Source: a virus. From it: a stretch of DNA of 64,000 nucleotides. Below the pieces are notes generated by a model. It was given only the letters and a program-made list of their open reading frames with translations. It had not been told where the DNA came from and searched no databases. The stretch covers positions 1 through 64,000 of IMG/VR virus record IMGVR_UViG_3300036770_008700, one strand, 5' to 3'. Numbering within the stretch: the first letter of the stretch is position 1; each line of letters starts with the position of its first letter. Position numbers and translations under genes: made by a program. Shown here in pieces: positions 1 to 64,000 of the stretch.

Positions 1-216
1 ATGACTGAAAACGTATGGATTCCAAAACAAGTTATTAAAACCGGTCCTTGGGTAGCTGTTCAATATCACGAAGTTAATGTATTAAATCTAGAACAAGCTG
101 TGGTTGATGCTCAAGTTGCTTTAGAGCAAGAAGCTGAAAAACATACCGACGATTGTACTTGGTGGGGTGATTGGAATAATTGTAGCTGTGGTTCTTTCGA
201 CACAAAAGAAAAGTAA
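1..216 (+). CDS. hypothetical protein
   Basis: 71-aa ORF at the window edge; no recognised motif. Confidence 0.55.
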   Translation: MTENVWIPKQVIKTGPWVAVQYHEVNVLNLEQAVVDAQVALEQEAEKHTDDCTWWGDWNNCSCGSFDTKEK

Positions 217-217
217 A

Positions 218-535
218 TTACTTTTTAAGGCTTTTGAGAGTTTTTGCTAATCTTGCTCTTTTGGCAGTTTTGCCGCCCATATCTTCCAGTTTTTCTAGAT
301 CTGTTTTAGAAAGAGGTTCATCACCTTTAACTAAACCTTTTCTCTTGGCAGTCGCACGTAGAGAACCAGGTTTCTTTACAGCCTTTTTAATCCAGTTTTT
401 CTTAGCTTCAGCGAGATATTCTTCTAATGCTTCTTCTTCCTCGTGAATACCTTCCTCATAACCGCATTCCATGCAAGCATCTTCGTAGGTTTCACGAATT
501 ATACGCTGTAGAGAAGCTTTTGTTAGTTTCGTCAT
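218..535 (-). CDS. small acidic/basic putative internal head protein
   Basis: N-terminal LQRIIRE leader, Glu-rich segment, then basic KNWIKKAVKKPGSLR domain; AGGAG RBS and TATATA motif upstream. Confidence 0.6.
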   Translation of the reverse strand: MTKLTKASLQRIIRETYEDACMECGYEEGIHEEEEALEEYLAEAKKNWIKKAVKKPGSLRATAKRKGLVKGDEPLSKTDLEKLEDMGGKTAKRARLAKTLKSLKK

Positions 536-609
536 AATAAAACACTCCTATGAATATATAGCTTTATTTGTTTATTTTGAGATGTTATCCTATAGCAAAG
601 GAGCGATGT

Positions 610-828
610 ATGAGGTATAACTTTGTGAAGTTTGTTAATATGGACAAGGCAGTTTTGGAAAAGAATGGGAATTATTTTCTTGCATCGTTTGCAAACGTGC
701 CTGTGTCTGGTCCAGAAATTCTTGTTTTCCCAGCGGATAAAAACGGTTGTGTTACTGACTGGGGTGAGATTGATGGTGGTAGAAGTTATGAAAACCTAGC
801 AGAGTTTATTTCTAAAAAGTGTGTCTGA
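610..828 (+). CDS. hypothetical protein
   Basis: ATG at 610 follows an AGGAG RBS (track start 568 is TTG). Confidence 0.55.
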   Translation: MRYNFVKFVNMDKAVLEKNGNYFLASFANVPVSGPEILVFPADKNGCVTDWGEIDGGRSYENLAEFISKKCV

Positions 829-845
829 ACTGAACAAGGTAGCCA

Positions 846-1382
846 ATGAAAGTCTTTAAAAGCATCTTTGGTGTTTCTAATGCCAAAACTGAAAAGCAAC
901 CAAAAACTGAAAAGCCAAAAGCTAAAGACAAGCCAAAGGGCAAAACAAAAGGCAAGGAAAAGGTTGAGCCTAAAAAGCGTGGACGGCCAACTAATGCCGA
1001 GCTAGCTGCAAAAGCACGTATTGAAAAGGAAGCTGATATCGCCTTTCGTAAAGAACTGCTTGAACGGCAGAAAGCTGCGGTATCTGGGTCATTGGTAGTA
1101 ACTGCAAGTGTTGATGATAGCACAGTTGCAACAAATAACCCAAATTGGGTGCCTCCATGGCCTATATTTCTCCCTGGTCAACGTGTTGAATCCATCTTCA
1201 AACGTGGTGATGGGAAAACAGAAAAAGGAACAGTTGGTAAAGATGATGTGAATTGTCCATCTATTCGAGTTAAATGGGATGACGGAAGTTCACAGTATGC
1301 AGCCAAACTTTCTCTGAAGCTTATTGTTAGAAAAACATACGAAAAGGTTTTTACCAAAAGTCGGTCCAAAAAGGAAGCATGA
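846..1382 (+). CDS. Lys-rich protein with AT-hook-like motif and C-terminal SH3-like domain
   Basis: KKRGRPT motif; PGQRVE...GTV...IRVKWDDG pattern. Confidence 0.55.
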   Translation: MKVFKSIFGVSNAKTEKQPKTEKPKAKDKPKGKTKGKEKVEPKKRGRPTNAELAAKARIEKEADIAFRKELLERQKAAVSGSLVVTASVDDSTVATNNPNWVPPWPIFLPGQRVESIFKRGDGKTEKGTVGKDDVNCPSIRVKWDDGSSQYAAKLSLKLIVRKTYEKVFTKSRSKKEA

Positions 1383-1384
1383 TT

Positions 1385-1549
1385 ATGTCGCTAACCAGAA
1401 ACGACAAACAACAAAACGACTATCTTAAAGTGATTCTTGAAGAAGTTCGTGGTTTGGCTTCTCAAATAAAAAAGCTAGATAACGAAATCAAAGAACTCAA
1501 AAAACAACTTGCCACTCAAGCCCCTTCAAACACCGAGAAAAAAACTTAA
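1385..1549 (+). CDS. small coiled-coil protein (not in ORF track)
   Basis: MSLTRNDKQQNDYLKVILEEVRGLASQIKKLDNEIKELKKQL... heptad pattern, 54 aa. Confidence 0.55.
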   Translation: MSLTRNDKQQNDYLKVILEEVRGLASQIKKLDNEIKELKKQLATQAPSNTEKKT

Positions 1550-1581
1550 ATCAAGAAACTAGAAACCTAGTTATTCTCAAC

Positions 1582-2271
1582 ATGAGAAGACTATCCTTGG
1601 TTTCTATTTTGTTTGAAGAACCAGAACAAGGGCCAGATGCCTTGTTCGGTAAATATATGTTTGACGATCAACGCAAAGATATCAAAAAAAGTGAAAAAGA
1701 AAAACCAACCGAAGAAGAAGAAAATGCACTTTCAGCATTAGCTCGGTATGTTGGATTCAACGTCAAATCAGACTTGGATGATGTTGCTCCAACCCTGTTA
1801 GCGTTAAAACAAAAAAATATGTATGCTCCATTGCTTGACCCTCTTAGGGGTGGCAGAGTAAACGTATACCGCATACTATTCCTAAATCCAGAAACAGCAA
1901 AATCAGTCTTTAATGTTAATGTGTCTCAACAAAAAGGAATGTTGCCACCTGGAACATTAAACCCAACCGGCACATCTCAGGTTCAAGGATGGACAACCGA
2001 TCCATCCATGTTCTATACCATTCTTAGAAAAGAAAAAGACAAACCAGTTTACATCATACTAAAAGCTAGCTTGAAAAAGAATGACAACTTCTTTGGAAAC
2101 CCAAAACGTCTTGCTGGAACAGTTGATGATGATTTTAAACATGAACGAGAAACATTGGCTCTTGGTTCAGTAAATTACGACAAAGGAATTTACTTTGTTT
2201 CTGAACCAACACAGGATAGCTCGGAAGACTTAAACCAAAAACTTTCCTTTGCTATTGCTACAATAAAATAA
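1582..2271 (+). CDS. ADP-ribosyltransferase-like protein with ILFE leader
   Basis: VYR...QGWTT...ERE resembles the R-S-E ART motifs; paralogue of 37230..37856; leader LVSILFEE. Confidence 0.5.
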   Translation: MRRLSLVSILFEEPEQGPDALFGKYMFDDQRKDIKKSEKEKPTEEEENALSALARYVGFNVKSDLDDVAPTLLALKQKNMYAPLLDPLRGGRVNVYRILFLNPETAKSVFNVNVSQQKGMLPPGTLNPTGTSQVQGWTTDPSMFYTILRKEKDKPVYIILKASLKKNDNFFGNPKRLAGTVDDDFKHERETLALGSVNYDKGIYFVSEPTQDSSEDLNQKLSFAIATIK

Positions 2272-2388
2272 ATCACTATAAATAATCTGTTAATTCAACA
2301 TATCTCCTCTTCATTCTATTCTCTTGGTTATCTTCCACAGCCAATACAATACCTTTATTTCTTGTTTTATTCTTGATAATATAGGATT

Positions 2389-4263
2389 ATGACAAACTCA
2401 ATCAAGCCTTCAAGGTTCGTAGGTCTTCACGCTCATAGCACAGTTGGGAGCATTGGAGATGCTATCGGCCTTCCACAAGAGCATATCGATTATGCTATTT
2501 CCAACAACATGGATGCTCTTGCTCTTACCGATCACGGTTCTATGGCTGGAGTATCTCACCAGCAAATCCATGCCAAGAAGCTCAAAGATAAGGGAGTTAA
2601 GTTTAAGTCTATTCCCGGCGTTGAAGCTTATTTCATCGATTCACTTTCTGAGTGGTCAAAGCTTGTTAAGATGCAAAAGGCCAACAAGGTTTTGGCCAAA
2701 GCTCTTGCTAATAATGAAACAATTGGAAATGAGCTAGCTGATACAGAAGCTGACATGGATGCCAAGCATGGCAAAGAAGTTTTGGAAGAGGAAGAAGGTG
2801 GAACTGTTGTAGAAATCGAAGCAGAATCAAAGAACAACAAGTTTTCTGATCCAATTGCTCAACGTAACCATATTGTTCTTCTGCCCAAGAACAATGCTGG
2901 GCTCAAGAGCCTTTTCCAAATGGTATCGGAAAGTTATATCGATGGCTTTTACCGTTATCCTCGCATTGACTTTGATATCCTAAAGCGTCATGCCAAGGGA
3001 AACATCATCGCTAGCTCTGCATGTATTGGTGGCCGTCTTGCAAAGGTTGTGTTTGATAATCAAGATCCTTCTCTTCAATGGAGAACCTGGGAAGTAACAA
3101 ACTATAATTTTGAAAAGATTCAATCTGAGCTTAAGAGCATTACAGATCGATTTGTTGATGCTCTTGGTGCACCAGAGAACTATTACATTGAACTCCAGAT
3201 GAATCGTCTTGTTCCTCAACATTTGGTAAATTATCATCTTATTGAGCTATCAAAGCGAACAGGACTTAAGCTTGTTGTTACCGTAGATTCTCACTATTCT
3301 AATCCTAATCACTGGAAGGAGCGTGAGGTTTACAAGGCTATGGCTTGGGCTTCAAAGACCAAGGGAACCATTGATCCCAACACTCTTCCTCAAACTGTTG
3401 AAGAGCTTAAGTGTGAGCTTTATCCAAAGAATGCCGATCAGCTTTGGAATACCTACCTTGAGCAAAAGGCGGTATATCCAGAACTTTATAACGACGATCA
3501 ACTTATTTGTGATGCTATTGAACGCACCCATGATATTGCTCACCAGCTTATTGGTGACGTTTCTGTTGACCGTTCTGTGAAGCTTCCCGGCATTGGTCGT
3601 CTTATTGAAAAGAATGCCCTAGAAAAGCTTCTAGAGGCTTCTACGGGCATGTCTGAGGATGATGTAGCATTCAAGCAGTTGGTGCAGCTAGCAATTAATG
3701 GTTTGCGTAACGTTGGACGCAATCATGATGATGTTTACATTAAGCGATTGAAGTATGAACTTGATACCATCAAGCATCTTCGCTTTGCAAAATACTTTCT
3801 CACATATCACAAGATTATGGATATTGCTGGAAAGGAAATGCTTATCGGGAATGGTCGTGGTTCTGCTGCTGGCTCGCTGCTATCATATGTTTTGAATATT
3901 ACGCAGGTTGATCCTATTCGTTTTGGTTTGCTATTCGAACGTTTCTTGGTTAAGTCTAAAAAGTGTTTGCTCCCCACTACTTATGTATTGGCACATGATC
4001 ATCGTCTAGTAACACTTAAAGATGTAAAAATGTTAAAAGATTTGGAAGTTGGGGATATGGTGTATACACATACAAAAGCATGGAAACCAGTTGTAAGCAA
4101 AGAAGAAACACTGCATAAAACACTTGTAGAATTTGAACTAGAAGACGGTACTATGCTTACAAGCAGCCCCAACCATCTTTGGATTGTTATTCGTGAAGGA
4201 AAAGAAATAGAGGTTAGGGCCGATGAAATCAGAGAAACCGACGAGTTTATTAAAATGCTGTAA
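2389..4263 (+). CDS. dnaE: DNA polymerase III alpha, N-terminal part (PHP domain) fused to split-intein N-half
   Basis: [27 protein letters not shown] motifs; then CLLPTTYV... intein block A and TSSPNH block B up to the stop. Confidence 0.95.
3964..4260 (+). mobile_element. split intein N-fragment (99 aa)
   Basis: Starts with Cys right after [10 protein letters not shown]; contains LEVGDMV and TSSPNHLW; ends [14 protein letters not shown]. Confidence 0.9.
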
Positions 4264-5185
4264 AAACTGTGGAAATGAGTTTGAGCTAATAATTCCAGAA
4301 AAAAATGGGAGTGGTAGCTCAAACTCACTTAGACGAGTTTTTTGCAATGACAAATGCAAAAATCAGTTTGGTAGGAATAAAGAAGAAGGAAAAGTAAATC
4401 GTATTTGCAAAATATGTGACAAAACTTTTCTTAGCTATCCTTCACAGAAACGCTCTTACTGTTCTAGAAAATGTCAAAATGAAAGTAAAAAAGTAGCACA
4501 CGTTGAAAGAAAGTGTGAATACTGTAATAGTATTTTTGAAGGCAAGCCAAGTGATTTGAATGTGTATTTCTGCTCTAGAGAATGCTTCCATAAAGCCGGA
4601 AGAGAAGTAAAAACTTGCATTACCTGTAAAAAACAGTTTGAAATAAAAAAATCTGATAATCATATTCAACGATGCAGTCGTCAATGTCAGTTCGTTGATC
4701 AGTCGAACGGTAAAATCAAAATACACCTAAATGGCAGAACAGGTTATCGCATTGATTTAGGAATGAAAGATTATTTCAAAAGTGCTCTAGAGGCAGATTA
4801 TGCAAGGTTCCTTGAATATTTTGGGATTCAATACATTTATGAAGGTAAAACGTTCCTAACAGCTATAGGGGCATATACTCCCGACTTCTTCTTGCCAGAA
4901 CTAAACTTATTTGTTGAACTCAAAGGTGTAGAGGATAATGGAAAACCATTCGAAAAAATGATGACAAAGAATCTTTTAAAGCACCAATCGGTACTAGAAC
5001 AAGCCAGCAAAATAATAACAATAACACAAAAAGAGTTTATAGCTGGAATAAAAGCTGCTAATCTATGGTCAACTATTCCCAACCTAGAACAAAGAAACTA
5101 TAAAAAAACAAAAGGATTGGTTGTCACATATGAAGATCAAACAAATCAACAAAGTAAACCTAGCAACTCCAATCAAGCTGGTTGA
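4223..5185 (+). CDS. free-standing homing-type endonuclease: Zn-ribbon repeats plus PD-(D/E)XK domain
   Basis: Repeated CxxC...(F/Y)CSxxC; FKSALEA...YTPDFFL...VELKG; overlaps both dnaE halves. Confidence 0.8.
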
Positions 5186-5258
5186 TATTGGAGTTGAAGG
5201 CGATCACACGTTTTTTGTAAGCGACAAACCAAACGGAAACTTTTTCCTTACACATAAC
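5130..5258 (+). mobile_element. split intein C-fragment (43 aa)
   Basis: Block F (VDIGV..DHTFF) and block G (THN), with Ser as the +1 residue. Confidence 0.9.
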
Positions 5259-7370
5259 TCATTTCCCGACATTGATTCAGATTTTTCTGATCGTGATCGT
5301 GCTGTAAAACTTCTTATTGAGTTCTTCGGCAGCGAGAACGTTATTCCTGTAACCAACTTTGCACAGCTTCAACTTCGTTCTCTTATTAAGGATGTTGCAC
5401 GTTTGCACAATCTTCCATTTGAGACAATCAACGCTGCAACAGGAAAGATTGAGAAAGAAGTGTTGGATGTTGCCAAGCAAGTAGAAGGTTTTGACCGTGG
5501 CACATGGGTATTGACCTTTGAAGCTGCTATGAATGATAGTCCCACATTCCAAGAGCTTATGGAAACTTATCCAGAGTTTCAAACCACCATCAAGGTGCTA
5601 TTCAAGCAAATGCGTGGATTGTCTCGTCACGCTGGAGGAGTGATTATTACCGAGAACAGTCGTGAAGGTATGCCGCTTATCAAAGCTGGTGGTGAGCTAC
5701 AAACACCATGGCCAGAAGGTGTTAACTTTCGTCATCTTGAAGAGTTTGGTTTGCTGAAGTTCGATATTCTTGGACTTGGTACACTCCGTATGTTCGAACA
5801 ATGTGTGCGACGTATTCTGCAAAAGCAGGGCAACAAGCATCCAACTTTCAAACAAATCAAGCAATGGTTTTGGGATAACTTGCATCCAGACAACAATCTT
5901 ATGGATGATAAGAAGGTATACGAGCACGTTTTCTGGAATGGAAACTACACAGGAATCTTTCAGTTTATTAACGACAAAACACAAAACTTCATGCGTCACA
6001 TGAAGCCGAAGTCTGTAACAGATATTGCTGTAGCTACATCTATCTTTCGTCCTGGTCCTCTATCTCTCAAGGTAGATCAACGATTCTTGAATAACCGTTC
6101 TAATCCAGATTCGGTTGTATACAAGCATCCTCTTCTCAAAGAAGTGTTTGCTGAAACTTCTGGATTGCTTGTGTTTCAAGAGCAGCTTCAAATGATTTAT
6201 CACAAGCTCGCTGGTGTTCCTCTAGAGGACACAGACGGTATTCGTAAGGCATTTACCAAGAAGGAAATCAACAATAAGGAAAAGGCACAAGCAGAGCGTA
6301 ACAAGCTACGTCAAAGCTTTATTGATGCTTGCAACAAGGCTAATGGAATTGATGCCAAGGATTGTGGTGACATCTTTGATGAAATGGAAAAGCTTGTCGC
6401 TTATTCGTTCAATAAGTCTCACGCTGTATGCTACGCAATTACTACATGGCAATGCGCTTGGTTTCTAACCTATTATCCAGACGAATGGATTGCTACATAT
6501 ATTGATTATTGTGCAATTTCTAAGGGCAAGGTAACAGGCAAGGAAGATCCAAAGGCTATTGCGATTAAAGAAGCTAAGGCTCTTGGTTATGAGCTAACCA
6601 AGCCAGACATTAACGTGTCTGAATATGAGATTATCTCACATCCTGTTTTTGACAAGACTCTTGTGCCAAGCTTTAGCTCACTCAAGCATGTTGGTAAGAC
6701 TGCGGTTTCTGAGATTCAACAGTTTCGTCCATATAATTCTGTAAATGATTTGCTTGTTAATCCAGATGGTTCATGGAGACACAGCAAGTTTAACAAGAGT
6801 GCGTTGTCAGCGTTGATTAAGCTTGAGGCACTAGGTTCCATGAATATTGTTGGTGAAGGTAAGCTGTTTAAGAACTACAAGCAGGTTCATGCTGTTCTTG
6901 TAGAACGATATGACGAGTTTAAGCGTATTACCTCACGTAAGAAGAATAATGATATTGCTCAACCTCTTGCTGCTGCTATTGCAGAGGTTCAAGGCATGGA
7001 AGACTGGACCAAGGCAGAGAAGATGGAGTTTACCAAGGAGCTTGCTGGGTCTGTTGATTTTGATTTGCTTCTTTCCAAGGAAGCTCGTGAGAAGCTTGAT
7101 GAACTTGGTTTTGAATCTATTGATAACTGGAGTGAGAAGGGAAATTACTGGGCCATCGTGGCTTCTGCTGGTCTAGCTAAAACCAAAACAGGCAAGACTT
7201 ATCTTAAGCTTCGGTTGTTTGCTGAAGCTAACAAGGAAGTAACTTGCTTTATTTGGGGTTGGAGAGGTGAAGTAAACCTTGCGCAAAACGATGTTATTGT
7301 TGGATTGTTTGATAAAAGTGATTTTGGATTTTCTTGTTATCAGAACAAGATTTACAAGATTTCAAGCTAA
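5130..7370 (+). CDS. dnaE: split-intein C-half fused to DNA polymerase III alpha C-terminal part
   Basis: MKIKQI...[12 protein letters not shown]...LTHN followed by SFPDIDSDF, HAGGVII, KFDILGL, FQEQ, YSFNKSHA. Confidence 0.95.
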   Translation: MKIKQINKVNLATPIKLVDIGVEGDHTFFVSDKPNGNFFLTHNSFPDIDSDFSDRDRAVKLLIEFFGSENVIPVTNFAQLQLRSLIKDVARLHNLPFETINAATGKIEKEVLDVAKQVEGFDRGTWVLTFEAAMNDSPTFQELMETYPEFQTTIKVLFKQMRGLSRHAGGVIITENSREGMPLIKAGGELQTPWPEGVNFRHLEEFGLLKFDILGLGTLRMFEQCVRRILQKQGNKHPTFKQIKQWFWDNLHPDNNLMDDKKVYEHVFWNGNYTGIFQFINDKTQNFMRHMKPKSVTDIAVATSIFRPGPLSLKVDQRFLNNRSNPDSVVYKHPLLKEVFAETSGLLVFQEQLQMIYHKLAGVPLEDTDGIRKAFTKKEINNKEKAQAERNKLRQSFIDACNKANGIDAKDCGDIFDEMEKLVAYSFNKSHAVCYAITTWQCAWFLTYYPDEWIATYIDYCAISKGKVTGKEDPKAIAIKEAKALGYELTKPDINVSEYEIISHPVFDKTLVPSFSSLKHVGKTAVSEIQQFRPYNSVNDLLVNPDGSWRHSKFNKSALSALIKLEALGSMNIVGEGKLFKNYKQVHAVLVERYDEFKRITSRKKNNDIAQPLAAAIAEVQGMEDWTKAEKMEFTKELAGSVDFDLLLSKEAREKLDELGFESIDNWSEKGNYWAIVASAGLAKTKTGKTYLKLRLFAEANKEVTCFIWGWRGEVNLAQNDVIVGLFDKSDFGFSCYQNKIYKISS

Positions 7371-7424
7371 AAAACCTCAAAATCATATCGTGAAATATCA
7401 TTTGGAAAAGCATATATATGGCAT

Positions 7425-8762
7425 ATGACCAACCTAATTTCCATTCTTTACGAAATAACCCGATATGAAAGAGAGACAGGAGAAAGTCTTCCTAGCTCGC
7501 AAGAACAAATCATTAAATACGAGGAACAAGGTGGATACTTTATCCATTTTTCTAATGTTCCAAGAATAGGATTATACATTGTAAACAAATACAATACCCC
7601 TATTGGATTTTATGCCTATCCTTTAAATAGAAAGAAGATGGCTGACTTTGCTGTAGACAGACCTTATGCCATTATCTTCAAACCTAAGCCAGAAGCAAAA
7701 ATTTTAGATACTAAGAAGTATGGTGAAGGTGACTACAAGGCAGATGTTGATGAACTTGTTGATATGGGCTATTCTTTAGATGATATCAATGAGGCAGCAA
7801 GAAATGCCAGAAGGCCAAGACCTGCTGGAAAAATCTGGAATGTTACAAGAGTTTTGAGTGGTTCTGATAAAAAAACTGATGATGATTCAGCAACAAGAGG
7901 TGGAGGACCAACAGGTAAATGGTCAATGCTTCTTAAAAAACTTGGTTACGATGGAGTTAATGACGATTGTTTTAGCATCATCCATCCATCCGAGCCTTGT
8001 CAAGCTGTGTTTTTTGATACAGGCAAGCTTGATTTAATCAAAATACTTGACATGAAGGGCACAGGCATAAAATATAAGAGTGACTTATTTGAACCCGAAA
8101 ACCAAGACTTAAAACAAGCAGCTAATTCAAAAACTTCACCGAAACGTTTAGCAATGCTTGCAAAAAGTAAAAACAATCAGGTTCGTAGAAATGTTGCTAA
8201 GAATCCAAACACTTCACCAGAAACTTTGAGAGATTTAGCAAACCCAGAAATAGAAAGCAATGAAGATGTTCGTGAGTATGTATATTCAAATCCAAACTGT
8301 CCACCAGATATTTTAACAGCAGTTGCTGAAAGTTCAGATGGTAGATTAGATACTATTATTGCAGAAAACCCAAACACTCCACCAGAAACGTTAAGAAAGC
8401 TTGCAACAAAAGGACGAGGTGATAATTTTTGGCTTCGTAGAAGTGTTGTTGGTAATGAAAACTGTCCACCAGATATTTTAAGTGACCTTGCAAAAAATGA
8501 CCCCGAATTATTCGTTCGTGTTGTAGCTATATCCAATCCAAGTATTCCAGTAGAAGCATTGGAATTCCTAGCAAATGACACAGAAAAGCAAATTCGTATG
8601 AATGTTGCAAAGAACAATAAAACTCCAAGGGATATTTTGATTAAACTTAGCAAAGACCCATCACATTTCGTTTCAGATGCTGCTGAAAGAACACTTAAAA
8701 ATCTTGGTATTACCGAAGCTTTGATCATGCAAAAAGTATTTAACAAGCTGCTTGGGTATTAA
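7425..8762 (+). CDS. ART-like N-terminal domain plus LRV/HEAT-like repeats; ILYE leader
   Basis: IHFS...GFYAYP...GYDG...EPCQAVFF; repeats VRxxVAxNPNTPPExL; paralogue of 42503..43918. Confidence 0.65.
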   Translation: MTNLISILYEITRYERETGESLPSSQEQIIKYEEQGGYFIHFSNVPRIGLYIVNKYNTPIGFYAYPLNRKKMADFAVDRPYAIIFKPKPEAKILDTKKYGEGDYKADVDELVDMGYSLDDINEAARNARRPRPAGKIWNVTRVLSGSDKKTDDDSATRGGGPTGKWSMLLKKLGYDGVNDDCFSIIHPSEPCQAVFFDTGKLDLIKILDMKGTGIKYKSDLFEPENQDLKQAANSKTSPKRLAMLAKSKNNQVRRNVAKNPNTSPETLRDLANPEIESNEDVREYVYSNPNCPPDILTAVAESSDGRLDTIIAENPNTPPETLRKLATKGRGDNFWLRRSVVGNENCPPDILSDLAKNDPELFVRVVAISNPSIPVEALEFLANDTEKQIRMNVAKNNKTPRDILIKLSKDPSHFVSDAAERTLKNLGITEALIMQKVFNKLLGY

Positions 8763-8794
8763 TCAAAATAGCTCTTTGTTGATACTTATCAACC

Positions 8795-9658
8795 ATGAAG
8801 CTATATCCAATACTTTTTGAAGCAGCAACTCCACCTCCACTACCAATAACAAAAAAAACTTTAACTTCATATACAGCACCAGACTTTGCTCTTTTTGTAT
8901 ATGAAGATGCAGAAACACGCTTGGTATTGGTTCATACCAATTCATTGCTAGACTACCTAAGCAACCCAGATGGTGATGTTCCATTTGAAGATATCTGTGC
9001 TGCTATGATTGAATGCGAAGAAAGAGGAAGCGATTGTCTTGGTGTTATGCAAGTAACCCTTGCTGTTGGCAGTCCAAAATGGAAAGGTGCTGGAATAAGC
9101 ATTTATGGTATTGCTAGCAATTATTTTGGAGCGCCATTAATAAGCGATAGAGATCACAGTAGCTCTGTGGCTTCTAGAGAAACATGGGCAAAAATTGAGA
9201 AAAGTTCAGAGTGGACAAAAGCTGGAGAAGGTTTGGACAACTATGCCAAAACACCCAAAGGAAATATCTACGTTGATATTGAAGGCACTTATCCCAAGCG
9301 TTTAGCAGAACCAAGAATCAAACAAGATAAAAAACTTTCCATCACATCTTTTAAAGATATAACACCAGATAAGACATTTCCAAAAACATCAACAACTGTT
9401 GATGATTGCCCATTACCATCAAAAGGTGGTTTTATTTTAGATCCAGAAGAAATGGCCGACCTTGTTGGAACAGCAGATGCATATCGCTATACAGGTCCAC
9501 TCAATGCTGAACCATTAGTTAAACAAGGAGAAAAGCTGCTTCAACTAACAAGAGATGCAAAAGTAAATCCAAAAGACATTTACGTAAAAGAGGTTCTTCT
9601 TACTATGTCTACAGAGCTATTTAGAAGTCGCTACAGAGGATCGGAAACAGCACGATGA
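8795..9658 (+). CDS. GNAT-like protein with MKLYPILFE leader
   Basis: WKGAGISIY...ISDR...SSVASRETW resembles an acetyl-CoA-binding motif; tandem paralogue of the next gene. Confidence 0.5.
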   Translation: MKLYPILFEAATPPPLPITKKTLTSYTAPDFALFVYEDAETRLVLVHTNSLLDYLSNPDGDVPFEDICAAMIECEERGSDCLGVMQVTLAVGSPKWKGAGISIYGIASNYFGAPLISDRDHSSSVASRETWAKIEKSSEWTKAGEGLDNYAKTPKGNIYVDIEGTYPKRLAEPRIKQDKKLSITSFKDITPDKTFPKTSTTVDDCPLPSKGGFILDPEEMADLVGTADAYRYTGPLNAEPLVKQGEKLLQLTRDAKVNPKDIYVKEVLLTMSTELFRSRYRGSETAR

Positions 9659-10479
9659 TTAAGCTTTACAAAATTTTGTTCGAACAACAAGAACAACTTA
9701 AACTTTTAAGTCCAGAACAAATGAAAGCACCAGAAAGTGCTTTCAGCCATCTAAAAACACCCAAAGTGTTCAAAAGCTACGCTGCGCCAACTTTTGCAGT
9801 GCACAAATGGAAATCTGGTAGTGAGCATGGATTCGCATTGTTTCATGTTGATATGTTACGAAAATGGATTGAAAGTCAAAAGTCGTTTCCATACGAAAAA
9901 TGGCTTTGTGCATACGCTGCTACATACAATGAACACCAAGGCGATTGTAGCGATGCGGTAGAAGTCAACTACATTGCAAGAAGCCCAGAGTTTCCCGGTG
10001 CTGGTTCAGTAATGTATGCCTTGGTTTCAGATTACTTTGGAGCACCAATCACAAGCGACAGACAAAGCTCAACAAGTAACTCAGCCAAAAAAGCTTGGGC
10101 AAATATTGAATCAAGTTCAGACTGGACAAAAGTTGCGTTAGATAACTTTAAAGATGGGCCGACTTGGTATAGAATCGATGGCAATTGGCCAAACCGAAAA
10201 GTAAAAGCTGCTGACGAACCAGCAACTCCAGGTGATGATTCCGATGATTGCAATCTACCAGTTGCGGCTGATGAAGAAGGTATAAACAAAAAACTAGGAA
10301 CAGCCGACGCTTGGTTGTATAAAGGCAATATAGACTCAAGTAGTCTCATAGATCGTGGCTATAGTGCTATAAGCGAAATAGCTGATGAAACAGGAGGGTA
10401 CATCACTGATATCGAAAAGGATATAGAGAGTCTCTCAAATAGTCTATTTGTGAAATACTACAAAGGTATTAGTGGATGA
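9655..10479 (+). CDS. GNAT-like protein with KLYKILFE leader
   Basis: FPGAGSVMY...TSDR...AKKAW; shares DDCxLP and GTADA with 8795..9658. Confidence 0.5.
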   Translation: MIKLYKILFEQQEQLKLLSPEQMKAPESAFSHLKTPKVFKSYAAPTFAVHKWKSGSEHGFALFHVDMLRKWIESQKSFPYEKWLCAYAATYNEHQGDCSDAVEVNYIARSPEFPGAGSVMYALVSDYFGAPITSDRQSSTSNSAKKAWANIESSSDWTKVALDNFKDGPTWYRIDGNWPNRKVKAADEPATPGDDSDDCNLPVAADEEGINKKLGTADAWLYKGNIDSSSLIDRGYSAISEIADETGGYITDIEKDIESLSNSLFVKYYKGISG

Positions 10480-10536
10480 AGCTGTCGTTCAACTATCAAA
10501 AGATGGTACCAGCATAATGGGTTTGTAATCTGATAC

Positions 10537-11133
10537 TTAAGAGTTGGTTTCGGGTTTAACAAGTTCTTTGTTTTTCAAAACATAACCCTCAACTCTTCCT
10601 ATGTTTTTATAGTCAAATCCTTTAAGGATTGCCACTTTCTGCACACCAAATGCTCCTTTTTTGGTTTGATAACACACTTGACCAATGATTTCTGTAAACA
10701 ATGCTGGCCAAGTTGATGGTGGAAACATTTTTATGTGAGTGTTATATGCACTTAACTCACCTTTGCGTGTAAAAGGTTGCTTGGTTATTACGTGTGTAAA
10801 CCAATCGTGAACAGCTCTAAATTTCCAGTTCTCTTCTTGAGAAAAAAACGGATGCTCAGAAAAATCTTTCATAACCTTTAACGTCTTTGTTTCCTTTATC
10901 TCTTCTCGCATTTGTTCCGCTGTTTGATAAGGATCGCCATCAACAAACTCAACCTTGACTTTCGATTCAATAATGTTGAAAAACTTGTTCACAGAATCAC
11001 GCATGGCAGAAAAAGATTTTATCGCCTCGGGATCGTTATCAGGTGCATTCTCATAAGCCTCTGCAACCAAATCACAATACAAATCCCAGTTCACAAGCTC
11101 TAGCTTCTCAAACAATATCTCACTTAACTTCAT
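10537..11133 (-). CDS. putative metal-binding (HDxxxH) protein with MKLSEILFE leader
   Basis: FRAVHDWFTH...GELSAY...ALFTEIIGQ motif. Confidence 0.5.
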   Translation of the reverse strand: MKLSEILFEKLELVNWDLYCDLVAEAYENAPDNDPEAIKSFSAMRDSVNKFFNIIESKVKVEFVDGDPYQTAEQMREEIKETKTLKVMKDFSEHPFFSQEENWKFRAVHDWFTHVITKQPFTRKGELSAYNTHIKMFPPSTWPALFTEIIGQVCYQTKKGAFGVQKVAILKGFDYKNIGRVEGYVLKNKELVKPETNS

Positions 11134-11141
11134 TGTGTCTT

Positions 11142-11546
11142 CTAACCCTCCAATACCTTAACTATCAATTCTCTCATACCATCAATCATATCATATCCAT
11201 CCATATCACCAACACCAACCATCTCCCAATCACTATGCTCACCATAATCTAAACTAATACACTCTTCTGGAGCAGTTGGTAACTCACCCACAAACCATGT
11301 TATACGCCCGTTCTGTGACAACTTCCTAACTCCTATAGGTCTTACCCCTATCTCCTCCTCACACTCCCTTAAAACAGCTTCCAACGCCGTTTCACCACTA
11401 TCTATACCACCACCAGGAAATCCCCACTTCAATGGATTAGAACCACCAGCAGTCCTCTTCAAAATTAATACCTTGTTGTCATATATTAAAACGGCAAGAG
11501 ATACCTTCCGCATATCACTCTCAAACAATATATCAAATAATTTCAT
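11142..11546 (-). CDS. Nudix hydrolase with MKLFDILFE leader
   Basis: Nudix box GGGIDSGETALEAVLRECEEEIG. Confidence 0.9.
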   Translation of the reverse strand: MKLFDILFESDMRKVSLAVLIYDNKVLILKRTAGGSNPLKWGFPGGGIDSGETALEAVLRECEEEIGVRPIGVRKLSQNGRITWFVGELPTAPEECISLDYGEHSDWEMVGVGDMDGYDMIDGMRELIVKVLEG

Positions 11547-11567
11547 AACAAAAACTAATTAGACTTC
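11547..11567. promoter_or_regulatory. palindromic CTAATTAG putative late-promoter box shared by divergent genes
   Basis: Only 21 bp separate the two divergent ATGs; matches the TANWTA motif seen before other late-type genes. Confidence 0.45.
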
Positions 11568-12422
11568 ATGAAACTTTATAAACTACTCTTTGAAAACGTT
11601 AACGAAGATGATACCCTTAAAGCAATCCTTGATATGCTTAAATCAAACACAAGCACAGCAAAATACCTTAAAACATTTATAGACCATCCATTACTAGCAT
11701 CAGTTTCCAATACCTCAAACAAAGGTATGGCTTTAGCCAAATATTTCTACACTCAAACCAAAGACGAATGGGACAAAATCCTAAAAAATGCAACAAGCAT
11801 TCAACACTTAGGAGGTGGTTCAAAAGGTAATGCCTTCAATGTCGAAACCGAGGATAAAAACTATATCCTTAAACTAGAACTTGAAACTCCTTGGGATACA
11901 AGATTCTCCGCTAAAAAACGTGCAACAACAGCTAGTACAGCATTGTTCGGTGAACCAAAACCAAAAACTTCAACCCCAACCCCAACCCCAACCGATTTAA
12001 AAACAGTTCGTGAAAACAAAGATGCAAGTATCGGAAAAGCCGTGCCAATGATATATGACCAAGGAACCATGAGATTTCCAAACATAGAAGGTGGACAGGA
12101 AATATCATGGACACTAATGGAAAAGTTCGAAATCCCAACCCAAAAAGATCAAGATAAACTCAATGACTTGTTAGACGAAATAAGCGACGAATTATATGCT
12201 GGAATGTCATTAGAATACGTTAAAGACTTAGACAATTATTCAGATAATCTAAAACGTGATGTTAAAAAACTAAGCTCCTCACTAAGACTTAAAGATAACT
12301 GGTTCGAAGAACTTGTTACCCATATGTGGAACCTACAACAAAAAGGTATCACAGACTTTCATGCAGGTAATATCGGTGTGCGTAGATCTGGTGGAGAAGG
12401 TACGTTGGTTTTCTTTGACTGA
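11568..12422 (+). CDS. protein kinase-like fold protein with MKLYKLLFE leader
   Basis: Gly loop LGGGSKGNAF, ILK, DFHAGNIG catalytic loop, terminal FFD. Confidence 0.7.
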   Translation: MKLYKLLFENVNEDDTLKAILDMLKSNTSTAKYLKTFIDHPLLASVSNTSNKGMALAKYFYTQTKDEWDKILKNATSIQHLGGGSKGNAFNVETEDKNYILKLELETPWDTRFSAKKRATTASTALFGEPKPKTSTPTPTPTDLKTVRENKDASIGKAVPMIYDQGTMRFPNIEGGQEISWTLMEKFEIPTQKDQDKLNDLLDEISDELYAGMSLEYVKDLDNYSDNLKRDVKKLSSSLRLKDNWFEELVTHMWNLQQKGITDFHAGNIGVRRSGGEGTLVFFD

Positions 12423-12438
12423 AATACATCCACAAGGT

Positions 12439-13686
12439 CTAATTGAATAAAATCGTTGAAAGATAAACGTGTTTTGATTCTCCCATCAAAAAATCCGCTG
12501 CCTTTTCTAACACTTCATCACTTGGTTCTTCATCACTTGTTTCCTTCATTTGTTTTTTAACAGCATCAACCAAGATCTTTAAAAGCTGCTTAACAACATC
12601 TTTTGCTGCCCCAGCATCTCCACCAGCAGCACGAATAAGCATCTCTGCATTAGAACCTTTTATCAAACCAACAATCGCCCCTGTAATCGAATCAAAGTTT
12701 TTAACCAACAAAGCTATAAAACTACTTTTGATTTCCAACAAAAACTCCTTGTATTCACGAAACAAACTTATTTTACCAGCAGCTTTTGCCGCTCCGTGTT
12801 TGATCGTGTTAACAATCTGCTGAACGAAATCAACAAGCACTTCAAAACTTAAACCACCAGAAGCTTGAGCCAAAGGTATCATCAACGTTATACCAACCGC
12901 TTCCATTGAAGCAGAGTTAAACGGAAACAAGGTTTCTACGATTTGTTGTTTTATCTTGTCGGATAGTAAATCTGTTATTGTTTTAAATGCATTTTCCACC
13001 AAGTTCGCCACGGTTTCTCTTGGATTCCCTCCAGAATCTTCACCTCCACCAGCAACAAGATTAGCGCCTTTTATAGCCGCACCAACAATGCCTTCCTTTA
13101 CTTGCTGCTGCGGTTGATTCGTTTGTGCAGGTTCTAAACCAGTGTTTATACCAGCTTGCTTGCAAGCTGTAACAATCTGATTGTATAAATTCACGTTCTT
13201 TGGATAAATCACCTTGAGAATCAAATTTAATACGTTTGCAACAAGTTGGGCCTTGCCATTCTCAATAAACTGCTTTGCCTTGTCAACACAATCAGTCATC
13301 CACTTATAAGCATTCCCAGCAAGTGAACTGATAAACTCCCAAATCTTTTTCCCAGCTTCACCAAGTTTACTTAAACCAACAAGAAAACTACCAGGAACAA
13401 GATTGCCAGCAATGTTCTTTATCCCATCTAAAAAACCTTTTGTTTTCTCTTTCGCTGAATTCCACCAACTCTTAACCGTAGAAGCTAATCCCTCAAACAA
13501 TAACAAATTACGATGCTCAGAAATAAAAGCTTTGCGATACCTTTTGTTGCAATAAAATTTTATCGCAATCCATTCCCGCTCCGCTAGTTTTTCATCAATC
13601 ATCATGGTCTTTTCATTAATGTCTTCTGGAGGATGCCTTGTCATGTTATAGCTAGATTCAGAAATCAATCTCTTTGATAACTTCAT
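12439..13686 (-). CDS. helical putative virion/ejection protein with MKLSKRLISE leader
   Basis: Likely start is ATG 13686; Ala/Gly-rich amphipathic helices; C-terminus YLSTILFN echoes the leader. Confidence 0.55.
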   Translation of the reverse strand: MKLSKRLISESSYNMTRHPPEDINEKTMMIDEKLAEREWIAIKFYCNKRYRKAFISEHRNLLLFEGLASTVKSWWNSAKEKTKGFLDGIKNIAGNLVPGSFLVGLSKLGEAGKKIWEFISSLAGNAYKWMTDCVDKAKQFIENGKAQLVANVLNLILKVIYPKNVNLYNQIVTACKQAGINTGLEPAQTNQPQQQVKEGIVGAAIKGANLVAGGGEDSGGNPRETVANLVENAFKTITDLLSDKIKQQIVETLFPFNSASMEAVGITLMIPLAQASGGLSFEVLVDFVQQIVNTIKHGAAKAAGKISLFREYKEFLLEIKSSFIALLVKNFDSITGAIVGLIKGSNAEMLIRAAGGDAGAAKDVVKQLLKILVDAVKKQMKETSDEEPSDEVLEKAADFLMGESKHVYLSTILFN

Positions 13687-13790
13687 AAAGGTTAAATACA
13701 AAAGTTTCTCAAACATAAACAAAACTTCTAAGAAAAAACCTTTTGCGGAATACGGAAATCTAGCCCCTTCTGCTATGCTGAAACCACTCA
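13687..13790 (-). repeat. duplicated upstream element, copy 1
   Basis: cttcataaaggttaaatacaaaagttt...aaaacttc..agaaaaaaccttttgcg...atctagccccttctgct..gctgaaacc recurs at 14726-14855. Confidence 0.8.
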
Positions 13791-13796
13791 AATAAT

Positions 13797-14315
13797 TTAT
13801 AAACCTTCAGCGTTGTACTCCACCCCAGTTTCGTCAAACTCTTCTGCCTTCTCAACAACATCATCAACAAACTCAACATCATACCCATTCTGCTCCATAA
13901 ACCCAACAGCATCCGTTATCTGATCTTGCTTTATCGGTTCTTTGGGGCTAGAACTAACATACTCGTTACTATCTTCCAAATATCTAAAATCATCGCCGTC
14001 AAACACACTTAACCAAGCTTTATGGCTTCTTATCGCACGTTCATCTGATTTGTTGAAATACAACGTGTTATCTGTCCATATACGACTTACCTCTCTTGGT
14101 GCCATATATGGAACAACATCTCTCTTGTCTCCAACAGCAAACAATACTTTGCTTTTATGCATTCCTTCTGGAACTTCTTCATCCTCTCCAGCTAAACCAG
14201 ATTCAATCCAATCTGGAGAATGATGATAAGTTCTTAATGAACCACCAAAACTCTTGATCTTGTCAGAGTCCAAACGGTATACATCACTCTCAAACAATAT
14301 CTTTGATAGTTTCAT
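13797..14315 (-). CDS. acidic hypothetical protein with MKLSKILFE leader
   Basis: ATG at 14315 overlaps the upstream stop (ATGA). Confidence 0.7.
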   Translation of the reverse strand: MKLSKILFESDVYRLDSDKIKSFGGSLRTYHHSPDWIESGLAGEDEEVPEGMHKSKVLFAVGDKRDVVPYMAPREVSRIWTDNTLYFNKSDERAIRSHKAWLSVFDGDDFRYLEDSNEYVSSSPKEPIKQDQITDAVGFMEQNGYDVEFVDDVVEKAEEFDETGVEYNAEGL

Positions 14316-14725
14316 TTTGCCTTGTACCTCAACTCCCATACTTCTAAAGGAATCTTCTTGTAGTTAGCATATGTAACTCTTCCCCTGCCATCTCCAACCA
14401 TAGAAAAGTTATCTCCAGTAACCACAACAATAGGAGGTGGAGTGTTCCCCCATGTGTCCGATAACTTCTTCCATCTCTCCCCACGAAATGACTTTAACTC
14501 ATCTTCGTCTTCAACATCTTCCATCCATGAATCAATGTCATCGTACTGCTTTAAATCATCCACAGAAAGCATACCAAGATAGTTTAACTCGAAATCTGAA
14601 CGTGAGGTATCATCACTGAACTCTTCTGGATATGTTTCCATAGCCGTTTCTATCGCATCATCTACATCCGAAACTTTAGGTGGCCTCTGTGATTCTACCT
14701 CAAACAATATCTTTGATAACTTCAT
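14312..14725 (-). CDS. ParB/Srx-like domain protein with MKLSKILFE leader
   Basis: PPIVV...VGDGRGR motif; likely start ATG 14725. Confidence 0.6.
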   Translation of the reverse strand: MKLSKILFEVESQRPPKVSDVDDAIETAMETYPEEFSDDTSRSDFELNYLGMLSVDDLKQYDDIDSWMEDVEDEDELKSFRGERWKKLSDTWGNTPPPIVVVTGDNFSMVGDGRGRVTYANYKKIPLEVWELRYKAK

Positions 14726-14855
14726 AAAGGTTAAATACAAAAAGTTTCCCAAGAAATTTTTTCCCCAAAAAAATTTTTGAACCACAAACAAAACTTCCAA
14801 GAAAAAAACCTTTTGCGAGTTGCGGGGATCTAGCCCCTTCTGCTGCTGAAACCCC
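14726..14855 (-). repeat. duplicated upstream element, copy 2
   Basis: Matches 13687-13790 with an extra A/T-tract insertion. Confidence 0.8.
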
Positions 14856-15012
14856 TGCATATCATGTCCGGCCTACCCCCGGATAAACACCCGTGGCTCA
14901 AAGCCCAGCCCCCCTACCCCCCTGCTTAGAAGGCATATGAGGGGGGTCAGGATATGACACTCAACATGGGTAGGGGTGTGGTGAAGGTAATATATATGGA
15001 AAGGAGTCATAT

Positions 15013-15453
15013 ATGAAAAAGTGTTATCGATGCTGTCTGGAGTTGGTGGAAGAAGAGTTTCCTATGCGTCGAGGAAGCCGCATAGGTGTATGTAGAGATT
15101 GCTATAAGGCACATTATGGTGATCCTGATCAGCTTGATCGTGCATATAGTGAGAAGGTTAGAAACACAAATCATAAAAGAAAAGAAAGATGTCGTTCATA
15201 TCTTTATGATATTTTGCTTAAATCTAGTTGCGTCGATTGTGGTTTATCTGATCCGATTGTATTAGAGTTTGATCATAGAAATCCAGAGGAAAAATACCGA
15301 GACGTATCTTTGCTGGTGCAGCAAGGATCAATCGAGTTATTAAAAACAGAGGTGAGTAAATGTGATATTGTATGTGCCAACTGTCACCGGCGTCGAACAG
15401 TTAAAGCACATACGCATTGGAGAGTTCGCTTCACCGATACATTACCGGTTTAA
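15013..15453 (+). CDS. HNH endonuclease
   Basis: CVDCG...LEFDHR...KCDIVCANCHRRRT; AGGAG RBS. Confidence 0.85.
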   Translation: MKKCYRCCLELVEEEFPMRRGSRIGVCRDCYKAHYGDPDQLDRAYSEKVRNTNHKRKERCRSYLYDILLKSSCVDCGLSDPIVLEFDHRNPEEKYRDVSLLVQQGSIELLKTEVSKCDIVCANCHRRRTVKAHTHWRVRFTDTLPV

Positions 15454-15643
15454 TCACAAAAGGATGGATAGGTGGCAACCAAACACTTATAGCCCTCGGG
15501 CATATACATCCTTTGGGCTTACTTTGATGGTGGGCCTAATCCACCCTAAACTGGTTTGATCTCTTTCTATCTCTCGTCACTCATATCTAGCATTAAGCGC
15601 CGTTAGTCCTTAGAGAGAAACAAAGCTATCACTGGATAAGTAG

Positions 15644-15970
15644 TTAACCGTTATAGATTCTTAACAAGAAAAGCTTGCCAGTGCTAATCCCAGAATAATG
15701 CATGTCACCAATAATAGGATTTTCTACCATGGTTAGAACCTTAATGGATTCACAGCCAGTTGTTTTCAGAAACACAACATAGTCTCCACATTTAACTCTG
15801 TGCGCTTCTGTCCACCACATACCATCATGAGTTTCCAACAATGTGTAAGATCTAGGAAACGATTCTGAAATATTGTGATCACATTTGGAGCAACGTTCGA
15901 TATCGTTTCCTCGCATATTGCACCGCCAACGATAAACTTTGCCGGTCTTAAGTTTGTCACGCTTCAACAT
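15644..15970 (-). CDS. GKLY-family paralogue (Cys-rich RWRC subfamily)
   Basis: GKVYRWRC...CGDYVVFL...IKVLT. Confidence 0.7.
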   Translation of the reverse strand: MLKRDKLKTGKVYRWRCNMRGNDIERCSKCDHNISESFPRSYTLLETHDGMWWTEAHRVKCGDYVVFLKTTGCESIKVLTMVENPIIGDMHYSGISTGKLFLLRIYNG

Positions 15971-16287
15971 ACGTTAGAACTTTCTGAAGAGTGAGCCAGA
16001 AGAAGTTTACCATCTTTAGATGATGATTCATAGTACATCTTTCCAACACAAGGATCAGCTGTCATGGTTAATACAATAATGGATTCATTGTGGATTGGTG
16101 AGATAGGAATAACGTAGTCTCCACAATATACAACGTCTTCATCATTGATTCCTGTTTGGAGAACAATGTAATTTGACCAGTCTGGTATTGTTATATCACA
16201 TCCACAATGATTGAGATTATTATTCGTCAGGCCACACCGCCACCGATATATCTTTCCATAAGCAAGTGTGTCACGAATCTTATTCAT
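15964..16287 (-). CDS. GKLY-family paralogue (RWRC subfamily)
   Basis: GKIYRWRC...CGDYVIP...IIVLT. Confidence 0.7.
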   Translation of the reverse strand: MNKIRDTLAYGKIYRWRCGLTNNNLNHCGCDITIPDWSNYIVLQTGINDEDVVYCGDYVIPISPIHNESIIVLTMTADPCVGKMYYESSSKDGKLLLAHSSESSNVC

Positions 16288-16585
16288 GGTCCATGAACAG
16301 TTTTATATCATCAGACGACATAATACCAACAACAGGGTCATCATTCATTGTTAATACCCTTATTCCTACAGTTCCGTATTTAGCTAAGGGAACAATGAAA
16401 TCGCCGCAATAAATACTGTCTACCGCTCTCATCATACCTGATGGGAGTGCTTTACCTAAAACACAGTAATCCTTCCAATTATACCTTTCTTTATCACAAG
16501 CACAATCGTTATAGGAATTGTTTGTTTTACCACACCGCCAACGATATATCTTTCCATAAAGAAGTGATTCATGTTTCTTATTCAT
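16280..16585 (-). CDS. GKLY-family paralogue (RWRC subfamily)
   Basis: GKIYRWRC...CGDFIVP...IRVLT. Confidence 0.7.
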   Translation of the reverse strand: MNKKHESLLYGKIYRWRCGKTNNSYNDCACDKERYNWKDYCVLGKALPSGMMRAVDSIYCGDFIVPLAKYGTVGIRVLTMNDDPVVGIMSSDDIKLFMDHE

Positions 16586-16626
16586 GTGATATCACCATAT
16601 AGGAAAGATTCTTGTGATTATATCTC

Positions 16627-16959
16627 TCAATCAAATTCGATACTTACACGAACATGCTTGTGTGCATTCCATGGATTGTCAAACCATTCTCCAGCATCAT
16701 TCTCGTTGCTTGCTGGATAATCATAACATGCATCGATTACAATGAAACTTGAACGTTCAAGACTCCTCAGAAAGCTATACAACTCGCCAACATCAGTGTT
16801 GTGTGATGGATACCATTTCACATCTTCTATGTTGTATGCGGTACCTTCTGCATTCTCCAGAACCTCTGCTTCGAAACTGGTAACCAGCATCTCAGAGATA
16901 TGCTGTGGAAGCTTCACGCCAACTTTGTGAGCAAAGAATACATGAGAGCGACTTGACAT
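16627..16959 (-). CDS. hypothetical protein
   Basis: 110-aa ORF co-oriented with neighbours. Confidence 0.65.
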   Translation of the reverse strand: MSSRSHVFFAHKVGVKLPQHISEMLVTSFEAEVLENAEGTAYNIEDVKWYPSHNTDVGELYSFLRSLERSSFIVIDACYDYPASNENDAGEWFDNPWNAHKHVRVSIEFD

Positions 16960-17075
16960 TGGATTACCTGATTTTGTTTTGTTGTTTGTCGGAGACTGAG
17001 CGTTATTCCTTCAGTATGCGCTCCCCACTGTTAGTCTCATGGGCCACAGTCCCGGCCCACAGACCGCAAGACCAA

Positions 17076-17966
17076 TCACTGAGCGAACTCAATACCCTTG
17101 CTGGAAATCTCGTAAGGGAAGAACAGACCCGAAGTCCCAAATCGATTCTTCTGCATCTCGGCAACACGCTGACGATAAGTCTCAGACTTCTTATCAGTAT
17201 CCATCGCAAGGTGCAGGTGACAGTCAACAGCGTGCTTGACTTCCTGCTTACCAGCGAACGTACCATCCTTGGTAACCTGACCAATAATCATGGCAACCGT
17301 CATGTTATCCTTGCACCAAGCAGCGATATCCCACATCGCATCACACTGCTGCTGAGCAGGACCAGCAGGACGACCAGCACCCTTGCTTGCACGCTCAATC
17401 GTCTGAAGAGAATCGACGAAGAGGAAAAAACCCTTTCCAGCCGCAAGAGTGTGCTTCTTCCGAACCTTATCTGCAAAACCAATGATATCAGAGATATCGT
17501 AGAAAGAGCTAAAGTAAGCGTTATCCGACTCCAGAAGAGCGTTAAACTCCATCTTCTCAAGCTTCATCTTGATCTGAGCACCGGACTCTTCGCAAGAGTT
17601 ATACAGCACCACATGACCCTGCTCTGCAAGGCTGTTAGCAAGCTGGAGAGAGATCGTGGTCTTGCCACCACCAGGAAGACCCGTCACCATGCAGCAAGTT
17701 GAAGGACGGATACCCTCACCAGTGAAGAGAGCATCGATGTACTCCCAACCAGTCTTAAGCGTGGTACGCAGAGCATCAGGCACCTTGATATCCGAGAAAC
17801 GACCCGCTTCAACGGATTGAGCGAGACGACCAGCAGCAGCAACCTCAACGTTCTTCTTGGAATTCTTCTTCATAGTCGTGGAAACCTTCTTTGCAGTGGC
17901 ACGCTTCACAACAGCCTTGGTGGTGGTGGTGGTCTTAGCAGCAGCCTTGGTCGTCGTCTTCTTCAT
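17076..17966 (-). CDS. radA: RadA/Sms-like RecA-family ATPase with Lys/Thr/Ala-rich N-tail
   Basis: Walker A GLPGGGKT, YNSCEES, VDSLQT, GQVTKDGTFAG, HAVD, KNRFG; no Zn finger or Lon domain. Confidence 0.85.
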   Translation of the reverse strand: MKKTTTKAAAKTTTTTKAVVKRATAKKVSTTMKKNSKKNVEVAAAGRLAQSVEAGRFSDIKVPDALRTTLKTGWEYIDALFTGEGIRPSTCCMVTGLPGGGKTTISLQLANSLAEQGHVVLYNSCEESGAQIKMKLEKMEFNALLESDNAYFSSFYDISDIIGFADKVRKKHTLAAGKGFFLFVDSLQTIERASKGAGRPAGPAQQQCDAMWDIAAWCKDNMTVAMIIGQVTKDGTFAGKQEVKHAVDCHLHLAMDTDKKSETYRQRVAEMQKNRFGTSGLFFPYEISSKGIEFAQ

Positions 17967-18043
17967 GTTCTAAGAATACCAAACGAGGAGGATTTTCTAA
18001 AGATTATTCTGATTTTTTTATTTCGCTGGAATTCCAGGGGTTT
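17965..18043 (-). promoter_or_regulatory. strong early promoter cassette, copy 1
   Basis: Minus strand: CTGGAATTCCAG palindrome, A-tract, TTTAGA-17bp-TATTCT with extended TG, ATG 6 nt after the -10; 79 bp matches 18825-18903 with 1 mismatch. Confidence 0.8.
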
Positions 18044-18067
18044 TCTGACGACGAGTGTTTCAGTTTT

Positions 18068-18268
18068 TCAGTCCCAATGCCAAGGATTGCCCATGTGATT
18101 GGTTCCAAACACCATATCATCATCACCAGCAACCATAAGCGCAAGCACCGCACGATCCCAACGACGACGATCACGATTGCTCTCATGCTTCAGAAGCGAA
18201 GAGCGAAAGAAATAGTTGCTCTTGAAATCTTGACGCTTCACATCGTTGCGCTGGTGGTTGATCTTCAT
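18068..18268 (-). CDS. early hypothetical protein
   Basis: Own TTTACT...TAAGGT leaderless promoter. Confidence 0.6.
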   Translation of the reverse strand: MKINHQRNDVKRQDFKSNYFFRSSLLKHESNRDRRRWDRAVLALMVAGDDDMVFGTNHMGNPWHWD

Positions 18269-18311
18269 GTTCCTACCTTATCAGAGATTGTTGGAGAAGT
18301 AAAGGTATTGT

Positions 18312-18806
18312 TCAGGAACAATCCTCGCAATCATGGGAATCGTCAACCATATCGTTCAAGTTGAAGATTTCCACAATAGTTTCCGGCAATCCTTCCAAAC
18401 CGTCGAAGGTGTATTCAATGTCGTTGTAATCCGTTACCTCGCCATTCTCAAACTCACCAGCGAAGCACATTCCACCCTCATGCCAGTACGCATGAACATC
18501 AAACCCATGATGTACAAGCTCACGGAACACACCAAGGGGAGGAGCCCATGCCGTGTCAACGTACCCACTAACGGTGTTGGCATCACCATCAAAATCGCCA
18601 CCAAAATCCCACTTTACACCCCAGTTTCCCACCCTCCAGTAAAACTCACTGTCAGAGAGAAAGCCCTGCTCGCCTTGAGGGAGCGAGGTATCTTGAGGGA
18701 AGAAAGTCTCTGCAATCTTTTCCTGCTTTGCAGCCTCGACAAACTTCTGGATCATCGCAGGGTCGTTGTGGGTGACGGTCACGTAGTTGCTGCACCAGTT
18801 CGGCAT
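18312..18806 (-). CDS. DUF1281/YubB-like ferredoxin-fold protein
   Basis: MPNWCSN...NWGVKWD...DTAWAPP motifs. Confidence 0.75.
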   Translation of the reverse strand: MPNWCSNYVTVTHNDPAMIQKFVEAAKQEKIAETFFPQDTSLPQGEQGFLSDSEFYWRVGNWGVKWDFGGDFDGDANTVSGYVDTAWAPPLGVFRELVHHGFDVHAYWHEGGMCFAGEFENGEVTDYNDIEYTFDGLEGLPETIVEIFNLNDMVDDSHDCEDCS

Positions 18807-18824
18807 TGTTCTTTCTTCCTTTCG

Positions 18825-18903
18825 ATGTTCTTAGAATACCAAACGAGGAGGATTTTCTAAAGATTATTCTGATTTTTTTATTTCGCTGGAATTCCAGGGG
18901 TTT
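18825..18903 (-). promoter_or_regulatory. strong early promoter cassette, copy 2
   Basis: Near-identical to 17965-18043. Confidence 0.8.
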
Positions 18904-18928
18904 GAGAGCTTCTGACGGCAAAGGATTA

Positions 18929-19165
18929 TTACGATCCCAAGCGAGAGCGAAGCCTCGTCAAGGTCTTTTCGTTGTAAGGCAATGCCTCCCTGCACTCATT
19001 CGGTCGCATACGCTCTTGCTCAAAACAAACAAGAGCGTCTGTTCCAAGCGTTACCCGAAAGATGCTTCGACGTTCAAACCTGAGATAAACACCATCACCA
19101 TCATAATCAAGAAGATTGTCACTCAGAAGTCCGTCCAGATATGCCTTGATTGTTTCCTTGTTCAT
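18929..19165 (-). CDS. early hypothetical protein
   Basis: TTTACT...TAAGGT promoter directly before the ATG. Confidence 0.6.
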   Translation of the reverse strand: MNKETIKAYLDGLLSDNLLDYDGDGVYLRFERRSIFRVTLGTDALVCFEQERMRPNECREALPYNEKTLTRLRSRLGS

Positions 19166-19201
19166 GTTCTTACCTTATCAGAGTGTTGGGAGTAAAGTCT
19201 T

Positions 19202-19387
19202 TTACTTGAGAAGATCCATGTCAACCTCGATGTTGGAGAGTTGCATCTCCACATCGCAGTCGTGGCACATGGGAGCCCCATTAGAAGCAATCGCTTCCGG
19301 CCCAATCCCGTGAGCCTCCGCACCACACTCGGAACAGGCGAACGTGCAGGAAACGCCGATCTCAGGGATGTTCTTCCAGCTAGCCAT
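19202..19387 (-). CDS. small Zn-ribbon protein
   Basis: CSEC...CHDC. Confidence 0.6.
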   Translation of the reverse strand: MASWKNIPEIGVSCTFACSECGAEAHGIGPEAIASNGAPMCHDCDVEMQLSNIEVDMDLLK

Positions 19388-19447
19388 CTTCTTCTCTCTC
19401 TTTCTGAATCTACTCTACCAGACGGGTTTGAGAAAGTAAAAGATTAT

Positions 19448-19693
19448 TCAAAACGACTCGAAAACGAAATCTGCGAGTCGGGAATAAGAACGGTCAAGGA
19501 TGCTCTGATGCGTGCTGGTGGTACGAGAATACTTCCTGTCGTTGTAGTAAATCTTTCCAGCTTCATGGTCTACACGGAAGATCAGAACACCATAGCTACG
19601 AACCTCGTTACCCTTCATCTCAAGGGCACCATGACGGCAAGCAAGACCATCACGCACAAAAGCAACGAACTCGTTGTCTCGGATCTTTGCCAT
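19448..19693 (-). CDS. early hypothetical protein
   Basis: SYG...KYSRTTSTHQS motif; promoter cassette upstream. Confidence 0.6.
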   Translation of the reverse strand: MAKIRDNEFVAFVRDGLACRHGALEMKGNEVRSYGVLIFRVDHEAGKIYYNDRKYSRTTSTHQSILDRSYSRLADFVFESF

Positions 19694-19834
19694 CTGTTCT
19701 TCTCTCTTTCTATACTCATAATATCACCCACCTTCGATATTCTAAAACTTATTCCTCATTTTACTCAAAACGCTGGATTTACAGGGGTTTTGAGAGCTTG
19801 GTGGGGTTTTTACTTCCATTGAAGTCAATTTATA

Positions 19835-20116
19835 TTAGCGAACCTTCCAACGAATTTGTGGGTTTGCCAGCACCCACAAACGGAGTTTTTCATAAGATGC
19901 TGTAACTTCCGTTACTTCTGCTTCATAAGCAGCAACAAGGAATTGATTTCTGGAATCTTTCTCGCTCAAAGGCTTTGGAAGCCTAGAATCAATATATTCT
20001 GCTTTATATGCAGGCAATGTTTCAATAATGGATTTATTGTGCCATTTGTAAGTAAATTCAGTGGTTGTCTGACAAATTGTATAAGGACAGCCCGGAATTA
20101 CAAGATTCATGCTCAT
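19835..20116 (-). CDS. early hypothetical protein
   Basis: TTTACT...TAAGGT promoter upstream. Confidence 0.55.
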   Translation of the reverse strand: MSMNLVIPGCPYTICQTTTEFTYKWHNKSIIETLPAYKAEYIDSRLPKPLSEKDSRNQFLVAAYEAEVTEVTASYEKLRLWVLANPQIRWKVR

Positions 20117-20166
20117 GTTCTTGTTCTTACCTTATCAGGGTTTCTGGAGAAAGTAAAGGATTTGTT

Positions 20167-20361
20167 TCAGCGAGACAAACGCTGCTTGAGCATTAGATCG
20201 GCAATCAAACGCTCTGTGTCGCACCAAAGAGTCTCTGTAAACTTTACCTTCTCCAGCGCAGAGCGAACACTGCTAGGAAGAGCATCATAGAAAATCTCTG
20301 AACGCTGTCCATGAACCTTGACATACTCAGAAATAATCTTCTCTTGACGCTTCAACAACAT
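20167..20361 (-). CDS. early hypothetical protein
   Basis: AAGGA RBS; co-oriented with neighbours. Confidence 0.6.
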   Translation of the reverse strand: MLLKRQEKIISEYVKVHGQRSEIFYDALPSSVRSALEKVKFTETLWCDTERLIADLMLKQRLSR

Positions 20362-20400
20362 GACTTTCTACCTCTTTCCTTCTTTGTGTTTTATAGCTTC

Positions 20401-20814
20401 TCAGCTAGCGACGTTACGCCAACAGTTTGGCTTGCTAGCATCCCAGACTGGCCTATTGCCCCATGCAGGAACCGACAAAGCTACACCACCAAACTTCGCA
20501 CGCATCTTCACAAGATAACCATTCGGCATATCAGCATGATATGATGAACCTAGAGCAGTGCAGCCCTTAGCAGAAAGATATACATGCTCACGCTCATAAA
20601 GATGAAACGTGAAAAAATCACGCTCAATCTTGCTAGGCTCACGATCAAACATCATATCGAACGCAACAATAAAACCATTCACATTCTGAAGAGAATAATG
20701 AAGAGGTTGATTAAACCCTTCACCCGAAACCATCCTATTCCAAAGCTTATCAGCATAAGCAGCAATGAACTTTGAAACGTTGGAATCAATCGTGTTCATA
20801 TCGATGGTCTTCAT
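20401..20814 (-). CDS. early hypothetical protein
   Basis: AAGGA RBS; co-oriented with neighbours. Confidence 0.65.
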   Translation of the reverse strand: MKTIDMNTIDSNVSKFIAAYADKLWNRMVSGEGFNQPLHYSLQNVNGFIVAFDMMFDREPSKIERDFFTFHLYEREHVYLSAKGCTALGSSYHADMPNGYLVKMRAKFGGVALSVPAWGNRPVWDASKPNCWRNVAS

Positions 20815-20861
20815 GGCTTTCTTTCCTTCTTTGTGTTGTGTTTGTTCTTACAGCTTCTCAA

Positions 20862-21275
20862 TCACCAAGGACGATCATCCATACCATCGCTGCTAAGACC
20901 ATTCCTCGCAGCAACAGTGCTGCCTGACTGCACCGGAGAAAACTTTACATGGGAGATTACAGGCTTTGCCTTGAAAATTTCACCGGTCTTCATGTTGTAA
21001 TAAATCACCTGATACCCTCTCGTTCCAAAGCTGAAACCGAAACCTGTCAACAAAAGACTCTCCAGCGCCCGACGCTTAACTTCTGCTTCATTGCAGGTAT
21101 AAATGCTGTGGTCTACACCACGAAGAGTGTTCCAACTAGTAAGCTCAAGCCATTCATGATTGGCATTAAACTTCGATGCCTTGTTAAGAGGATTGCTCTT
21201 CAAAAGATTTTCAATCACAGGATGAAGAGTTGTAGTCATGGGAGCCTTCTTGCTGGTCTTGCTCGTCTTCTTCAT
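20862..21275 (-). CDS. early hypothetical protein
   Basis: ATG 21275 directly after promoter cassette copy 3. Confidence 0.65.
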   Translation of the reverse strand: MKKTSKTSKKAPMTTTLHPVIENLLKSNPLNKASKFNANHEWLELTSWNTLRGVDHSIYTCNEAEVKRRALESLLLTGFGFSFGTRGYQVIYYNMKTGEIFKAKPVISHVKFSPVQSGSTVAARNGLSSDGMDDRPW

Positions 21276-21350
21276 GTTCTTAGAATACCACCCAATCATG
21301 ATTTTCTAAAGGATTATTTTCTTTTTTTATTTCACTGGAATTCCAGTGGT
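21276..21350 (-). promoter_or_regulatory. strong early promoter cassette, copy 3
   Basis: TTTAGA-17bp-TATTCT; perfect 16-bp palindrome CACTGGAATTCCAGTG at 21333-21348. Confidence 0.75.
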
Positions 21351-21390
21351 TTTTTGGTCATGCAGCTTGACTAGTCTAGGATTTAATCCC

Positions 21391-21460
21391 TCCCCCTTGC
21401 TACCCCTTGCTACCCCTTGCTACCCCTTACTCCCTCTTGCTCCCCCTTACTACCCCTTGC
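21391..21460. repeat. 7 x 10-bp tandem repeat (consensus TACCCCTTGC)
   Basis: Directly visible; bracketed by CTAGTCTA at 21371 and 21460. Confidence 0.95.
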
Positions 21461-21727
21461 TAGTCTATGTTATTTTGTGGCTAAGTGTTTTTTAGTATGA
21501 TTTTGTTTATTGTGTTATGTGACGATACACTACATCACGTTATGATTTTTTTGATTTTATTTTGGAAGAAGTTTATGGTTGTGACTATTTACCATATTAC
21601 TGGATTACGAGTTTATGAAAACCTAGTGATTTACCTATGTAAATCGTGGTTTTTGAAAACTGGCGTTATTAGCTTACCAGAGGCAATCTGCATCAGCCGT
21701 GTGAATGGCGTTGTTCAGAGGGGCAAT

Positions 21728-21997
21728 TTAGAGGTATAGTTGTTTATTTCTGACGATTGAGAGGAAGTGAGAAGCTATATTTTTTGTGTTATGAGAGTTT
21801 GTTGAGTTATTATTGAGCAGTGCATTTTTCATGATTTCGACTGCTTGTTGGTTTGATGTAGCTTTTATAGCTTGTATGAGTGCATTTGTTAGGTTGTTAG
21901 CTAGTTTAAGTTTATGGGGGTTATTGGGATGTAGCTTCCATTCGGAAGGTGTTTCTGGGATAGCGAGAGAGAATTCGTTTACGGCGATTATTTTCAT
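21728..21997 (-). CDS. hypothetical protein
   Basis: 89-aa ORF with promoter-like TTTAAT...TATAAC upstream. Confidence 0.55.
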   Translation of the reverse strand: MKIIAVNEFSLAIPETPSEWKLHPNNPHKLKLANNLTNALIQAIKATSNQQAVEIMKNALLNNNSTNSHNTKNIASHFLSIVRNKQLYL

Positions 21998-22138
21998 GAT
22001 AGAGTTATACTGGTTTAATAATGTTGGATTAAAGGTTTTGTTTTTTTATGAGATTGATTGTGAAGATTGTTGAGTATAGTACGATTGGGAATGAGAGGAA
22101 TCCGTAGATGAAAGCGATTGAGTGAGATAGTATGTTCA

Positions 22139-22390
22139 TTATTCTAGTTTTGCTTCTTGGAATGCGTTAGTGTTTAGGTAGACGTTTAGTTCCCATTTGA
22201 TCCATCCAACGATTCCTTTTGGTGTTAGGATTTTTGAGCTACTTTGGTCTAGAGAGTGTTGTAGCAGTACGAATGGGATATTTGGACTGAGTTGATCAAC
22301 AATTTTTTGTTCTTGATTCCACACGATTCTTGTTCGTGAGTTCTGAGGTGTAACATACATTTTACCTACTTTGAGTTCGGAGAGGGTCAT
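22139..22390 (-). CDS. GKLY-family paralogue
   Basis: VGKMY...PFVLL...KILTPKGIVGWI. Confidence 0.75.
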   Translation of the reverse strand: MTLSELKVGKMYVTPQNSRTRIVWNQEQKIVDQLSPNIPFVLLQHSLDQSSSKILTPKGIVGWIKWELNVYLNTNAFQEAKLE

Positions 22391-22728
22391 AGTTTGGTTA
22401 AGTGTATATGTGAGTATTGTGGATGGTTTACCACCATGTATTTTACTTCACCTTCTGATGTTAGGATTTTTAGGATATTGTTATTTAGGTGATTTAGTAC
22501 AACGAAGGTATTATTTGGGTACAAGGGTTTGATGGATGTGTTAGTTGTGTATCCATGTGTTTTGAAGTTGATATCTGTTGCTTTATGCATCATGTTTGCG
22601 GCGATATTTGGGTTTGAGAAGTATGTTAGTATTGCTTGAGCTGCCCGTTCTGGTGTTTCGAACAGCAGCCAAACGTTTTCACTGATTGTTTGGTACAATG
22701 CTCCTGAATCAAAGTTTGATGTATTCAT
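22387..22728 (-). CDS. GKLY-family paralogue
   Basis: GALYQ...TFVVL...KILTSEGEVKY. Confidence 0.75.
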   Translation of the reverse strand: MNTSNFDSGALYQTISENVWLLFETPERAAQAILTYFSNPNIAANMMHKATDINFKTHGYTTNTSIKPLYPNNTFVVLNHLNNNILKILTSEGEVKYMVVNHPQYSHIHLTKL

Positions 22729-23018
22729 TGATTTGCGTTTTTAATGAGTTTGAAAGTAGACTTGTCTAAGATAAGCCATCCAACAACTCCATTTGTTGTT
22801 AGCACTTTAACACAAAAAAGTGGTTGTCGTTTTGGGTGGGAAAAGCTTGTTTTATCTTTATCCAGCACGACAAAAGGTTGCAAGGCTTTGATTGTGTCAA
22901 CAGTGTCAACAAATCCATCATACCAACGATTATCTTTTGGATGGAATTGACGCATATCGAGATCGATTTTACAGGCATACAGTTTGCCTATTTGCAGGTT
23001 TTCTTGTGTTGTAATCAC
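22725..23018 (-). CDS. GKLY-family paralogue
   Basis: IGKLY...PFVVL...KVLTTNGVVGWL. Confidence 0.75.
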   Translation of the reverse strand: MITTQENLQIGKLYACKIDLDMRQFHPKDNRWYDGFVDTVDTIKALQPFVVLDKDKTSFSHPKRQPLFCVKVLTTNGVVGWLILDKSTFKLIKNANQ

Positions 23019-23053
23019 ATTCTTAGTTTAACATGGTATAATCGGCACATAAA

Positions 23054-23359
23054 CTAAATCTGTGTTTTGTCATAGGAAAACACATAAGGCAAATCACTAT
23101 CTTCAAGTGATAACCAACCTACTTCACCTGTTGTTGTTAGAATTTTTACACGATGGACATGGAACGTAGTTTTCTTGTATTTCCTATAGGCAAATATTAC
23201 AGTATGAAGCTCTAACGGAACAAAAGCAAGATCTGGTGATAGCAGTTTGTTTGTGCTTAGTGTGGCATCAGGTTGTTTTGGATCAACCATATCATACATT
23301 GCCATGTAATGTGGAATATGATATAAGCCGCCGAGTTTGATATCCGAGATATTTTTCAT
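23054..23359 (-). CDS. GKLY-family paralogue
   Basis: LGGLY...AFVPLE...KILTTTGEVGWL. Confidence 0.75.
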   Translation of the reverse strand: MKNISDIKLGGLYHIPHYMAMYDMVDPKQPDATLSTNKLLSPDLAFVPLELHTVIFAYRKYKKTTFHVHRVKILTTTGEVGWLSLEDSDLPYVFSYDKTQI

Positions 23360-23619
23360 GTTATGATTTCCTCAACGGTTTCACCTTCCCAAAAACGAAG
23401 ATAACCAACCAATCCAGTTTCTGTAAGCACTTTTACAAGAAAGGTTTCATGATACGTATCATGACGAATCACGCTACCAAGTGTTACAAAAGGTGATTGT
23501 TCTTCTATGCGGCCTAATAGATATAGTTTCTCCAAAGTCGGCTTTGTTGCGTCAGCGAGCAACGCTTTAGGAATATCGCAGCAGTATATTTTACCAACTT
23601 TTATTTCTTTGGGGTTCAT
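23356..23619 (-). CDS. GKLY-family paralogue
   Basis: VGKIY...PFVTL...KVLTETGLVGYL; start ATG 23619. Confidence 0.75.
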   Translation of the reverse strand: MNPKEIKVGKIYCCDIPKALLADATKPTLEKLYLLGRIEEQSPFVTLGSVIRHDTYHETFLVKVLTETGLVGYLRFWEGETVEEIIT

Positions 23620-23629
23620 TAATACTCTT

Positions 23630-23902
23630 TCACTCTTTAAGTTCTTTGAACCAATGAGTGCCTGTTGTAAAGTATGCCCAACCAACTTGACCTTTACTTG
23701 TTAGAAGTTTGCAATACCAAGTCATCTTATTTGGATCTTGTTCCTTTTCTAATAGAACCAAACATTCCATAGAAACAAGACTTACTCCTTCTGGAGTAAT
23801 AAGAAGCCATATGTCGGTCATAGCTTCATTCATCATACTAAGCCATATACCTTTATAGAGCTTCCCAACTTCTAAATCTTCTGGAGATAAAGGCAATCTC
23901 AT
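23630..23902 (-). CDS. GKLY-family paralogue
   Basis: VGKLY...LVLLE...KLLTSKGQVGWA. Confidence 0.75.
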   Translation of the reverse strand: MRLPLSPEDLEVGKLYKGIWLSMMNEAMTDIWLLITPEGVSLVSMECLVLLEKEQDPNKMTWYCKLLTSKGQVGWAYFTTGTHWFKELKE

Positions 23903-24201
23903 GGTTGTGTTACTTGTTTGAAGCAGTAAGGATAATCAAATAGATCGTAATGAAGTTCTGAGGTCCAACCAATGTTACCAGATGTTGTAAGAAGTTTCAA
24001 GCAAAACTGACTATCATGGATTAGTTTTACTTCCAAGACAACAAACCAATCATTTGGTAAAAGCAATGAACCGTAGGTTGAATGTAGGTGTGCCCGAGCG
24101 TATATGGAATGAGGTTTTTTGAATAGTTCAATCGTGTTCATGCGTTCTTCAACCGTATCGTATAAGCCACCAACTTTTAGTTCATGAATATACGTATACA
24201 T
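23899..24201 (-). CDS. GKLY-family paralogue
   Basis: VGGLY...FVVLE...KLLTTSGNIGWT. Confidence 0.75.
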   Translation of the reverse strand: MYTYIHELKVGGLYDTVEERMNTIELFKKPHSIYARAHLHSTYGSLLLPNDWFVVLEVKLIHDSQFCLKLLTTSGNIGWTSELHYDLFDYPYCFKQVTQP

Positions 24202-24517
24202 GCTTTACTTCCTCAATGCAACCCTTGGTCCATTCAGCGTCTTCTGGATAAAAAATCCAACCAATCTCTCCATTAGTCGTAAGAATCTTGCAAACCTTAT
24301 CCGTCTGTTCCAACAGCATAAACATGCTGTTTGGTTCAATATGAGAAACATTGCAGTTTAATCGATTGCTCCAATAATCAGTCCATCCTTCGGCGGCGCT
24401 CTCGACGACGGCGTAGGGGTTGGTTATGTCTGCGTGGGCGACGGCAGCAACAATATCCTTCGAAGGATAAAGCATCCAAAAGTATTTCTTGAACTGAAAA
24501 AGCTTTCCAATGTTCAT
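24182..24517 (-). CDS. GKLY-family paralogue with NNC-codon variable loop
   Basis: MNIGKLFQFKKYFWMLYPSKD-[loop]-YWS...KILTTNGEIGWI; close to the 40.9-42.1 kb genes. Confidence 0.85.
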   Translation of the reverse strand: MNIGKLFQFKKYFWMLYPSKDIVAAVAHADITNPYAVVESAAEGWTDYWSNRLNCNVSHIEPNSMFMLLEQTDKVCKILTTNGEIGWIFYPEDAEWTKGCIEEVKHVYVYS

Positions 24518-24574
24518 ACATCCAGTATATCACACCATAAACCGTTTATAAAGACTTAGATTATGAGGTAGAAG

Positions 24575-24790
24575 TTACTTCCTGCGTCGTCCAAGAACCG
24601 TGCCAATCTCACCATCGGGAACAAACTTGTTGTCCTTGTGGTAAATAAACTGCCGTGCGGTAATGTTTCCTTCTTCTTCCTCCTCACGGCACTCCATCCA
24701 ATCCCAATATGACTGCTCGCCTTGTCCACAAAGCCAAGAAGCAAAGTGACGGGCTGCGGCTTCATTCTCAAATTTGATCGTGATGTTCAT
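24575..24790 (-). CDS. hypothetical protein
   Basis: FASWLCGQGEQSYWDWM; own promoter. Confidence 0.65.
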   Translation of the reverse strand: MNITIKFENEAAARHFASWLCGQGEQSYWDWMECREEEEEGNITARQFIYHKDNKFVPDGEIGTVLGRRRK

Positions 24791-24836
24791 GTTCTTGTTA
24801 TATCACAAGGTTCTGGGGAAGTAAAGTATTTGTTTT

Positions 24837-25178
24837 TCACATTGTCAGAGAACGCTTCCAAGACTCCATGAAAGAGATAATGTTCTTTGCACCAACAGGA
24901 TTGGCACTATGAACAACATAACTTGGAATAACCATATATTCTGGATTATATTGATTGGCATACCACTTAAGAAACTCCATTGTGGTATCTTTCCCACCAA
25001 GATCATGATCAAACGAACAAAATGCTGGATCACCACAAGTTTCAATAATGTCTTTGGCATCATTGGTTGAGCGAGCAATCAGAATATGCATTCCATCCGG
25101 CCATAAAGATCGGTCAACCATCTCAATGGTTCGTTCGTCATCCAAAAAGAGAATATATTTTCCGTTAAAATCCATCAT
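24837..25178 (-). CDS. cyclic-phosphate-processing receiver-like domain protein
   Basis: LFLDDER, SFDHDLG, HSANPVG motifs. Confidence 0.75.
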   Translation of the reverse strand: MMDFNGKYILFLDDERTIEMVDRSLWPDGMHILIARSTNDAKDIIETCGDPAFCSFDHDLGGKDTTMEFLKWYANQYNPEYMVIPSYVVHSANPVGAKNIISFMESWKRSLTM

Positions 25179-25236
25179 GGATTAATAATAACAGTAGGTT
25201 CTGGAGAACTAAAGGAATATTCGCTGTTGCAAAGGA

Positions 25237-25821
25237 TCAAACTTCATATTTGATTGTGCGAACAATTTCTTCCAGATTCTTTTGACGATGCATTAGAGCG
25301 AAATAGAAAACAAGAGTGTTATACGCATCTACATCAGCACGATGAGGCTCGCCTTTGAAAGTAAGCTTGTATCGTCCCATACAAGAACGTAGACCACCCT
25401 TAACACTGTTTTCCTTTGCCATTTGCAGAAATGTGTAAATGGTTTTCACATCAATGGCACGGTGACCAAAGTAAGGAAACTCCACATTGTTTTCTTTGAA
25501 CTCTGCTTTTAGCTCGTCTGCGTCTCCGAATCCCCATTGAACAGGATTTACAAACGTGTTGTGTTGTACGATAAGTTCACCAAGTTCTGCAGCAACTTGT
25601 GATAGAGGAACAGCTTTGGTATCGATATCTTCTTGTGTGATGCCTGTGAGTTCTGTGATGAAAGGTGTTAGTGGCTCTTTGGGATTAACGTACCACTTAT
25701 ACGTTTGAATGTTGTTGATATTTGATCCAATGGCAACACCAACTTGAATGATTTTGGTGACGTTTCCTTCGCCGTTGCTGTTGAGTTCCAGATCAATTGC
25801 TAGATAGTTTTGCGTATTCAT
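25237..25821 (-). CDS. DEDDh 3'-5' exonuclease
   Basis: IDLE, ELTGI, WGFGD, HRADVDA motifs. Confidence 0.9.
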   Translation of the reverse strand: MNTQNYLAIDLELNSNGEGNVTKIIQVGVAIGSNINNIQTYKWYVNPKEPLTPFITELTGITQEDIDTKAVPLSQVAAELGELIVQHNTFVNPVQWGFGDADELKAEFKENNVEFPYFGHRAIDVKTIYTFLQMAKENSVKGGLRSCMGRYKLTFKGEPHRADVDAYNTLVFYFALMHRQKNLEEIVRTIKYEV

Positions 25822-25941
25822 GCTTTTATCATATCACACATTAATCAGTATCTAAACGTTTTCGTAATATTCAAGCTCGAAAGGCAACCATCCAATCCCA
25901 ATAGTTTTGTTCGCCATGGCAGCAAAGCCACGAAATAGAAG

Positions 25942-26244
25942 TCATGACATGTCTTCAAAAAGCTCGCAGGAGTGCGTATAATCGGTTTCTTTCAACCAAT
26001 CAACGAACCATTCACAGATATCATCTCCATCCTTTGCTGAGGCTCCTACGCTCAGGAATGAGGCTTCATATTGCTCACTCCTCCAATGCCAGAAGTTATA
26101 ACATTCCGCAATGCTAAGAGTTACTCCAAATCCATCTTGAATAGCCTTTTGAATGATCTTGCAATAATCGTAAGCGTAATCAACGTTACCATGTCCAGAA
26201 CAACAAAGAAAGTGTAAGTCAATATACTTTTGGTTGATATTCAT
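25942..26244 (-). CDS. hypothetical protein
   Basis: 100-aa ORF in the operon. Confidence 0.6.
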   Translation of the reverse strand: MNINQKYIDLHFLCCSGHGNVDYAYDYCKIIQKAIQDGFGVTLSIAECYNFWHWRSEQYEASFLSVGASAKDGDDICEWFVDWLKETDYTHSCELFEDMS

Positions 26245-26461
26245 TTTTCAAATCCTTTAGATGTTTAGCGTATTGAACATATCCAACCAATCCAGTTGGT
26301 GTTAGTACCTTTAACCAAGTAACACAATGAGTTTCGTTTACTTCCAACATAACAAAAGGTGTGTGTTCTTCAGCAATAGAAAAATCTGAAATAGGAGTAA
26401 TCTGATTGTAAATCCTTACAGGATAAGGATACGCATACAGGCTGCCAAGCTTTAAATTCAT
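26219..26461 (-). CDS. GKLY-family paralogue
   Basis: LGSLY...TPFVMLE...KVLTPTGLVGYV; start ATG 26461. Confidence 0.75.
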   Translation of the reverse strand: MNLKLGSLYAYPYPVRIYNQITPISDFSIAEEHTPFVMLEVNETHCVTWLKVLTPTGLVGYVQYAKHLKDLKNEYQPKVY

Positions 26462-26715
26462 CTGGCCTCTTTTAAATGTTTTCGAGCACAAAGAACATAA
26501 CTCGTGTCTCCATCTGGAGTTAGAATCTTTAGCCAAAGATGCCAGGGTTTTTCTTTTGATGGACGAGGTTCTGATGACTCAGATATTTCTAATGCAACAA
26601 AAGGAGTATGAGCTTTTAGAAGCTTTTTGATGTTGAAGTCTATTGCTGGTGACCTTCTCAAGTTGCAACTAAAAGGATATTGGTATAACTTGCCAACTTT
26701 TACATCATGATCCAT
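26458..26715 (-). CDS. GKLY-family paralogue
   Basis: VGKLY...TPFVALE...KILTPDG. Confidence 0.75.
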   Translation of the reverse strand: MDHDVKVGKLYQYPFSCNLRRSPAIDFNIKKLLKAHTPFVALEISESSEPRPSKEKPWHLWLKILTPDGDTSYVLCARKHLKEAR

Positions 26716-26950
26716 ACTCGGTTACCTTTTTTAGAAAAGATGGAGCATGACTAACATGCCCAATTTCACCTTTTGCAGTTAACACTTTTAAATATTTAAT
26801 ACTGGACCAGATGGGTGTTGTAAGCTCCAACACAACAAATGGTGTTGCTTTTGGTATGGTAGGTAATAGTGTTGGCTTTCTATCAGCGGGCCAGAGAGTT
26901 ACATCCATAGTAGGATAACAATAAAAACTTCCAAACTTGATATCGCTCAT
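26705..26950 (-). CDS. GKLY-family paralogue
   Basis: FGSFY...TPFVVLE...KVLTAKGEIGHV; start ATG 26950. Confidence 0.75.
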   Translation of the reverse strand: MSDIKFGSFYCYPTMDVTLWPADRKPTLLPTIPKATPFVVLELTTPIWSSIKYLKVLTAKGEIGHVSHAPSFLKKVTEYGS

Positions 26951-27261
26951 GGCACAACAACCTTTTGTGTGCAAGGTGTTTTATCTTCAATTGGATTCGG
27001 TCCTCTTAAATCGCTCCAATAACAAAAATGATCGTTGTTTGAAATGGTAAAACATTCTTGACCATCAGAAAAACTAATATCACCATTCATATGAAGAGTT
27101 CGTTGCCAGCATCCAAAAGGTTTCGTGGCAAGAAACTTTTCAAACTGATCGGCAACCGTTCTATGGTTCTGTGCTGTGAGAACAAGAGCTAGATCACCGT
27201 CCCCACCTTCACAAAGTACAGATTCGTAGATAAACTCAAAAAGCTTTGTATTGTCTTGCAT
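26947..27261 (-). CDS. hypothetical protein
   Basis: 104-aa ORF; promoter-like TATAAC upstream. Confidence 0.6.
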   Translation of the reverse strand: MQDNTKLFEFIYESVLCEGGDGDLALVLTAQNHRTVADQFEKFLATKPFGCWQRTLHMNGDISFSDGQECFTISNNDHFCYWSDLRGPNPIEDKTPCTQKVVVP

Positions 27262-27292
27262 GGTTATAAGTTACCAACTTATAAACAAAAAG

Positions 27293-27490
27293 TCAAGCTT
27301 TATCTGCTCTCCAGCCGGGACCATCTGGATAATCCCAATCAATAAACATTGGACCGATTCCACATTCATCACAAGTTTGACGATTCACATAATCTCCAGC
27401 CTCAACCTCTGAACGGTGAACCTCAAACCCATTTCCGCATTGGCTACATTGAATCCAACCAAGATCTTTTGTGCTTTCAGATATCCCCAT
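27293..27490 (-). CDS. small Zn-ribbon protein
   Basis: CSQC...CDEC. Confidence 0.6.
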   Translation of the reverse strand: MGISESTKDLGWIQCSQCGNGFEVHRSEVEAGDYVNRQTCDECGIGPMFIDWDYPDGPGWRADKA

Positions 27491-27641
27491 TTGGTTCCTC
27501 GTATTCCTTCAAGCCCCACTCTCGGCGTCTGTAACAATCTTGACAAAACATGTCGTTACAAAGATCACAACACCAAATCCATCTGCAACCTTTTCCGGTA
27601 TCATCACAAGGCTCTTCCATCTTGGTTTCTGTGTCCGTCAT
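27477..27641 (-). CDS. small Cys-rich protein (not in ORF track)
   Basis: MTDTETKMEEPCDDTGKGCRWIWCCDLCNDMFCQDCY...; GAGG RBS. Confidence 0.45.
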   Translation of the reverse strand: MTDTETKMEEPCDDTGKGCRWIWCCDLCNDMFCQDCYRRREWGLKEYEEPNGDI

Positions 27642-27748
27642 TTATTGTTATTCCTCAACTACATCAAACTCATCATAACAACAATCTTCATTCATCTCAA
27701 CTTCATGAATCTGCTTTAGTAAAAAGAAGCCTCTCTTAAGCCTGCTAA

Positions 27749-28054
27749 TTACACCACTGCTTTGACAATCTTTTCAAAGTCATCATGCAGGTATAGATAC
27801 CCAACAATTCCTTTTTTTGTGATAACCTTTGGATACGAAGATCCACGGCCAACATCATTTATCTCCAACAACACAAATATGTCATTTTCAAAACTAACAT
27901 AGTCTACTGCATAAGGAACCCAATGCTCATTTAACATTGATTGCTCTGGTCTATCAGAGAAAACAGTACGTGGCGCTTGATAGGAAATTTTATCAGACAA
28001 ACTGATTCCTCTAACGAGTTGACACAAATCACCAATGTTAGCTTTACAATCCAT
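27749..28054 (-). CDS. GKLY-family paralogue
   Basis: IGDLC...IFVLLE...KVITKKGIVGYL. Confidence 0.7.
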   Translation of the reverse strand: MDCKANIGDLCQLVRGISLSDKISYQAPRTVFSDRPEQSMLNEHWVPYAVDYVSFENDIFVLLEINDVGRGSSYPKVITKKGIVGYLYLHDDFEKIVKAVV

Positions 28055-28066
28055 GTGTCATTGCTT

Positions 28067-28258
28067 TCAGTAAGCTATGTGGTCGTCGTGTTTGTATTCT
28101 CTTACAGCTTGAATCAATAGCTTAATCAATGATTCGTTGTAATGAGCGTAGATGTCATAATAAAGAATCCAACATGGTCCTTCACTAATAACTCCAGCTT
28201 CTTCCCTAGACAAATGAAACCAGCGATTGTTAAACAGTGTAAGATTAGGTTTGTTCAT
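28067..28258 (-). CDS. hypothetical protein
   Basis: AGGAG RBS. Confidence 0.6.
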   Translation of the reverse strand: MNKPNLTLFNNRWFHLSREEAGVISEGPCWILYYDIYAHYNESLIKLLIQAVREYKHDDHIAY

Positions 28259-28300
28259 TTTTGTTTCTCCTTGTTCAAGTTGTTGTAAGTAAGTAAAGTT

Positions 28301-28489
28301 TTAGGGCATTTGAATAGGTTCGGGTGACAAAGTACGAAGTCTTGTTGCATCCTGTAAACCCTTTGCGTATCCAGCATCTGCTCCAAATGCATAACCAATG
28401 CAACCAGCAAAGATTAACATAACAAGAACAATCAATGCAGTAGACTTGTTAACAGTTTCTGGAATGTTAGTTTTCATCTTGTTACTCAA
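28301..28489 (-). CDS. small membrane protein
   Basis: Hydrophobic ALIVLVMLIFAGCIGYAFG segment. Confidence 0.6.
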   Translation of the reverse strand: MSNKMKTNIPETVNKSTALIVLVMLIFAGCIGYAFGADAGYAKGLQDATRLRTLSPEPIQMP

Positions 28490-28778
28490 TATCTTGCGGG
28501 TTAATAACTTCTTGCCACTCTGTCAAACACACACTTAGTATACCAATCTCTCCATCTGGAAGTAAAGCTTTTATCTTGCGCCAATCCTTGTCAGGACCAA
28601 AAACAGTAATATCGTATACCTCTAACACAACAATATGCAAGTCAAAGGTATACGTTTTTGCTCGGCTGGTATCATGTATACGTATTGGAAATGTTTCCGG
28701 CCAGTTAAGCTTTTTAGCCTGCGTCGCAAGCAGCTTTCTGGCTTTCTTGGTAAAACAATAAATCCTACCAACCTTCAT
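28482..28778 (-). CDS. GKLY-family paralogue
   Basis: VGRIY...IVVLEV...KALLPDGEIGIL. Confidence 0.7.
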   Translation of the reverse strand: MKVGRIYCFTKKARKLLATQAKKLNWPETFPIRIHDTSRAKTYTFDLHIVVLEVYDITVFGPDKDWRKIKALLPDGEIGILSVCLTEWQEVINPQDIE

Positions 28779-28779
28779 T

Positions 28780-29106
28780 TCAAACTTGGATGCTCTCAAC
28801 TTGCTCCCATTCCTGTGTGCTTAAATAAATCGTGCCAATACTGGAATCTTCCAATAAAGCTATGACCCTACAGGAATTCTTTCCACTAAGCAAACTTCCA
28901 TTATGATGTGCTTTGTGCACTTCCAACACAACAATCCTTGAATCTAATGGAAAGTACTTGTAATCAACAACATCAATTTTGTAATACCTGTCATACCTGT
29001 CGAAAGAGATGTAGTGCACAAGATAACCTTTTTCGCCTGCTAGCCGATTATTTTGGATAGTTTTTTTTGCAGCGGCTGTTAAACCATACATCTTTCCAAC
29101 CATCAT
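28780..29106 (-). CDS. GKLY-family paralogue
   Basis: VGKMY...IVVLEV...ALLEDSSIGTI. Confidence 0.7.
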   Translation of the reverse strand: MMVGKMYGLTAAAKKTIQNNRLAGEKGYLVHYISFDRYDRYYKIDVVDYKYFPLDSRIVVLEVHKAHHNGSLLSGKNSCRVIALLEDSSIGTIYLSTQEWEQVESIQV

Positions 29107-29417
29107 AGCTTACTCAACCTAACAACATTATCATAAGACCAAGGAGCGTGGTATGCATACCTAATCCAACCAATACCTCCAGAACTTAAAACCTTTACAA
29201 CTCTTTCTTCAACATCCAAAGGAACAAATAAATCGTCTGGCAAAAGAATTGAAATATTCGTGCCATAATAGTTTTTCAACTGTTTTGCTATGTGATTTGC
29301 ACTTTCTAAGTCATCATGATATGTGCCTGCCTTAGTACCATTGGCACATGCTAGCTTTTTGTCCTCATAACACAACCAATAATGAGTTTTAAATTTGTAA
29401 AGTTTTCCTACTTGCAT
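29103..29417 (-). CDS. GKLY-family paralogue
   Basis: VGKLYKFKTHYW...FVPLD...KVLSSGGIGWI. Confidence 0.75.
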   Translation of the reverse strand: MQVGKLYKFKTHYWLCYEDKKLACANGTKAGTYHDDLESANHIAKQLKNYYGTNISILLPDDLFVPLDVEERVVKVLSSGGIGWIRYAYHAPWSYDNVVRLSKL

Positions 29418-29692
29418 ACAATTTCCTCAAAATATGGAAAACACCAGTCGTGATATGCAATCCAACCAATATCTCCATTTGGCAGCAGAACTTCTTTGCA
29501 AAGATTTCCCTCCTTAAGCAACACAACTACATCATTTGGTTTAAGATAGCTTGTGTGTGCGTTGAATTCCTTGGTCATCAAAGTAGATTCATAAACTGAA
29601 TAAGCACTAGGAGCAACCATTGCCATATGCCTATCAGGAAACACATACCAATAATGTCTCTTCACAGAATATAGCTTTCCAATGTTATCCAT
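29408..29692 (-). CDS. GKLY-family paralogue
   Basis: IGKLYSVKRHYW...VVLL...VLLPNGDIGWI. Confidence 0.75.
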   Translation of the reverse strand: MDNIGKLYSVKRHYWYVFPDRHMAMVAPSAYSVYESTLMTKEFNAHTSYLKPNDVVVLLKEGNLCKEVLLPNGDIGWIAYHDWCFPYFEEIVCK

Positions 29693-29824
29693 AGTATCAG
29701 TTTAGCATATTAGACAGTTTATCTAAAGAAATTAAGTTTTAGCATCGTGCGAAATAAATCCCAGCAGCATATGCACAAATAATTATGCATATAAAGGCTA
29801 TAACGCTGAGTTCATTACGAAATG

Positions 29825-30022
29825 TCATGTAGAAACAATGATTTCTGTATCTTCTGTGATTGTGATTTGAGTTAGTGGAGTCAAAACAACACTTAGTTTT
29901 GGTGCATTTAATGGCCCACCACGAGCTATCGTAACCCTGCAAACTTTGTTGTTGTAGGTGATTAACTCACCTTCCGCAAGATGAGCATTAATCAGATCTT
30001 TTTGCTTTTCATATCTGCGCAT
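29825..30022 (-). CDS. hypothetical protein
   Basis: GGAGG RBS. Confidence 0.55.
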   Translation of the reverse strand: MRRYEKQKDLINAHLAEGELITYNNKVCRVTIARGGPLNAPKLSVVLTPLTQITITEDTEIIVST

Positions 30023-30326
30023 TGTTACCTCCCTCTACTTTTACCAAAGCTAAACCGTAAAATGACATACGATTTAACATGTACGTGCTTATACTTCCAA
30101 CAGTGCCATTAGGAAGCAAAAAATTTGCTTTATCAACTTCGGTTGAACCTAAATACAACACCAACTGCCCAATGTTGATATAAGACATATTGTAGTTATG
30201 TTTAATGTCATGAAAGCCTAATGAGTTATCTTTCCACAATACTTCTGTTTTTTTCCTCCTAAGTTCATAAAGAGAACCTGGAGTTTCTTTGCAATTGAAA
30301 TCAATAACACGTTTTTTTTGTTTCAT
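30009..30326 (-). CDS. divergent GKLY-family paralogue
   Basis: PGSLY...LVLYLG...FLLPNGTVGSI. Confidence 0.6.
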   Translation of the reverse strand: MKQKKRVIDFNCKETPGSLYELRRKKTEVLWKDNSLGFHDIKHNYNMSYINIGQLVLYLGSTEVDKANFLLPNGTVGSISTYMLNRMSFYGLALVKVEGGNNAQI

Positions 30327-30471
30327 GACACTTACAACAACATTTCTGATTGGTTACTAGTGGACAAGTAAAAACCCACATTAGGAAAAAACAAATAGCA
30401 CCCGCTATCGATAATGCCGTTTGCATGGTCGTCATGATCTTAACTAGGTTATACCATCCAGATATTCAAAA

Positions 30472-30813
30472 CTATAAATTTTCCTCAAAGTCCTCAATAC
30501 GATATTCACGAAAATATATTCCAAGTATTTTTAAGTCATCGTCATGCAGTGATAACCAACATAACACACCATTACAAGTCAATATCTTGTAATCATACAT
30601 TGGATCGGTGTCGCTATAACGATAATCACTCAATAATCGTTCTAAAAACACAAATGGTTCTAATGGATATAATGGAATTAACTTGCTGGTTTTATTCAAC
30701 TCTGGACGATTGAGATAAGCTGGCCATGCACCAGAATTCGTGCTAGGATTTCCATGCAAAATATAGAGTTTGCCAGGAATTAGTTTAGAACTTTGAATTC
30801 CCTTGTTAGTCAC
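30472..30813 (-). CDS. GKLY-family paralogue
   Basis: PGKLY...PFVFLE...KILTCNGVLCWL. Confidence 0.75.
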   Translation of the reverse strand: MTNKGIQSSKLIPGKLYILHGNPSTNSGAWPAYLNRPELNKTSKLIPLYPLEPFVFLERLLSDYRYSDTDPMYDYKILTCNGVLCWLSLHDDDLKILGIYFREYRIEDFEENL

Positions 30814-30814
30814 A

Positions 30815-31105
30815 TCATATAACTATACTGAAACTTTTACCGTAATCAATCCCACGAATTTTTGAAAACGTAATGTAATACAAATTTCCATCCTCAAACA
30901 AGATTTTGTAGGAATCCCATACAGACCCTAAATTGTCCACATACTCAATTGCTACAAATGTATTGGATGGATCTAAATACCTTCCTTTCACTACCGCAAA
31001 ACATTCATTCTTTAAAACATAAAATGGCCAAGCAACATCTTGTTCAATGTTTTTATACATCTTTCCAAGCTTAAACAAGTCGCTGTTGTTTTTAATCTTT
31101 GTCAT
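30815..31105 (-). CDS. GKLY-family paralogue
   Basis: LGKMYKNI...TFVAIE...KILFEDGNLY. Confidence 0.75.
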   Translation of the reverse strand: MTKIKNNSDLFKLGKMYKNIEQDVAWPFYVLKNECFAVVKGRYLDPSNTFVAIEYVDNLGSVWDSYKILFEDGNLYYITFSKIRGIDYGKSFSIVI

Positions 31106-31358
31106 TAGACATAATCTCTCGAAATAGAATGTCGAAGTTATGTGTGTCTTTTTTAAAAGTTATCTGATACAGATTTCCATCCTCAAACAAGATTTCGTAG
31201 GAATCCCATGTATAGTTAGGGTAATGTTTAAACCCCAAAACCACGAAACAATTGCCTGGATTTAGATAACCAAGTATTTTTTGGTAATCCAAAGAATACA
31301 ATGTCCAAGACGAGCATTCAGTTATATTTTTATACAACTTACCAATCTTGAGTGACAT
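31092..31358 (-). CDS. GKLY-family paralogue
   Basis: IGKLYKNI...CFVVL...EILFEDGNLY; start ATG 31358. Confidence 0.75.
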   Translation of the reverse strand: MSLKIGKLYKNITECSSWTLYSLDYQKILGYLNPGNCFVVLGFKHYPNYTWDSYEILFEDGNLYQITFKKDTHNFDILFREIMSNDKD

Positions 31359-31363
31359 ACCTT

Positions 31364-31693
31364 TCAGCCCCAACAAATTCTTTCTGAGTCATCAAACACA
31401 ACCAAAAGCCTGCTAATTTTACCTTTAAGTGAAATACAAATTTCAAAACAGTTTGTTTTGACATTGAATTGCATCATATCAATCACAGAAAGTGCTCTAA
31501 TGCAATTCTTTCGGAATGTGTCACCGTCCAAATCACCAAACATATCGTGATTATCTGGTCCACACATTCCCATCAACATTAGAATGCCATATGCGTTATG
31601 ATTGTTAAAGTTGACTTCGGTGCCCCCGCCAACTTGATCTCCATCATCATTGTATACCGCTGGATTGTTCGGGTCAAAGAATGTTACTGACAT
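31364..31693 (-). CDS. hypothetical protein
   Basis: EVNFNNHNA...ICWG. Confidence 0.65.
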   Translation of the reverse strand: MSVTFFDPNNPAVYNDDGDQVGGGTEVNFNNHNAYGILMLMGMCGPDNHDMFGDLDGDTFRKNCIRALSVIDMMQFNVKTNCFEICISLKGKISRLLVVFDDSERICWG

Positions 31694-31694
31694 A

Positions 31695-32015
31695 TTAGAT
31701 TATCCTTTTCCAGTCGCCTGGAAACCAAATTATCCATCCACAGCTACCATCCTCAGTCAACACCTTTATGAAGTTTTGACGAATTACACCGTTTTCCTTC
31801 AAATCAAATTCTAACACAACGTTATTCAAATACACAACGTTTTTGTTTTTTTCTATCAAAGCTATCATTGAGTAACTGCAATGATCTAAATCATAAAAAT
31901 GGATTAAGTGTTCAAAGGTGAGCAGCTCCCGCAACGTCAAGCTTTCATATAGCTTGCCGGGAATCATTGGATTCTTTTGCCATTTAGCTAGCTCTCGTTG
32001 AAACAGATAACTCAT
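31695..32015 (-). CDS. GKLY-family paralogue
   Basis: PGKLY...VVYL...KVLTEDGSCGWI. Confidence 0.75.
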   Translation of the reverse strand: MSYLFQRELAKWQKNPMIPGKLYESLTLRELLTFEHLIHFYDLDHCSYSMIALIEKNKNVVYLNNVVLEFDLKENGVIRQNFIKVLTEDGSCGWIIWFPGDWKRII

Positions 32016-32034
32016 TTTATCGTCTATGGCTAAT

Positions 32035-32202
32035 TTACTTCAATGTAGATACTTCAAAACTATAACCACACTTCTCACAAGCTAGCTTTGTTTTAGTTTT
32101 GTCAAGCTTCATCATGTGCTGCAACGCACATTCAGTGTTGTTGCTGTTCATGCGCTTAATTAGGCCAGACGCAGCGTTACTAGCAAATATCGTTGTTTCC
32201 AT
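32035..32202 (-). CDS. small Zn-ribbon protein (not in ORF track)
   Basis: METTIF...CALQH...CEKCGY; 55 aa. Confidence 0.45.
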   Translation of the reverse strand: METTIFASNAASGLIKRMNSNNTECALQHMMKLDKTKTKLACEKCGYSFEVSTLK

Positions 32203-32218
32203 ACTTTCTCTTTCATAT

Positions 32219-32602
32219 TCAAATTTTCTTGCGTTGGCTTTTAGTAACCTTGCGAATGTTTGCTTCCATCAAAGCTAGCTCACCAACCTCTACATTCTTT
32301 CCAGCTTCCGCATGACGCTTCTTGAGATGATAGCTCTTGTGACAACTAGAATGACACAACACCATCCCAGCCACATATTCAAGATTCTCCCAATCATCAA
32401 CCTCTCGTGAGCCGATCACGTGATGCAATGTAAGACTTTTACCGGGATAACGAGGATTGTAACCTTCTGCCAACGAACCTCCACAAATCGCACAAGGATG
32501 CATTCTAATGACAAACTGCATAATCCAGTCAAGCTGCTTAACCTTGCTCGTCACAGACCCCTTGCGACGTACAACAGCCTTCTTGACAATATCCTTTTTC
32601 AT
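32219..32602 (-). CDS. HNH-like nuclease
   Basis: CAICG...LHHV...LCHSSCHKSYH. Confidence 0.6.
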   Translation of the reverse strand: MKKDIVKKAVVRRKGSVTSKVKQLDWIMQFVIRMHPCAICGGSLAEGYNPRYPGKSLTLHHVIGSREVDDWENLEYVAGMVLCHSSCHKSYHLKKRHAEAGKNVEVGELALMEANIRKVTKSQRKKI

Positions 32603-32632
32603 ACCAAAAGAATATCACAGTAAATAGATTAT

Positions 32633-32953
32633 CTAAAGATTTAGGTTGATTTTTTTTGGATTAACTTTTTTCCAGTAACCTAAACCAGCTTCGCTAACTT
32701 GTATCCACACTGGACATGCATCGCCAGTTAATACCTTCATCCAGTAATAGTTTACAGATGATGTTGTATACTCAGATATCGATGGCCATATGTCAGCTTG
32801 ATTTTTAATCTCAAGCAAAACAACATATGAACCATCTTCAATATGAACACGATCAAAGTAGTATGAAACACTGCCTGGATTGCCAACATGACCATGAAAC
32901 TTCCAGGGCGCTTTATACAACTTTCCTATCTCCAACATCTTGGTTTTCTTCAT
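32633..32953 (-). CDS. GKLY-family paralogue
   Basis: IGKLY...YVVLLE...KVLTGD...VWI. Confidence 0.7.
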   Translation of the reverse strand: MKKTKMLEIGKLYKAPWKFHGHVGNPGSVSYYFDRVHIEDGSYVVLLEIKNQADIWPSISEYTTSSVNYYWMKVLTGDACPVWIQVSEAGLGYWKKVNPKKINLNL

Positions 32954-32994
32954 TTGACTGGTAAAAGTAATCAGTAATGTTAAGTAACTTACCT

Positions 32995-34062
32995 TCACAT
33001 AGAAAGGTTCTGAGCCGTGAATCCAGAAAGCTCTTGAATACGCTCCACGTAATAAGCCTTGAGAGACTTGCTAATACCCCGCCAAACTTCATCGGCAACT
33101 GTGGCAGTTGTACGAAGAGAGGTAGGAGTAGGGTCAACACGAGGCTGTGCATACGGGTTGGTAATAGTATAAGACGGATTAGTGTTACCACGCTGGCCGG
33201 GAAGCTTCTTGATAAGAATTCCATGCATGGTCTTGAGTTGTGAGATAGCAACCTTGATACTGCTAGGAGCAAGACCACTGCGATTAGCAATCGTAGCAAG
33301 AAACAACGTGCCACCACCATTGCGGTGACTTGCCATAAACACATCATAAACCTTCTGGCAACCAGAAGTCATGCCAATCCAAGACGCACGAGGACGACCA
33401 CGGCGAGCAGCAGGTTGAGCAACAGTCGCAGCAGAACCCTTTGAAGCTTTAATAAAGGATGAAAGAAATTCAACCCAATTCAGAATGGTATCACCATTGA
33501 TAGAACCAGAATGCTGGCGAAATTCAATCGTGTTATGCTTGGCAAGCGCATGAAGGTTAACCTTGTAATAACGATCAGGCAAAACACGCTGGAGAGCGTG
33601 CATAGTTTGGCAACTTTCAACCATATTAACTACATTAGAACCGCCCTTTGTGTAATACACATCAGAACCACGACGATTGGTAGGCATCATAAGATCAATG
33701 GTGCTCTCAAATTTAGTGTAACGATGGAAAACAGTCTTAACCTCTTCAACGCTAAGATCGCTTGCGTCAATATGAACATGCAATCCACAACTGCGATTAA
33801 CGAATGCACCCATCGCTTGAAGTGTTGCACATACCTTGCGCACAGTGCGCAAATCAGAAGCCTCTTCGGTGTCAAGAACAGGAGACACAAGCTCCATGCT
33901 GAAAAAACCATCAACATCAGACAATGAACCATCGTGCACAATACGCCATTCCGTACCATACCACTTTTCAATCATCAACCCACGCACATGCTTGCGCAAA
34001 TTCTCCACAGTGTTGAGAACGTTCTTGGGGCTGTAGAACTCGATCTCAATTCCGAACTTCAT
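32995..34062 (-). CDS. putative amidoligase (COOH-NH2 ligase) with inserted HTH-like segment
   Basis: FGIEIE, HDGSL, ELVSP, SCGLHVH, RYYKVN, TIEFRQH. Confidence 0.85.
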   Translation of the reverse strand: MKFGIEIEFYSPKNVLNTVENLRKHVRGLMIEKWYGTEWRIVHDGSLSDVDGFFSMELVSPVLDTEEASDLRTVRKVCATLQAMGAFVNRSCGLHVHIDASDLSVEEVKTVFHRYTKFESTIDLMMPTNRRGSDVYYTKGGSNVVNMVESCQTMHALQRVLPDRYYKVNLHALAKHNTIEFRQHSGSINGDTILNWVEFLSSFIKASKGSAATVAQPAARRGRPRASWIGMTSGCQKVYDVFMASHRNGGGTLFLATIANRSGLAPSSIKVAISQLKTMHGILIKKLPGQRGNTNPSYTITNPYAQPRVDPTPTSLRTTATVADEVWRGISKSLKAYYVERIQELSGFTAQNLSM

Positions 34063-34145
34063 ACAACTAGAATACCAAACGTTAAGAAATTTCTAAAGGA
34101 ATTCTTTCTTTTTTATCTTAACGTTTTTTTAGCTGCTTTACAGGC
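34063..34145 (-). promoter_or_regulatory. strong early promoter cassette, copy 4 (diverged)
   Basis: TTTAGA-17bp-TATTCT with cgtttgg before the -10 as in copy 1; leaderless ATG. Confidence 0.7.
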
Positions 34146-34375
34146 AAAAATTTAGTAAACAAACTGAACCATTGAATGATAGCAAACAAAAAAACAAGCA
34201 AGTGAATTATTTGTGGATGTTTATCTTTAAAGTTTAGGTGTGACTTGTTATGATAGAGTTTATATGGGCGACAACGTTTTGGAAGATACGATTGCAGGAG
34301 TGTATTTTTGCATGGTGATTCCATTTGTTATTGTTTTGGCATACAACGTTTTCAACTGATTGAAAGGTGAAATAC

Positions 34376-34582
34376 ATGAGTAACGATGTTTTTGTTGTAA
34401 TGGAAGGTGCAAAGATTGCTGGCGTTTATCGTTATAGAGAGGATGCTGTTAGTCATGCACAAGCCTGTGGAGGAAATTTTATCGTGCAACCTATTCGTAA
34501 CGAGATTCCTGGTTGGGTTCAAGTTATGGTAGATTCAGCAAAGAAAAAGGCTCAAATGCAAAGCTCGGGAGTAATAAGATGA
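34376..34582 (+). CDS. hypothetical protein
   Basis: AGGTGA RBS then ATG 34376. Confidence 0.6.
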   Translation: MSNDVFVVMEGAKIAGVYRYREDAVSHAQACGGNFIVQPIRNEIPGWVQVMVDSAKKKAQMQSSGVIR

Positions 34583-35025
34583 GTAAAGAAACATTTAAAC
34601 CATCAAAGAATGCTGCCGAAATGTTAGCAGAAATGCATGACATGAGTGATGAAGAACTTGAATGGTTTAGTGATATGGGAATGGGTATTGCTGCCACAAT
34701 GGAAGACTTAACCGCTCAAATTGAGAATCCACCAAAAAAGCGTGTTAAAGGCTGCGAAGTGATTCACTTGGGAGCAGAGTTGTTTTTACCAATGCGTGCC
34801 TTAAAACAAAGGCTAGAAGCCGGTGGTTTAGAACTAGAAGATTATGTCCGAGAACTTGACCAAATTGTTGATAGGTTGAGTTTTGTTGTAACAGAAAATC
34901 AAAAAGTACTAAGCAACCCCAAGGTTCGTAACCATATGAAACAATTAGCAAACGCTGTTGTGCTTCACCTGGAAGCTGGTCCAGTGCTCAATAATATGTT
35001 TGGTATTCTTAGTCAAGAACAGTGA
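34579..35025 (+). CDS. hypothetical helical protein
   Basis: GGAG RBS; ATGA overlap with the upstream stop. Confidence 0.65.
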   Translation: MSKETFKPSKNAAEMLAEMHDMSDEELEWFSDMGMGIAATMEDLTAQIENPPKKRVKGCEVIHLGAELFLPMRALKQRLEAGGLELEDYVRELDQIVDRLSFVVTENQKVLSNPKVRNHMKQLANAVVLHLEAGPVLNNMFGILSQEQ

Positions 35026-35044
35026 CAGGTCATGTTTTGTTCAA

Positions 35045-35479
35045 CTACCCCAATCCTGGCGAATAAACGATAAAGTTTTCAAAACTAGCTGAACCTGTGT
35101 GATAAGGGTCACTTGCATTAAATGTGAATGACCCCGTAAGCGTTGGTATGCTTGCTGTTGGAATGCCTGTTAATCCAGCTAAAATCTGAAAATTAACTGA
35201 TCCGCTGCCACTTGGTTTCTTAAGATATATTTCTTTTACACGAACTTCAAATGTAGCATATCCATTGCTACCGATTGTAAAATGATTGGAATTACTGACT
35301 CCGAACGCTGTAAATCCAACATCTAAAGAACTAGTATTGGAATGAATCGTTATAAACTTGGTAACGTAGGGAAAGCTTATTTTAACTGGCGTTGTTGAAG
35401 CAGATGATGCTGTAACATATGGCAAACCAGATGCTAGGTAAGCTGGAACATCATTATAGCCGGGAGAGGGATATTGCAT
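35045..35479 (-). CDS. putative virion protein, tandem paralogue A
   Basis: PAYxxSGLPY...FPYVTKFIT...TFEVRVKE...AGLTGIPTASIPTLTGS shared with the next gene. Confidence 0.6.
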   Translation of the reverse strand: MQYPSPGYNDVPAYLASGLPYVTASSASTTPVKISFPYVTKFITIHSNTSSLDVGFTAFGVSNSNHFTIGSNGYATFEVRVKEIYLKKPSGSGSVNFQILAGLTGIPTASIPTLTGSFTFNASDPYHTGSASFENFIVYSPGLG

Positions 35480-35482
35480 AAA

Positions 35483-35902
35483 TCAACCGATACCTTCATA
35501 AGTTAAAACATTAGTGAATGAATTGCTGCCAGTAAAATAAGGATCAGACGAGCTAAATGGATATGAGCCTGTGAGTGTTGGAATGCTTGCTGTTGGAATA
35601 CCTGTTAATCCAGCAATGATATGAAAAGTATGAGCACCATCAATATACATTTCTTTTACTCGAACTTCAAATGTAACGGTATCATTGTTGGAAATACTGA
35701 AATAGTTTGTCCCTGCAACACCGTTTGCTGTGAATCCAATCTTTAAAGATCCACCGTCAGCTTTCACTGTAATAAACTTGGTCACGTAAGGAAACTGCAC
35801 ATGATATGCAGGTGCTGATGTTGCGGTGCCTGTGAGAGCATATGGTAGTCCAGAAATTTGATAAGCTGGAGTAAAGTTAAAGCCGGGCTGTGGCCATTGC
35901 AT
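35483..35902 (-). CDS. putative virion protein, tandem paralogue B
   Basis: Same motifs as paralogue A; TAGTTA late-type motif upstream. Confidence 0.6.
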   Translation of the reverse strand: MQWPQPGFNFTPAYQISGLPYALTGTATSAPAYHVQFPYVTKFITVKADGGSLKIGFTANGVAGTNYFSISNNDTVTFEVRVKEMYIDGAHTFHIIAGLTGIPTASIPTLTGSYPFSSSDPYFTGSNSFTNVLTYEGIG

Positions 35903-35969
35903 GTTGCTTATACCTTTTTTGTTGGTTGAACATAACTATTCAATAAACCAGAAAAGGATTTACAATCTC

Positions 35970-36092
35970 ATGCATGACAAACTTACTCTAGAAAAATGTT
36001 GCTCTGTGTTCGGTGACTCAAAATGGGCACCCCTCGCTGGCTTCCTAGCGGTTACAGAAGGTCTGCAAACCCTACACCACAGTCATCACTAA
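35970..36092 (+). pseudogene. orphan 5' fragment of the ferritin/Dps-like gene
   Basis: FGDSKWAPLAGFLAVTEGLQTLHHSHH* aligns with FGPNEYAPLAAFLAATEALQMIAHSHHW of 36736..37233. Confidence 0.8.
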
Positions 36093-36691
36093 CCTTCCCA
36101 TCTATTGTTCTTTTTCAAGTTATCAAACGCTGGAAGAGGTTGTAAATTTTCAAGAGCCCAGCACGCTTTAAACTCTGATGAATCTGTCGAATCGTAATTA
36201 AACCAAGAATCTGGTCTTATGTGGTCGATATGCCAATAAGTTCCATGATTTTCCCACGACATTTCTGGCGTAAATTGTTTTTCTAAATGTTCTTTTAACT
36301 GCTCTAAAGTGTAACCTACAAGATCAATCCAGCTTGTCCTATTTTTCGTTAAAAATCTAGTTTTAAGAGCATGGTTCATTCGTCTGCTCATGTTTTCTCT
36401 TAAACGAAACTGTGGATCAGTTGCTCTTCTTATTCTATTTTGTTCGTTCAGTTGTTCTTTTAATCTTTCACGACGTTCACGTTGCTTTTGAACGTAATGA
36501 TCTCTTCGTTTATGTCTGATTTCTTTCTTTTTCTCACGCAGTTTAACTTTGTTTTTTTGACAATATTCACGGCATGGCTCTTTTCTGCAAATTTTGCATA
36601 TGCTAAGATGGCCATCTTTTGATTTTTTATTTTTGTGATAATCAGTTAATGGTTTTTCAATCGAACACGAACTGCACTTTTTCAACGTCAT
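36089..36691 (-). CDS. HNH homing endonuclease
   Basis: N-terminal CxxC/CxxC; WHIDHIRP...CWALENLQPL...NLKKNN. Confidence 0.85.
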   Translation of the reverse strand: MTLKKCSSCSIEKPLTDYHKNKKSKDGHLSICKICRKEPCREYCQKNKVKLREKKKEIRHKRRDHYVQKQRERRERLKEQLNEQNRIRRATDPQFRLRENMSRRMNHALKTRFLTKNRTSWIDLVGYTLEQLKEHLEKQFTPEMSWENHGTYWHIDHIRPDSWFNYDSTDSSEFKACWALENLQPLPAFDNLKKNNRWEG

Positions 36692-36735
36692 ATACCTATC
36701 TATAAGTATTCTAAAAATAACTTAAAGGGATTTAT

Positions 36736-37233
36736 ATGGACAGTATTGATAATGTTTGGGAATCTATGGTTGAGATCTTTGGTCCAAATGAATATGCACC
36801 ATTAGCTGCATTTTTAGCTGCTACAGAAGCTCTTCAAATGATAGCGCACAGTCACCATTGGCAAACCAAAGGTGAAAACTTCTATGGCGATCACCTTCTT
36901 TATCAACGTCTGTATGAAGCTATCCTGCCTGAGATAGATTTGATTGGTGAAAAACTGATTGGTGTCAGCCAAGATGTTTCTCTTACCAACTACTTCAAAC
37001 GTGTTAAAGCAATGGAAATGTTTCTTAAAGCTGTAACACACAGCGATCAACCATATATTGTTGTAAGCCATGATGCAGAACTAACATACGTTCGTATGGG
37101 TGGCGAACTAATGGACCAACTAGAACAAGCTGGTTTGCTCACAAGAGGCTTGGAACAAATGCTAGGCAACGTTCTTGACAAACATGAAGAACATATCTAC
37201 TTGCTTGACCAAAGAGTTAAAAGCAACAAATGA
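36736..37233 (+). CDS. ferritin/Dps-like protein
   Basis: HHWQTKGENFYGDHLLYQRLYE...IDLIGEK...HEEHIYLL. Confidence 0.8.
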   Translation: MDSIDNVWESMVEIFGPNEYAPLAAFLAATEALQMIAHSHHWQTKGENFYGDHLLYQRLYEAILPEIDLIGEKLIGVSQDVSLTNYFKRVKAMEMFLKAVTHSDQPYIVVSHDAELTYVRMGGELMDQLEQAGLLTRGLEQMLGNVLDKHEEHIYLLDQRVKSNK

Positions 37234-37856
37234 AACTATATCCAATATTATTTGAGCAACAAGAAACAGAGCATCCTTTCTCTCCAGAGTTGTTTGATGC
37301 TTTAAAAGAGTTTGTTGACAAAAACAATATTGAAAAGCTTGAAGCATTGATGCCAGAAATTAAAGAGTTGGTTTCATCAAACAAGTATCCAAATATAACA
37401 GATCCAAGTGATGTTAAAGTATATCGTGGAATGAAAATCAGCTTTAAACGAGCAGAAGAGCTATGCAAAACTTATCAATGCATAGAAGAAGAAACAAGTA
37501 AAAACAACGTTGTTTATAAGACGTTTAAAGGTTCTGTTGTTGTTCCTACTAAACGTAACGTACAAAGTTGGTCTGGAAATGTTAACGTTGGCATTCAATT
37601 TGCTATGGACCCAGAAATTGGTGGTGAAGTTCCAATCGTGTTCTCGGCAATAGCTTCAAAAGACAAGTTTTTCGGTAAGCCGGGAGAAATTGCAAGAATT
37701 GTTTTGCCAAGACGAGCGAGTGAAATGGAAACAATATCTATTTCTCCAGTAGAATCAGATGGTTTTGTTTTGGCAATTCCACCAGATGATTTCTTTGGAA
37801 GGAATCCAAGTTTAACCGATCCATATACCCTCAAGAAATTGACTTTAAAGCTCTGA
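37230..37856 (+). CDS. ADP-ribosyltransferase-like protein (R-S-E) with MKLYPILFE leader
   Basis: VYRGM...QSWS...FA...EMET. Confidence 0.65.
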   Translation: MKLYPILFEQQETEHPFSPELFDALKEFVDKNNIEKLEALMPEIKELVSSNKYPNITDPSDVKVYRGMKISFKRAEELCKTYQCIEEETSKNNVVYKTFKGSVVVPTKRNVQSWSGNVNVGIQFAMDPEIGGEVPIVFSAIASKDKFFGKPGEIARIVLPRRASEMETISISPVESDGFVLAIPPDDFFGRNPSLTDPYTLKKLTLKL

Positions 37857-37888
37857 AATTATTTTGACACAAAAGGAGTATAAAACCC

Positions 37889-38542
37889 ATGCTTTTGTCT
37901 GATATATGGAAACTTCAAGGTTCGGCAAAACAAGAACAAGCATTGTTAGAAGAGCTAACTAAAGCTCCACTGGTGTTTAAAGAAGTAACGTTGCAAGACG
38001 CAACCAACGTTTTAGTTCTTCAAGTTACAAATGATTACTTGTGCTTGGAAACCATAAGAGTTTCCTTGTTGCCAGCAACAGCTCAAAAAGTTGCCAACCA
38101 TTTCAATTGTATACTTCCAACCAAAAACCTTGTTGATAAGATTTGGAAAGCTTGTGACTTAAAGTTAAACCCAAAGTCTATGTCAACCAATCGTGGTTCT
38201 TATGACACACTCAAAGCACACAATGACTCAATAAATACTCAAGTAAACAACCGAGAGTTTGTTTTGATTGGTGGTCATAAGAAAGACATTGTAATCAATA
38301 GCAAAATGCCAAAAGGCAAAGTAATCATATATGGCTGGCATTACCCTAATGGTAAACCTATTCAACCAGAAACAACTGTTCATGGTGATTTCTACAAAGA
38401 CTATTCACATGGAACAAGACTTGTAAGTAAAACTGTAATGTTGAATGGTGAAGTTAAAAATATCTGGGATGTGATTAACAGTGCTGTTTGGGAAAAACTG
38501 GTTGGAGATAAACCCTTTTTAGAAACTGGATATAGAGTTTAA
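37889..38542 (+). CDS. conserved hypothetical enzyme (possibly cell-wall related)
   Basis: GGHKKDIV, IYGWH, PIQP, DYSHGTRLV motifs; function not assignable from sequence alone. Confidence 0.5.
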   Translation: MLLSDIWKLQGSAKQEQALLEELTKAPLVFKEVTLQDATNVLVLQVTNDYLCLETIRVSLLPATAQKVANHFNCILPTKNLVDKIWKACDLKLNPKSMSTNRGSYDTLKAHNDSINTQVNNREFVLIGGHKKDIVINSKMPKGKVIIYGWHYPNGKPIQPETTVHGDFYKDYSHGTRLVSKTVMLNGEVKNIWDVINSAVWEKLVGDKPFLETGYRV

Positions 38543-38575
38543 ACTTTATCCTTTTGTTTTAAGAACAAATTTAGG

Positions 38576-38690
38576 TTATTTGGTGGTTCGCAATCCACCA
38601 ACACAAATGACCCACGAATCTGTGGCGTCTTTCATTTCTGTGTTGTGGATTTTAGTTGTGTTTGGTTTTCCAATTTTCAGTATATTGTTT
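38576..38690 (-). pseudogene. orphan 3' fragment of ruvC
   Basis: KIGKPNTTKIHNTEMKDATDSWVICVGG* aligns with KTGKSANQEVFNSEMKDACDAWVVVVGG. Confidence 0.8.
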
Positions 38691-39716
38691 TTACTCAATA
38701 CTGTTTGTGGGCAAAGTTGTAGAAACATTTTCTTTCTCTTCCTGATCTAATAAAATCCAACCCTTATAAGCCTTTCTTTTACCTTTAATCAAATCATGCA
38801 TTGATGATTGAGACAAACCATGTTCTTTGCAGAATTGGTTTAGGTTTGAAATAGGTCCAAAAACTTTATTTGTTGGGGATTGAATTCTCACATCATATGT
38901 ATTGCTTATTTTTGAGATTCTGTCAGTTTTTATTGAATCTTTTGTGATATGCTTATTTTCCAAAAGTCTCCAACCTTGGCAAATTTTAGCATAGCCATTA
39001 ATCATTGATCTAAAGTTTTTATCATTGATTCCATGCTCTCTGCAAAATGCTCTAAGATTAGTGATAGGACCATACTCTTTATTATTCGGGCACACAACCC
39101 GCACATCGTATACTTTTTGTAATTTTTGAGCTAGTAAATCTTTTGCTGGAATGTATGGAATGTCTTTATTTATTGCTAATCTCCAACCTTTACAAGTTTT
39201 TACTTTACCCTTTCTTAACTGCAAAAGATGCGAATAAAATATGTTGTTTTCTATGCAAAATTTACGTAAGTTAACCACCGACACAAATTTACCATTTGGA
39301 TCAATCAAATCTACTGATAGTTTTTTCTTGGAATTCGACAACTTTTGTTTAGTTTGCTCTGAGAGTTTTAAACCCAAATTAGAATAAGCAGTTGGATTAA
39401 TATTGTAACATTCATTTTGATTGTCATAATATTGATCAAGCCAATATTGCTCTCTCTGAACGATGTTGTCAACAGTGCAATGTTCTAAAACACGCATCTC
39501 AAAACTATCAAAATACTTCAAGTATTCTTTTTGCAGGTAAGGGCTTGCTCGTCCTTTTCTTAAATTTGTATTATGCACCCCAAGTCTTTTGGTAATCGAC
39601 AAACAACTTCCTATGTAAATTTTATTGTTTCTGACATTGCGTATTTGGTATATGGCTGGTGTTTTTGGAGTGTATTCACCATTCAATATAATTGGCCCTA
39701 GTAATCTTCTTGTCAT
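38691..39716 (-). CDS. GIY-YIG homing endonuclease with three C-terminal DNA-binding repeats
   Basis: AIYQIRN...KIYIGS...R...REQYW...YN; three NLxxFCxE...GW repeats. Confidence 0.9.
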   Translation of the reverse strand: MTRRLLGPIILNGEYTPKTPAIYQIRNVRNNKIYIGSCLSITKRLGVHNTNLRKGRASPYLQKEYLKYFDSFEMRVLEHCTVDNIVQREQYWLDQYYDNQNECYNINPTAYSNLGLKLSEQTKQKLSNSKKKLSVDLIDPNGKFVSVVNLRKFCIENNIFYSHLLQLRKGKVKTCKGWRLAINKDIPYIPAKDLLAQKLQKVYDVRVVCPNNKEYGPITNLRAFCREHGINDKNFRSMINGYAKICQGWRLLENKHITKDSIKTDRISKISNTYDVRIQSPTNKVFGPISNLNQFCKEHGLSQSSMHDLIKGKRKAYKGWILLDQEEKENVSTTLPTNSIE

Positions 39717-39738
39717 GCGAGATAAGTAGTTATACCAT

Positions 39739-40299
39739 TTATTTTATCCCGTCAAGTCTCTTTCCTCCAACGACAACCACCCATGCATCACAAGCATCTT
39801 TCATTTCCGAGTTAAAAACTTCTTGATTGGCACTTTTACCTGTTTTTGCCACATGTTTTTTCCAAGGAAATTCTGGATGTAGTGCTGTGATAAAATCAAA
39901 CACTTTCTCTTTAACGGGACGTTTATCGGCTTTGTTATTCTTAAACCCTACAGCTTTTCTAGCAGAAGTTACGTTAACATCAACAACTTCTGCATTAAAA
40001 GCTTTATGGGAAAGATAGGAAATGATTCCATTAAATTTTGATAAGACTGCAAGTGTATCTGCGCTGCTAAAACCCTTACTAAACATCTTAGCATTAGCTT
40101 CAACATAGATACGTTCTACTTTTTTATCACCAACTAGTTTCTTTATCTCTTCAATACCTCTATCTGCTTTGTCCCACATAGTATGTAGTGTGCTGGAAGT
40201 CAATTTTACAGCATCAAATACAACAACTTGTTCATTTTCATCAACCAAACAAACTCCAGTGCAACTCGTGCTGATATCAAGTCCTAAGAAATATTTCAT
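39739..40299 (-). CDS. ruvC: RuvC-like Holliday junction resolvase
   Basis: LGLDISTSCTG, IYVE, ARKAVG, KEKV, DACDA; start ATG 40299. Confidence 0.85.
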   Translation of the reverse strand: MKYFLGLDISTSCTGVCLVDENEQVVVFDAVKLTSSTLHTMWDKADRGIEEIKKLVGDKKVERIYVEANAKMFSKGFSSADTLAVLSKFNGIISYLSHKAFNAEVVDVNVTSARKAVGFKNNKADKRPVKEKVFDFITALHPEFPWKKHVAKTGKSANQEVFNSEMKDACDAWVVVVGGKRLDGIK

Positions 40300-40325
40300 A
40301 TTGATTCCTTTAACATCCCAAACAA

Positions 40326-40841
40326 TCATTCGTCATAAACCTCGCAACCATAAAGACGCCTAATCTTGTCAACTGATTGCTTTGGAATCTTGCACGTATA
40401 ACTTACTTGATAGCAATCTTTGTTTGAAGCAGCTAAAACTACATGGTCTTTCCATGTTGGCTTCATGTTAAGAAACTCAACACCTAGTTGCTGTTGAAAC
40501 AACTCAACAACAGCATTTACCCAGCCCCAGCCGGTTTTAAATGCCATTTGCTTGCCTCGTGGAATATTAATGTTTAGTCGTTGTGTTTTGTAACCAGCAA
40601 TGGTTTCATTCGACCATACAGCTTCATTCAAAGCAATCCAATCATTATTCGAGGTACGTGAGTATGCAGCCGCAAAATCCTTGAGACGACGACCTACTTG
40701 AACATAACATTGTTCTGGCAAAGCATCTACTAATGCTTTTCTTTGCTCGGTCATTGCTTGCTCAAGTGTTGAGTAAAAGTTAACTGTAGTGATTGCTTTG
40801 TCTTTATTGCCAACAAGCATGTAATACGATTTTTGAATCAT
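40326..40841 (-). CDS. hypothetical protein
   Basis: AGGAG RBS; 171 aa. Confidence 0.65.
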   Translation of the reverse strand: MIQKSYYMLVGNKDKAITTVNFYSTLEQAMTEQRKALVDALPEQCYVQVGRRLKDFAAAYSRTSNNDWIALNEAVWSNETIAGYKTQRLNINIPRGKQMAFKTGWGWVNAVVELFQQQLGVEFLNMKPTWKDHVVLAASNKDCYQVSYTCKIPKQSVDKIRRLYGCEVYDE

Positions 40842-40882
40842 AATGGTGACTCCTTACGCTAAGTTATCACACACGTTTTTCT

Positions 40883-41185
40883 TTATAAACCAATATCAAA
40901 ACATTCATTATCACACCAATCATCAGGAACAAAAATCCATCCAAGCTGTCCATTGTTTGAAAGAACTTTTAAACAATTTCTATCTCGCTCAATCAAACAG
41001 AATATACTCTTTGGTTCAAGATAAGAAACGTTGCAGTTTAAATGAAATGAATAATATTTGGCTGCATCGCTGGTGTCTCGAAGACTACATCGTCGAATAG
41101 CAATGCTGCTGTGTAGGATACTATCTTTTGAAGGATACAACAACCAAAAGTATTCCTTGATTTGATAAAGCTTTCCAACATTCAT
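40883..41185 (-). CDS. GKLY-family tandem copy 4 (variable loop)
   Basis: MNVGKLYQIKEYFWLLYPSKD...YYS...KVLSNNGQLGWI. Confidence 0.85.
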   Translation of the reverse strand: MNVGKLYQIKEYFWLLYPSKDSILHSSIAIRRCSLRDTSDAAKYYSFHLNCNVSYLEPKSIFCLIERDRNCLKVLSNNGQLGWIFVPDDWCDNECFDIGL

Positions 41186-41475
41186 TGGTTTACTTCCTCA
41201 ATATAGTTCTTGTCCTTGTAAAAATCAGAAAGATAAATCCAACCAAGCTCACCATTAGTTGAAAGGATTTTACAGAACTTACCATCTTGCTCCAAAAAAC
41301 AGAAAATGCTTTTTGGAGAAATATATGAAACGTTGCAGTTATATTCCTTGCTATAATAAGCGGCGGCGGAGGCGGTGGTGTCGAGGGAGGCGAAGAGGAA
41401 GGCGTCAGCAATATCCTTTGAAGGATAAAGTAACCAAAAATACTTCTTGACTTGATAAAGCTTTCCGATGTTCAT
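41182..41475 (-). CDS. GKLY-family tandem copy 3 (15 consecutive NNC codons)
   Basis: MNIGKLYQVKKYFWLLYPSKD...YYS...KILSTNGELGWI. Confidence 0.85.
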   Translation of the reverse strand: MNIGKLYQVKKYFWLLYPSKDIADAFLFASLDTTASAAAYYSKEYNCNVSYISPKSIFCFLEQDGKFCKILSTNGELGWIYLSDFYKDKNYIEEVNQ

Positions 41476-41768
41476 TGATTTACTTCCTCAATATCGGCTT
41501 TGCACCAATCAGCAAGATTAATCCAACCAAGTTCTCCATTAGTTGAAAGAATCTTGCAACAATACCCATCTTGTTCCAAGAGCATAAAAATGCTGTTTGG
41601 AAAAATATATGAAACGTTGCAGTTGAAACGCTTGCTATAATAATCAGCGCCCTCTACGGCTTCGGTGAAGGAGGCTCCAGCAACAGCGGGGTAGGTGGCG
41701 ACTTCATCCTTTGAAGGAAAAAGAAACCAAAAGTATTTCTTGGCTTGATAAAGCTTTCCAACATTCAT
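41472..41768 (-). CDS. GKLY-family tandem copy 2 (variable loop)
   Basis: Same frame as copies 1, 3 and 4; different loop. Confidence 0.85.
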   Translation of the reverse strand: MNVGKLYQAKKYFWFLFPSKDEVATYPAVAGASFTEAVEGADYYSKRFNCNVSYIFPNSIFMLLEQDGYCCKILSTNGELGWINLADWCKADIEEVNQ

Positions 41769-42061
41769 TGATTTACTTCCTCAATGCAACCCTTTGCCCA
41801 ATCTTTATTTTTTGGATAAATGATCCAACCAAGTTCTCCGTTGGTTGAAAGAATCTTGCAAAATCGTCCATCTTGTTCCAAAAAACAGAAAATGCTTTTT
41901 GGAGAAATGTATGAAATATTGCATTTGAAATACGTGCTCCAATAATCAGCAACAGCGGCGGTGGCGGCGGCGGCCAGATCGTCTTCGGCGGCAGCAATCT
42001 CCTTTGAAGGAAAAAGGAGCCAAAAATACTCCTTGACTTGATAAAGCTTTCCAACATTCAT
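41765..42061 (-). CDS. GKLY-family tandem copy 1 (variable loop)
   Basis: ATG 42061 follows a TG-TATACT leaderless promoter. Confidence 0.85.
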   Translation of the reverse strand: MNVGKLYQVKEYFWLLFPSKEIAAAEDDLAAAATAAVADYWSTYFKCNISYISPKSIFCFLEQDGRFCKILSTNGELGWIIYPKNKDWAKGCIEEVNQ

Positions 42062-42098
42062 GAATCCAGTATACCACATGGAAAAATGAATATAACGG

Positions 42099-42530
42099 TT
42101 ATTTTTTCGCTTCTAAAAGCTTTGTAAATCCTTCAATAACAGCGTCACTCCAAAATTGATACTCATAATCCTCTAACTTATTCTCTTTTAACCACTTCCT
42201 CGTTGCCGTAGCCTTGGCAATAACTTTTCTGTCAGTCAACTTGTCGGCACGCTTGACTTCCACAATAACCTTTTTACCGGTTTTATACAGAACCAAGAAG
42301 TCAGGAGTATAGTTTCTATACCTGCCAGCTATTGCATACCGGATAATAATGCTCTCATATTCGTAAGAAAGCACATCTGGATTCTGATCTAGATAGAGTG
42401 CAACCGTGTATTCCCAACCTGATCTATATTTTATTGGTGTTGGACATTTAGGAGAATAATGTGTCCCAGTTATGTAATGCTTTTTACGCTTGCGTCGCTT
42501 TTTTACAGTTTTCTTTTTATCAGTTTCCAC
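42099..42530 (-). CDS. TnsA-N / T4 gp4-like head-completion endonuclease
   Basis: YRSGWE...YEYE...YTPDFLV...VEVK. Confidence 0.75.
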   Translation of the reverse strand: METDKKKTVKKRRKRKKHYITGTHYSPKCPTPIKYRSGWEYTVALYLDQNPDVLSYEYESIIIRYAIAGRYRNYTPDFLVLYKTGKKVIVEVKRADKLTDRKVIAKATATRKWLKENKLEDYEYQFWSDAVIEGFTKLLEAKK

Positions 42531-43918
42531 AATACCTTTTCCATTACCAATGCTTGAGTCATTTCTTGTAACCCAGATAAACGCTGAAAAGCAGAACGAC
42601 GAACAAAGTTGTCTGAATCTTTTGCCAGTTTCTCTAAAATATCCCGAGGAACTTTGGGATTGTCTGCAACAGCTTCCCGTGTTAAAGGGTCTGTAGAATC
42701 ATCAGCAAGATACCTTAAAACTTCCTGTGGTGTGTTTCGATTTCCTGCAACCGCTATTCGAACCACCGGTTGCTTCGCTAACTCAGCTAAAACATCGCCT
42801 GGAGTGTCTTCATTTCGTGCAACAGCAGATCGTACAGTCTCTGCTGGGTCTTTTGAAAAAGTTGTTAAAACCTCTGGTGTAACGTTTAAATGGTTAACCG
42901 CCAGAATACGAATAGTTGTATTCTCAAGGTCGTCTAACTTTGCTAGACTTGCCAAAACTTTTGGCGTTGCTGAGTTGTTGTTTACAACAGCCATTCGAAC
43001 ATTAAAATCTCTATCGTTAGCAAGAGCCACTAATAAATCTTCTGGAGATTTCTTATTCTTTGCCAGAAGCACACGAACACTATCTGTGTCAAATAAAAGC
43101 GACTTCAAAACTTCTGGTGGAGCGTTTTCATTCCCTGCAACAACTTTTCTAATCTTCCAATCAGAATCCTGTGCAAGACTCGCTAACAACTTCGGTGAAG
43201 AAGTTTTTGCAAGCGTAATCTTCCTTTGATAATCTCTTTCCTCTGTGTCAAATAATTGATCAACATCTTTTATGTTGCTACTTTTAAGTTCAATCACTTT
43301 TACTAAATCAAGCTTGCTTGTATCAAAAAATACTGCTTGACAAGGCTCTGAATCATGAATAATAGAAAGGCAATCGTCGTTAACTCCATCATAGCCAAGC
43401 TTCTTGAAAAGAATTGACCATTTACCTGTTGCGCCGCCACCTCTTGCCACTGAATCATCATCAGTTTTTTTGTCAGAACCACTCAAAAGTCTTGTAACAT
43501 TCCAGATTTTTCCAGCAGGAGTTTTTCTTTTAGCTTTTGAAGCTGCTTTCTCAATCACTTCTAACGAGTTGCCCATGTCAACAAGCTTGGCAATGTCTGC
43601 TTTGTAGTCACTCTCACTATACTTCTTAATCTCTAGAATATTAGCTTCTGGTTTAGGCTTAAAGATAATAGCATAAGGTCTATCAATCGCAAAACTTTCC
43701 ATCTTATCTCTATCTAAAGGATATGCGTAAAATCCAATAGGAGTGTTGTACTTGTTAACAATGTATAACCCTATTCTTGGAACATTAGAAAAGTGAATGA
43801 AATATCCACCTTGTTCCTCGTATTTAACAAGCTCTTCTTGCCAACGAGGAAAATTTTCTCCTATCTCTTCTTTGTATCTGGTTATTTCGGATAAACGAAT
43901 GGTTTTTCTCTTGGTCAT
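42503..43918 (-). CDS. ART-like N-terminal domain plus LRV/HEAT-like repeats
   Basis: N-terminal ~200 aa nearly identical to 7425..8762; VRxxVAxNxNTPxEVL repeats. Confidence 0.65.
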   Translation of the reverse strand: MTKRKTIRLSEITRYKEEIGENFPRWQEELVKYEEQGGYFIHFSNVPRIGLYIVNKYNTPIGFYAYPLDRDKMESFAIDRPYAIIFKPKPEANILEIKKYSESDYKADIAKLVDMGNSLEVIEKAASKAKRKTPAGKIWNVTRLLSGSDKKTDDDSVARGGGATGKWSILFKKLGYDGVNDDCLSIIHDSEPCQAVFFDTSKLDLVKVIELKSSNIKDVDQLFDTEERDYQRKITLAKTSSPKLLASLAQDSDWKIRKVVAGNENAPPEVLKSLLFDTDSVRVLLAKNKKSPEDLLVALANDRDFNVRMAVVNNNSATPKVLASLAKLDDLENTTIRILAVNHLNVTPEVLTTFSKDPAETVRSAVARNEDTPGDVLAELAKQPVVRIAVAGNRNTPQEVLRYLADDSTDPLTREAVADNPKVPRDILEKLAKDSDNFVRRSAFQRLSGLQEMTQALVMEKVLWKLIKRKL

Positions 43919-44015
43919 ACATCATATATATTCTTGGATGTGGAAGATAACCAAGAGGAGAGAGGGAGGGGGAGAGAGAGGATGATTAAGAGTGTGTATG
44001 GGTGATGATAAGTAG

Positions 44016-44999
44016 TTACAGTATATTCATCTCTTCTAACGTTTGTTTTGTTAGCAGTTTATAAGCATCGATCCCATTTGCTCGACAATACTCTTCGGCT
44101 GCTAACTGCTTTTGCTTAACTTTTTCAGATTCTGAATAAGCTGCTGGCTTGATTTCCCAAAGTTCTTTCCGTCCATCGGTATATTCAATCAGAAAATCTG
44201 GAATATATCGTCGAGCATGTTCTCTGTTTCCTTCGTTTAGTTTGTAGCAGATCACGAACGGTTCATATGTAAACGTTCTAACTGTCAGTTCTTTATCCAA
44301 CCATTCAACTACTGCTTTTTCCCAAGATGACCGATAAAAGACTTCGTTGCCCAATTTTTCAGAAAAAACGTGTCCATTTTTGTGGAAGTTTTTCCCATAG
44401 GCTTGACGCTTTCCTGCAACCATTTCTGAAGAAACAATCTCTGACATTTTTTGTCTAGTCTCTAGTGAATGGTTTTTGCCGTACATCGGATTTCTCTCTC
44501 CACTGAAACAAGCTGTATCTTTATGATGTTTTGAGATTTTTTCTTTTGCTTCCTTTGTATGATGTTTACCAAACATAGGATGTTTCGTTTTGTCTTTCAG
44601 TCTCTCAGTCATAGAAGCACTAAGTTTTCCTTTTACTTCATCGTCCATTCGTGCATTATTAGGAATCAAACCTTCTCTAATCGCCGCACCACGACAAGGT
44701 TTGCTACAAAAATGATGTACGAACTTAGCGATCTGATTTTTCCATTGCAAAACCAACTTTTTGCAATAAAAACATTCAATTTCTGCTTTTCTGGGAGAGG
44801 GCTTATAACTTTTTTCCATAACTCTTCGATGTGCATATGCACATTCAAGTTTACAATAATGATTTTTGTTCTTTAGTTGCTTGTATTCCAGCTTTTTTGG
44901 AGTAAAAACAGTGTGGCAAAAATCACACTCGAAAACAACAATTCGTCGCTTTTGTTTTGGTTTACCAACAACGGCTTCCATCTTGTCTTCTATTATCAT
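44016..44999 (-). CDS. homing-type endonuclease: Zn ribbons, NUMOD3 motifs, TnsA-like PD-(D/E)XK domain
   Basis: HPMFGKHHT, NPMYGKNHS; YRSSWE...YIPDFLI...WEIKP. Confidence 0.8.
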   Translation of the reverse strand: MIIEDKMEAVVGKPKQKRRIVVFECDFCHTVFTPKKLEYKQLKNKNHYCKLECAYAHRRVMEKSYKPSPRKAEIECFYCKKLVLQWKNQIAKFVHHFCSKPCRGAAIREGLIPNNARMDDEVKGKLSASMTERLKDKTKHPMFGKHHTKEAKEKISKHHKDTACFSGERNPMYGKNHSLETRQKMSEIVSSEMVAGKRQAYGKNFHKNGHVFSEKLGNEVFYRSSWEKAVVEWLDKELTVRTFTYEPFVICYKLNEGNREHARRYIPDFLIEYTDGRKELWEIKPAAYSESEKVKQKQLAAEEYCRANGIDAYKLLTKQTLEEMNIL

Positions 45000-45046
45000 A
45001 TCTCACCTCTATTGTAGTATAGGTGATGATAAATAGTGGGTATAGG

Positions 45047-47467
45047 TCAAAAGTCTATTTTTATCGTGAACTTAAGCTTATCGCCACTGCGCTTCAAAAC
45101 CGGTTGAGCCATTTTTGTTTTTGCCACTATGTTCAAGTTTTCATCGTGAAGATATAAGTCAGTGATATACACATAACGCTTATCAAAATCACTAGCAAAA
45201 TCTGTTGCTTCCAAGTCACGATTCCAGCTTGGGTTACTAGAACTCACAAGCTCTAAAGGATTAGCATAAAGGTCAGCTTTCATAACATGAATGTTGCGCT
45301 CACCTTGAAACGTGCATTCGAATCCGTTTTCACCAAACCAATAAAGACTTGGATTTTTGATTAACACAAGGCCATTGTCATAAAAGATGTTGCCAACAGA
45401 GTTATATTGAGCTTGTGATCCAGAGCAATCTGCTCTGTAAAGACTTCCAAAGCCATCATCCTTTAGTGTTATACCAACTTTACCATAACTGTTTGATACG
45501 TTGTTATCGGTTATTATAAACGTACCGGGAGCTATTTTGTTGCCATAAAACAAGTTGGATATATCGAATATGACAACTTGCAAGCTACCGTTTTCTTGTG
45601 TTCGCTGGAGGATGGTTGGTGTGCGTTGTGGATTAAGTGTTCCTAGTGAGCTTGTTACATCAAAACCAGACAACGCTGCAATAATGCTTTTTGGATTAAG
45701 GTCTGTGTTAAGAGTTGCACTACCGCTTACTGGTGGAACTAAATCGTATATAGAATCCAGAGAATACATGTTTTTTAACGTAACCAAGTTATAAGCTTCT
45801 TGGCCTTTGTCGGTAACAAAGGAGCTTGCGCTTAGGTTACTTAGCAGTTCATAATAGTTTGGTGTGAACTTACCATTATCGTTTGGCAGAACAGTTAAAC
45901 TGTTTCTGCGTACAGAGCCAGTGTTGTAAAGAAACTGGTTTGAGGTTAGTTGTTCTGTGTTACCAACAAGAGCACTGCCGGTTAAGTTGATTAGTCTTGG
46001 ATAATTTCCTGTTGCAAAGTCTCTTGTATAGTTTTCTAGATTGATATAATGTCCACCAGTATCAAAACTCATGTCAACATTAAATGGATGTTCTGTTGTT
46101 CCATTTACACATTGGAATGGGTGAACTAATACACCACCAAGTCCAGCAACCGTGTCAACGCTTCTATAAGGCGATTCTTTTGTGAACATTGGTGGAAGAT
46201 AGAACAATAGATTTGGATCGCCTAATGGGGCTCCTGATAGGCTTCTTGAGGCTATCTCATTTTGACCAAGATACTTGTTATAGATTTTCAGTTCATGCAC
46301 TTCTGCATTAAGAGGATGTGCTAACGTGTATGAAGTTGGTTCATCTTGTGTGGGACTTGTTATGAACGCTGAACCAGTGACAGGTATACCAAATCTTGTT
46401 TGTGCTCTATTGGAGAAAAAGTAGGCTGCTGGACCGTTTTCTGGGCATTCCAAAAAGTTTCCAACAGTTAAAATGCATGGATTTAAAACCAGCGTTTCTT
46501 CTTTGGGAGCAATGCTTGCAGAAGGAATATAGAATGTTCCTTGTTCAACTCCATCAATCATGAAAGAGCCGCTACCAAAGTTATAACTGTTTGTGCCCCA
46601 ACGAACGGTTACATGTTGCCAAGTGTTTCTTGACAAACAGTTGTCGTTCGAAACAAAGTTTAAACCTGTTGTGCTTGCTGGATTGATTGCGGACGGTAAT
46701 GTTTTTGCTGAACTACTAAGTTGCAACAATAACCTATAACCGTCTGTTAGACCATTTGAATCTCTACTTGAGCCAGAGATAAGAGATAACGCATATGCTC
46801 CAGAAAGATGAAAAATTGTTCCTGCTTTAAATTCACTTGTTTGTGAGTCTATTGTATACTTTGGATTTATCCAAAAATCGAAAGAGAATGCACCAGAAGG
46901 AATATAGCTTGAAGAAACAATGGTTCCAGCACCATTCAAAGAAGCAGTAGTGGGATATAGCAAAGCAGAGTTAGATGGAAGACCACTGGCTGTAAAGAAG
47001 TTTAATGAATTATAGTTGGTAAATGCGAAGTTATAGTTTGTACCGAACAAGCTATAGTAAGGCATGAGCACGTTGGTTGTAACAAACTTACGTGTCATGT
47101 TTAGGTCAAGGTTCACACCAGGAGTAAATCTTACAACTTCTTGTTTTTGTGTGTTTCTTGGGTTGGTTGGTTGGTTTTTAACAACCGACAAATATTCGCT
47201 TATTCTTTGGTTTAACTGCGCTGGTGTTTTTGATTGTTTAGCAAACGCAAGAACATCATCTATATCATTGATTTGTTGGAATGAGCCTGTTGGAGCACCA
47301 GATACAACCGACCAATTCACATAATAGTCTTTCATTGCATTTGAGCGGCGAGGATAAACGTATGCTGCTCCAGTTACACCTGTGCTACTTGACACAAAGG
47401 TTGTGCTTGGTACAGTTTGTATTGAGAAGAACTCAATATCACCGGGCTCGAAACGTTGGATAGACAT
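45047..47467 (-). CDS. virion structural protein (baseplate/tail-like) with LamG-like domain
   Basis: FSFDFWINP...WQHVTVRW...ELKIYN; C-terminal YITxxxLHDENLNIVAKxKxAQPVLK shared with 48803..50041. Confidence 0.65.
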   Translation of the reverse strand: MSIQRFEPGDIEFFSIQTVPSTTFVSSSTGVTGAAYVYPRRSNAMKDYYVNWSVVSGAPTGSFQQINDIDDVLAFAKQSKTPAQLNQRISEYLSVVKNQPTNPRNTQKQEVVRFTPGVNLDLNMTRKFVTTNVLMPYYSLFGTNYNFAFTNYNSLNFFTASGLPSNSALLYPTTASLNGAGTIVSSSYIPSGAFSFDFWINPKYTIDSQTSEFKAGTIFHLSGAYALSLISGSSRDSNGLTDGYRLLLQLSSSAKTLPSAINPASTTGLNFVSNDNCLSRNTWQHVTVRWGTNSYNFGSGSFMIDGVEQGTFYIPSASIAPKEETLVLNPCILTVGNFLECPENGPAAYFFSNRAQTRFGIPVTGSAFITSPTQDEPTSYTLAHPLNAEVHELKIYNKYLGQNEIASRSLSGAPLGDPNLLFYLPPMFTKESPYRSVDTVAGLGGVLVHPFQCVNGTTEHPFNVDMSFDTGGHYINLENYTRDFATGNYPRLINLTGSALVGNTEQLTSNQFLYNTGSVRRNSLTVLPNDNGKFTPNYYELLSNLSASSFVTDKGQEAYNLVTLKNMYSLDSIYDLVPPVSGSATLNTDLNPKSIIAALSGFDVTSSLGTLNPQRTPTILQRTQENGSLQVVIFDISNLFYGNKIAPGTFIITDNNVSNSYGKVGITLKDDGFGSLYRADCSGSQAQYNSVGNIFYDNGLVLIKNPSLYWFGENGFECTFQGERNIHVMKADLYANPLELVSSSNPSWNRDLEATDFASDFDKRYVYITDLYLHDENLNIVAKTKMAQPVLKRSGDKLKFTIKIDF

Positions 47468-47493
47468 AACTATTTGATTTGCTTTCTGCTAAC

Positions 47494-47832
47494 TTAAATA
47501 CTCTCAATGATATTTTCTAGTTTGTTTTCTTTCAATAACGCATGAAGCCTTGGAGCTAATATCGTTGCAACAAGTTCAGAAAGATTTGCACCCTCCTTCA
47601 TCTGCCTAGACACTTCCTCAATCCCAGAGTTATCAAGCATTGTGTGAAGAATCTCATGCATCAATGTTTCTTCTCTTACATCCTTTGCCATCGATCCATT
47701 TACAACAATCTTGCTTTGATAATAGTCTGTGAAACCACAAACTTCTGAGGCATCTCTGCCTGTCATAGCTTCAATCTGTTCTTCAGACCATTGCTGAATG
47801 GAATAACAACGTGTTCCAACTTTCAAGTTCAT
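47494..47832 (-). CDS. small HExxH metallopeptidase-like protein
   Basis: ETLMHEILH...E. Confidence 0.7.
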   Translation of the reverse strand: MNLKVGTRCYSIQQWSEEQIEAMTGRDASEVCGFTDYYQSKIVVNGSMAKDVREETLMHEILHTMLDNSGIEEVSRQMKEGANLSELVATILAPRLHALLKENKLENIIESI

Positions 47833-48743
47833 TGTTTCCTCTTTTTATTCCCATATGTTTCTGTTTTCTTGTGACATTCAATACACAAAGTTCTACCATT
47901 GTTTATATCCCATAACTCTTTACAGGCTTCAGCTTGTTCTGTTGTGGCTATATTGTTTTCGTTCATGATATCAGAAAATCTTTTAATATGATCTGCGTTT
48001 ATATCTCTTGATGCATCTCCGCATTGAACGCAAATAAAGTTATCTCTTTTAAACACAGCCAATCGCCACTCTTTGTATGCTTGCAACTGTCTTACGATTG
48101 CATGTATTACAGAAACGCCTTGACCGTTTTTCCAGTTGGGATTTCTTGAACCAACATTGCTTCTTATACCTAGTTTAAACTGCTCTTTTTGCGTAAAGGA
48201 TATTTTTCTTCCAAGATCTGCTATTTCTGGATCATCTTTTGCAGTTTTGCCTTTTGTCCACGGCTCATAACCTTGCGGCATCTCTGGGTGCTTGCCGTAA
48301 AAATGATGGTTTTCTCCAGATTTTGCACATGACCTTGAACAAAATCTAGAAGTTTGCCAATGACTAGACCCAACCTTATACTCTTTCCCACAAGCTTCAC
48401 AAGTTTTTGTTGACGGAACTTTTCTACATTCCCATGAACAATAGTTTTCTTTGTTTACAGCAGAAGCTCTACGCTCAAACTCTTTACCACACCGATTACA
48501 GTTGATCTTTATAGAGTTCTTTCTGGATAATCCAGCAACTTTTCCATGACACTTGTGACCGCAATATTCTTGTTTTTTATGCGAAGGAATATATTTCTCT
48601 CCGCAACCAACACAAGACCTTTCAACTTTCCACGTTTCTGCTATCGCAACAAAATAGCACTTTTTGGAGCAATAAACTTTGTCTGGTTTGCGATGTTGAA
48701 AAGGAGTATTACAAGACTTGCAAACGTAATCATATATCTTCAT
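47829..48743 (-). CDS. HNH endonuclease with Zn-ribbon repeats
   Basis: CxxC...YCSxxC repeats; WRLAVFKRDNFICVQCG...ADHIK...NGRTLCIECH. Confidence 0.9.
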   Translation of the reverse strand: MKIYDYVCKSCNTPFQHRKPDKVYCSKKCYFVAIAETWKVERSCVGCGEKYIPSHKKQEYCGHKCHGKVAGLSRKNSIKINCNRCGKEFERRASAVNKENYCSWECRKVPSTKTCEACGKEYKVGSSHWQTSRFCSRSCAKSGENHHFYGKHPEMPQGYEPWTKGKTAKDDPEIADLGRKISFTQKEQFKLGIRSNVGSRNPNWKNGQGVSVIHAIVRQLQAYKEWRLAVFKRDNFICVQCGDASRDINADHIKRFSDIMNENNIATTEQAEACKELWDINNGRTLCIECHKKTETYGNKKRKQ

Positions 48744-48802
48744 TGGCTAATGCCTCTAAAGATATATAGTGAGTATACTTTTATAGTATGGCTAGAAAGT
48801 TT

Positions 48803-50041
48803 TTATTTCTTCGAGGAAATACGGATATTTTTCTTTGCAAAATAATCCAAACGTACCTTTACAGTGTATTCACGTTGATAGTTTTTCAAAATCGGGCGTG
48901 AGGTCTTTGCTACAGCCAATAGGTTGTTGTCAGCATCATACAAACCAATGCTAGTGATGAACGCAAAGCTACGTTGAATGTCTTCTTGACCAGCATCAAT
49001 CACAACAATACGCCCATCGCTGTCTGTATAAGTTGGATTGCTGGAATAGTTGAATCTATCTGCTGAAAACTTACAGAAGTAAACGCTGGAGTTGATGTTT
49101 GTTTGGTTTTGAAATGCCATAACTGTGGCATCTGAACCAGTGAAACGAGTAGAACAAACATAGTCAAGAATGTCATCAACAGAAGCTTGATAAAACAAAC
49201 TTCCTGTGCTTGTATACACAGAGCTTGAAAGAAGAGAACCTTCAAACGGTTGTGTGAGAGTTGTTACGCTTTCAATTGTTCCTGTAATGCTTTGTGTTAC
49301 GTTAAAGACACGAGATGCATCAACAATAACAATACCTTGATCATGCCAAATAAGACCAACTGCATTGGTTGTTGCTGTGTCTACAAGAGTACCAACAGAA
49401 CCTCCAGGGAATGAATAGTTTACATTTGTTGCAGAACCAAGGTCTGTGTAAATCTTTTCAGCCGTGCCAGAAGAAGAAAGATCGCTCACCGTTGCATTTG
49501 ATCCGCTATAAAACATTCTGAGAGCATATGTTTCACGCTTTAGTTGATCTCTGGAGAACAAACGTTTAAATGAGAAGAACAATGCTTCTTTAATTGATGT
49601 TCCAACAACAGATGTGCCATCGAAAGAACCTGAGATAAACGTAAACGCTTGTGTATCATTTCCGAGAAGTTGTTGAGCAAATGTACGATAGATATCAATC
49701 TTTTCACGCATCATCAATGAGTTGCTTGGAAAGTAATATTGATCGTTTACTGCATCATAGGATGTTGTTGTTTGAGTAACGAGAAGTGAACTTGTGTGAA
49801 GACCAACAGTAACATCGAATACGGGGTTAGCTGTTTGTAGTGAATAATCTTGGTCAAACACAGTTTGGAATAGAGAAGAAGTAACACCGGGACCGGTACC
49901 AGAGCCTGTTACCCAAACTTGATATTTTCTTCTTGTAACAGAAGAAGAAACGTCGTTGCCGATAACGTCAATAAGCTGCTCAAGCACATCGCTTTGAGTT
50001 CTTTTATCTGTTTGAGCATTGAAAAATTCAAATGTAGCCAT
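48803..50041 (-). CDS. virion structural protein (baseplate/tail-like)
   Basis: FNYSSNPTY...FITSIGLYDADNNLLAVAKTSRPILK...KVRLDY. Confidence 0.65.
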   Translation of the reverse strand: MATFEFFNAQTDKRTQSDVLEQLIDVIGNDVSSSVTRRKYQVWVTGSGTGPGVTSSLFQTVFDQDYSLQTANPVFDVTVGLHTSSLLVTQTTTSYDAVNDQYYFPSNSLMMREKIDIYRTFAQQLLGNDTQAFTFISGSFDGTSVVGTSIKEALFFSFKRLFSRDQLKRETYALRMFYSGSNATVSDLSSSGTAEKIYTDLGSATNVNYSFPGGSVGTLVDTATTNAVGLIWHDQGIVIVDASRVFNVTQSITGTIESVTTLTQPFEGSLLSSSVYTSTGSLFYQASVDDILDYVCSTRFTGSDATVMAFQNQTNINSSVYFCKFSADRFNYSSNPTYTDSDGRIVVIDAGQEDIQRSFAFITSIGLYDADNNLLAVAKTSRPILKNYQREYTVKVRLDYFAKKNIRISSKK

Positions 50042-50061
50042 CTTGATATTATCCTTTTATT

Positions 50062-50772
50062 TCACTTTGAAATGGAAGCAACGAACTCTTTTACAGCGCC
50101 GCTGCTCATACCTGTTACTCTAACAACAGATCTAATGTTGTTTTTGTTGCTGGGTTGACCGAAAATAAGAAACTGAGCGTTTGTAATAGCTTTTGCTGAG
50201 ATTGCAATGCTAACGGAAGCTCCGCCTTGAGAGCTTGGAGCAGCATTCCTTGTAAGAACATACGTTGCCATGCGGTTGCGATCAATAACAGGTGTACTTC
50301 CAGCAATAAACAAGAATCGATCATCACACATAACCAAGAACTGATTGTCAACAAGTTCTTGTGGAAGAGTTTCACCGCCTGTAAGAGTTTGTTGAATGGT
50401 TACGCTTTGTTGCTGTGGTGATGTTGATGTTGTACTATTAACACCAAGAGTAAGTGTATCCCCAGTTAGTCCAGCAGTTGCAGACAAGGTAAGTAAAGGC
50501 AAGGTATAACGATTTGGATCAGGAAGAGAAACCAATGGATGTACCAAAGCTAGTTTGTTGTTTGTGATAGCTTCGAATACTGGTGTATTCTTTTCAATCT
50601 TTTCTTGACCTACAGTACGTCCGTATCTTACAATCATACCATAATCAACTTCATCGTCTCCAGCAGCAAACTTGATAACATTGAATGTACCTTGTGCCAG
50701 CTTTTGACGACCTAAATCTGTAAGAACGGCGTCTACTATAATGTTGTTTGTATCTTGTTGCAAAAAGCCCAT
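50062..50772 (-). CDS. virion structural protein
   Basis: MGFL...DAVLTDLGRQKLAQG...FAAGDDEVDY; N-terminus paralogous to 58834..59910. Confidence 0.6.
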   Translation of the reverse strand: MGFLQQDTNNIIVDAVLTDLGRQKLAQGTFNVIKFAAGDDEVDYGMIVRYGRTVGQEKIEKNTPVFEAITNNKLALVHPLVSLPDPNRYTLPLLTLSATAGLTGDTLTLGVNSTTSTSPQQQSVTIQQTLTGGETLPQELVDNQFLVMCDDRFLFIAGSTPVIDRNRMATYVLTRNAAPSSQGGASVSIAISAKAITNAQFLIFGQPSNKNNIRSVVRVTGMSSGAVKEFVASISK

Positions 50773-50807
50773 TGTTTAGTTCCTTTTCGTATACTACTAG
50801 TTATGGT

Positions 50808-52619
50808 TCAAGCTGGATTTCTATCATCCATAATGGTTATATCTACAAACTGATCGGTTTGTAGATCTGTGTTAATCAATTGAATCCTGTATTTGTTTTC
50901 TGGTCCAAAGTTCACAATCTTTACATTGTCTCCATTACGCTGTGTTAACTCGTAGTATTCTGGATTAAACACAACAGTCATTTGGGAATAACCTTCGTTT
51001 TTTATTGTGTCAACAAAAGCATCTTTGTTCAAATATAGGTTTGGATAAGGCTTTGGTGCATTTGGTGCCGATGCATCAATACGTTCAATCGTGTTTCGTT
51101 GCTTGTTAAAGTTTATACCGATTTGATTGCTGTAGTTGCTGGTTATGCCATGAGCATCAACACATGCAACAGCGTAAATGTAATAACTTTCTCTGTCAAA
51201 ATCATCATCAATATAACAGGTTGGAGAAAAAACGTCTAGGTTAGTGATTGTTGTTTGGTTAATTACAACATTGTTATCGATGTTTCCTTCACCTTGTATA
51301 AACTGAAACAAACCAGTTGTGCCGGGAGGAGGAGCTACGAAAAACGTTTCAAAACCATTTTGCAAGTCATTAAAATCGTACATTCTAACAAGTTCAAAAG
51401 GACGTTGTGCTGGTCTTACGTCTCCAATATTCTTTCTTCTAAACACTTGAAAATACTTAATGTGTCTTCTTGTATCAATAGGAAAGTTCCAAGTAAGAAC
51501 AGGCTTCTTTAATCCATAATCCCAACGAATAAAAAAATCTGTTGGAGGTTCTGGAGGTGTTAAGTCTTCACACATCACCATTGTTCTTGTTGACTTGCTG
51601 CCAACCAAAAACGTTGAGATAACATTTACACGATTTTCAGGGTCAAATGTTAGTGTTTGGAGCGCAGTAATCACTCTGATAAAGTAAACATAACGTTGGT
51701 TGTAAAGTACCTGTGTGTCAAAGAACTCGGTTGTGTTTGGATCTTCAACGTAAAACGTTGTTTTCTCTACCAGCTCACCTCTTGCAAGTTGACGGTATCT
51801 ATCAATCACATACCCAGTTGTTTGAAACACTAAACCAAAGTCAACTTGTAAATCACTAATTGTTACAGATATCGGATTATCCAGCGATATATCGTATTGC
51901 GAGCCATTAAATCTATTTGCGTACTCTTTAACTGTATTTTGTGTAGAAAACAGTTTTGAAACACCATCTACCATTGACGGTGTGATTGCTAACAATGAAT
52001 CGTTTGTAAGCTTTTCATGAAACAAAGTACCAAACGCTTTATTTGCTACAGGAACAACAGTTGCTATGTTTTCTAGTGAGTTTGCTGGGTCAACTTCTGT
52101 TGTATCAGTGTTTGTTGTGTATGCATAGTTCAAATATTTGTTAAGGTATTCTTGAGTTACTCCTTCTGGAGTTATTTCATGCAAGGCTCTAACAGCGTCT
52201 GTAAGCCCAGCATTAACACGATTATAGTTTATTTGTCCGTACAACCGACTTAAATACTTTTGACGTTCGGTAACAAAACTGTTTTCTTGTTGTTTGAATG
52301 TGTCAAAGTAAGCAAGAGATAAATCGTCTTCGTCTAATATCTTGTTTGCATTAGCTTCAATTGAAATATCAATAAACTCTTGCTTTACAACTGTGTTTGA
52401 TCCAACGTTTACTTTATTCCATGAAAGCCGCACGTATCTTGGTACATTTCTGGAGAAGTCAACTGTGTTTGGCCGAGCGTTAGTTGCAATAGAAGGATTT
52501 ATTAGCTCGTCTGGACGATAAAAGTTGTAGTTGAACGTTGCATCAAACGTTTGAATCTCTGGAATGTCTGCGATTGTGATTGGCAGAGAAGGTAAGGATT
52601 CTCCTATTGTTACAGCCAT
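50808..52619 (-). CDS. virion structural protein with FN3/Ig-like segments
   Basis: PPEPP...LTW...FQVFR...YIYAVACVDAHG..SNYS. Confidence 0.6.
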   Translation of the reverse strand: MAVTIGESLPSLPITIADIPEIQTFDATFNYNFYRPDELINPSIATNARPNTVDFSRNVPRYVRLSWNKVNVGSNTVVKQEFIDISIEANANKILDEDDLSLAYFDTFKQQENSFVTERQKYLSRLYGQINYNRVNAGLTDAVRALHEITPEGVTQEYLNKYLNYAYTTNTDTTEVDPANSLENIATVVPVANKAFGTLFHEKLTNDSLLAITPSMVDGVSKLFSTQNTVKEYANRFNGSQYDISLDNPISVTISDLQVDFGLVFQTTGYVIDRYRQLARGELVEKTTFYVEDPNTTEFFDTQVLYNQRYVYFIRVITALQTLTFDPENRVNVISTFLVGSKSTRTMVMCEDLTPPEPPTDFFIRWDYGLKKPVLTWNFPIDTRRHIKYFQVFRRKNIGDVRPAQRPFELVRMYDFNDLQNGFETFFVAPPPGTTGLFQFIQGEGNIDNNVVINQTTITNLDVFSPTCYIDDDFDRESYYIYAVACVDAHGITSNYSNQIGINFNKQRNTIERIDASAPNAPKPYPNLYLNKDAFVDTIKNEGYSQMTVVFNPEYYELTQRNGDNVKIVNFGPENKYRIQLINTDLQTDQFVDITIMDDRNPA

Positions 52620-55600
52620 TATCTTACAAGCTCCACGTTGATAAAGTACGAATCAAGTAAAAGACCTTCAGACTTCTTATAAGTCTCGCCGTTATTAGTG
52701 TATGTTTGACCTGTATTAACTAGCTTCTGTAATAAAGCATCACCTTCAAACGTTTGACTCATTGCATTAGTATCAATAGGAAACCTATCAATATCGTACA
52801 AGATGTTGAAAACACGGTCGTAATCCTTTTGACGAAATACAGTTTTTGGAATGTCGTTGCAAAGAGTTAGCATTAGCTTTAAATCATCTTGACTTGCTTG
52901 AAACGCTGATAGAAGTTCACGATATTCTGGTGTCATAAACTTAACCTTGGTCAAGTCTGCGGTGCCAAGTTGTATCTTTTGCATTTCAGTTACAAACTGA
53001 GTTGTTTCCGCTTCTGTGTAGGATATAAACGTTTCTTCACTAGTATTCAATCCAGTAGTAACATGAACATACATGTCTAGAATAAAGCTACGATACAAGT
53101 TCTCTGCTACTTCTGCTCCCAGCTTTCTTCTATCAATTGATGCGTTGTAATATCCATCAGAACCAACAAACTGCGTTGTTGTTTTTGCAGTAACTTCATC
53201 AAATGGTTGGTCTTCGTCAAAATCATAAAACTGAAACAAATCTCTTAGTGAATAATAGTTCTCTCTTGATAGCTGTTCTACCGGATATGCATCAAACCCT
53301 CTGGCAAATAAGGATAAATCAAATTTGAACTGTTGTGGTTTATAAATTATTCCATCGTTGTTCTTGTCAAGTTTGTAAACCTTTATGTTAATCAAGTCGC
53401 TGGTGCTTTCCTCCAGCTTACCATTGTTTACTTCACTCTTGTTTAGTCGGGCTCCAAGTGCTGATTTTACAAACCCATATGGTATTCCAACAGTAACAAT
53501 CTTTTTCTTGCTACTACCAACAAAATCGTTTTGTTTCATAGCAGCCTTAACAGCTGCCCAGTTTCTATCGCTCACAGCTTTACCCGCTGGCAAATAGAAA
53601 TCCAAAGCTCTAGAGTTGTTTGGATTATATACAGCTCTTTTATTCACTATGTTTGCAAGAATACCTTTTGCAGTTCTCGTTGTACTCAATGAGTTAGGAT
53701 TATTAGTGTTAACTTCCTTTATTACTAACAACTCTTGATTTGTTGGAGATACCACATTAGTAAAGCGATTGTTTAACTGCTCAAAAAACATCAATATGTT
53801 TTCAATGATACGATCTTCCTGTGATAGCTTGGTTCCATAGTCAGTGAGAATCTCGCTATACTGTGGAGCACCACGCACAAAGTTTCTTATATCAGCAGAT
53901 ACTTGCGACAATGCATTTCCAACAAAGTTAAGCTGAATATATTGTGTTGTTGGCAGTTTTGTGTTTTGATTGCTTTCTACTAAGTTATACGTTATGTTCT
54001 TGGTTGCAAACTGATCAACTAAGTTAGAAAACATCTCAAACATAAGCAGAACAAAGCCTGATAGGGTTAAACCGTTGTATCGTGTAACACTTGTCCCAGG
54101 AAATAAATGATATGCTATTTCGTTTGTGCTAGCTGCTGCAAACATTTCCTTGCACATATCCAAAACGTTCTTGAACAAGTTGTCGGTTGTTCTTAATGCG
54201 TAAATCAAATTAGAAAACTGTTGGATCTGAACTTGTGCAATGTTGTTTTCTGGATTCCTGTTATTTGAAGGAGGTGCAGGTACTCCTTTTCCAAGTTGTT
54301 GCTTTTGTTGGTTTTGCTGTTTTATTATTGATTGATTTTTTGACAGCCCAGTTCCTGTTTTGTTGACAGAAGTAGAAGGAGGAAGCGGAGCTACGTTCTT
54401 AAGAACCAACTGCCTTACAACAGCTATCTGATTGTCTAAAAGGTTGGGAATATTGTTTTCGTTAAGATTCTCAGAAAATCCTTGAATGTTTTGTTGTGAC
54501 AGTTCACTTAGCAACAAGTCTCTGAATTTATCAGTTTGTGCAACATCTTGAGTAACAGTTTTGCGTGTGTCATACAAAGCAACAAGAAGTAAAAGTTTAT
54601 AAACTTCAAATTTGATTTTTGGACTTGAGTTGCCCAAAGAAAACAACACAAAGCTTAACAGGTTTGTCGAATCGTTGTTGTTACCACGAACAAGGTCTTG
54701 TGAAGATACGTAATACTGCAACATTGAACTCAACATACGGCTTGATAACAAACCATTTGATGTACTATCAAAAGAATCTTGTTGCAGTAAAAGCTTATTG
54801 AAAACGTTTCGTGCTTTTGTAATACGTTCAGAAAACGTTTCACGGTAACTATTGTATGTAGTAAAGTCTCCGTTCAAGATGCCGTCAGAAAAGTAGTTTG
54901 TTCCTGGGACAAATACAGTTTCACCATCGCCAGCAACTTGACGACTCTCAAAAGGCAATACAACAGCATTTTGTGTGCTTGTTTTCAGATAAAACAATGT
55001 AGACAAACTGTTGCTACCAAGAGGAGCAACAAATATGTCTGATGGAGGACTGCCAATCAGATTATCAAAAGGATTGCCTTGGTTACCAAAACCAAAAAAG
55101 CTCGCTTCTGGGATTTTATACTTACCTAAACCTTTTGATACTCTAAACTCCTTAGATAACAGGTTAACTAAGAACTTAAACCTGTCGGTGCTAGTAGCTG
55201 GCAAAACGTTTAAAACGCCGTTAAACGTTACGTAATCAACAATGTACTTACCACGAATAGCATTCGAGGTATATAAAAGGTTATCGCCGTATGTCAAGTC
55301 AAGAGTTATAGAGTCTTGTACTCTTTGCTGACGAGAAGAAACTGGATTGCTAACATATGCAGAACGATCTGCGTCAGTGAAGTTAGACAAAAGATTAAAT
55401 GAACACTTCTCCAGTATACCACTCAAATCAAACAATAATTGATAAAGTATTTTTGTATCAGAAAACCCATTATAGGATTGCTCTGAAAATAACATTCGTT
55501 GACTAACAAAGTTTCTTAAACCAAGATAAGGTGTTTTGAATGCATATGCTGCATCCATGTTGTTTTTCAAATCCAAAACATTGTTGATTTCCTTGATTTT

Positions 55601-56368
55601 TCTTATTAGTCCATCCAGGGTTCTTATGGTTCCTCTAGAACGTTCTACATCTTGATTTACTCTTGTTGATATTGAGTTTAAAACCGAGCTAAACTGCGTA
55701 TCAACCGTTGCACGATTAAGAATCAAATACTTTCGCAAAGTGTCTCGTATCAAGCTTGATTGATACAAGTCGTCAAAATAGTTACCAAATCTTGTTTTAA
55801 CGGTGTATTGATATAGATCGTAGATAGGTTTAAAATCGGTTAGTGTAATAATCTCACCACGTAATCTTGATATATCCAAAACAGGCTGACCATTAACAAA
55901 AGTATGGGTATCCAACGACAATGTTTCTTCTACCATGTCGCTTTGAGTTAACAATTTAACAGGGTTTGGCTTTGGTTTGAATATTACAGGCGGTGCAATA
56001 AATGGCTCTGCCCTCCCAGTGAGTGCAATGATAGGTACAAGCACAGTATTTTGCCTGGCATCCATTACCATAGAAACACCAAAACTTCTTGGTGTAGGAG
56101 TTACTCTTGTTGTATTAATCGTTAATACTGGCAAAGGAATGTTTGCGCTTGAGACACTATCGGAAATCGGAGATGGTCCAACTGGAACTGTTACCACAGG
56201 AGATGATAATGGGGAAGGAACTGTGGTTGATGAAAATGGTGTTATAGAACCAGCGACTTGAGGAGTGTTTGTTGTGGTTGTAGTTGCTGTAGGAACCAAT
56301 GTAGGAGTGTAAGCAGGTTGTATAGCTATATTTGTTCTTGTTTGGTTACCATTTCTTGTTGCACCCAT
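52619..56368 (-). CDS. large putative virion protein with Pro/Thr-rich N-terminus
   Basis: 1249-aa ORF in the structural operon. Confidence 0.6.
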   Translation of the reverse strand: MGATRNGNQTRTNIAIQPAYTPTLVPTATTTTTNTPQVAGSITPFSSTTVPSPLSSPVVTVPVGPSPISDSVSSANIPLPVLTINTTRVTPTPRSFGVSMVMDARQNTVLVPIIALTGRAEPFIAPPVIFKPKPNPVKLLTQSDMVEETLSLDTHTFVNGQPVLDISRLRGEIITLTDFKPIYDLYQYTVKTRFGNYFDDLYQSSLIRDTLRKYLILNRATVDTQFSSVLNSISTRVNQDVERSRGTIRTLDGLIRKIKEINNVLDLKNNMDAAYAFKTPYLGLRNFVSQRMLFSEQSYNGFSDTKILYQLLFDLSGILEKCSFNLLSNFTDADRSAYVSNPVSSRQQRVQDSITLDLTYGDNLLYTSNAIRGKYIVDYVTFNGVLNVLPATSTDRFKFLVNLLSKEFRVSKGLGKYKIPEASFFGFGNQGNPFDNLIGSPPSDIFVAPLGSNSLSTLFYLKTSTQNAVVLPFESRQVAGDGETVFVPGTNYFSDGILNGDFTTYNSYRETFSERITKARNVFNKLLLQQDSFDSTSNGLLSSRMLSSMLQYYVSSQDLVRGNNNDSTNLLSFVLFSLGNSSPKIKFEVYKLLLLVALYDTRKTVTQDVAQTDKFRDLLLSELSQQNIQGFSENLNENNIPNLLDNQIAVVRQLVLKNVAPLPPSTSVNKTGTGLSKNQSIIKQQNQQKQQLGKGVPAPPSNNRNPENNIAQVQIQQFSNLIYALRTTDNLFKNVLDMCKEMFAAASTNEIAYHLFPGTSVTRYNGLTLSGFVLLMFEMFSNLVDQFATKNITYNLVESNQNTKLPTTQYIQLNFVGNALSQVSADIRNFVRGAPQYSEILTDYGTKLSQEDRIIENILMFFEQLNNRFTNVVSPTNQELLVIKEVNTNNPNSLSTTRTAKGILANIVNKRAVYNPNNSRALDFYLPAGKAVSDRNWAAVKAAMKQNDFVGSSKKKIVTVGIPYGFVKSALGARLNKSEVNNGKLEESTSDLINIKVYKLDKNNDGIIYKPQQFKFDLSLFARGFDAYPVEQLSRENYYSLRDLFQFYDFDEDQPFDEVTAKTTTQFVGSDGYYNASIDRRKLGAEVAENLYRSFILDMYVHVTTGLNTSEETFISYTEAETTQFVTEMQKIQLGTADLTKVKFMTPEYRELLSAFQASQDDLKLMLTLCNDIPKTVFRQKDYDRVFNILYDIDRFPIDTNAMSQTFEGDALLQKLVNTGQTYTNNGETYKKSEGLLLDSYFINVELVR

Positions 56369-56369
56369 G

Positions 56370-58760
56370 TTATATCACCACTTCATTGCTAGTATAATCT
56401 GGACTAAGGTTTAAGTTGAAATATTGCATCGTTATGATGTACCTAAATACCCCAGAATCTGTATACCTCACAGCATCAGTAAACAAATAGTTGTTCAGCA
56501 CGTTAATCCCATGAGCTTTTCCAATCAAGTCCAACTTGCCTGTTGCTACGTTCTGTCTGCGAATAATAAAATGGCTTATGTGAGATTGATCACCGTTAAC
56601 ACTCCACGTTAAATCAACTTGCTTGCTGTTAAAAGCACTTGCTTTTAAGTTGTTGATGCTGGGAGATGGTGGCTTAAGGTCCAAAGAAATATAGCTGATA
56701 TCTGTAATGTCTGCAAACTCTAGTTGATCAAAACCATATTGTAGAACAAACTCATCTCCACTTTTCTTTGGGTTGGTTCCTGTAAGCAAACCATATGGAT
56801 TGTTGACGTTGTAAGGTGTGTAAGTATAAGAAGGTGGACTTAGCTTGCCGTTTGTTCTTGGTGTGGAAGAACCAGTTAGAACAACTGCTTGCAAAAGAGT
56901 TGCAGGGTTTCTAACAAACGTTGTTAATTCGTAAACATATTGTGAACCACGATTCAAAGGACCATATTTCGTTGTGCTTTGCACGTAGTTTCCATCGATA
57001 TAAGCCATAAATAACTTATCGTTTGTTTCCAAGTCACGAAGTTCTACCTTGGTCACCAATAACTCCTTGAGACGTTCACGCTTGATATCGTCACCAAAGT
57101 ACTGAATCAATCCTTGATTGACAAGAAACTGTTTAACGTTGTCCTCTAGCTTGTTCGTAATAGCATAGTTGATATTAAAACTTACATCGTAATATTGCGT
57201 GCTGCTTCCTGGCAACTGGATTGGTGTAATGTTTGGTGAGGTTGCTGTTACTGTTGCATAATCTTGTGTTTGAGGAAGATAAGCAAACTCAATAACCCCA
57301 GAAGATTCAAAACGTTGACCTCTTATGTCAACCAAAGCACAACGATACCGATATGATTTGTATCGATCCAATCCTGTATCAAGATATGCATAACTTGCAT
57401 TGCTGCCTTGGCCTCCAATAAAAAACGTTGAAAGCATAGTTTCAATGTTGTTAGTTAGGTTAGTACGATAAAGCTCTAAAAATGCTATATCGTCTGGAAT
57501 TTGACTTATTGAAAGTCTTAGACCTTCTCGATTGTATTCGGGACTCAAACTAACAAACACGTTATCTTTTGTTGATGTTACTTCGCTCGCTTCTACTTCA
57601 ACTATTTGACTTGTGAAGTCACTGCTTGTATCAGAGTTTGCGTTGTAAGACAATGCACGAAACAATAAAAGACCAACGCTAGAGTTTTGAATGTTGAATA
57701 TTCTTGTTTCTCCAGCTGGGAGATCAAAACTACCGATTACTTCTTGTGTGACTTCGTTTGTTTTTACACTTGGATTGTAAACAGTTTTGTATATCTTTAC
57801 ACCAGTGCCGTTTACATCTCTTTGCTTAACTGTTACCAATAGTTGTCCACCAGCAAGTTTCACAACATTAAAATCTGGTGGTATTGTAGCTCTTTGCAAA
57901 CGTGACAAATTTGTTTTATGTTTAACAAGCTTTACAAACTCTTGCACCAAATTGTTTTTTGTGTCATAAATTGAAAACATCAAGTAAAAGTCTTGTGTCC
58001 CTACTGATTCAGCTGGGAATAAGAACTCTGGATGAATATTGATAACATCACGTTCAACAACGCTATATGATTGCAATCTAGGTTCAGAATTGTTATCAAT
58101 ATTGTTTGTTGTCATTAAGCTTTCAGCAATTAATGATTCAATTTTGTTTTGGTTGCTATTGTAGAACTTTCCTACCAAACCGTTATTTGATTCGTAAGAA
58201 GTATTGACGGAATATATTAGTTTGATTGAGTCTGCTGGGTCTGTTTTGTATTGATTCAGCAACTCTTTACTTAGCTGCACAACTGTTCTATCTTCGTTTA
58301 AAGGTTGTTGTGCTATGCTGTTTGGGGCTGCATATACTTCGTTTCTTACTGCGTCTTTGGGGTTGTTTGTTACAACGGTATAACCAACACCATGATTGAA
58401 CTTATCAATTAAGTCTTTGAGTGTGTAAGTTTGAGAAGCAAGGGTATTGTTTCTGGTAGTTGTTATGCTTGTGGTTATGTTGAATGCACGTTTTTGAATG
58501 TTTTTAACCAACTGTGTAGAGTTTTGGTTTAAAACGTTAAGCACTTGCATATCTTGATTGAACACGGACAAGGGAACAGCGTTCTTTGGATTTTCTTTGT
58601 ATGCACGAAGTATTAGTTGTGTTGCTACAGAGTTGAGTGCAGCTGTTTTGCTTATTTGCAAGTTAAAACGATACAAATAATTTTCTGACGTTGCGTATTC
58701 TAGAGACGCAAAATCATCTGAGGTAGCTATAACTTGAACGGTATTTATTTTTACTTGCAC
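56370..58760 (-). CDS. virion structural protein with FN3-like domains
   Basis: VDLTWSV...FIIRR...FTD...YII; GTG start with TATATA motif upstream. Confidence 0.6.
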   Translation of the reverse strand: MQVKINTVQVIATSDDFASLEYATSENYLYRFNLQISKTAALNSVATQLILRAYKENPKNAVPLSVFNQDMQVLNVLNQNSTQLVKNIQKRAFNITTSITTTRNNTLASQTYTLKDLIDKFNHGVGYTVVTNNPKDAVRNEVYAAPNSIAQQPLNEDRTVVQLSKELLNQYKTDPADSIKLIYSVNTSYESNNGLVGKFYNSNQNKIESLIAESLMTTNNIDNNSEPRLQSYSVVERDVINIHPEFLFPAESVGTQDFYLMFSIYDTKNNLVQEFVKLVKHKTNLSRLQRATIPPDFNVVKLAGGQLLVTVKQRDVNGTGVKIYKTVYNPSVKTNEVTQEVIGSFDLPAGETRIFNIQNSSVGLLLFRALSYNANSDTSSDFTSQIVEVEASEVTSTKDNVFVSLSPEYNREGLRLSISQIPDDIAFLELYRTNLTNNIETMLSTFFIGGQGSNASYAYLDTGLDRYKSYRYRCALVDIRGQRFESSGVIEFAYLPQTQDYATVTATSPNITPIQLPGSSTQYYDVSFNINYAITNKLEDNVKQFLVNQGLIQYFGDDIKRERLKELLVTKVELRDLETNDKLFMAYIDGNYVQSTTKYGPLNRGSQYVYELTTFVRNPATLLQAVVLTGSSTPRTNGKLSPPSYTYTPYNVNNPYGLLTGTNPKKSGDEFVLQYGFDQLEFADITDISYISLDLKPPSPSINNLKASAFNSKQVDLTWSVNGDQSHISHFIIRRQNVATGKLDLIGKAHGINVLNNYLFTDAVRYTDSGVFRYIITMQYFNLNLSPDYTSNEVVI

Positions 58761-58833
58761 AGTGTCTTAGACCTATTCCATATATAGTGATTTATACAAA
58801 TCAGAATAGATTGTGGAGGGAACGTTTTGCAAA

Positions 58834-59910
58834 CTATTGGAAAATGAGGCTGAACATGTTTATGAATTTATCGTTACCTGTAGCGTCTGTTAAAACTTTA
58901 CCAACAAAGTAAACATGAATTTTTGTTGTGGCTGTTACAAGGTCTGGATTTAAAGGCGTCGGTATAGCATCTGGAAACAATGGAAGTAATGGTGAGTTGT
59001 TGGCTACGCTAAACACACCAAAGTCAACAACGTCCAGCTTTGTTACTTTACCGTTTGCCATCTCAAACATTTGTCCAACAATTCTGTTGGTGATTGTTGT
59101 TTCACTAAATCCAATTGTTGTGCGTTGTAGTTGAACACGCTCTTGAACTGTACCATTCGCAACAACAATGTTGTTAAACTCGTTCTTTAAATCACTGAAT
59201 GTTAAGATCTGACGGTTACCGTTAATGGCACCTGCATAGTTTCCTATAGGTTGTGTAGCTGCGCTAGCACCATCTGCTCTATTAACAGGAGGCAAATAGG
59301 AAAAGTTGTCTATGTGAGATAACCTGCGGTCAAAGAAAAGGTTTTCTGTACCCTCTAAATTACCAACTGTTACACCTCCAGCTAATATAGAGTTGTTTGT
59401 TATATGGTAGGTTACCGAACTAGTGGTAACGATAAACTCATCACGATTGGTATAAAGCAAGTCAGGACTTTTCAATATCATTAACTTGCGAAAGTTGTTG
59501 GTGTTGTCTCCAAGAACCGTTGATGCAACAGAAGCAAAAGTCGCAGAACTTGATAGAATCTCTGGCGTGCCATTCTCCCAGCCCTTAACAAGTTGTCCAC
59601 CTATAACACGAACTGTACCTTGAGAGCTTGTAAAATAGTTGTTGTTGCCGGAAACTCTTAAACCACCACTATCATCTGCTTCAAAGGTAATTTGATCTTG
59701 TGGAAGTGGAAAAGCTTCAAAGGTTAAAATGGTTCTTATGCTGGAATCTGGAACTGTACCTGTGACGTATGTATCTAATGATGAATACACAGCACTAGAA
59801 TCACCAAACGAATAAAATGCTGGGATAAACTGACCTGTTCCTAGTTGTCTTCTACCTTCATCTGTGATGATGGTATCTAAGATTCTTGTTTTGTTGTCAA
59901 TAAGTCCCAT
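58834..59910 (-). CDS. virion structural protein
   Basis: MGLIDNKTRILDTIITDEGRRQL...FGD, paralogous to the N-terminus of 50062..50772. Confidence 0.6.
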   Translation of the reverse strand: MGLIDNKTRILDTIITDEGRRQLGTGQFIPAFYSFGDSSAVYSSLDTYVTGTVPDSSIRTILTFEAFPLPQDQITFEADDSGGLRVSGNNNYFTSSQGTVRVIGGQLVKGWENGTPEILSSSATFASVASTVLGDNTNNFRKLMILKSPDLLYTNRDEFIVTTSSVTYHITNNSILAGGVTVGNLEGTENLFFDRRLSHIDNFSYLPPVNRADGASAATQPIGNYAGAINGNRQILTFSDLKNEFNNIVVANGTVQERVQLQRTTIGFSETTITNRIVGQMFEMANGKVTKLDVVDFGVFSVANNSPLLPLFPDAIPTPLNPDLVTATTKIHVYFVGKVLTDATGNDKFINMFSLIFQ

Positions 59911-59911
59911 T

Positions 59912-61138
59912 TTATGTTCCTACTCTTGGATCATCGTCATGCCACGGTTGAGATGCACGATATTCCTTATCGAATATACCTGATCCATATGGATTAACTG
60001 TGTAAGCTGCTGTAACATTTGTAGATTGATATATTGATGCTGTAAGATAGTTGTTGCTTTCGCCGGATAAAGCACTTCCAGAGATGAAGTTTATACCTCC
60101 ATCTGTATCCATTGGTCCACCGATTTCTTTGTTGTTATATGTTTTTGTGTATGGCCTACCTTCAAGCATGTCTCTTGGTTGACCATAATGGTTTTGACGA
60201 AACACACAAGAAAAGTTGGTTGGAACACCGTTGTACAACCCATACTTCCAGCCTTCACAGTCTACTGTATAAGAAAGTTGATAGGAATAGTTTTCATATG
60301 TACCAAGCGTTGAAGGCGCAGGAACAATTAAATCTACATAACTAGGCTTGATACCATAAACTAGTTTTCTGCCGAAATTATTCGTCATTGATCCGAAAAA
60401 TAAGCCATAGGAATATTCATGCCAATCTTCTGGGAACAAAGGGTCAGTATATCCAGGGTCATAGTAACCAGGAATGTCCAGAAGGAGATCTAAGCTTTTT
60501 GTATATGGCGAGACTGTATCAATATATGCACTTCCAACTATGATACTCCTTTTGTTGAATGAAATATTTTGATTAGCAACTGTTTGAAATATGTTCTCAA
60601 ATGAATAGTCTACTTCATAATAGTCAACTGTCAATTCGTATGTGTCACGATCAACACTTCTTGGTACGTAATTGTATTTCTTCTCAAACGGATATGAATT
60701 AATCCATTCATAATTGCTAACAACACCGCTATCACTTCCAGTAATAGCTGGAAAAGAGCTAGTTGCGAATAAAATCCACAAAAAATCTACACCGGCCCCA
60801 GCAAAGTCTCGATCTACAGCTGGTTTACCTGCGCCATATGTGCCTGTTGCATGCAAACTGATGACATCAGGAACAAAACTATCTTCTATTTGTTGTGTGC
60901 TGCTTGCGATTCGCAAGTATCGAACTTCGCCGGACTTATAGAAAGGATGTGTCCGCTGGTATACGAAATCGCTTGCAACAGTCGCAGCTTTAAATTCTTC
61001 CGAACCACTTACAACACTCCCAGAAACTGCTCTAAGCCATGTTGTATCACCCATTTTTGGTTTTGGTGGACCAACAAGAATATTATCTGAGTAGCTTTTA
61101 TAGTAAGAGAATCTATTTTCTACGTCGTAGATTGGCAT
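59912..61138 (-). CDS. putative virion protein
   Basis: Ser/Gly/Tyr-rich; GWKYGLYNG...FRQNHYGQPRDMLEGR. Confidence 0.55.
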   Translation of the reverse strand: MPIYDVENRFSYYKSYSDNILVGPPKPKMGDTTWLRAVSGSVVSGSEEFKAATVASDFVYQRTHPFYKSGEVRYLRIASSTQQIEDSFVPDVISLHATGTYGAGKPAVDRDFAGAGVDFLWILFATSSFPAITGSDSGVVSNYEWINSYPFEKKYNYVPRSVDRDTYELTVDYYEVDYSFENIFQTVANQNISFNKRSIIVGSAYIDTVSPYTKSLDLLLDIPGYYDPGYTDPLFPEDWHEYSYGLFFGSMTNNFGRKLVYGIKPSYVDLIVPAPSTLGTYENYSYQLSYTVDCEGWKYGLYNGVPTNFSCVFRQNHYGQPRDMLEGRPYTKTYNNKEIGGPMDTDGGINFISGSALSGESNNYLTASIYQSTNVTAAYTVNPYGSGIFDKEYRASQPWHDDDPRVGT

Positions 61139-61146
61139 GATAGTAA

Positions 61147-63423
61147 CTATTCTCCAATCACTTCATGAACGCTGTTTGAAGAAAGAAGCTGATTTAATGT
61201 ATCATGATATTCTTCAAGTTGATTTGTTTCTGGATTAAGTCTTAATGTTGATCCGTAAAGAATGATTTTGTTGACACCAGTTGTGAGAAAACTTAAACTG
61301 TTACTGCTTATAGCATTATCATTATCCCAAGGTAGTTGAAATCCGAATGTGAGCTTATCTGTTGGTAGCAATATATAAGGATTGGGTTTTGTATATACGT
61401 TGTTGATTGCGATGGGATTATCATAGTTATTTATGAAATACGAGCCGTTGCCTATGATATTTGGTGAACTAAATGTGCTAACCCAATCCCGACCGTTCGC
61501 TGGTTCAATTTGATTTCTACCTGATAGATTAAGTGTTGGAATGACATATCTGCTGTTTGGGAACGAGATAGTAGAGCCAGAAAAAATATAAGCAACGCCT
61601 TCTTCAAAAGCTACAGAGGATTTAACAGAAGAACTCATTATCCACTGGCCATTAAAAAATGTTCCATTATCATTCGGAATTATAAGTTCTCTTTTTAAGT
61701 ATCCTGCACTGTCTCCAGAGGCTGAGAGAGCCATTTGAATGATATCAACCACATCATTTATGGTTGATGTTGTCAATGACGACGTAGTAAAAGTGGAAGG
61801 AGCACTGGAGCCACCAAATTGATACTGTATATTTTGAGGAAGAGAAGGCTTGTTTTGCAAATAAGGTCTTTGGTTTAAAAGAAAAAATGTCCAAATAGCT
61901 GGAGAAAACGGCGATTTACCTGGTAAATAGATTGAACTGCTTATTTCTAAGCATATTTTTTCCAACATGAATGGTTCAGACAAATAATCACTCATGTTTA
62001 TTTGCTGTGAACTGGTTGCTTGGAATTTTGGATGATATGGAAAACCAAAATTGCTGATCTGCCTACCATACAAATTGTATTGCTGCGGTAAACCCGATAC
62101 AACGCCACCATAATCAATCGAACTATGAAAACCAAAAGTTTGCTCATCTAAAGAATTCTTTAAACCGTTTAAATCTCCCGAGTAACTATCAATACCTTTC
62201 CCTGTTCCTATGCCCTCATAAAGCTTTGTGTTAGGATTCCAATATCCCATTGGATAACTTCCAACACTTGCGCTCTTGTAAAGAGTAAATGTTTGTTCTG
62301 CGGCTGGAGTTATATCAATCTCTATTCTATTCTTGCTCCAAAGAGGCTGTTGAAATCCTAAACCTGTTGTTTCAACCAAGCTACCTGTTGCAAAAAACTG
62401 ATAATTCGAACTTGTTACGTTCGATATTTTTGCATCAACTTCTGGATTTGCAAAGTCTTGAAAAGGTTCTATGTCTTGTCCTGGTGTAAACGTAACAAAC
62501 GTATCAGATACGTCTTTCTTCATACTCCCAGAAGCTACAATAGGTCGATTAAAGATCTCAGAACCAGAGAAGTATGGCTGTTTGTATAAGTCATTCTTAG
62601 CTTCTTCTGATAGTCCTGCATCAATAGCTTGAGGAGTCATAACAAGGGGATAAACAATACCCTTTACATCAACACTTGCAGTTGTTGGACCAAAACCCAT
62701 GTACTGCAAAGTTATAATGCCATTTACAGTTGAACTGCCAGTAACTTGAATTGATGTGTTTGTACTACCACTTAAACTAGAAGATATATCAGCTAGATTA
62801 CTGTTCGTCGAATCATAAAACGTCACATAATTGTTTGTTGGTATCGTTCCAAAATCTGAAAACGTAACGTATGCGTTATTGGTATCTTTAAATTGAACAT
62901 TTTGATTAACGACCAATGAGTATTGGTCGGTATATCTTGGAGAACGAAGTACGTTTACCGGTGTTCCTGCGGTTGACTGATAAATCGCACGATATGCAAA
63001 GGTTCCTTCGAACGGTGCAGAAAAATTAACGTATGACCCAGTAACAGTTTGATCCTTTATGAAAGCATTTACAGTTGGTGTGTTAGGATTGCTTGTTAAT
63101 TCTGTGATAACAACTGTGGGTAAACCAACAAAAGGATTGTCAAAAACAATACTATAAGACGAGGATGGATATCCCAGAGAACCAACAGTTACAACCTTCT
63201 CTTCATAGTCTGGATAAGTTGTAACAAAAATTCCAGCATCTGTAACAGGTTGATTGAATCGTATAACCTTGTCATCATTAAAGAAAACAGGATAACGACC
63301 TGTACGGTTATCACTTGATGTTCTCCATACTGTTGGAAAGCTACCTGTTGCATCTTGTCTTTGTGACAATAATACTTTGGAAGGTAATCCTCTCGCTCTT
63401 GTTCCTTTAAGAGTTCTTGCCAT
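61147..63423 (-). CDS. putative tail/virion protein
   Basis: 758-aa S/T/G-rich ORF with the TGS/SGS motifs seen across this module. Confidence 0.55.
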   Translation of the reverse strand: MARTLKGTRARGLPSKVLLSQRQDATGSFPTVWRTSSDNRTGRYPVFFNDDKVIRFNQPVTDAGIFVTTYPDYEEKVVTVGSLGYPSSSYSIVFDNPFVGLPTVVITELTSNPNTPTVNAFIKDQTVTGSYVNFSAPFEGTFAYRAIYQSTAGTPVNVLRSPRYTDQYSLVVNQNVQFKDTNNAYVTFSDFGTIPTNNYVTFYDSTNSNLADISSSLSGSTNTSIQVTGSSTVNGIITLQYMGFGPTTASVDVKGIVYPLVMTPQAIDAGLSEEAKNDLYKQPYFSGSEIFNRPIVASGSMKKDVSDTFVTFTPGQDIEPFQDFANPEVDAKISNVTSSNYQFFATGSLVETTGLGFQQPLWSKNRIEIDITPAAEQTFTLYKSASVGSYPMGYWNPNTKLYEGIGTGKGIDSYSGDLNGLKNSLDEQTFGFHSSIDYGGVVSGLPQQYNLYGRQISNFGFPYHPKFQATSSQQINMSDYLSEPFMLEKICLEISSSIYLPGKSPFSPAIWTFFLLNQRPYLQNKPSLPQNIQYQFGGSSAPSTFTTSSLTTSTINDVVDIIQMALSASGDSAGYLKRELIIPNDNGTFFNGQWIMSSSVKSSVAFEEGVAYIFSGSTISFPNSRYVIPTLNLSGRNQIEPANGRDWVSTFSSPNIIGNGSYFINNYDNPIAINNVYTKPNPYILLPTDKLTFGFQLPWDNDNAISSNSLSFLTTGVNKIILYGSTLRLNPETNQLEEYHDTLNQLLSSNSVHEVIGE

Positions 63424-63431
63424 GTTGTTAG

Positions 63432-63977
63432 TTATGCTCCACGATAATATCCACCAAATGCAACAGAATCCGTGCCATACAAAGCAACGTTACCATATGT
63501 GAATCCTGCTGTTGCACTTTTTTGATCTCTGGTTTGTAAGTTTGAATCACTTAAGCTATAATTTTCACTAAAAAATGGTTGTATAATGGAACCAACAACT
63601 TCACCGCTTAAATTAACAACACTGGAAGTAACTTGAACACTCAATAAATCGGTTGTGTTTGTTAGTTCTGGAAAGAATGCACCATTAGGTTGATCAACCC
63701 AAGGTTCCATTTTTGGCTGAACTGTTTGATCCATAACGGCGTTAGGTCTTGTATCAATCACTCCAACAACACTGCCATTGCTAGCTGTAACAAGTATGTA
63801 TCCAGCACCATATTCCAAAAACGAACGAACCATTTTAGGTTCTTCACGATAAACCATTTGCTCAACAATATCGGTACCGAATCTACGTTCATCACCAACG
63901 TTACCAGCTTCTAGAAAAGCATAGACACCACGGATTTGCTCTTGTGGACTTTCGTTGGTTGCAAGACGAAAAGGCAT
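63432..63977 (-). CDS. putative virion protein (may extend beyond the window)
   Basis: Ends SATAGFTY...GTDSVAFGG; frame appears open to the window edge. Confidence 0.55.
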   Translation of the reverse strand: MPFRLATNESPQEQIRGVYAFLEAGNVGDERRFGTDIVEQMVYREEPKMVRSFLEYGAGYILVTASNGSVVGVIDTRPNAVMDQTVQPKMEPWVDQPNGAFFPELTNTTDLLSVQVTSSVVNLSGEVVGSIIQPFFSENYSLSDSNLQTRDQKSATAGFTYGNVALYGTDSVAFGGYYRGA

Positions 63978-64000
63978 AGGAAACGGTTCTATAATCGATT

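Follow-up and report, generated by a model that had tools for sequence, protein, structure and literature searches.

About one-third of a 26-kb stretch (positions 15644-42061) in this uncultured, widespread freshwater phage is made up of some 25–29 very divergent genes for small SH3-type barrels. The window, i.e. the whole stretch of DNA that was analysed, comprises 64,000 nt of one strand, and ORF positions are given in its coordinates. The family ORFs, all of them on the minus strand, encode free-standing proteins of about 80–113 amino acids and make up a lineage-specific multigene family, which is phage-only in the databases searched. The family is real, yet it is unnamed in Pfam, PHROG and NCBIfam.

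Membership and extent of the family

The initial annotation had proposed a family of about 29 members sharing three sequence blocks. These blocks exist as consensus forms and not as strict patterns: as literally written, the three motifs occur in 21/29, 7/29 and 10/29 of the ORFs, respectively (all three together in 3/29), and in 0/597 of the other ORFs in the window. A profile HMM built from the 29 ORFs was run against the 626 stop-to-stop ORFs of at least 40 amino acids in the window. It matched all 29 family ORFs (E = 1.3e-28 to 1.5e-11), on the minus strand where the family had been placed, and no other window ORF; the best non-family ORF gave E = 0.27, and the best of 3130 shuffled ORFs gave E = 0.017.

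Non-circular tests confirmed most, though not all, of this membership. When each ORF was left out of the HMM in turn, 25 were recovered at E ≤ 3.7e-6, whereas ORF 30009-30326 (105 amino acids) reached only E = 0.011, and three tandem Cys-rich paralogues (15644-15970, 15964-16287 and 16280-16585, 41–44% identical to each other) were found at E = 3.7e-7 to 2e-4 solely through one another. Leaving out whole clusters led to recovery of 8/8 members at 22.1–24.5 kb, 3/3 at 26.2–27.0 kb, 4/4 at 40.9–42.1 kb and 10/11 at 27.7–33.0 kb (30009 was missed), but of only 1/3 at 15.6–16.6 kb (E = 0.0075). In profile–profile comparison (hhalign), the trio aligned to the 25 robust members with a probability of 4.5%, and ORF 30009-30326 aligned to the family with a probability of 37% over 66 colinear columns; with a broad profile of 314 relatives the E-values were 3.7–55 and 0.045, respectively. 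The AF2 (AlphaFold) model of the trio was unusable (pLDDT 44.5). Taken together, these results give a tally of 25 robust members, one borderline member (30009-30326) and three unsupported ORFs: the trio at 15644-16585 carries look-alike motifs, and its membership of the family is unsupported.

The profile search was extended to the complete 122,895-bp record, which is ∼33% complete, i.e. about a third of the genome. Among its 1496 ORFs there were 34 matches, 5 of them beyond the window, at 98.0–101.2 kb of the record, so that the family numbers 25 robust members in the window and 30–34 in the record. Related metagenome contigs contain up to 33 copies within 18.5 kb. Against the family profile, 638 representatives were obtained at E ≤ 1e-3; among the 150 of these that were listed, lengths range from 55 to 139 amino acids except for P0001 (181 amino acids) and P0104 (1151 amino acids). 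A weak search found no longer or fused relatives, and the family pattern, in the form used, had no match in 185,579 species genomes.

Predicted fold and position of the variable segments

One member (41182..41475, 97 amino acids; leave-one-out E = 4.6e-21) was modelled with confidence, the only one so far, by AF2 from a 25-row family alignment (pLDDT 89.2, pTM 0.81). It is predicted to be a five-stranded barrel of the bacterial-SH3 (SH3b) type, and profile homology suggests that the other 24 robust members have this fold in common. Comparison of the model with 48,161 chains by VIA-align placed SH3b domains on top (2evr, Z = 7.7, 2.3 Å over 67 aligned residues; 4krt, Z = 6.9; 3h41, Z = 6.8), followed by rows that are nearly all SH3, SH3b, FeoA or KOW; according to the tool's own note, a Z-score below 8 can reflect a mere common arrangement. 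Foldseek searches of the PDB returned 4krt together with the SH3 domains of Fyn, Abl and Hck (target TM-scores 0.6–0.68, probability about 1) with weak E-values (0.02–0.1, best 0.022, none ≤ 0.001), and a search of BFVD matched phage proteins labelled 'SH3 domain'. The SH3-like fold guessed in the initial annotation is supported by these matches to bacterial SH3b and eukaryotic SH3 domains.

The barrel itself is formed by the conserved blocks, with GKLY as strand a, FVxLE as strand b and KILTxxGxxGW as the c-d hairpin, whose distal turn is fixed at 3 amino acids in 25/25 rows. Between blocks 1 and 2 lies an RT-like variable segment of 27–62 amino acids, which cannot be aligned between subfamilies and which the initial annotation had described as unrelated between copies; a second variable segment, n-Src-like and 6–24 amino acids long, between blocks 2 and 3 had been missed. 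The two segments that vary from copy to copy coincide with the RT loop (with helices inserted) and the n-Src loop of SH3 domains.

Gene arrangement and neighbourhood

These are real genes, kept under purifying selection and packed in head-to-tail order with stop and start codons that overlap. Overlaps of some kind occur at 15 of the 19 close family–family junctions, and 9 of the 19 are 4-nt ATGA overlaps, in agreement with the frequent ATGA coupling noted earlier. At 22.1–24.5 kb (leave-one-out E-values in brackets here and below), the gene at 22139..22390 (83 amino acids; E = 2e-11) has an ATGA overlap with the upstream member, and is accompanied by 22387..22728 (113 amino acids with the longest RT-like segment, 62 amino acids; E = 1e-10), 22725..23018 (97 amino acids, GTG start; E = 6.7e-15), 23054..23359 (101 amino acids; E = 4.1e-11) and 23356..23619 (E = 2.6e-9). 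The last of these codes for 87 amino acids from the ATG at 23619, which is preferred, on account of an upstream AAAGAG, to the TTG at 23685 given in the ORF list. The 26.2–27.0 kb cluster includes 26219..26461 (80 amino acids from the ATG at 26461, with an ATGA overlap; E = 8.1e-11 for the longer ORF) and 26705..26950 (81 amino acids from the ATG at 26950; E = 7.1e-8).

The largest cluster contains 27749..28054 (101 amino acids; E = 1e-6), 28482..28778 (98 amino acids from the ATG at 28778; E = 1.1e-6), 28780..29106 (108 amino acids; E = 3.7e-6), 29103..29417 (104 amino acids; E = 9.8e-12), 29408..29692 (94 amino acids; E = 1e-11), 30472..30813 (113 amino acids, GTG start; E = 1.8e-7), 30815..31105 (96 amino acids; E = 8e-9) and 31092..31358 (88 amino acids from the ATG at 31358; E = 1e-9). 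It ends with 32633..32953 (106 amino acids from the ATG at 32953; E = 9.3e-7), directly downstream of the amidoligase gene (Amidoligase_2, 32995-34062). Upstream of the modelled member in the 40.9–42.1 kb cluster is 41472..41768 (98 amino acids; E = 5.8e-22).

Early expression of the genes had been proposed in the initial annotation; promoter-like sites were not enriched (43 found versus 51.5 ± 6.2 in shuffles), and 16 terminator-like sites were counted versus 12.3 ± 3.2 in shuffles. The neighbours scanned comprise KaiC/DnaB-like ATPase, RNase T, cREC_REC, amidoligase, GIY-YIG and TnsA-like genes; the family genes thus sit among replication and nucleotide-metabolism genes, and neither an endolysin nor a holin was recognised among these neighbours. 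Large lytic phages carry blocks of small non-essential early genes, such as the 'hyperplastic regions' of T4 with their PeSL cassettes. The present arrangement resembles them in that many small unassigned ORFs lie between replication genes and differ in content between relatives. It differs in that the family ORFs are all homologous and mostly overlap, without the intergenic promoter/stem-loop cassettes of T4 PeSL.

Such a location would also suit regulators of the KOW, Tudor or Sm type, which would bind nucleic acid or polymerase and retune host transcription or translation instead of being diversified protein binders. KOW (5ohq, Z = 4.9) and the SH3-like domains of Pif1/RecD2 and IdeR/FeoA are indeed among the structural matches of the model, and the BFVD search also returned a T4-type 'transcriptional regulator' and an early ORF of T4. 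However, these matches rank below SH3b and have low TM-scores (0.44–0.46), the model is without the N-terminal Sm helix, and twenty-five regulators of one kind would be hard to account for. Family pI values extend from 4.6 to 9.4, about half of the members being acidic, and therefore do not point to a shared mechanism based on charge, such as DNA mimicry. We consider regulators of this type unlikely.

Relation to SH3_3 and other named families

None of the members passes the threshold of Pfam, PHROG or NCBIfam. The closest named family is SH3_3 (PF08239), the sole Pfam family that matches more than one member: 4/25 do so at E ≤ 1, but 0/25 attain the gathering score of 27 bits, the best (16.2 bits, E = 0.012) being 26458..26715. 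The c-d hairpin motif of the family (hydrophobic-L-T..G..GW) resembles the SH3_3 consensus. P0104, in which Pfam recognises 16 SH3_3 repeats (E = 3.7e-158), matches the family profile at E = 4.6e-10, a score to which 7 short stretches over this motif add up. A profile search of PDB sequences returned nothing below E = 0.27.

The barrel is the same as in the SH3b domains that are the top structural matches, namely the N-terminal SH3b domain of a Nostoc NlpC/P60 endopeptidase (2evr), the phiSM101 endolysin Psm (4krt) and Bacillus cereus YkfC (3h41). Since these and a further leading structural match, LytB, are SH3b domains of peptidoglycan hydrolases, the family could be taken for cell-wall (peptidoglycan) binding modules that aid lysis or adsorption. 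A free-standing SH3 protein in a lysis module has a precedent: T1-like phages (Drexlerviridae) are reported to encode a free-standing SH3 protein (DUF7244) by their lysis genes (PMC13164509). It is, like the present proteins, a phage-encoded single-domain SH3 but is single copy beside the endolysin, whereas here 25–34 copies lie among replication and nucleotide-metabolism genes. None of the 25 members matches DUF7244 at E ≤ 1, and an accessory lysis factor would not be expected in nearly so many copies. As judged by reading, the N-termini (MNIGKLYQ and alike) show no hydrophobic leader, signal peptide or membrane anchor. The lack of endolysin and holin genes among the scanned neighbours, and of fused relatives in the weak search, further reduces the appeal of a cell-wall role, which we regard as improbable. 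In contrast to SH3b proteins of the SH3_3 type, members of the family stand free of hydrolases and secretion signals, have a long insertion in the RT loop that is partly helical, and are present in dozens of paralogous copies within a single phage.

Turnover between strains

Near-identical strains differ in copy number, in whole genes and in loop indels. Next to the TnsA-like gene, the array comprises 4 copies here, as against 6 in G001 and at least 7 in L004, and contig L005 has two extra family copies and one mosaic 5′ half. The mosaic concerns gene 24182..24517 (111 amino acids; E = 5.2e-18), whose 5′ half is mosaic relative to L005 with a recombination breakpoint inside the gene; the L005 orthologue of 23899..24201 (100 amino acids; E = 2.1e-12) is 99% identical. 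In strain contig X4, 26458..26715 (85 amino acids; E = 1e-8) has been replaced, the joint lying at 26431-26812. Two in-frame strain indels fall in RT-like segments: one of 15 bp in 23630..23902 (90 amino acids; E = 4.5e-10), at 23780, present in 3/4 runs and in L005, and one of 6 bp in 31695..32015 (106 amino acids; E = 2e-8), where the insertion at 31889 is found in 3/4 runs. In this turnover, whole genes are gained, lost or replaced, with breakpoints that fall within genes of the family, and loops acquire in-frame indels.

Most of the array (27.7–32.0 kb) is nearly identical across strains of different studies, with 5 differing letters in about 3–4 kb in X4 and in X5. For most copies there is accordingly no sign of a rapid arms race between strains, a point against the binding-module reading discussed below. 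A near-identical P0019 (counterpart of 22725..23018) occurs in other samples, and an identical P0064 (counterpart of 26705..26950) elsewhere. Overall, near-identical copies were present in runs from 12 studies, mostly freshwater, none of the listed runs being RNA; the lineage is almost unchanged in all of these, which makes the family ecologically relevant rather than an oddity of a single assembly.

The differences in copy number between related contigs, and the deletion or replacement of whole genes in some strains with the breakpoint inside 24182-24517, could also be produced by largely selfish or near-neutral ORFan cassettes, which would spread and be reshuffled by recombination between their own conserved blocks and contribute little to the phage. 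Selection speaks against this: scaffold dN/dS is 0.13–0.30 in 5 paralogue pairs, 25/25 frames are intact, and the paralogues are only 24–47% identical to one another, yet have kept the scaffold motifs. The near-identical copies in runs from 12 studies argue in the same direction. Selfish spread therefore seems to us quite improbable as an explanation of the family.

Triplet tracts in the loops of one subfamily

In the MNxGKLYQ subfamily, which includes 24182..24517 with its GC-rich loop and 40883..41185 (100 amino acids; E = 2.4e-20), the RT loop is encoded by a (GCC)n triplet tract that has decayed. In 46 genes of this subfamily, 49% of third codon positions in the loops are C, compared with 15% in the flanks of these genes. 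The loops are almost devoid of K, Q, M and W, and their first and second codon positions are not random but follow a GCC consensus, with 55% G and 56% C, respectively. Period-3 GCC/CCG tracts were detected in the loops, and TRF located a period-3 GCG/GCC tract at 41955-41974 in the loop of 41765..42061 (98 amino acids from the ATG at 42061; E = 1.4e-22).

The run of C-ending codons and the near absence of four amino acids would likewise be expected if a targeted diversification system, DGR-like or other, wrote these loops. This we hold to be very improbable. Loop lengths in the 46 genes range from 25 to 53 amino acids, a variation that fixed-length template copying would not yield; positions 1 and 2 follow GCC and not NNC, and the tracts have period 3. 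Moreover, the 122,895-bp record, which covers no more than about one-third of the genome, contains 0 matches to the reverse transcriptase family PF00078. A tentative and on balance doubtful alternative is that the SH3b library is diversified by recombination between paralogues at the scaffold blocks together with in-frame expansion, contraction and decay of (GCC)n in the RT loop of one subfamily, in the manner of a contingency locus and without a reverse transcriptase.

Possible function

The reading to which we give an even chance is that the proteins are standalone intracellular SH3b-type binding modules for host takeover or counter-defence. They would be made as polycistronic, translationally coupled sets and would stay in the cytoplasm, there being no visible N-terminal hydrophobic signal and no fused enzyme domain found. 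Each would be a single-domain binder holding a different host or phage partner by its own RT and n-Src loops, and together they would constitute a repertoire for host takeover or counter-defence. A precedent for such a role is Nip of phage phi3T, which is described (PMC11984713) as a 279-amino acid counter-defence protein that counters SpbK and has two predicted SH3-like domains and an HU-like dimerisation domain. Both are SH3-like phage proteins; Nip is the product of a single gene combining two SH3-like domains with the HU-like one, whereas the family consists of many single-domain copies.

With a family HMM, about 30 genes per genome that now pass as 'hypothetical proteins' could be annotated as a single family. 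The GCC-tract loop provides a concrete mechanism, open to testing, by which a virus may diversify its proteins and, if the (GCC)n reading is true, a viral route to novel binders as host defences or targets change. If the proteins are loop-specific binders, the family would represent a large and still unexploited collection of natural single-domain inhibitors or adaptors directed at bacterial proteins, from which candidates for screens of counter-defence and host takeover could be drawn directly.

Twenty-five ORFs form one family

The initial annotation had counted about 29 paralogues sharing three sequence blocks. Twenty-nine minus-strand ORFs fitting that description were aligned and converted into an HMM, which retrieved exactly these 29 among the 626 ORFs of the window (E = 1e-28 to 1.5e-11); the next-best window ORF had an E-value of 0.27 and the best of 3130 shuffled ORFs one of 0.017. 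Since such a test is circular, each ORF, and then each cluster, was left out in turn. Twenty-five ORFs were still significant when left out singly (E ≤ 3.7e-6), and omission of whole clusters gave recoveries of 8/8 (22.1–24.5 kb), 3/3 (26.2–27.0 kb), 10/11 (27.7–33.0 kb) and 4/4 (40.9–42.1 kb). The proposed family thus stands for 25 ORFs by non-circular tests. ORF 30009–30326 is borderline (leave-one-out E = 0.011; hhalign probability 37%; E = 0.045 with a broad profile built from metagenome relatives), and three tandem Cys-rich ORFs (15644–15970, 15964–16287 and 16280–16585) are not linked to the rest by these tests. The latter are 41–44% identical among themselves; only 1 of the 3 was recovered when the cluster was left out (E = 0.0075), the hhalign probability was 4.5% and the broad profile gave E-values of 3.7–55. 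It should be noted that the broad profile is a harsh test for distant members, being dominated by the MNxGKLYQ subfamily (named for its N-terminus), whose sequences had served as the query for the metagenome loci. An AF2 model of the trio from a 5-row alignment was too poor for use (pLDDT 44.5), and the ESM Atlas value for 15644–15970 (0.76) was below noise. The trio may consist of very distant relatives or be a separate small family. Its members have invariant cysteines at positions 18, 28, 30 and 55 (YRWRC ... C.CD ... CGD), a pattern that could correspond to a small metal-binding site.

The three blocks (GKLY-, FVxLE- and KILTxxGxxGW-type) are shared as consensus forms and not as strict patterns: taken literally, the originally proposed motifs fit 21, 7 and 10 of the 29 ORFs, respectively, and none of the 597 others. 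The count of HMM matches that the initial annotation had proposed was carried out; beyond the 29 of the window, the whole record contains five more at 98.0–101.2 kb, again among nucleotide-metabolism-like genes, for a total of 34, and 136 members were found in 21 related loci, some of them very dense (33 in 18.5 kb in L011, 22 in 11.8 kb in L010 and 10 in 5.4 kb in L007).

An SH3b-type barrel with two variable segments

The member at 41182–41475 was modelled with AF2 from an alignment of the 25 robust members (pLDDT 89.2, pTM 0.81). The order of elements in the model is: strands 6–9 and 14–17, helices 20–25 and 34–45, strands 50–52, 57–64, 67–72 and 77–81, helix 84–88 and strand 92–94. Foldseek returned nothing from the PDB at E ≤ 0.001; at the top of its list stood 4krt, an SH3_3 domain from the phiSM101 endolysin (E = 0.022), together with many Fyn, Abl, Hck and Lck SH3 domains (target TM 0.6–0.68, probability 0.9–1.0). 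Among 48,161 chains compared with VIA-align, the three top matches, 2evr (Z = 7.7), 4krt (Z = 6.9) and 3h41 (Z = 6.8), are all SH3b domains of NlpC/P60-type or phage peptidoglycan hydrolases, followed by other SH3, SH3b, FeoA and KOW domains; Z-scores below 8 are not decisive by themselves. Phage 'SH3 domain' proteins were matched in BFVD with similarly weak scores. At the sequence level, SH3_3 is the sole Pfam family with matches in at least two members (it is matched by 4 of 25, the best at E = 0.012 and all below threshold), and the proteins are not formal members of PF08239. The family profile also matches P0104 (E = 4.6e-10), a protein cluster representative that Pfam reads as 16 SH3_3 repeats, in a search of 1.84 billion representatives. 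Taken together, the model, the structure matches and the SH3_3 sequence matches provide good support for an SH3b-type barrel for the family, and the SH3-like fold guessed initially is borne out for the modelled member, whose nearest neighbours are SH3b domains.

On the model, GKLY corresponds to strand a, FVxLE to strand b and KILTxxGxxGW to the c–d hairpin, with a distal turn of 3 residues in all 25 rows of the alignment. The segments between the blocks vary from 27 to 62 residues (blocks 1–2) and from 6 to 24 residues (blocks 2–3), and they sit where SH3 domains have their RT and n-Src loops. The ligand groove of SH3 and SH3b domains is bordered by this pair of loops. Four rows of the alignment have irregular starts: row 26219–26434 is short of its first 9 residues, block 1 among them (the proper start is 26461), rows 23356–23622 and 31092–31355 begin one codon ahead of and one codon past the ATG, respectively, and row 32633–32938 begins at the later of two candidate ATGs; the one value affected is a 17-residue minimum for the block 1–2 segment, which is not used here. 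The near-invariant residues (G4, Y7, L61, L71 and G75) occupy core or turn positions, and none of them looks catalytic. The pI of members ranges from 4.6 to 9.4.

Relatives are numerous and unnamed

These proteins fall outside all Pfam, PHROG and NCBIfam families: three PHROG families are each matched by 1 of the 25 members (best E = 0.0016) with none recurring, and NCBIfam matches none of the 25. The best PDB sequence match to the family profile had an E-value of 0.27, and ESM Atlas returned only unnamed viral clusters (0.91 for 22725–23018). The profile search yielded 638 cluster representatives at E ≤ 1e-3, 89 of them reaching ≤ 1e-10; the 150 listed are, with few exceptions, 55–139 aa long, no longer relative of the family was found in the homologue search, and a cluster look-up of 10 matches gave no name beyond 'hypothetical protein'. 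Relatives are carried by one IMG/VR contig and 19 metagenome contigs. A single-member query against viral contigs found no related locus, and the pattern searched against 185,579 prokaryote species genomes turned up no relative. Phage SH3 proteins that stand alone were described earlier (PMC13164509). Full-text literature searches covering the articles proper returned no account of the family or of SH3-like paralogue arrays in phages. The fold itself is a known one.

Gene organization

After start codons were reassigned by reference to purine-rich stretches upstream, the 29 ORFs occupy 8655 of 26,418 bases. Overlaps occur at 15 of the 19 close junctions, 9 of them of the ATGA type. In MNxGKLYQ genes, the codons for the C-terminal IEEVNQ include GAGGAAGTAAA directly before the following ATG, so that a Shine-Dalgarno-like site sits inside the preceding gene, an arrangement that would be consistent with translational coupling.

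Neither sigma-70-like promoters nor terminators were enriched. An identical 13-mer, TG-N-TATACTGGAT, which is extended -10-like (motif TGNTATACTGGAT), is present on the minus strand at 24520–24532 and 42064–42076; in both places it ends 2 bases before the ATG (24517 and 42061) of the first gene of an MNxGKLYQ unit, and it might mark leaderless transcripts. As a general promoter motif TGNTATACTGGAT was rejected, since mismatch counts are at chance level (two exact matches only; 7 with 2 mismatches versus 5.7 expected).

A GC-rich loop in the MNxGKLYQ subfamily

The composition of the RT-like loop was analysed in 46 MNxGKLYQ genes from the record and related loci. The loops have 58% G+C versus 35% in flanking sequence; C at third codon positions is 49% versus 15%. 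Alanine accounts for 35% of the 847 codons in 39 distinct loops, and 211 of its 298 codons are GCC. Similar preferences are seen for CCC (33 of 47 Pro codons in loops versus 2 of 81 in flanks), GGC (18/33 versus 7/140) and TCC (20/33 versus 3/130), and by codon position the loops have 55% G at the first, 56% C at the second and 65% C at the third. The most frequent residues after Ala (T, V, D, P, S and G) are each one substitution away from GCC. TRF detected period-3 tracts in loops, at 41955–41974 in the window and at 10142–10177 in the related contig L004 (12 copies). Given this GCC-like codon composition, the period-3 tracts, a loop length that varies from 25 to 53 aa and a record without reverse transcriptase, we read the MNxGKLYQ loops as decayed (GCC)n triplet tracts that would grow and shrink in frame. 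Loops made as products of a diversity-generating retroelement were rejected as the main explanation in view of the codon composition, the period-3 tracts, this length range and the fact that no reverse transcriptase was found in the 122,895-bp record, which is ~33% complete. The triplet-tract reading applies to this one subfamily; the loops of other members lie in AT-rich DNA.

Divergence and turnover

Most paralogues of the record share 24–47% identity with the closest other copy, and several lack any BLAST match; only the five MNxGKLYQ genes reach 52–66%. Five MNxGKLYQ pairs gave scaffold dN/dS values of 0.13–0.30, i.e. purifying selection. Flanking genes are syntenic in relatives (a TnsA-like endonuclease is 87% identical, structural proteins 74–95%), and the array beside the TnsA-like gene has 4 copies in the window, 6 in the IMG/VR contig G001 and at least 7 in L004. 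Another related contig, L005, is 99–100% identical to the window across genes 23630–24201 and across 24556–25821; it differs by two additional family genes, a mosaic 5′ half of 24182–24517 and, within the RT-like segment of 23630–23902, an indel of 15 bp. Contigs from four runs of four studies revealed further turnover between strains. The same 15-bp indel was present in 3 of the 4 runs, as was one of 6 bp within the RT-like segment of 31695–32015; 26431–26812 is replaced in X4, 24381–24439 is replaced in X4 and X5, and a 949-bp deletion in one low-depth X17 contig takes out the cluster at 26.2–27.0 kb. The region 27.7–32.0 kb is almost unchanged in these four runs.

The top match of the profile search, P0001 (181 aa), is apparently an MNxGKLYQ gene that carries an internal partial duplication and then reads through into another frame of the next copy, a structure that hints at either frequent unequal recombination or assembly chimeras in these arrays.

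The carrier phage

The window is the first 64 kb of a record that IMG/VR labels 'provirus' (completeness is a CheckV estimate). The window has a G+C content of 35–46% and no tRNA genes in its 64 kb; among its genes are many for replication and nucleotide metabolism, a DnaE-like DNA polymerase is encoded by two of its ORFs, and its tail-like and other large proteins have no PHROG matches. The phage has no close named relative: the polymerase is <30% identical to any INPHARED record, and INPHARED phages were matched neither by window positions 33000–45000 (megablast) nor by member 41182–41475 (tblastn). Near-identical DNA (66–100% of sampled words) is present in 20 runs from 12 studies, labelled mostly as freshwater; two of these runs are possibly the source of the record. 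Among the runs listed for window positions 22100–32000, none is an RNA run.

Several other features of the window were recorded. The DnaE-like (Pol III alpha) polymerase gene at 2389–7370 (+) may be split or invaded: ORF 2389–4263 corresponds to phrog_405 positions 37–436 and ORF 5121–7370 (+) to positions 441–1040, with a 320-aa ORF (4223–5185) between the halves. At 24837–25821 (−), a cREC_REC 'cyclic-phosphate processing receiver' protein (E = 8.6e-18) adjoins an RNase T-type exonuclease (E = 5e-14); both lie between two family clusters and are conserved, at 72–100% identity, in L005, L007, L008, L011 and L012. An Amidoligase_2 gene (PF12224, E = 1.1e-31) at 32995–34062 (−) terminates directly upstream of 32633–32953, a family member. 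A 471-aa protein with LRV/HEAT repeats (42503–43918 (−), E = 8.7e-26) has a paralogue at 7425–8762 (+), both matching the same L004 ORF with 44% identity. The 284-aa ORF 11568–12422 (+) has three separate matches in each of L002 and L004 (28–32% identity) and thus belongs to a further multi-copy family of this phage lineage. At 35045–35902 (−), two paralogues in tandem (144 and 139 aa) display by eye the pattern MQ.P.PG.N..PAY..SGLPY...; Pfam gave no match for the first (35045–35479). A stretch NEFV.FV....GAL.MKGNEVRSY, also noticed by eye, is common to an 81-aa ORF at 19448–19693 (−) and a 120-aa ORF at record positions 99216–99578 (−), which adjoins the distal family genes; these two are another small paralogue pair.

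Possible function

Members of the family would be cytoplasmic, would be expressed as coupled sets and would bind their ligands through the RT-like and n-Src-like loops. The most speculative proposal is that they may serve in host takeover or counter-defence; genomic context, the lack of enzyme features and precedents such as Nip, cited here as a precedent for counter-defence (PMC11984713), would point in that direction. The main points of interest are the scale of the array, the cosmopolitan carrier and a loop that we read as a triplet tract.

Follow-up and report, generated by a model that had tools for sequence, protein, structure and literature searches.

Several known systems vary a short stretch of DNA or protein within an otherwise conserved gene. 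Simple-sequence-repeat contingency loci, and likewise the tracts subject to CGG/CCG triplet-repeat instability, are short in-gene tracts whose length changes by slippage or unequal recombination. The mycobacterial PE_PGRS genes form a recombining multigene family with GC-rich polymorphic repeats. Fynomers are engineered SH3 binders in which the RT and n-Src loops have been randomised. The variable regions of DGRs, of which the Mtd type of Bordetella phage BPP-1 is an example, are marked by stop-free NNC-rich variable codons, and a passage in one paper states that AAY codons in DGR templates yield varied residue chemistry without stop codons (PMC7826257).

In this article, we describe a family of small phage genes that shares features with each of these systems and differs from all of them. 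The genes have a conserved frame and a GC-rich hypervariable loop in its interior, and the third letter of the loop codons is predominantly C in most genes of the family and predominantly G in a sister subfamily. A search that covered part of the literature returned no paper on this loop family or on a wobble-locked loop.

Results

The record and the loop genes

The DNA analysed here, which we refer to as the window, spans positions 1 to 64,000 of a virus record of 122,895 bases (38% GC, CheckV completeness 33%). It contains five loop genes, four of them in tandem and a fifth dispersed (Table 1), which encode proteins of 97–111 residues. The mean column identity of the frame is 64%, and each gene carries a distinct insert between the motifs PSK(D/E) and Y(Y/W)S. 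An initial annotation of the sequence had described five genes with near-identical frames and differing loops, and we recovered all five, on the minus strand and in the same reading frames. In g4 a further ATG upstream of the start used here, at 42079, is also open.

The array is flanked by a nuclease gene on its upstream side and a resolvase gene on its downstream side; the product of the latter is presumably RuvC-like, a name given by reading the sequence. The nuclease gene lies directly upstream of the array, and homologues of 87–90% identity occupy the same place in three other loci (L015, L002 and L006). Relatives of the resolvase gene (63–79% identity) are found downstream of the arrays in L005, L013 and L015, that is, this gene too is a conserved flank. 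We treat the two genes as context of the array only, with candidate roles at most. There are no phage tRNAs in the window.

The stretch is present in 20 of the 24 public runs listed, which come from 11 studies; no RNA run is among those listed with it. No match to positions 40300–42600 was found by blastn among 50,697 records of deposited phages, and a strain search via the flanking 171-aa protein found no relative in viral contigs.

Table 1. Loop genes and neighbouring genes in the window, with the approximate positions of the inserts
Feature	Position	Strand	Remarks
Paralog g1, 100 aa	40883..41185	(-)	insert ~41054-41122, eroded; C-ending codons 8/23
Paralog g2, 97 aa	41182..41475	(-)	insert ~41356-41412; 15-codon C-ending run 41362-41406
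Paralog g3, 98 aa	41472..41768	(-)	insert ~41640-41705; C-ending loop codons 11/22
Paralog g4, 98 aa from ATG 42061	41765..42061	(-)	insert ~41942-41998
Paralog g5, 111 aa, dispersed	24182..24517	(-)	insert ~24374-24454; C-ending loop codons 15/27
TnsA-like / phage endonuclease I-like nuclease gene	42099..42530	(-)	Pfam PF08722, E 2.8e-13
Resolvase gene, presumably RuvC-like	39739..40329	(-)	downstream of array

Codon composition of the loops

The codon read-out agrees with the counts of C-ending codons on which the initial annotation was based, namely an unbroken run in g2 (15/15), 15 of the 18 codons counted in g5, 11 of the 18 in g3 and 9 of the 12 in g4, and the g1 loop is eroded, as had been described. 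The 492 ORFs of at least 50 aa in the 123-kb record contain no longer run than that in g2, the runner-up having 7 codons. Third-position C amounts to 15.9% over the 31,626 codons of the long ORFs of the record, and a run of 15 such codons has by simple arithmetic a probability of about 1e-12 per start; chance can therefore be excluded for this run. The loops also stand out by base composition, making up four of the eight 45-nt intervals with a GC content of at least 68% in the whole record.

The same signal is found across 79 distinct homologous genes, which provide 1,983 loop codons and 5,877 frame codons. Third-position C makes up 54.7% of the loop codons, compared to 15% of the frame codons, and a further 11.9% of the loop codons end in G. 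The base consensus of the loops is G (52%), C (51%) and C (55%) at positions 1, 2 and 3, respectively, i.e., the consensus codon is GCC. Codon preference is flipped between loops and frames for every amino acid. For instance, the CTC/CTT ratio for Leu is 44/5 in the loops and 33/287 in the frames, the GAC/GAT ratio for Asp is 66/24 and 34/232, and CCC accounts for 50 of the 77 Pro codons in the loops and for 4 of 150 in the frames. C-ending codons comprise 566 of the 1,073 loop codons other than GCC. Counts drop with the distance from GCC, from 381 for GCC itself to between 10 and 122 for each of the nine one-step codons and 168 in total for the three-step codons. The genome offers two internal controls: the conserved alanines at the edges of the loop are written GCT, as in the rest of the genome, and other Ala-rich tracts of the same genome use GCA. 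These data confirm the NNC loop as a stronger observation than first noted.

The initial annotation had also stated that codon positions 1 and 2 vary while the third position stays C. Position 3 is indeed the least changed, but the gap is modest; in 1,487 core codons, positions 1, 2 and 3 differ from GCC in 46%, 47% and 35% of cases, respectively. Of the 67 informative loops, which are phylogenetically non-independent of each other, 52 have their fewest changes at position 3. The loops of some paralogs have decayed to a genome-like composition, with third-position C in 3 of 26 and 5 of 24 codons.

Homologues and a G-ending sister subfamily

A profile built from the five proteins matched 347 proteins at E ≤0.001 in a 90%-clustered collection and 358 representatives in a library of 1.84 billion proteins; no Pfam domain or informative name was found on any of the profile-matched family proteins. 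All of the proteins listed (120/120) combine the conserved frame with a loop of variable length that is rich in Ala, Thr, Asp and Val. The loci that we compared comprise four viral and 28 metagenome loci in addition to the record. A family HMM identified 115 ORFs in this set, and the distinct genes scoring at least 90 bits number 79 and come from about 30 metagenome contigs. A search with the alignment of the C-terminal module brought just three further loci. Tandem arrays reach nine copies on one contig (L010).

A related phage record of 260 kb, of which we read 17 kb around locus L004, contains both types of loop. Twelve family genes with G-ending loop codons (L036 2115–10689) lie on the same strand as four genes with C-ending loops (L036 13338–14666), with the NNG-type and the NNC-type arrays 3 kb apart in one phage. 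This phage thus packs at least twelve family genes into 9 kb. In 19 distinct G-type loops (338 codons), position 3 is G in 68% of codons, compared to 18% in their own frames; the third-letter effect is much stronger here than in the C-type loops. GCG is the top codon of the G-type loops, yet it accounts for 55 of the 338 codons. Trp, Arg, Met, Lys and Gln are commoner in G-type loops, and His, Asp, Ile, Phe and Thr in C-type loops (for example, Trp 0.7% in C-type versus 5.6% in G-type loops, and His 3.2% versus 0.6%). The residue repertoire of a loop tracks its fixed third letter. By derivation, both types correspond to one double-stranded CCG/CGG-like tract with an alanine register on each strand.

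Since the two types share strand and genome, host tRNA supply, genome-wide strand asymmetry and capture of DNA from a high-GC host are excluded as the source of the third letter. Host codon use and high-GC host capture also fail because C-type loops are poor in codons that end in G (GCG 10 versus GCC 381; CTG 8 versus CTC 44).

Several other readings were tried and rejected. 1) An overlapping gene can be dismissed, as all alternative frames contain stops (mean 3.0–7.2 per gene) and the best of them, one antisense frame, is free of stops in 2 of the 79 genes. 2) Translational bypass, insertion of a GC cluster and on/off switching by frame-shifting all fail, since the N-terminal and C-terminal modules are in one frame across a stop-free loop in 114 of 114 genes. 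3) RNA structure is not a general feature of the loops, which together with 30-nt flanks gave z values of 0.94, -0.44, 0.30, 1.34 and -1.96 against shuffles. 4) A palindrome formed by the PSKD codons, considered as a recognition site, is restricted to the PSK clade, and the PTK clade is equally C-locked without it.

Search for a retroelement

One of the two origins that the initial annotation had proposed for the loops was remote multi-target retrohoming from a DGR. In such a process, an (AAC)n-like template in the phage or its host would be copied into each loop with errors at adenines, giving NNC codons. Variable codons that are stop-free and NNC-rich, the hallmark of DGRs, agree with this proposal, and so does an amino-acid repertoire that follows the fixed third letter. 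The searches do not bear it out. RVT_1 (PF00078) matched in none of four records (0/4), namely the 123-kb record and three relatives, one of them the 260-kb record, and positive controls of the same search gave matches. The Avd family (PF05635) likewise matched in 0/4. None of the four records is complete; the estimates are 33%, 70% (the 260-kb record), 24% and 13%. In the 123-kb record, a blastn-short search with the five loops and their 45-nt flanks matched only the frames of the paralogs themselves, with no second copy of loop and flanks, and no AAC/AAT-rich tract with more than 6 of 12 such codons, which could serve as the template, is present.

The variation among loops does not have the DGR style of fixed length and changes at adenine sites only; lengths range from 16 to 45 codons, and G/C and G/T changes occur along with indels, duplications and frameshift pairs, the latter three not being products of DGRs. 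Because the loops of one array differ from each other in length and sequence, a DGR would need a separate template for each loop. Strains that are identical across kilobases differ at a single loop site (G/C, G/T or A/C) and are not re-randomised wholesale, and certain loops are identical between contigs despite differing frames. Moreover, an NNG library would generate TAG stops, and the predicted fold described below is SH3-like, not a C-type lectin.

Predicted fold of the loop proteins

An AlphaFold2 model of the g2 protein, based on 113 sequences, has a pLDDT of 85.6. In the model, two N-terminal strands precede the insert, which is built as two helices at a pLDDT of 73–78; four further strands follow, then a short helix and one final strand. 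The top match by VIA-align is the SH3b domain 2evr_A (Z 7.8, rmsd 2.1, 67 residues aligned), followed by 4krt_B (Z 6.9). Bacterial SH3 domains from cell-wall enzymes and phage endolysins rank highest among the structural matches, at scores that are middling by the structure tool's own note. The best Foldseek rows are SH3 domains as well (E 0.025) and include PDB 4afz, which we take to be a Fynomer-type engineered SH3 binder, and Atlas rows that match the model carry SH3_3. When the five loop-bearing proteins and those of two distant paralogs were scanned in Pfam, SH3_3 appeared in two of the seven, with scores (13.1 and 12.2 bits) below the gathering cut-off of 27. With middling confidence, we read the predicted structure as an SH3b-like five-strand beta-barrel. 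The insert appears to occupy the position of the SH3 RT loop, as judged by reading the model and not by residue-by-residue alignment.

Variation of the loops between close relatives

The loop tract evolves far faster than the frame. Mean amino-acid identity of the loops is 0.83 in pairs with a frame identity of at least 98% and 0.73 at 95–98%, and it saturates at about 0.41 below 85%; in every gene pair with a frame identity below 88% the loop is unalignable. The change is largely structural, consisting of length change, duplications, frameshift pairs and recombination. Loop-length differences are found in many pairs whose frames are at least 95% identical. The proteins P0016 and P0084, for example, have identical frames and loops of 20 and 35 residues, the 15 extra residues having arisen by duplication. 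In-loop tandem repeats include a 12-nt unit in four copies (L014|2809) and units of 21 nt and 24 nt in two copies each. GCC runs extend up to about five codons, and the tract is otherwise decayed. Identical adjacent codons show a weak excess over shuffles (169 versus 149.6, z 2.09; 24 of 1,000 shuffles reach 169), and compensated frameshifts are present among the loops.

Point hypermutation is not shown by these comparisons, because the loops of close pairs differ at 10 of 624 nt and fourfold sites of the frame at 9 of 163, in a biased sample of eight same-length pairs with at most three loop differences, from whose hand sum eight same-length pairs with at least 13 differences were left out. 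By hand count, the loop substitutions in close pairs comprise 8 nonsynonymous and 2 synonymous changes. In 4,326 otherwise identical nt there are three lone differences, all of them within the 684 nt contributed by loops and all of them transversions at codon positions 1 or 2.

The loop separates N-terminal and C-terminal modules that recombine independently. Among the 79 genes there are 18 mosaic pairs, in which one flank has at least 97% nucleotide identity and the other less than 90% (often 55–65%), and three concordant close pairs. The shared side of a mosaic pair extends a few codons into the loop, often into a GCC run, and then ends. One chimera can be followed on both sides: L014|1575 equals L010|646 over the N module and the initial 36 nt of the loop, and L010|2295 over the final 22 nt of the loop and the C module. 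By comparison of the maps, L014 lacks at this place the genes that separate L010|646 from L010|2295. The loop may act here as a barrier that halts conversion tracts rather than as a hot spot.

Array copy number varies between the conserved nuclease and RuvC-like flanks, with two copies in L015 and four in the window; L006 has at least six, its downstream flank lying beyond the fetched locus. In contigs from four other runs the flanks have about 99% identity, but the match is interrupted within the array, where it skips segments the size of a gene and resumes, and where segments the size of a loop are replaced; these are assembled contigs, and a short array contig could represent either an orthologue or a paralog.

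Discussion

We propose, at a probability of roughly 0.55, that the loop is a decayed in-frame GCC/GCG alanine tract that is renewed by unequal recombination and slippage along with point change. According to this proposal, the genes of an uncultured large freshwater phage would encode small stand-alone SH3b-like barrels in which the position of the RT loop would hold an Ala-rich, partly helical insert of 17–45 residues. The insert would stem from a decayed in-frame triplet tract of the CCG/CGG type, whose alanine codon is GCC in most genes and GCG in the sister subfamily. Unequal recombination and slippage in the GC-rich tract would keep refreshing the loop, and the founder's third letter may be kept in an AT-rich genome because these processes renew the tract. 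Selection on a putative binding loop would at the same time favour amino-acid changes at positions 1 and 2; the loops are probably under diversifying selection. The tract is also the joint at which the modules of tandem paralogs swap, giving rise to chimeric genes and copy-number change. Diversity would arise between paralogs and strains over evolution rather than anew in each infection, and with no need for an RT or a template.

The second origin suggested in the initial annotation, a (GCC)n slippage or mutator mechanism that produces an antibody-like library, is retained in part. The GCC consensus, the duplications, the length changes, the joints within loops and the SH3-like scaffold speak for it, but the dedicated mutator and the binding function gain no support.

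The repeat tract accounts for the third-letter lock only partly, as the lock exceeds what neutral decay of a repeat would leave, namely a third position changed as much as positions 1 and 2, or more. Duplication alone cannot reset third positions that have decayed, so that a bias or selection must be assumed in addition. Possible causes include 1) amino-acid selection, 2) preferred expansion of GC-rich units and 3) a nucleotide-level constraint. The two orientations of the tract cannot separate these causes, since wobble positions stay wobble positions when the tract is inverted and still codes for alanine.

A different view is that the loop is a neutral low-complexity linker, i.e., an unconstrained surface loop in which a microsatellite-like tract drifts without an adaptive role. 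The natural loop-less copy L008|522-752, whose frame is intact, would be expected of such a linker, as would the tolerance of compensated frameshifts and the eroded loops of several paralogs, and the 8 nonsynonymous and 2 synonymous substitutions in close pairs fit neutrality. Neutrality does not, however, predict fewer changes at position 3 than at positions 1 and 2. Moreover, the loop preserves the reading frame in every one of 114 genes and is held at 16–45 codons in 78 of 79, the loop-less copy being the exception, large tandem arrays are kept in many phages, and the insert would be located, according to the model, where SH3 domains bind their ligands. We consider a purely neutral linker rather unlikely.

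The lock could instead be the work of a nucleotide-level process that holds every third letter of the G-rich strand fixed and so creates NNC and NNG codons with no part played by selection at the protein level. Such a process might be a bias in repair or mutation that affects one strand of a structure-forming (GGN)n tract, or recombination that a nuclease initiates at the tract. By derivation, the letter held fixed is the same DNA position in either orientation, namely the first G of GGC when the G-rich strand is read; wobble-to-wobble inversion implies, however, that the orientations do not favour such a process over selection. Residues that need the other wobble class are depleted, as seen above for Trp and His. 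The concentration of the three lone differences in loop DNA has by arithmetic a p of about 0.004, but the enrichment is not significant when compared with fourfold sites only. In one clade the arrays have the TnsA-like nuclease gene as a conserved neighbour, but this gene is absent from the fetched flanks of the other clade, and no enzyme is linked to the loops. The paralog loops with third-position C reduced to 3/26 and 5/24 argue against a process of this kind as well, and we regard it as unlikely.

A more far-reaching proposal is an RT-independent diversification system that respects the codon register, in which a nuclease (for example, the TnsA-like one) or repair of (GGN)n DNA would rejoin the tract among paralogs. 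We think this quite improbable; if it were true, an RT-free system would rewrite positions 1 and 2, keep the third letter and generate, at the level of the population, a repertoire of SH3-scaffold binders for variable host targets. Mutagenic retrohoming by a DGR is the least credible of the explanations in view of the searches and the pattern of variation described above, and the very slight probability that we leave to it is due to all records searched being fragments.

With the decayed and renewed alanine tract as the preferred explanation, the family represents a compact natural design, in which an SH3-like scaffold of about 70 residues would carry one triplet-tract loop that keeps its frame through length change and recombination. 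Should the loops bind host proteins, the arrays would be a repertoire of a new class in the arms race between phage and host. The third-letter lock, to C or to G within a single genome, is a puzzle for our understanding of how repeat tracts evolve.

Comparison with known systems

The tract resembles simple-sequence-repeat contingency loci and CGG/CCG triplet-repeat instability in that it is GC-rich, lies within a gene and differs in length between close strains. It differs from contingency loci in being heavily decayed, in keeping its frame (114/114) with no on/off switching, and in forming the joint between modules of tandem paralogs. With PE_PGRS genes the family shares many paralogs with a conserved domain and a GC-rich repetitive segment that recombines and varies in length. 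Here, in contrast, the genome is AT-rich, the segment is codon-phased and 50–135 nt long, and the proteins are phage early-region proteins of about 100 residues.

In relation to SH3 and SH3b domains, the predicted protein is a small beta-barrel of the same topology, and its variable segment would follow the first hairpin and precede the next strand. The insert is, however, long and in the model partly helical, and the SH3_3 score (13.1 bits) falls well short of the cut-off of 27.

The likeness to DGR variable regions of the BPP-1 Mtd type consists of a short, stop-free, NNC-rich hypervariable stretch within a conserved frame, in phage genes with several paralogs. The locus differs from them in that no RT or Avd was found in the four records and no template in the 123-kb record, in its variable length, in changes that go beyond adenine-templated sites and in the existence of a G-ending version. 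The variable segment is, moreover, a central loop in what is predicted to be an SH3-like fold, whereas that of DGRs lies at the C terminus of a C-type lectin fold. Hypervariable patches rich in NNC codons are often taken as DGR footprints, and here the same footprint is seen with no retroelement in the four records searched. Since the footprint can arise in this way, genome scans for DGR targets need to include tests for a template and an RT.

Loop edges and loop composition within the family

The loop is directly bordered on its 5' side by a 6+6 inverted repeat made up of the YPSKD codons; this repeat is perfect in the dispersed fifth gene of the window (24182-24517). It is found in the PSK clade and not in the PTK clade, and the loops of the PTK clade have a third codon letter that is mostly C to an equal degree.

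In a related phage record of 260 kb, 12 family genes carry loops written in NNG codons, with third-position G in as many as 20 of 27 loop codons; four NNC-type genes lie 3 kb downstream of this set on the same strand. At another related locus there is a natural family member in which the entire loop is deleted and the rest of the frame is intact, PSKDV being followed directly by SKYFNC. Distant paralogs of the family barrel that have no GC-rich insert are also found (see table). P0203, a library protein of 1,011 aa, matches positions 42-66 of the family profile in 15 separate stretches and may be a repeat protein assembled from part of the family barrel.

Locations of features in the window and in related sequences
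Feature	Location	Basis or remark
YPSKD inverted repeat	window 41414-41427, 24456-24469	equivalent site in the other paralogs too
Distant insert-less paralogs	window 23356-24201, 22387-23018, 29103-29692; G000 100632-101212	HMM score (25-77 bits) or alignment only
NNG-type genes	L036 2115-10689 (= G001:C1:110114-118688)	
Loop-deleted member	L008 522-752	
ORF matching DNA polymerase, N-terminal part	window 2389-4263	PHROG profile 37-436
ORF matching DNA polymerase, C-terminal part	window 5121-7370	PHROG profile 441-1040

Other genes of the window

The TnsA-like nuclease (42099-42530) has a distant paralog within a 327-aa ORF at 44016-44999 (31.5% identity over 111 residues). A paralog of the LRV/HEAT-repeat protein (42503-43918), with 52% identity, lies at 7425-8762, and a short minus-strand ORF at 38576-38728 matches the C-terminal 35 residues of the RuvC-like protein at 48.6% identity. 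Separately, a single DNA polymerase PHROG is matched in two parts by two ORFs, between which lies a 320-aa ORF (4223-5185); judging from these profile matches, the two resemble a polymerase gene that has been split or interrupted.
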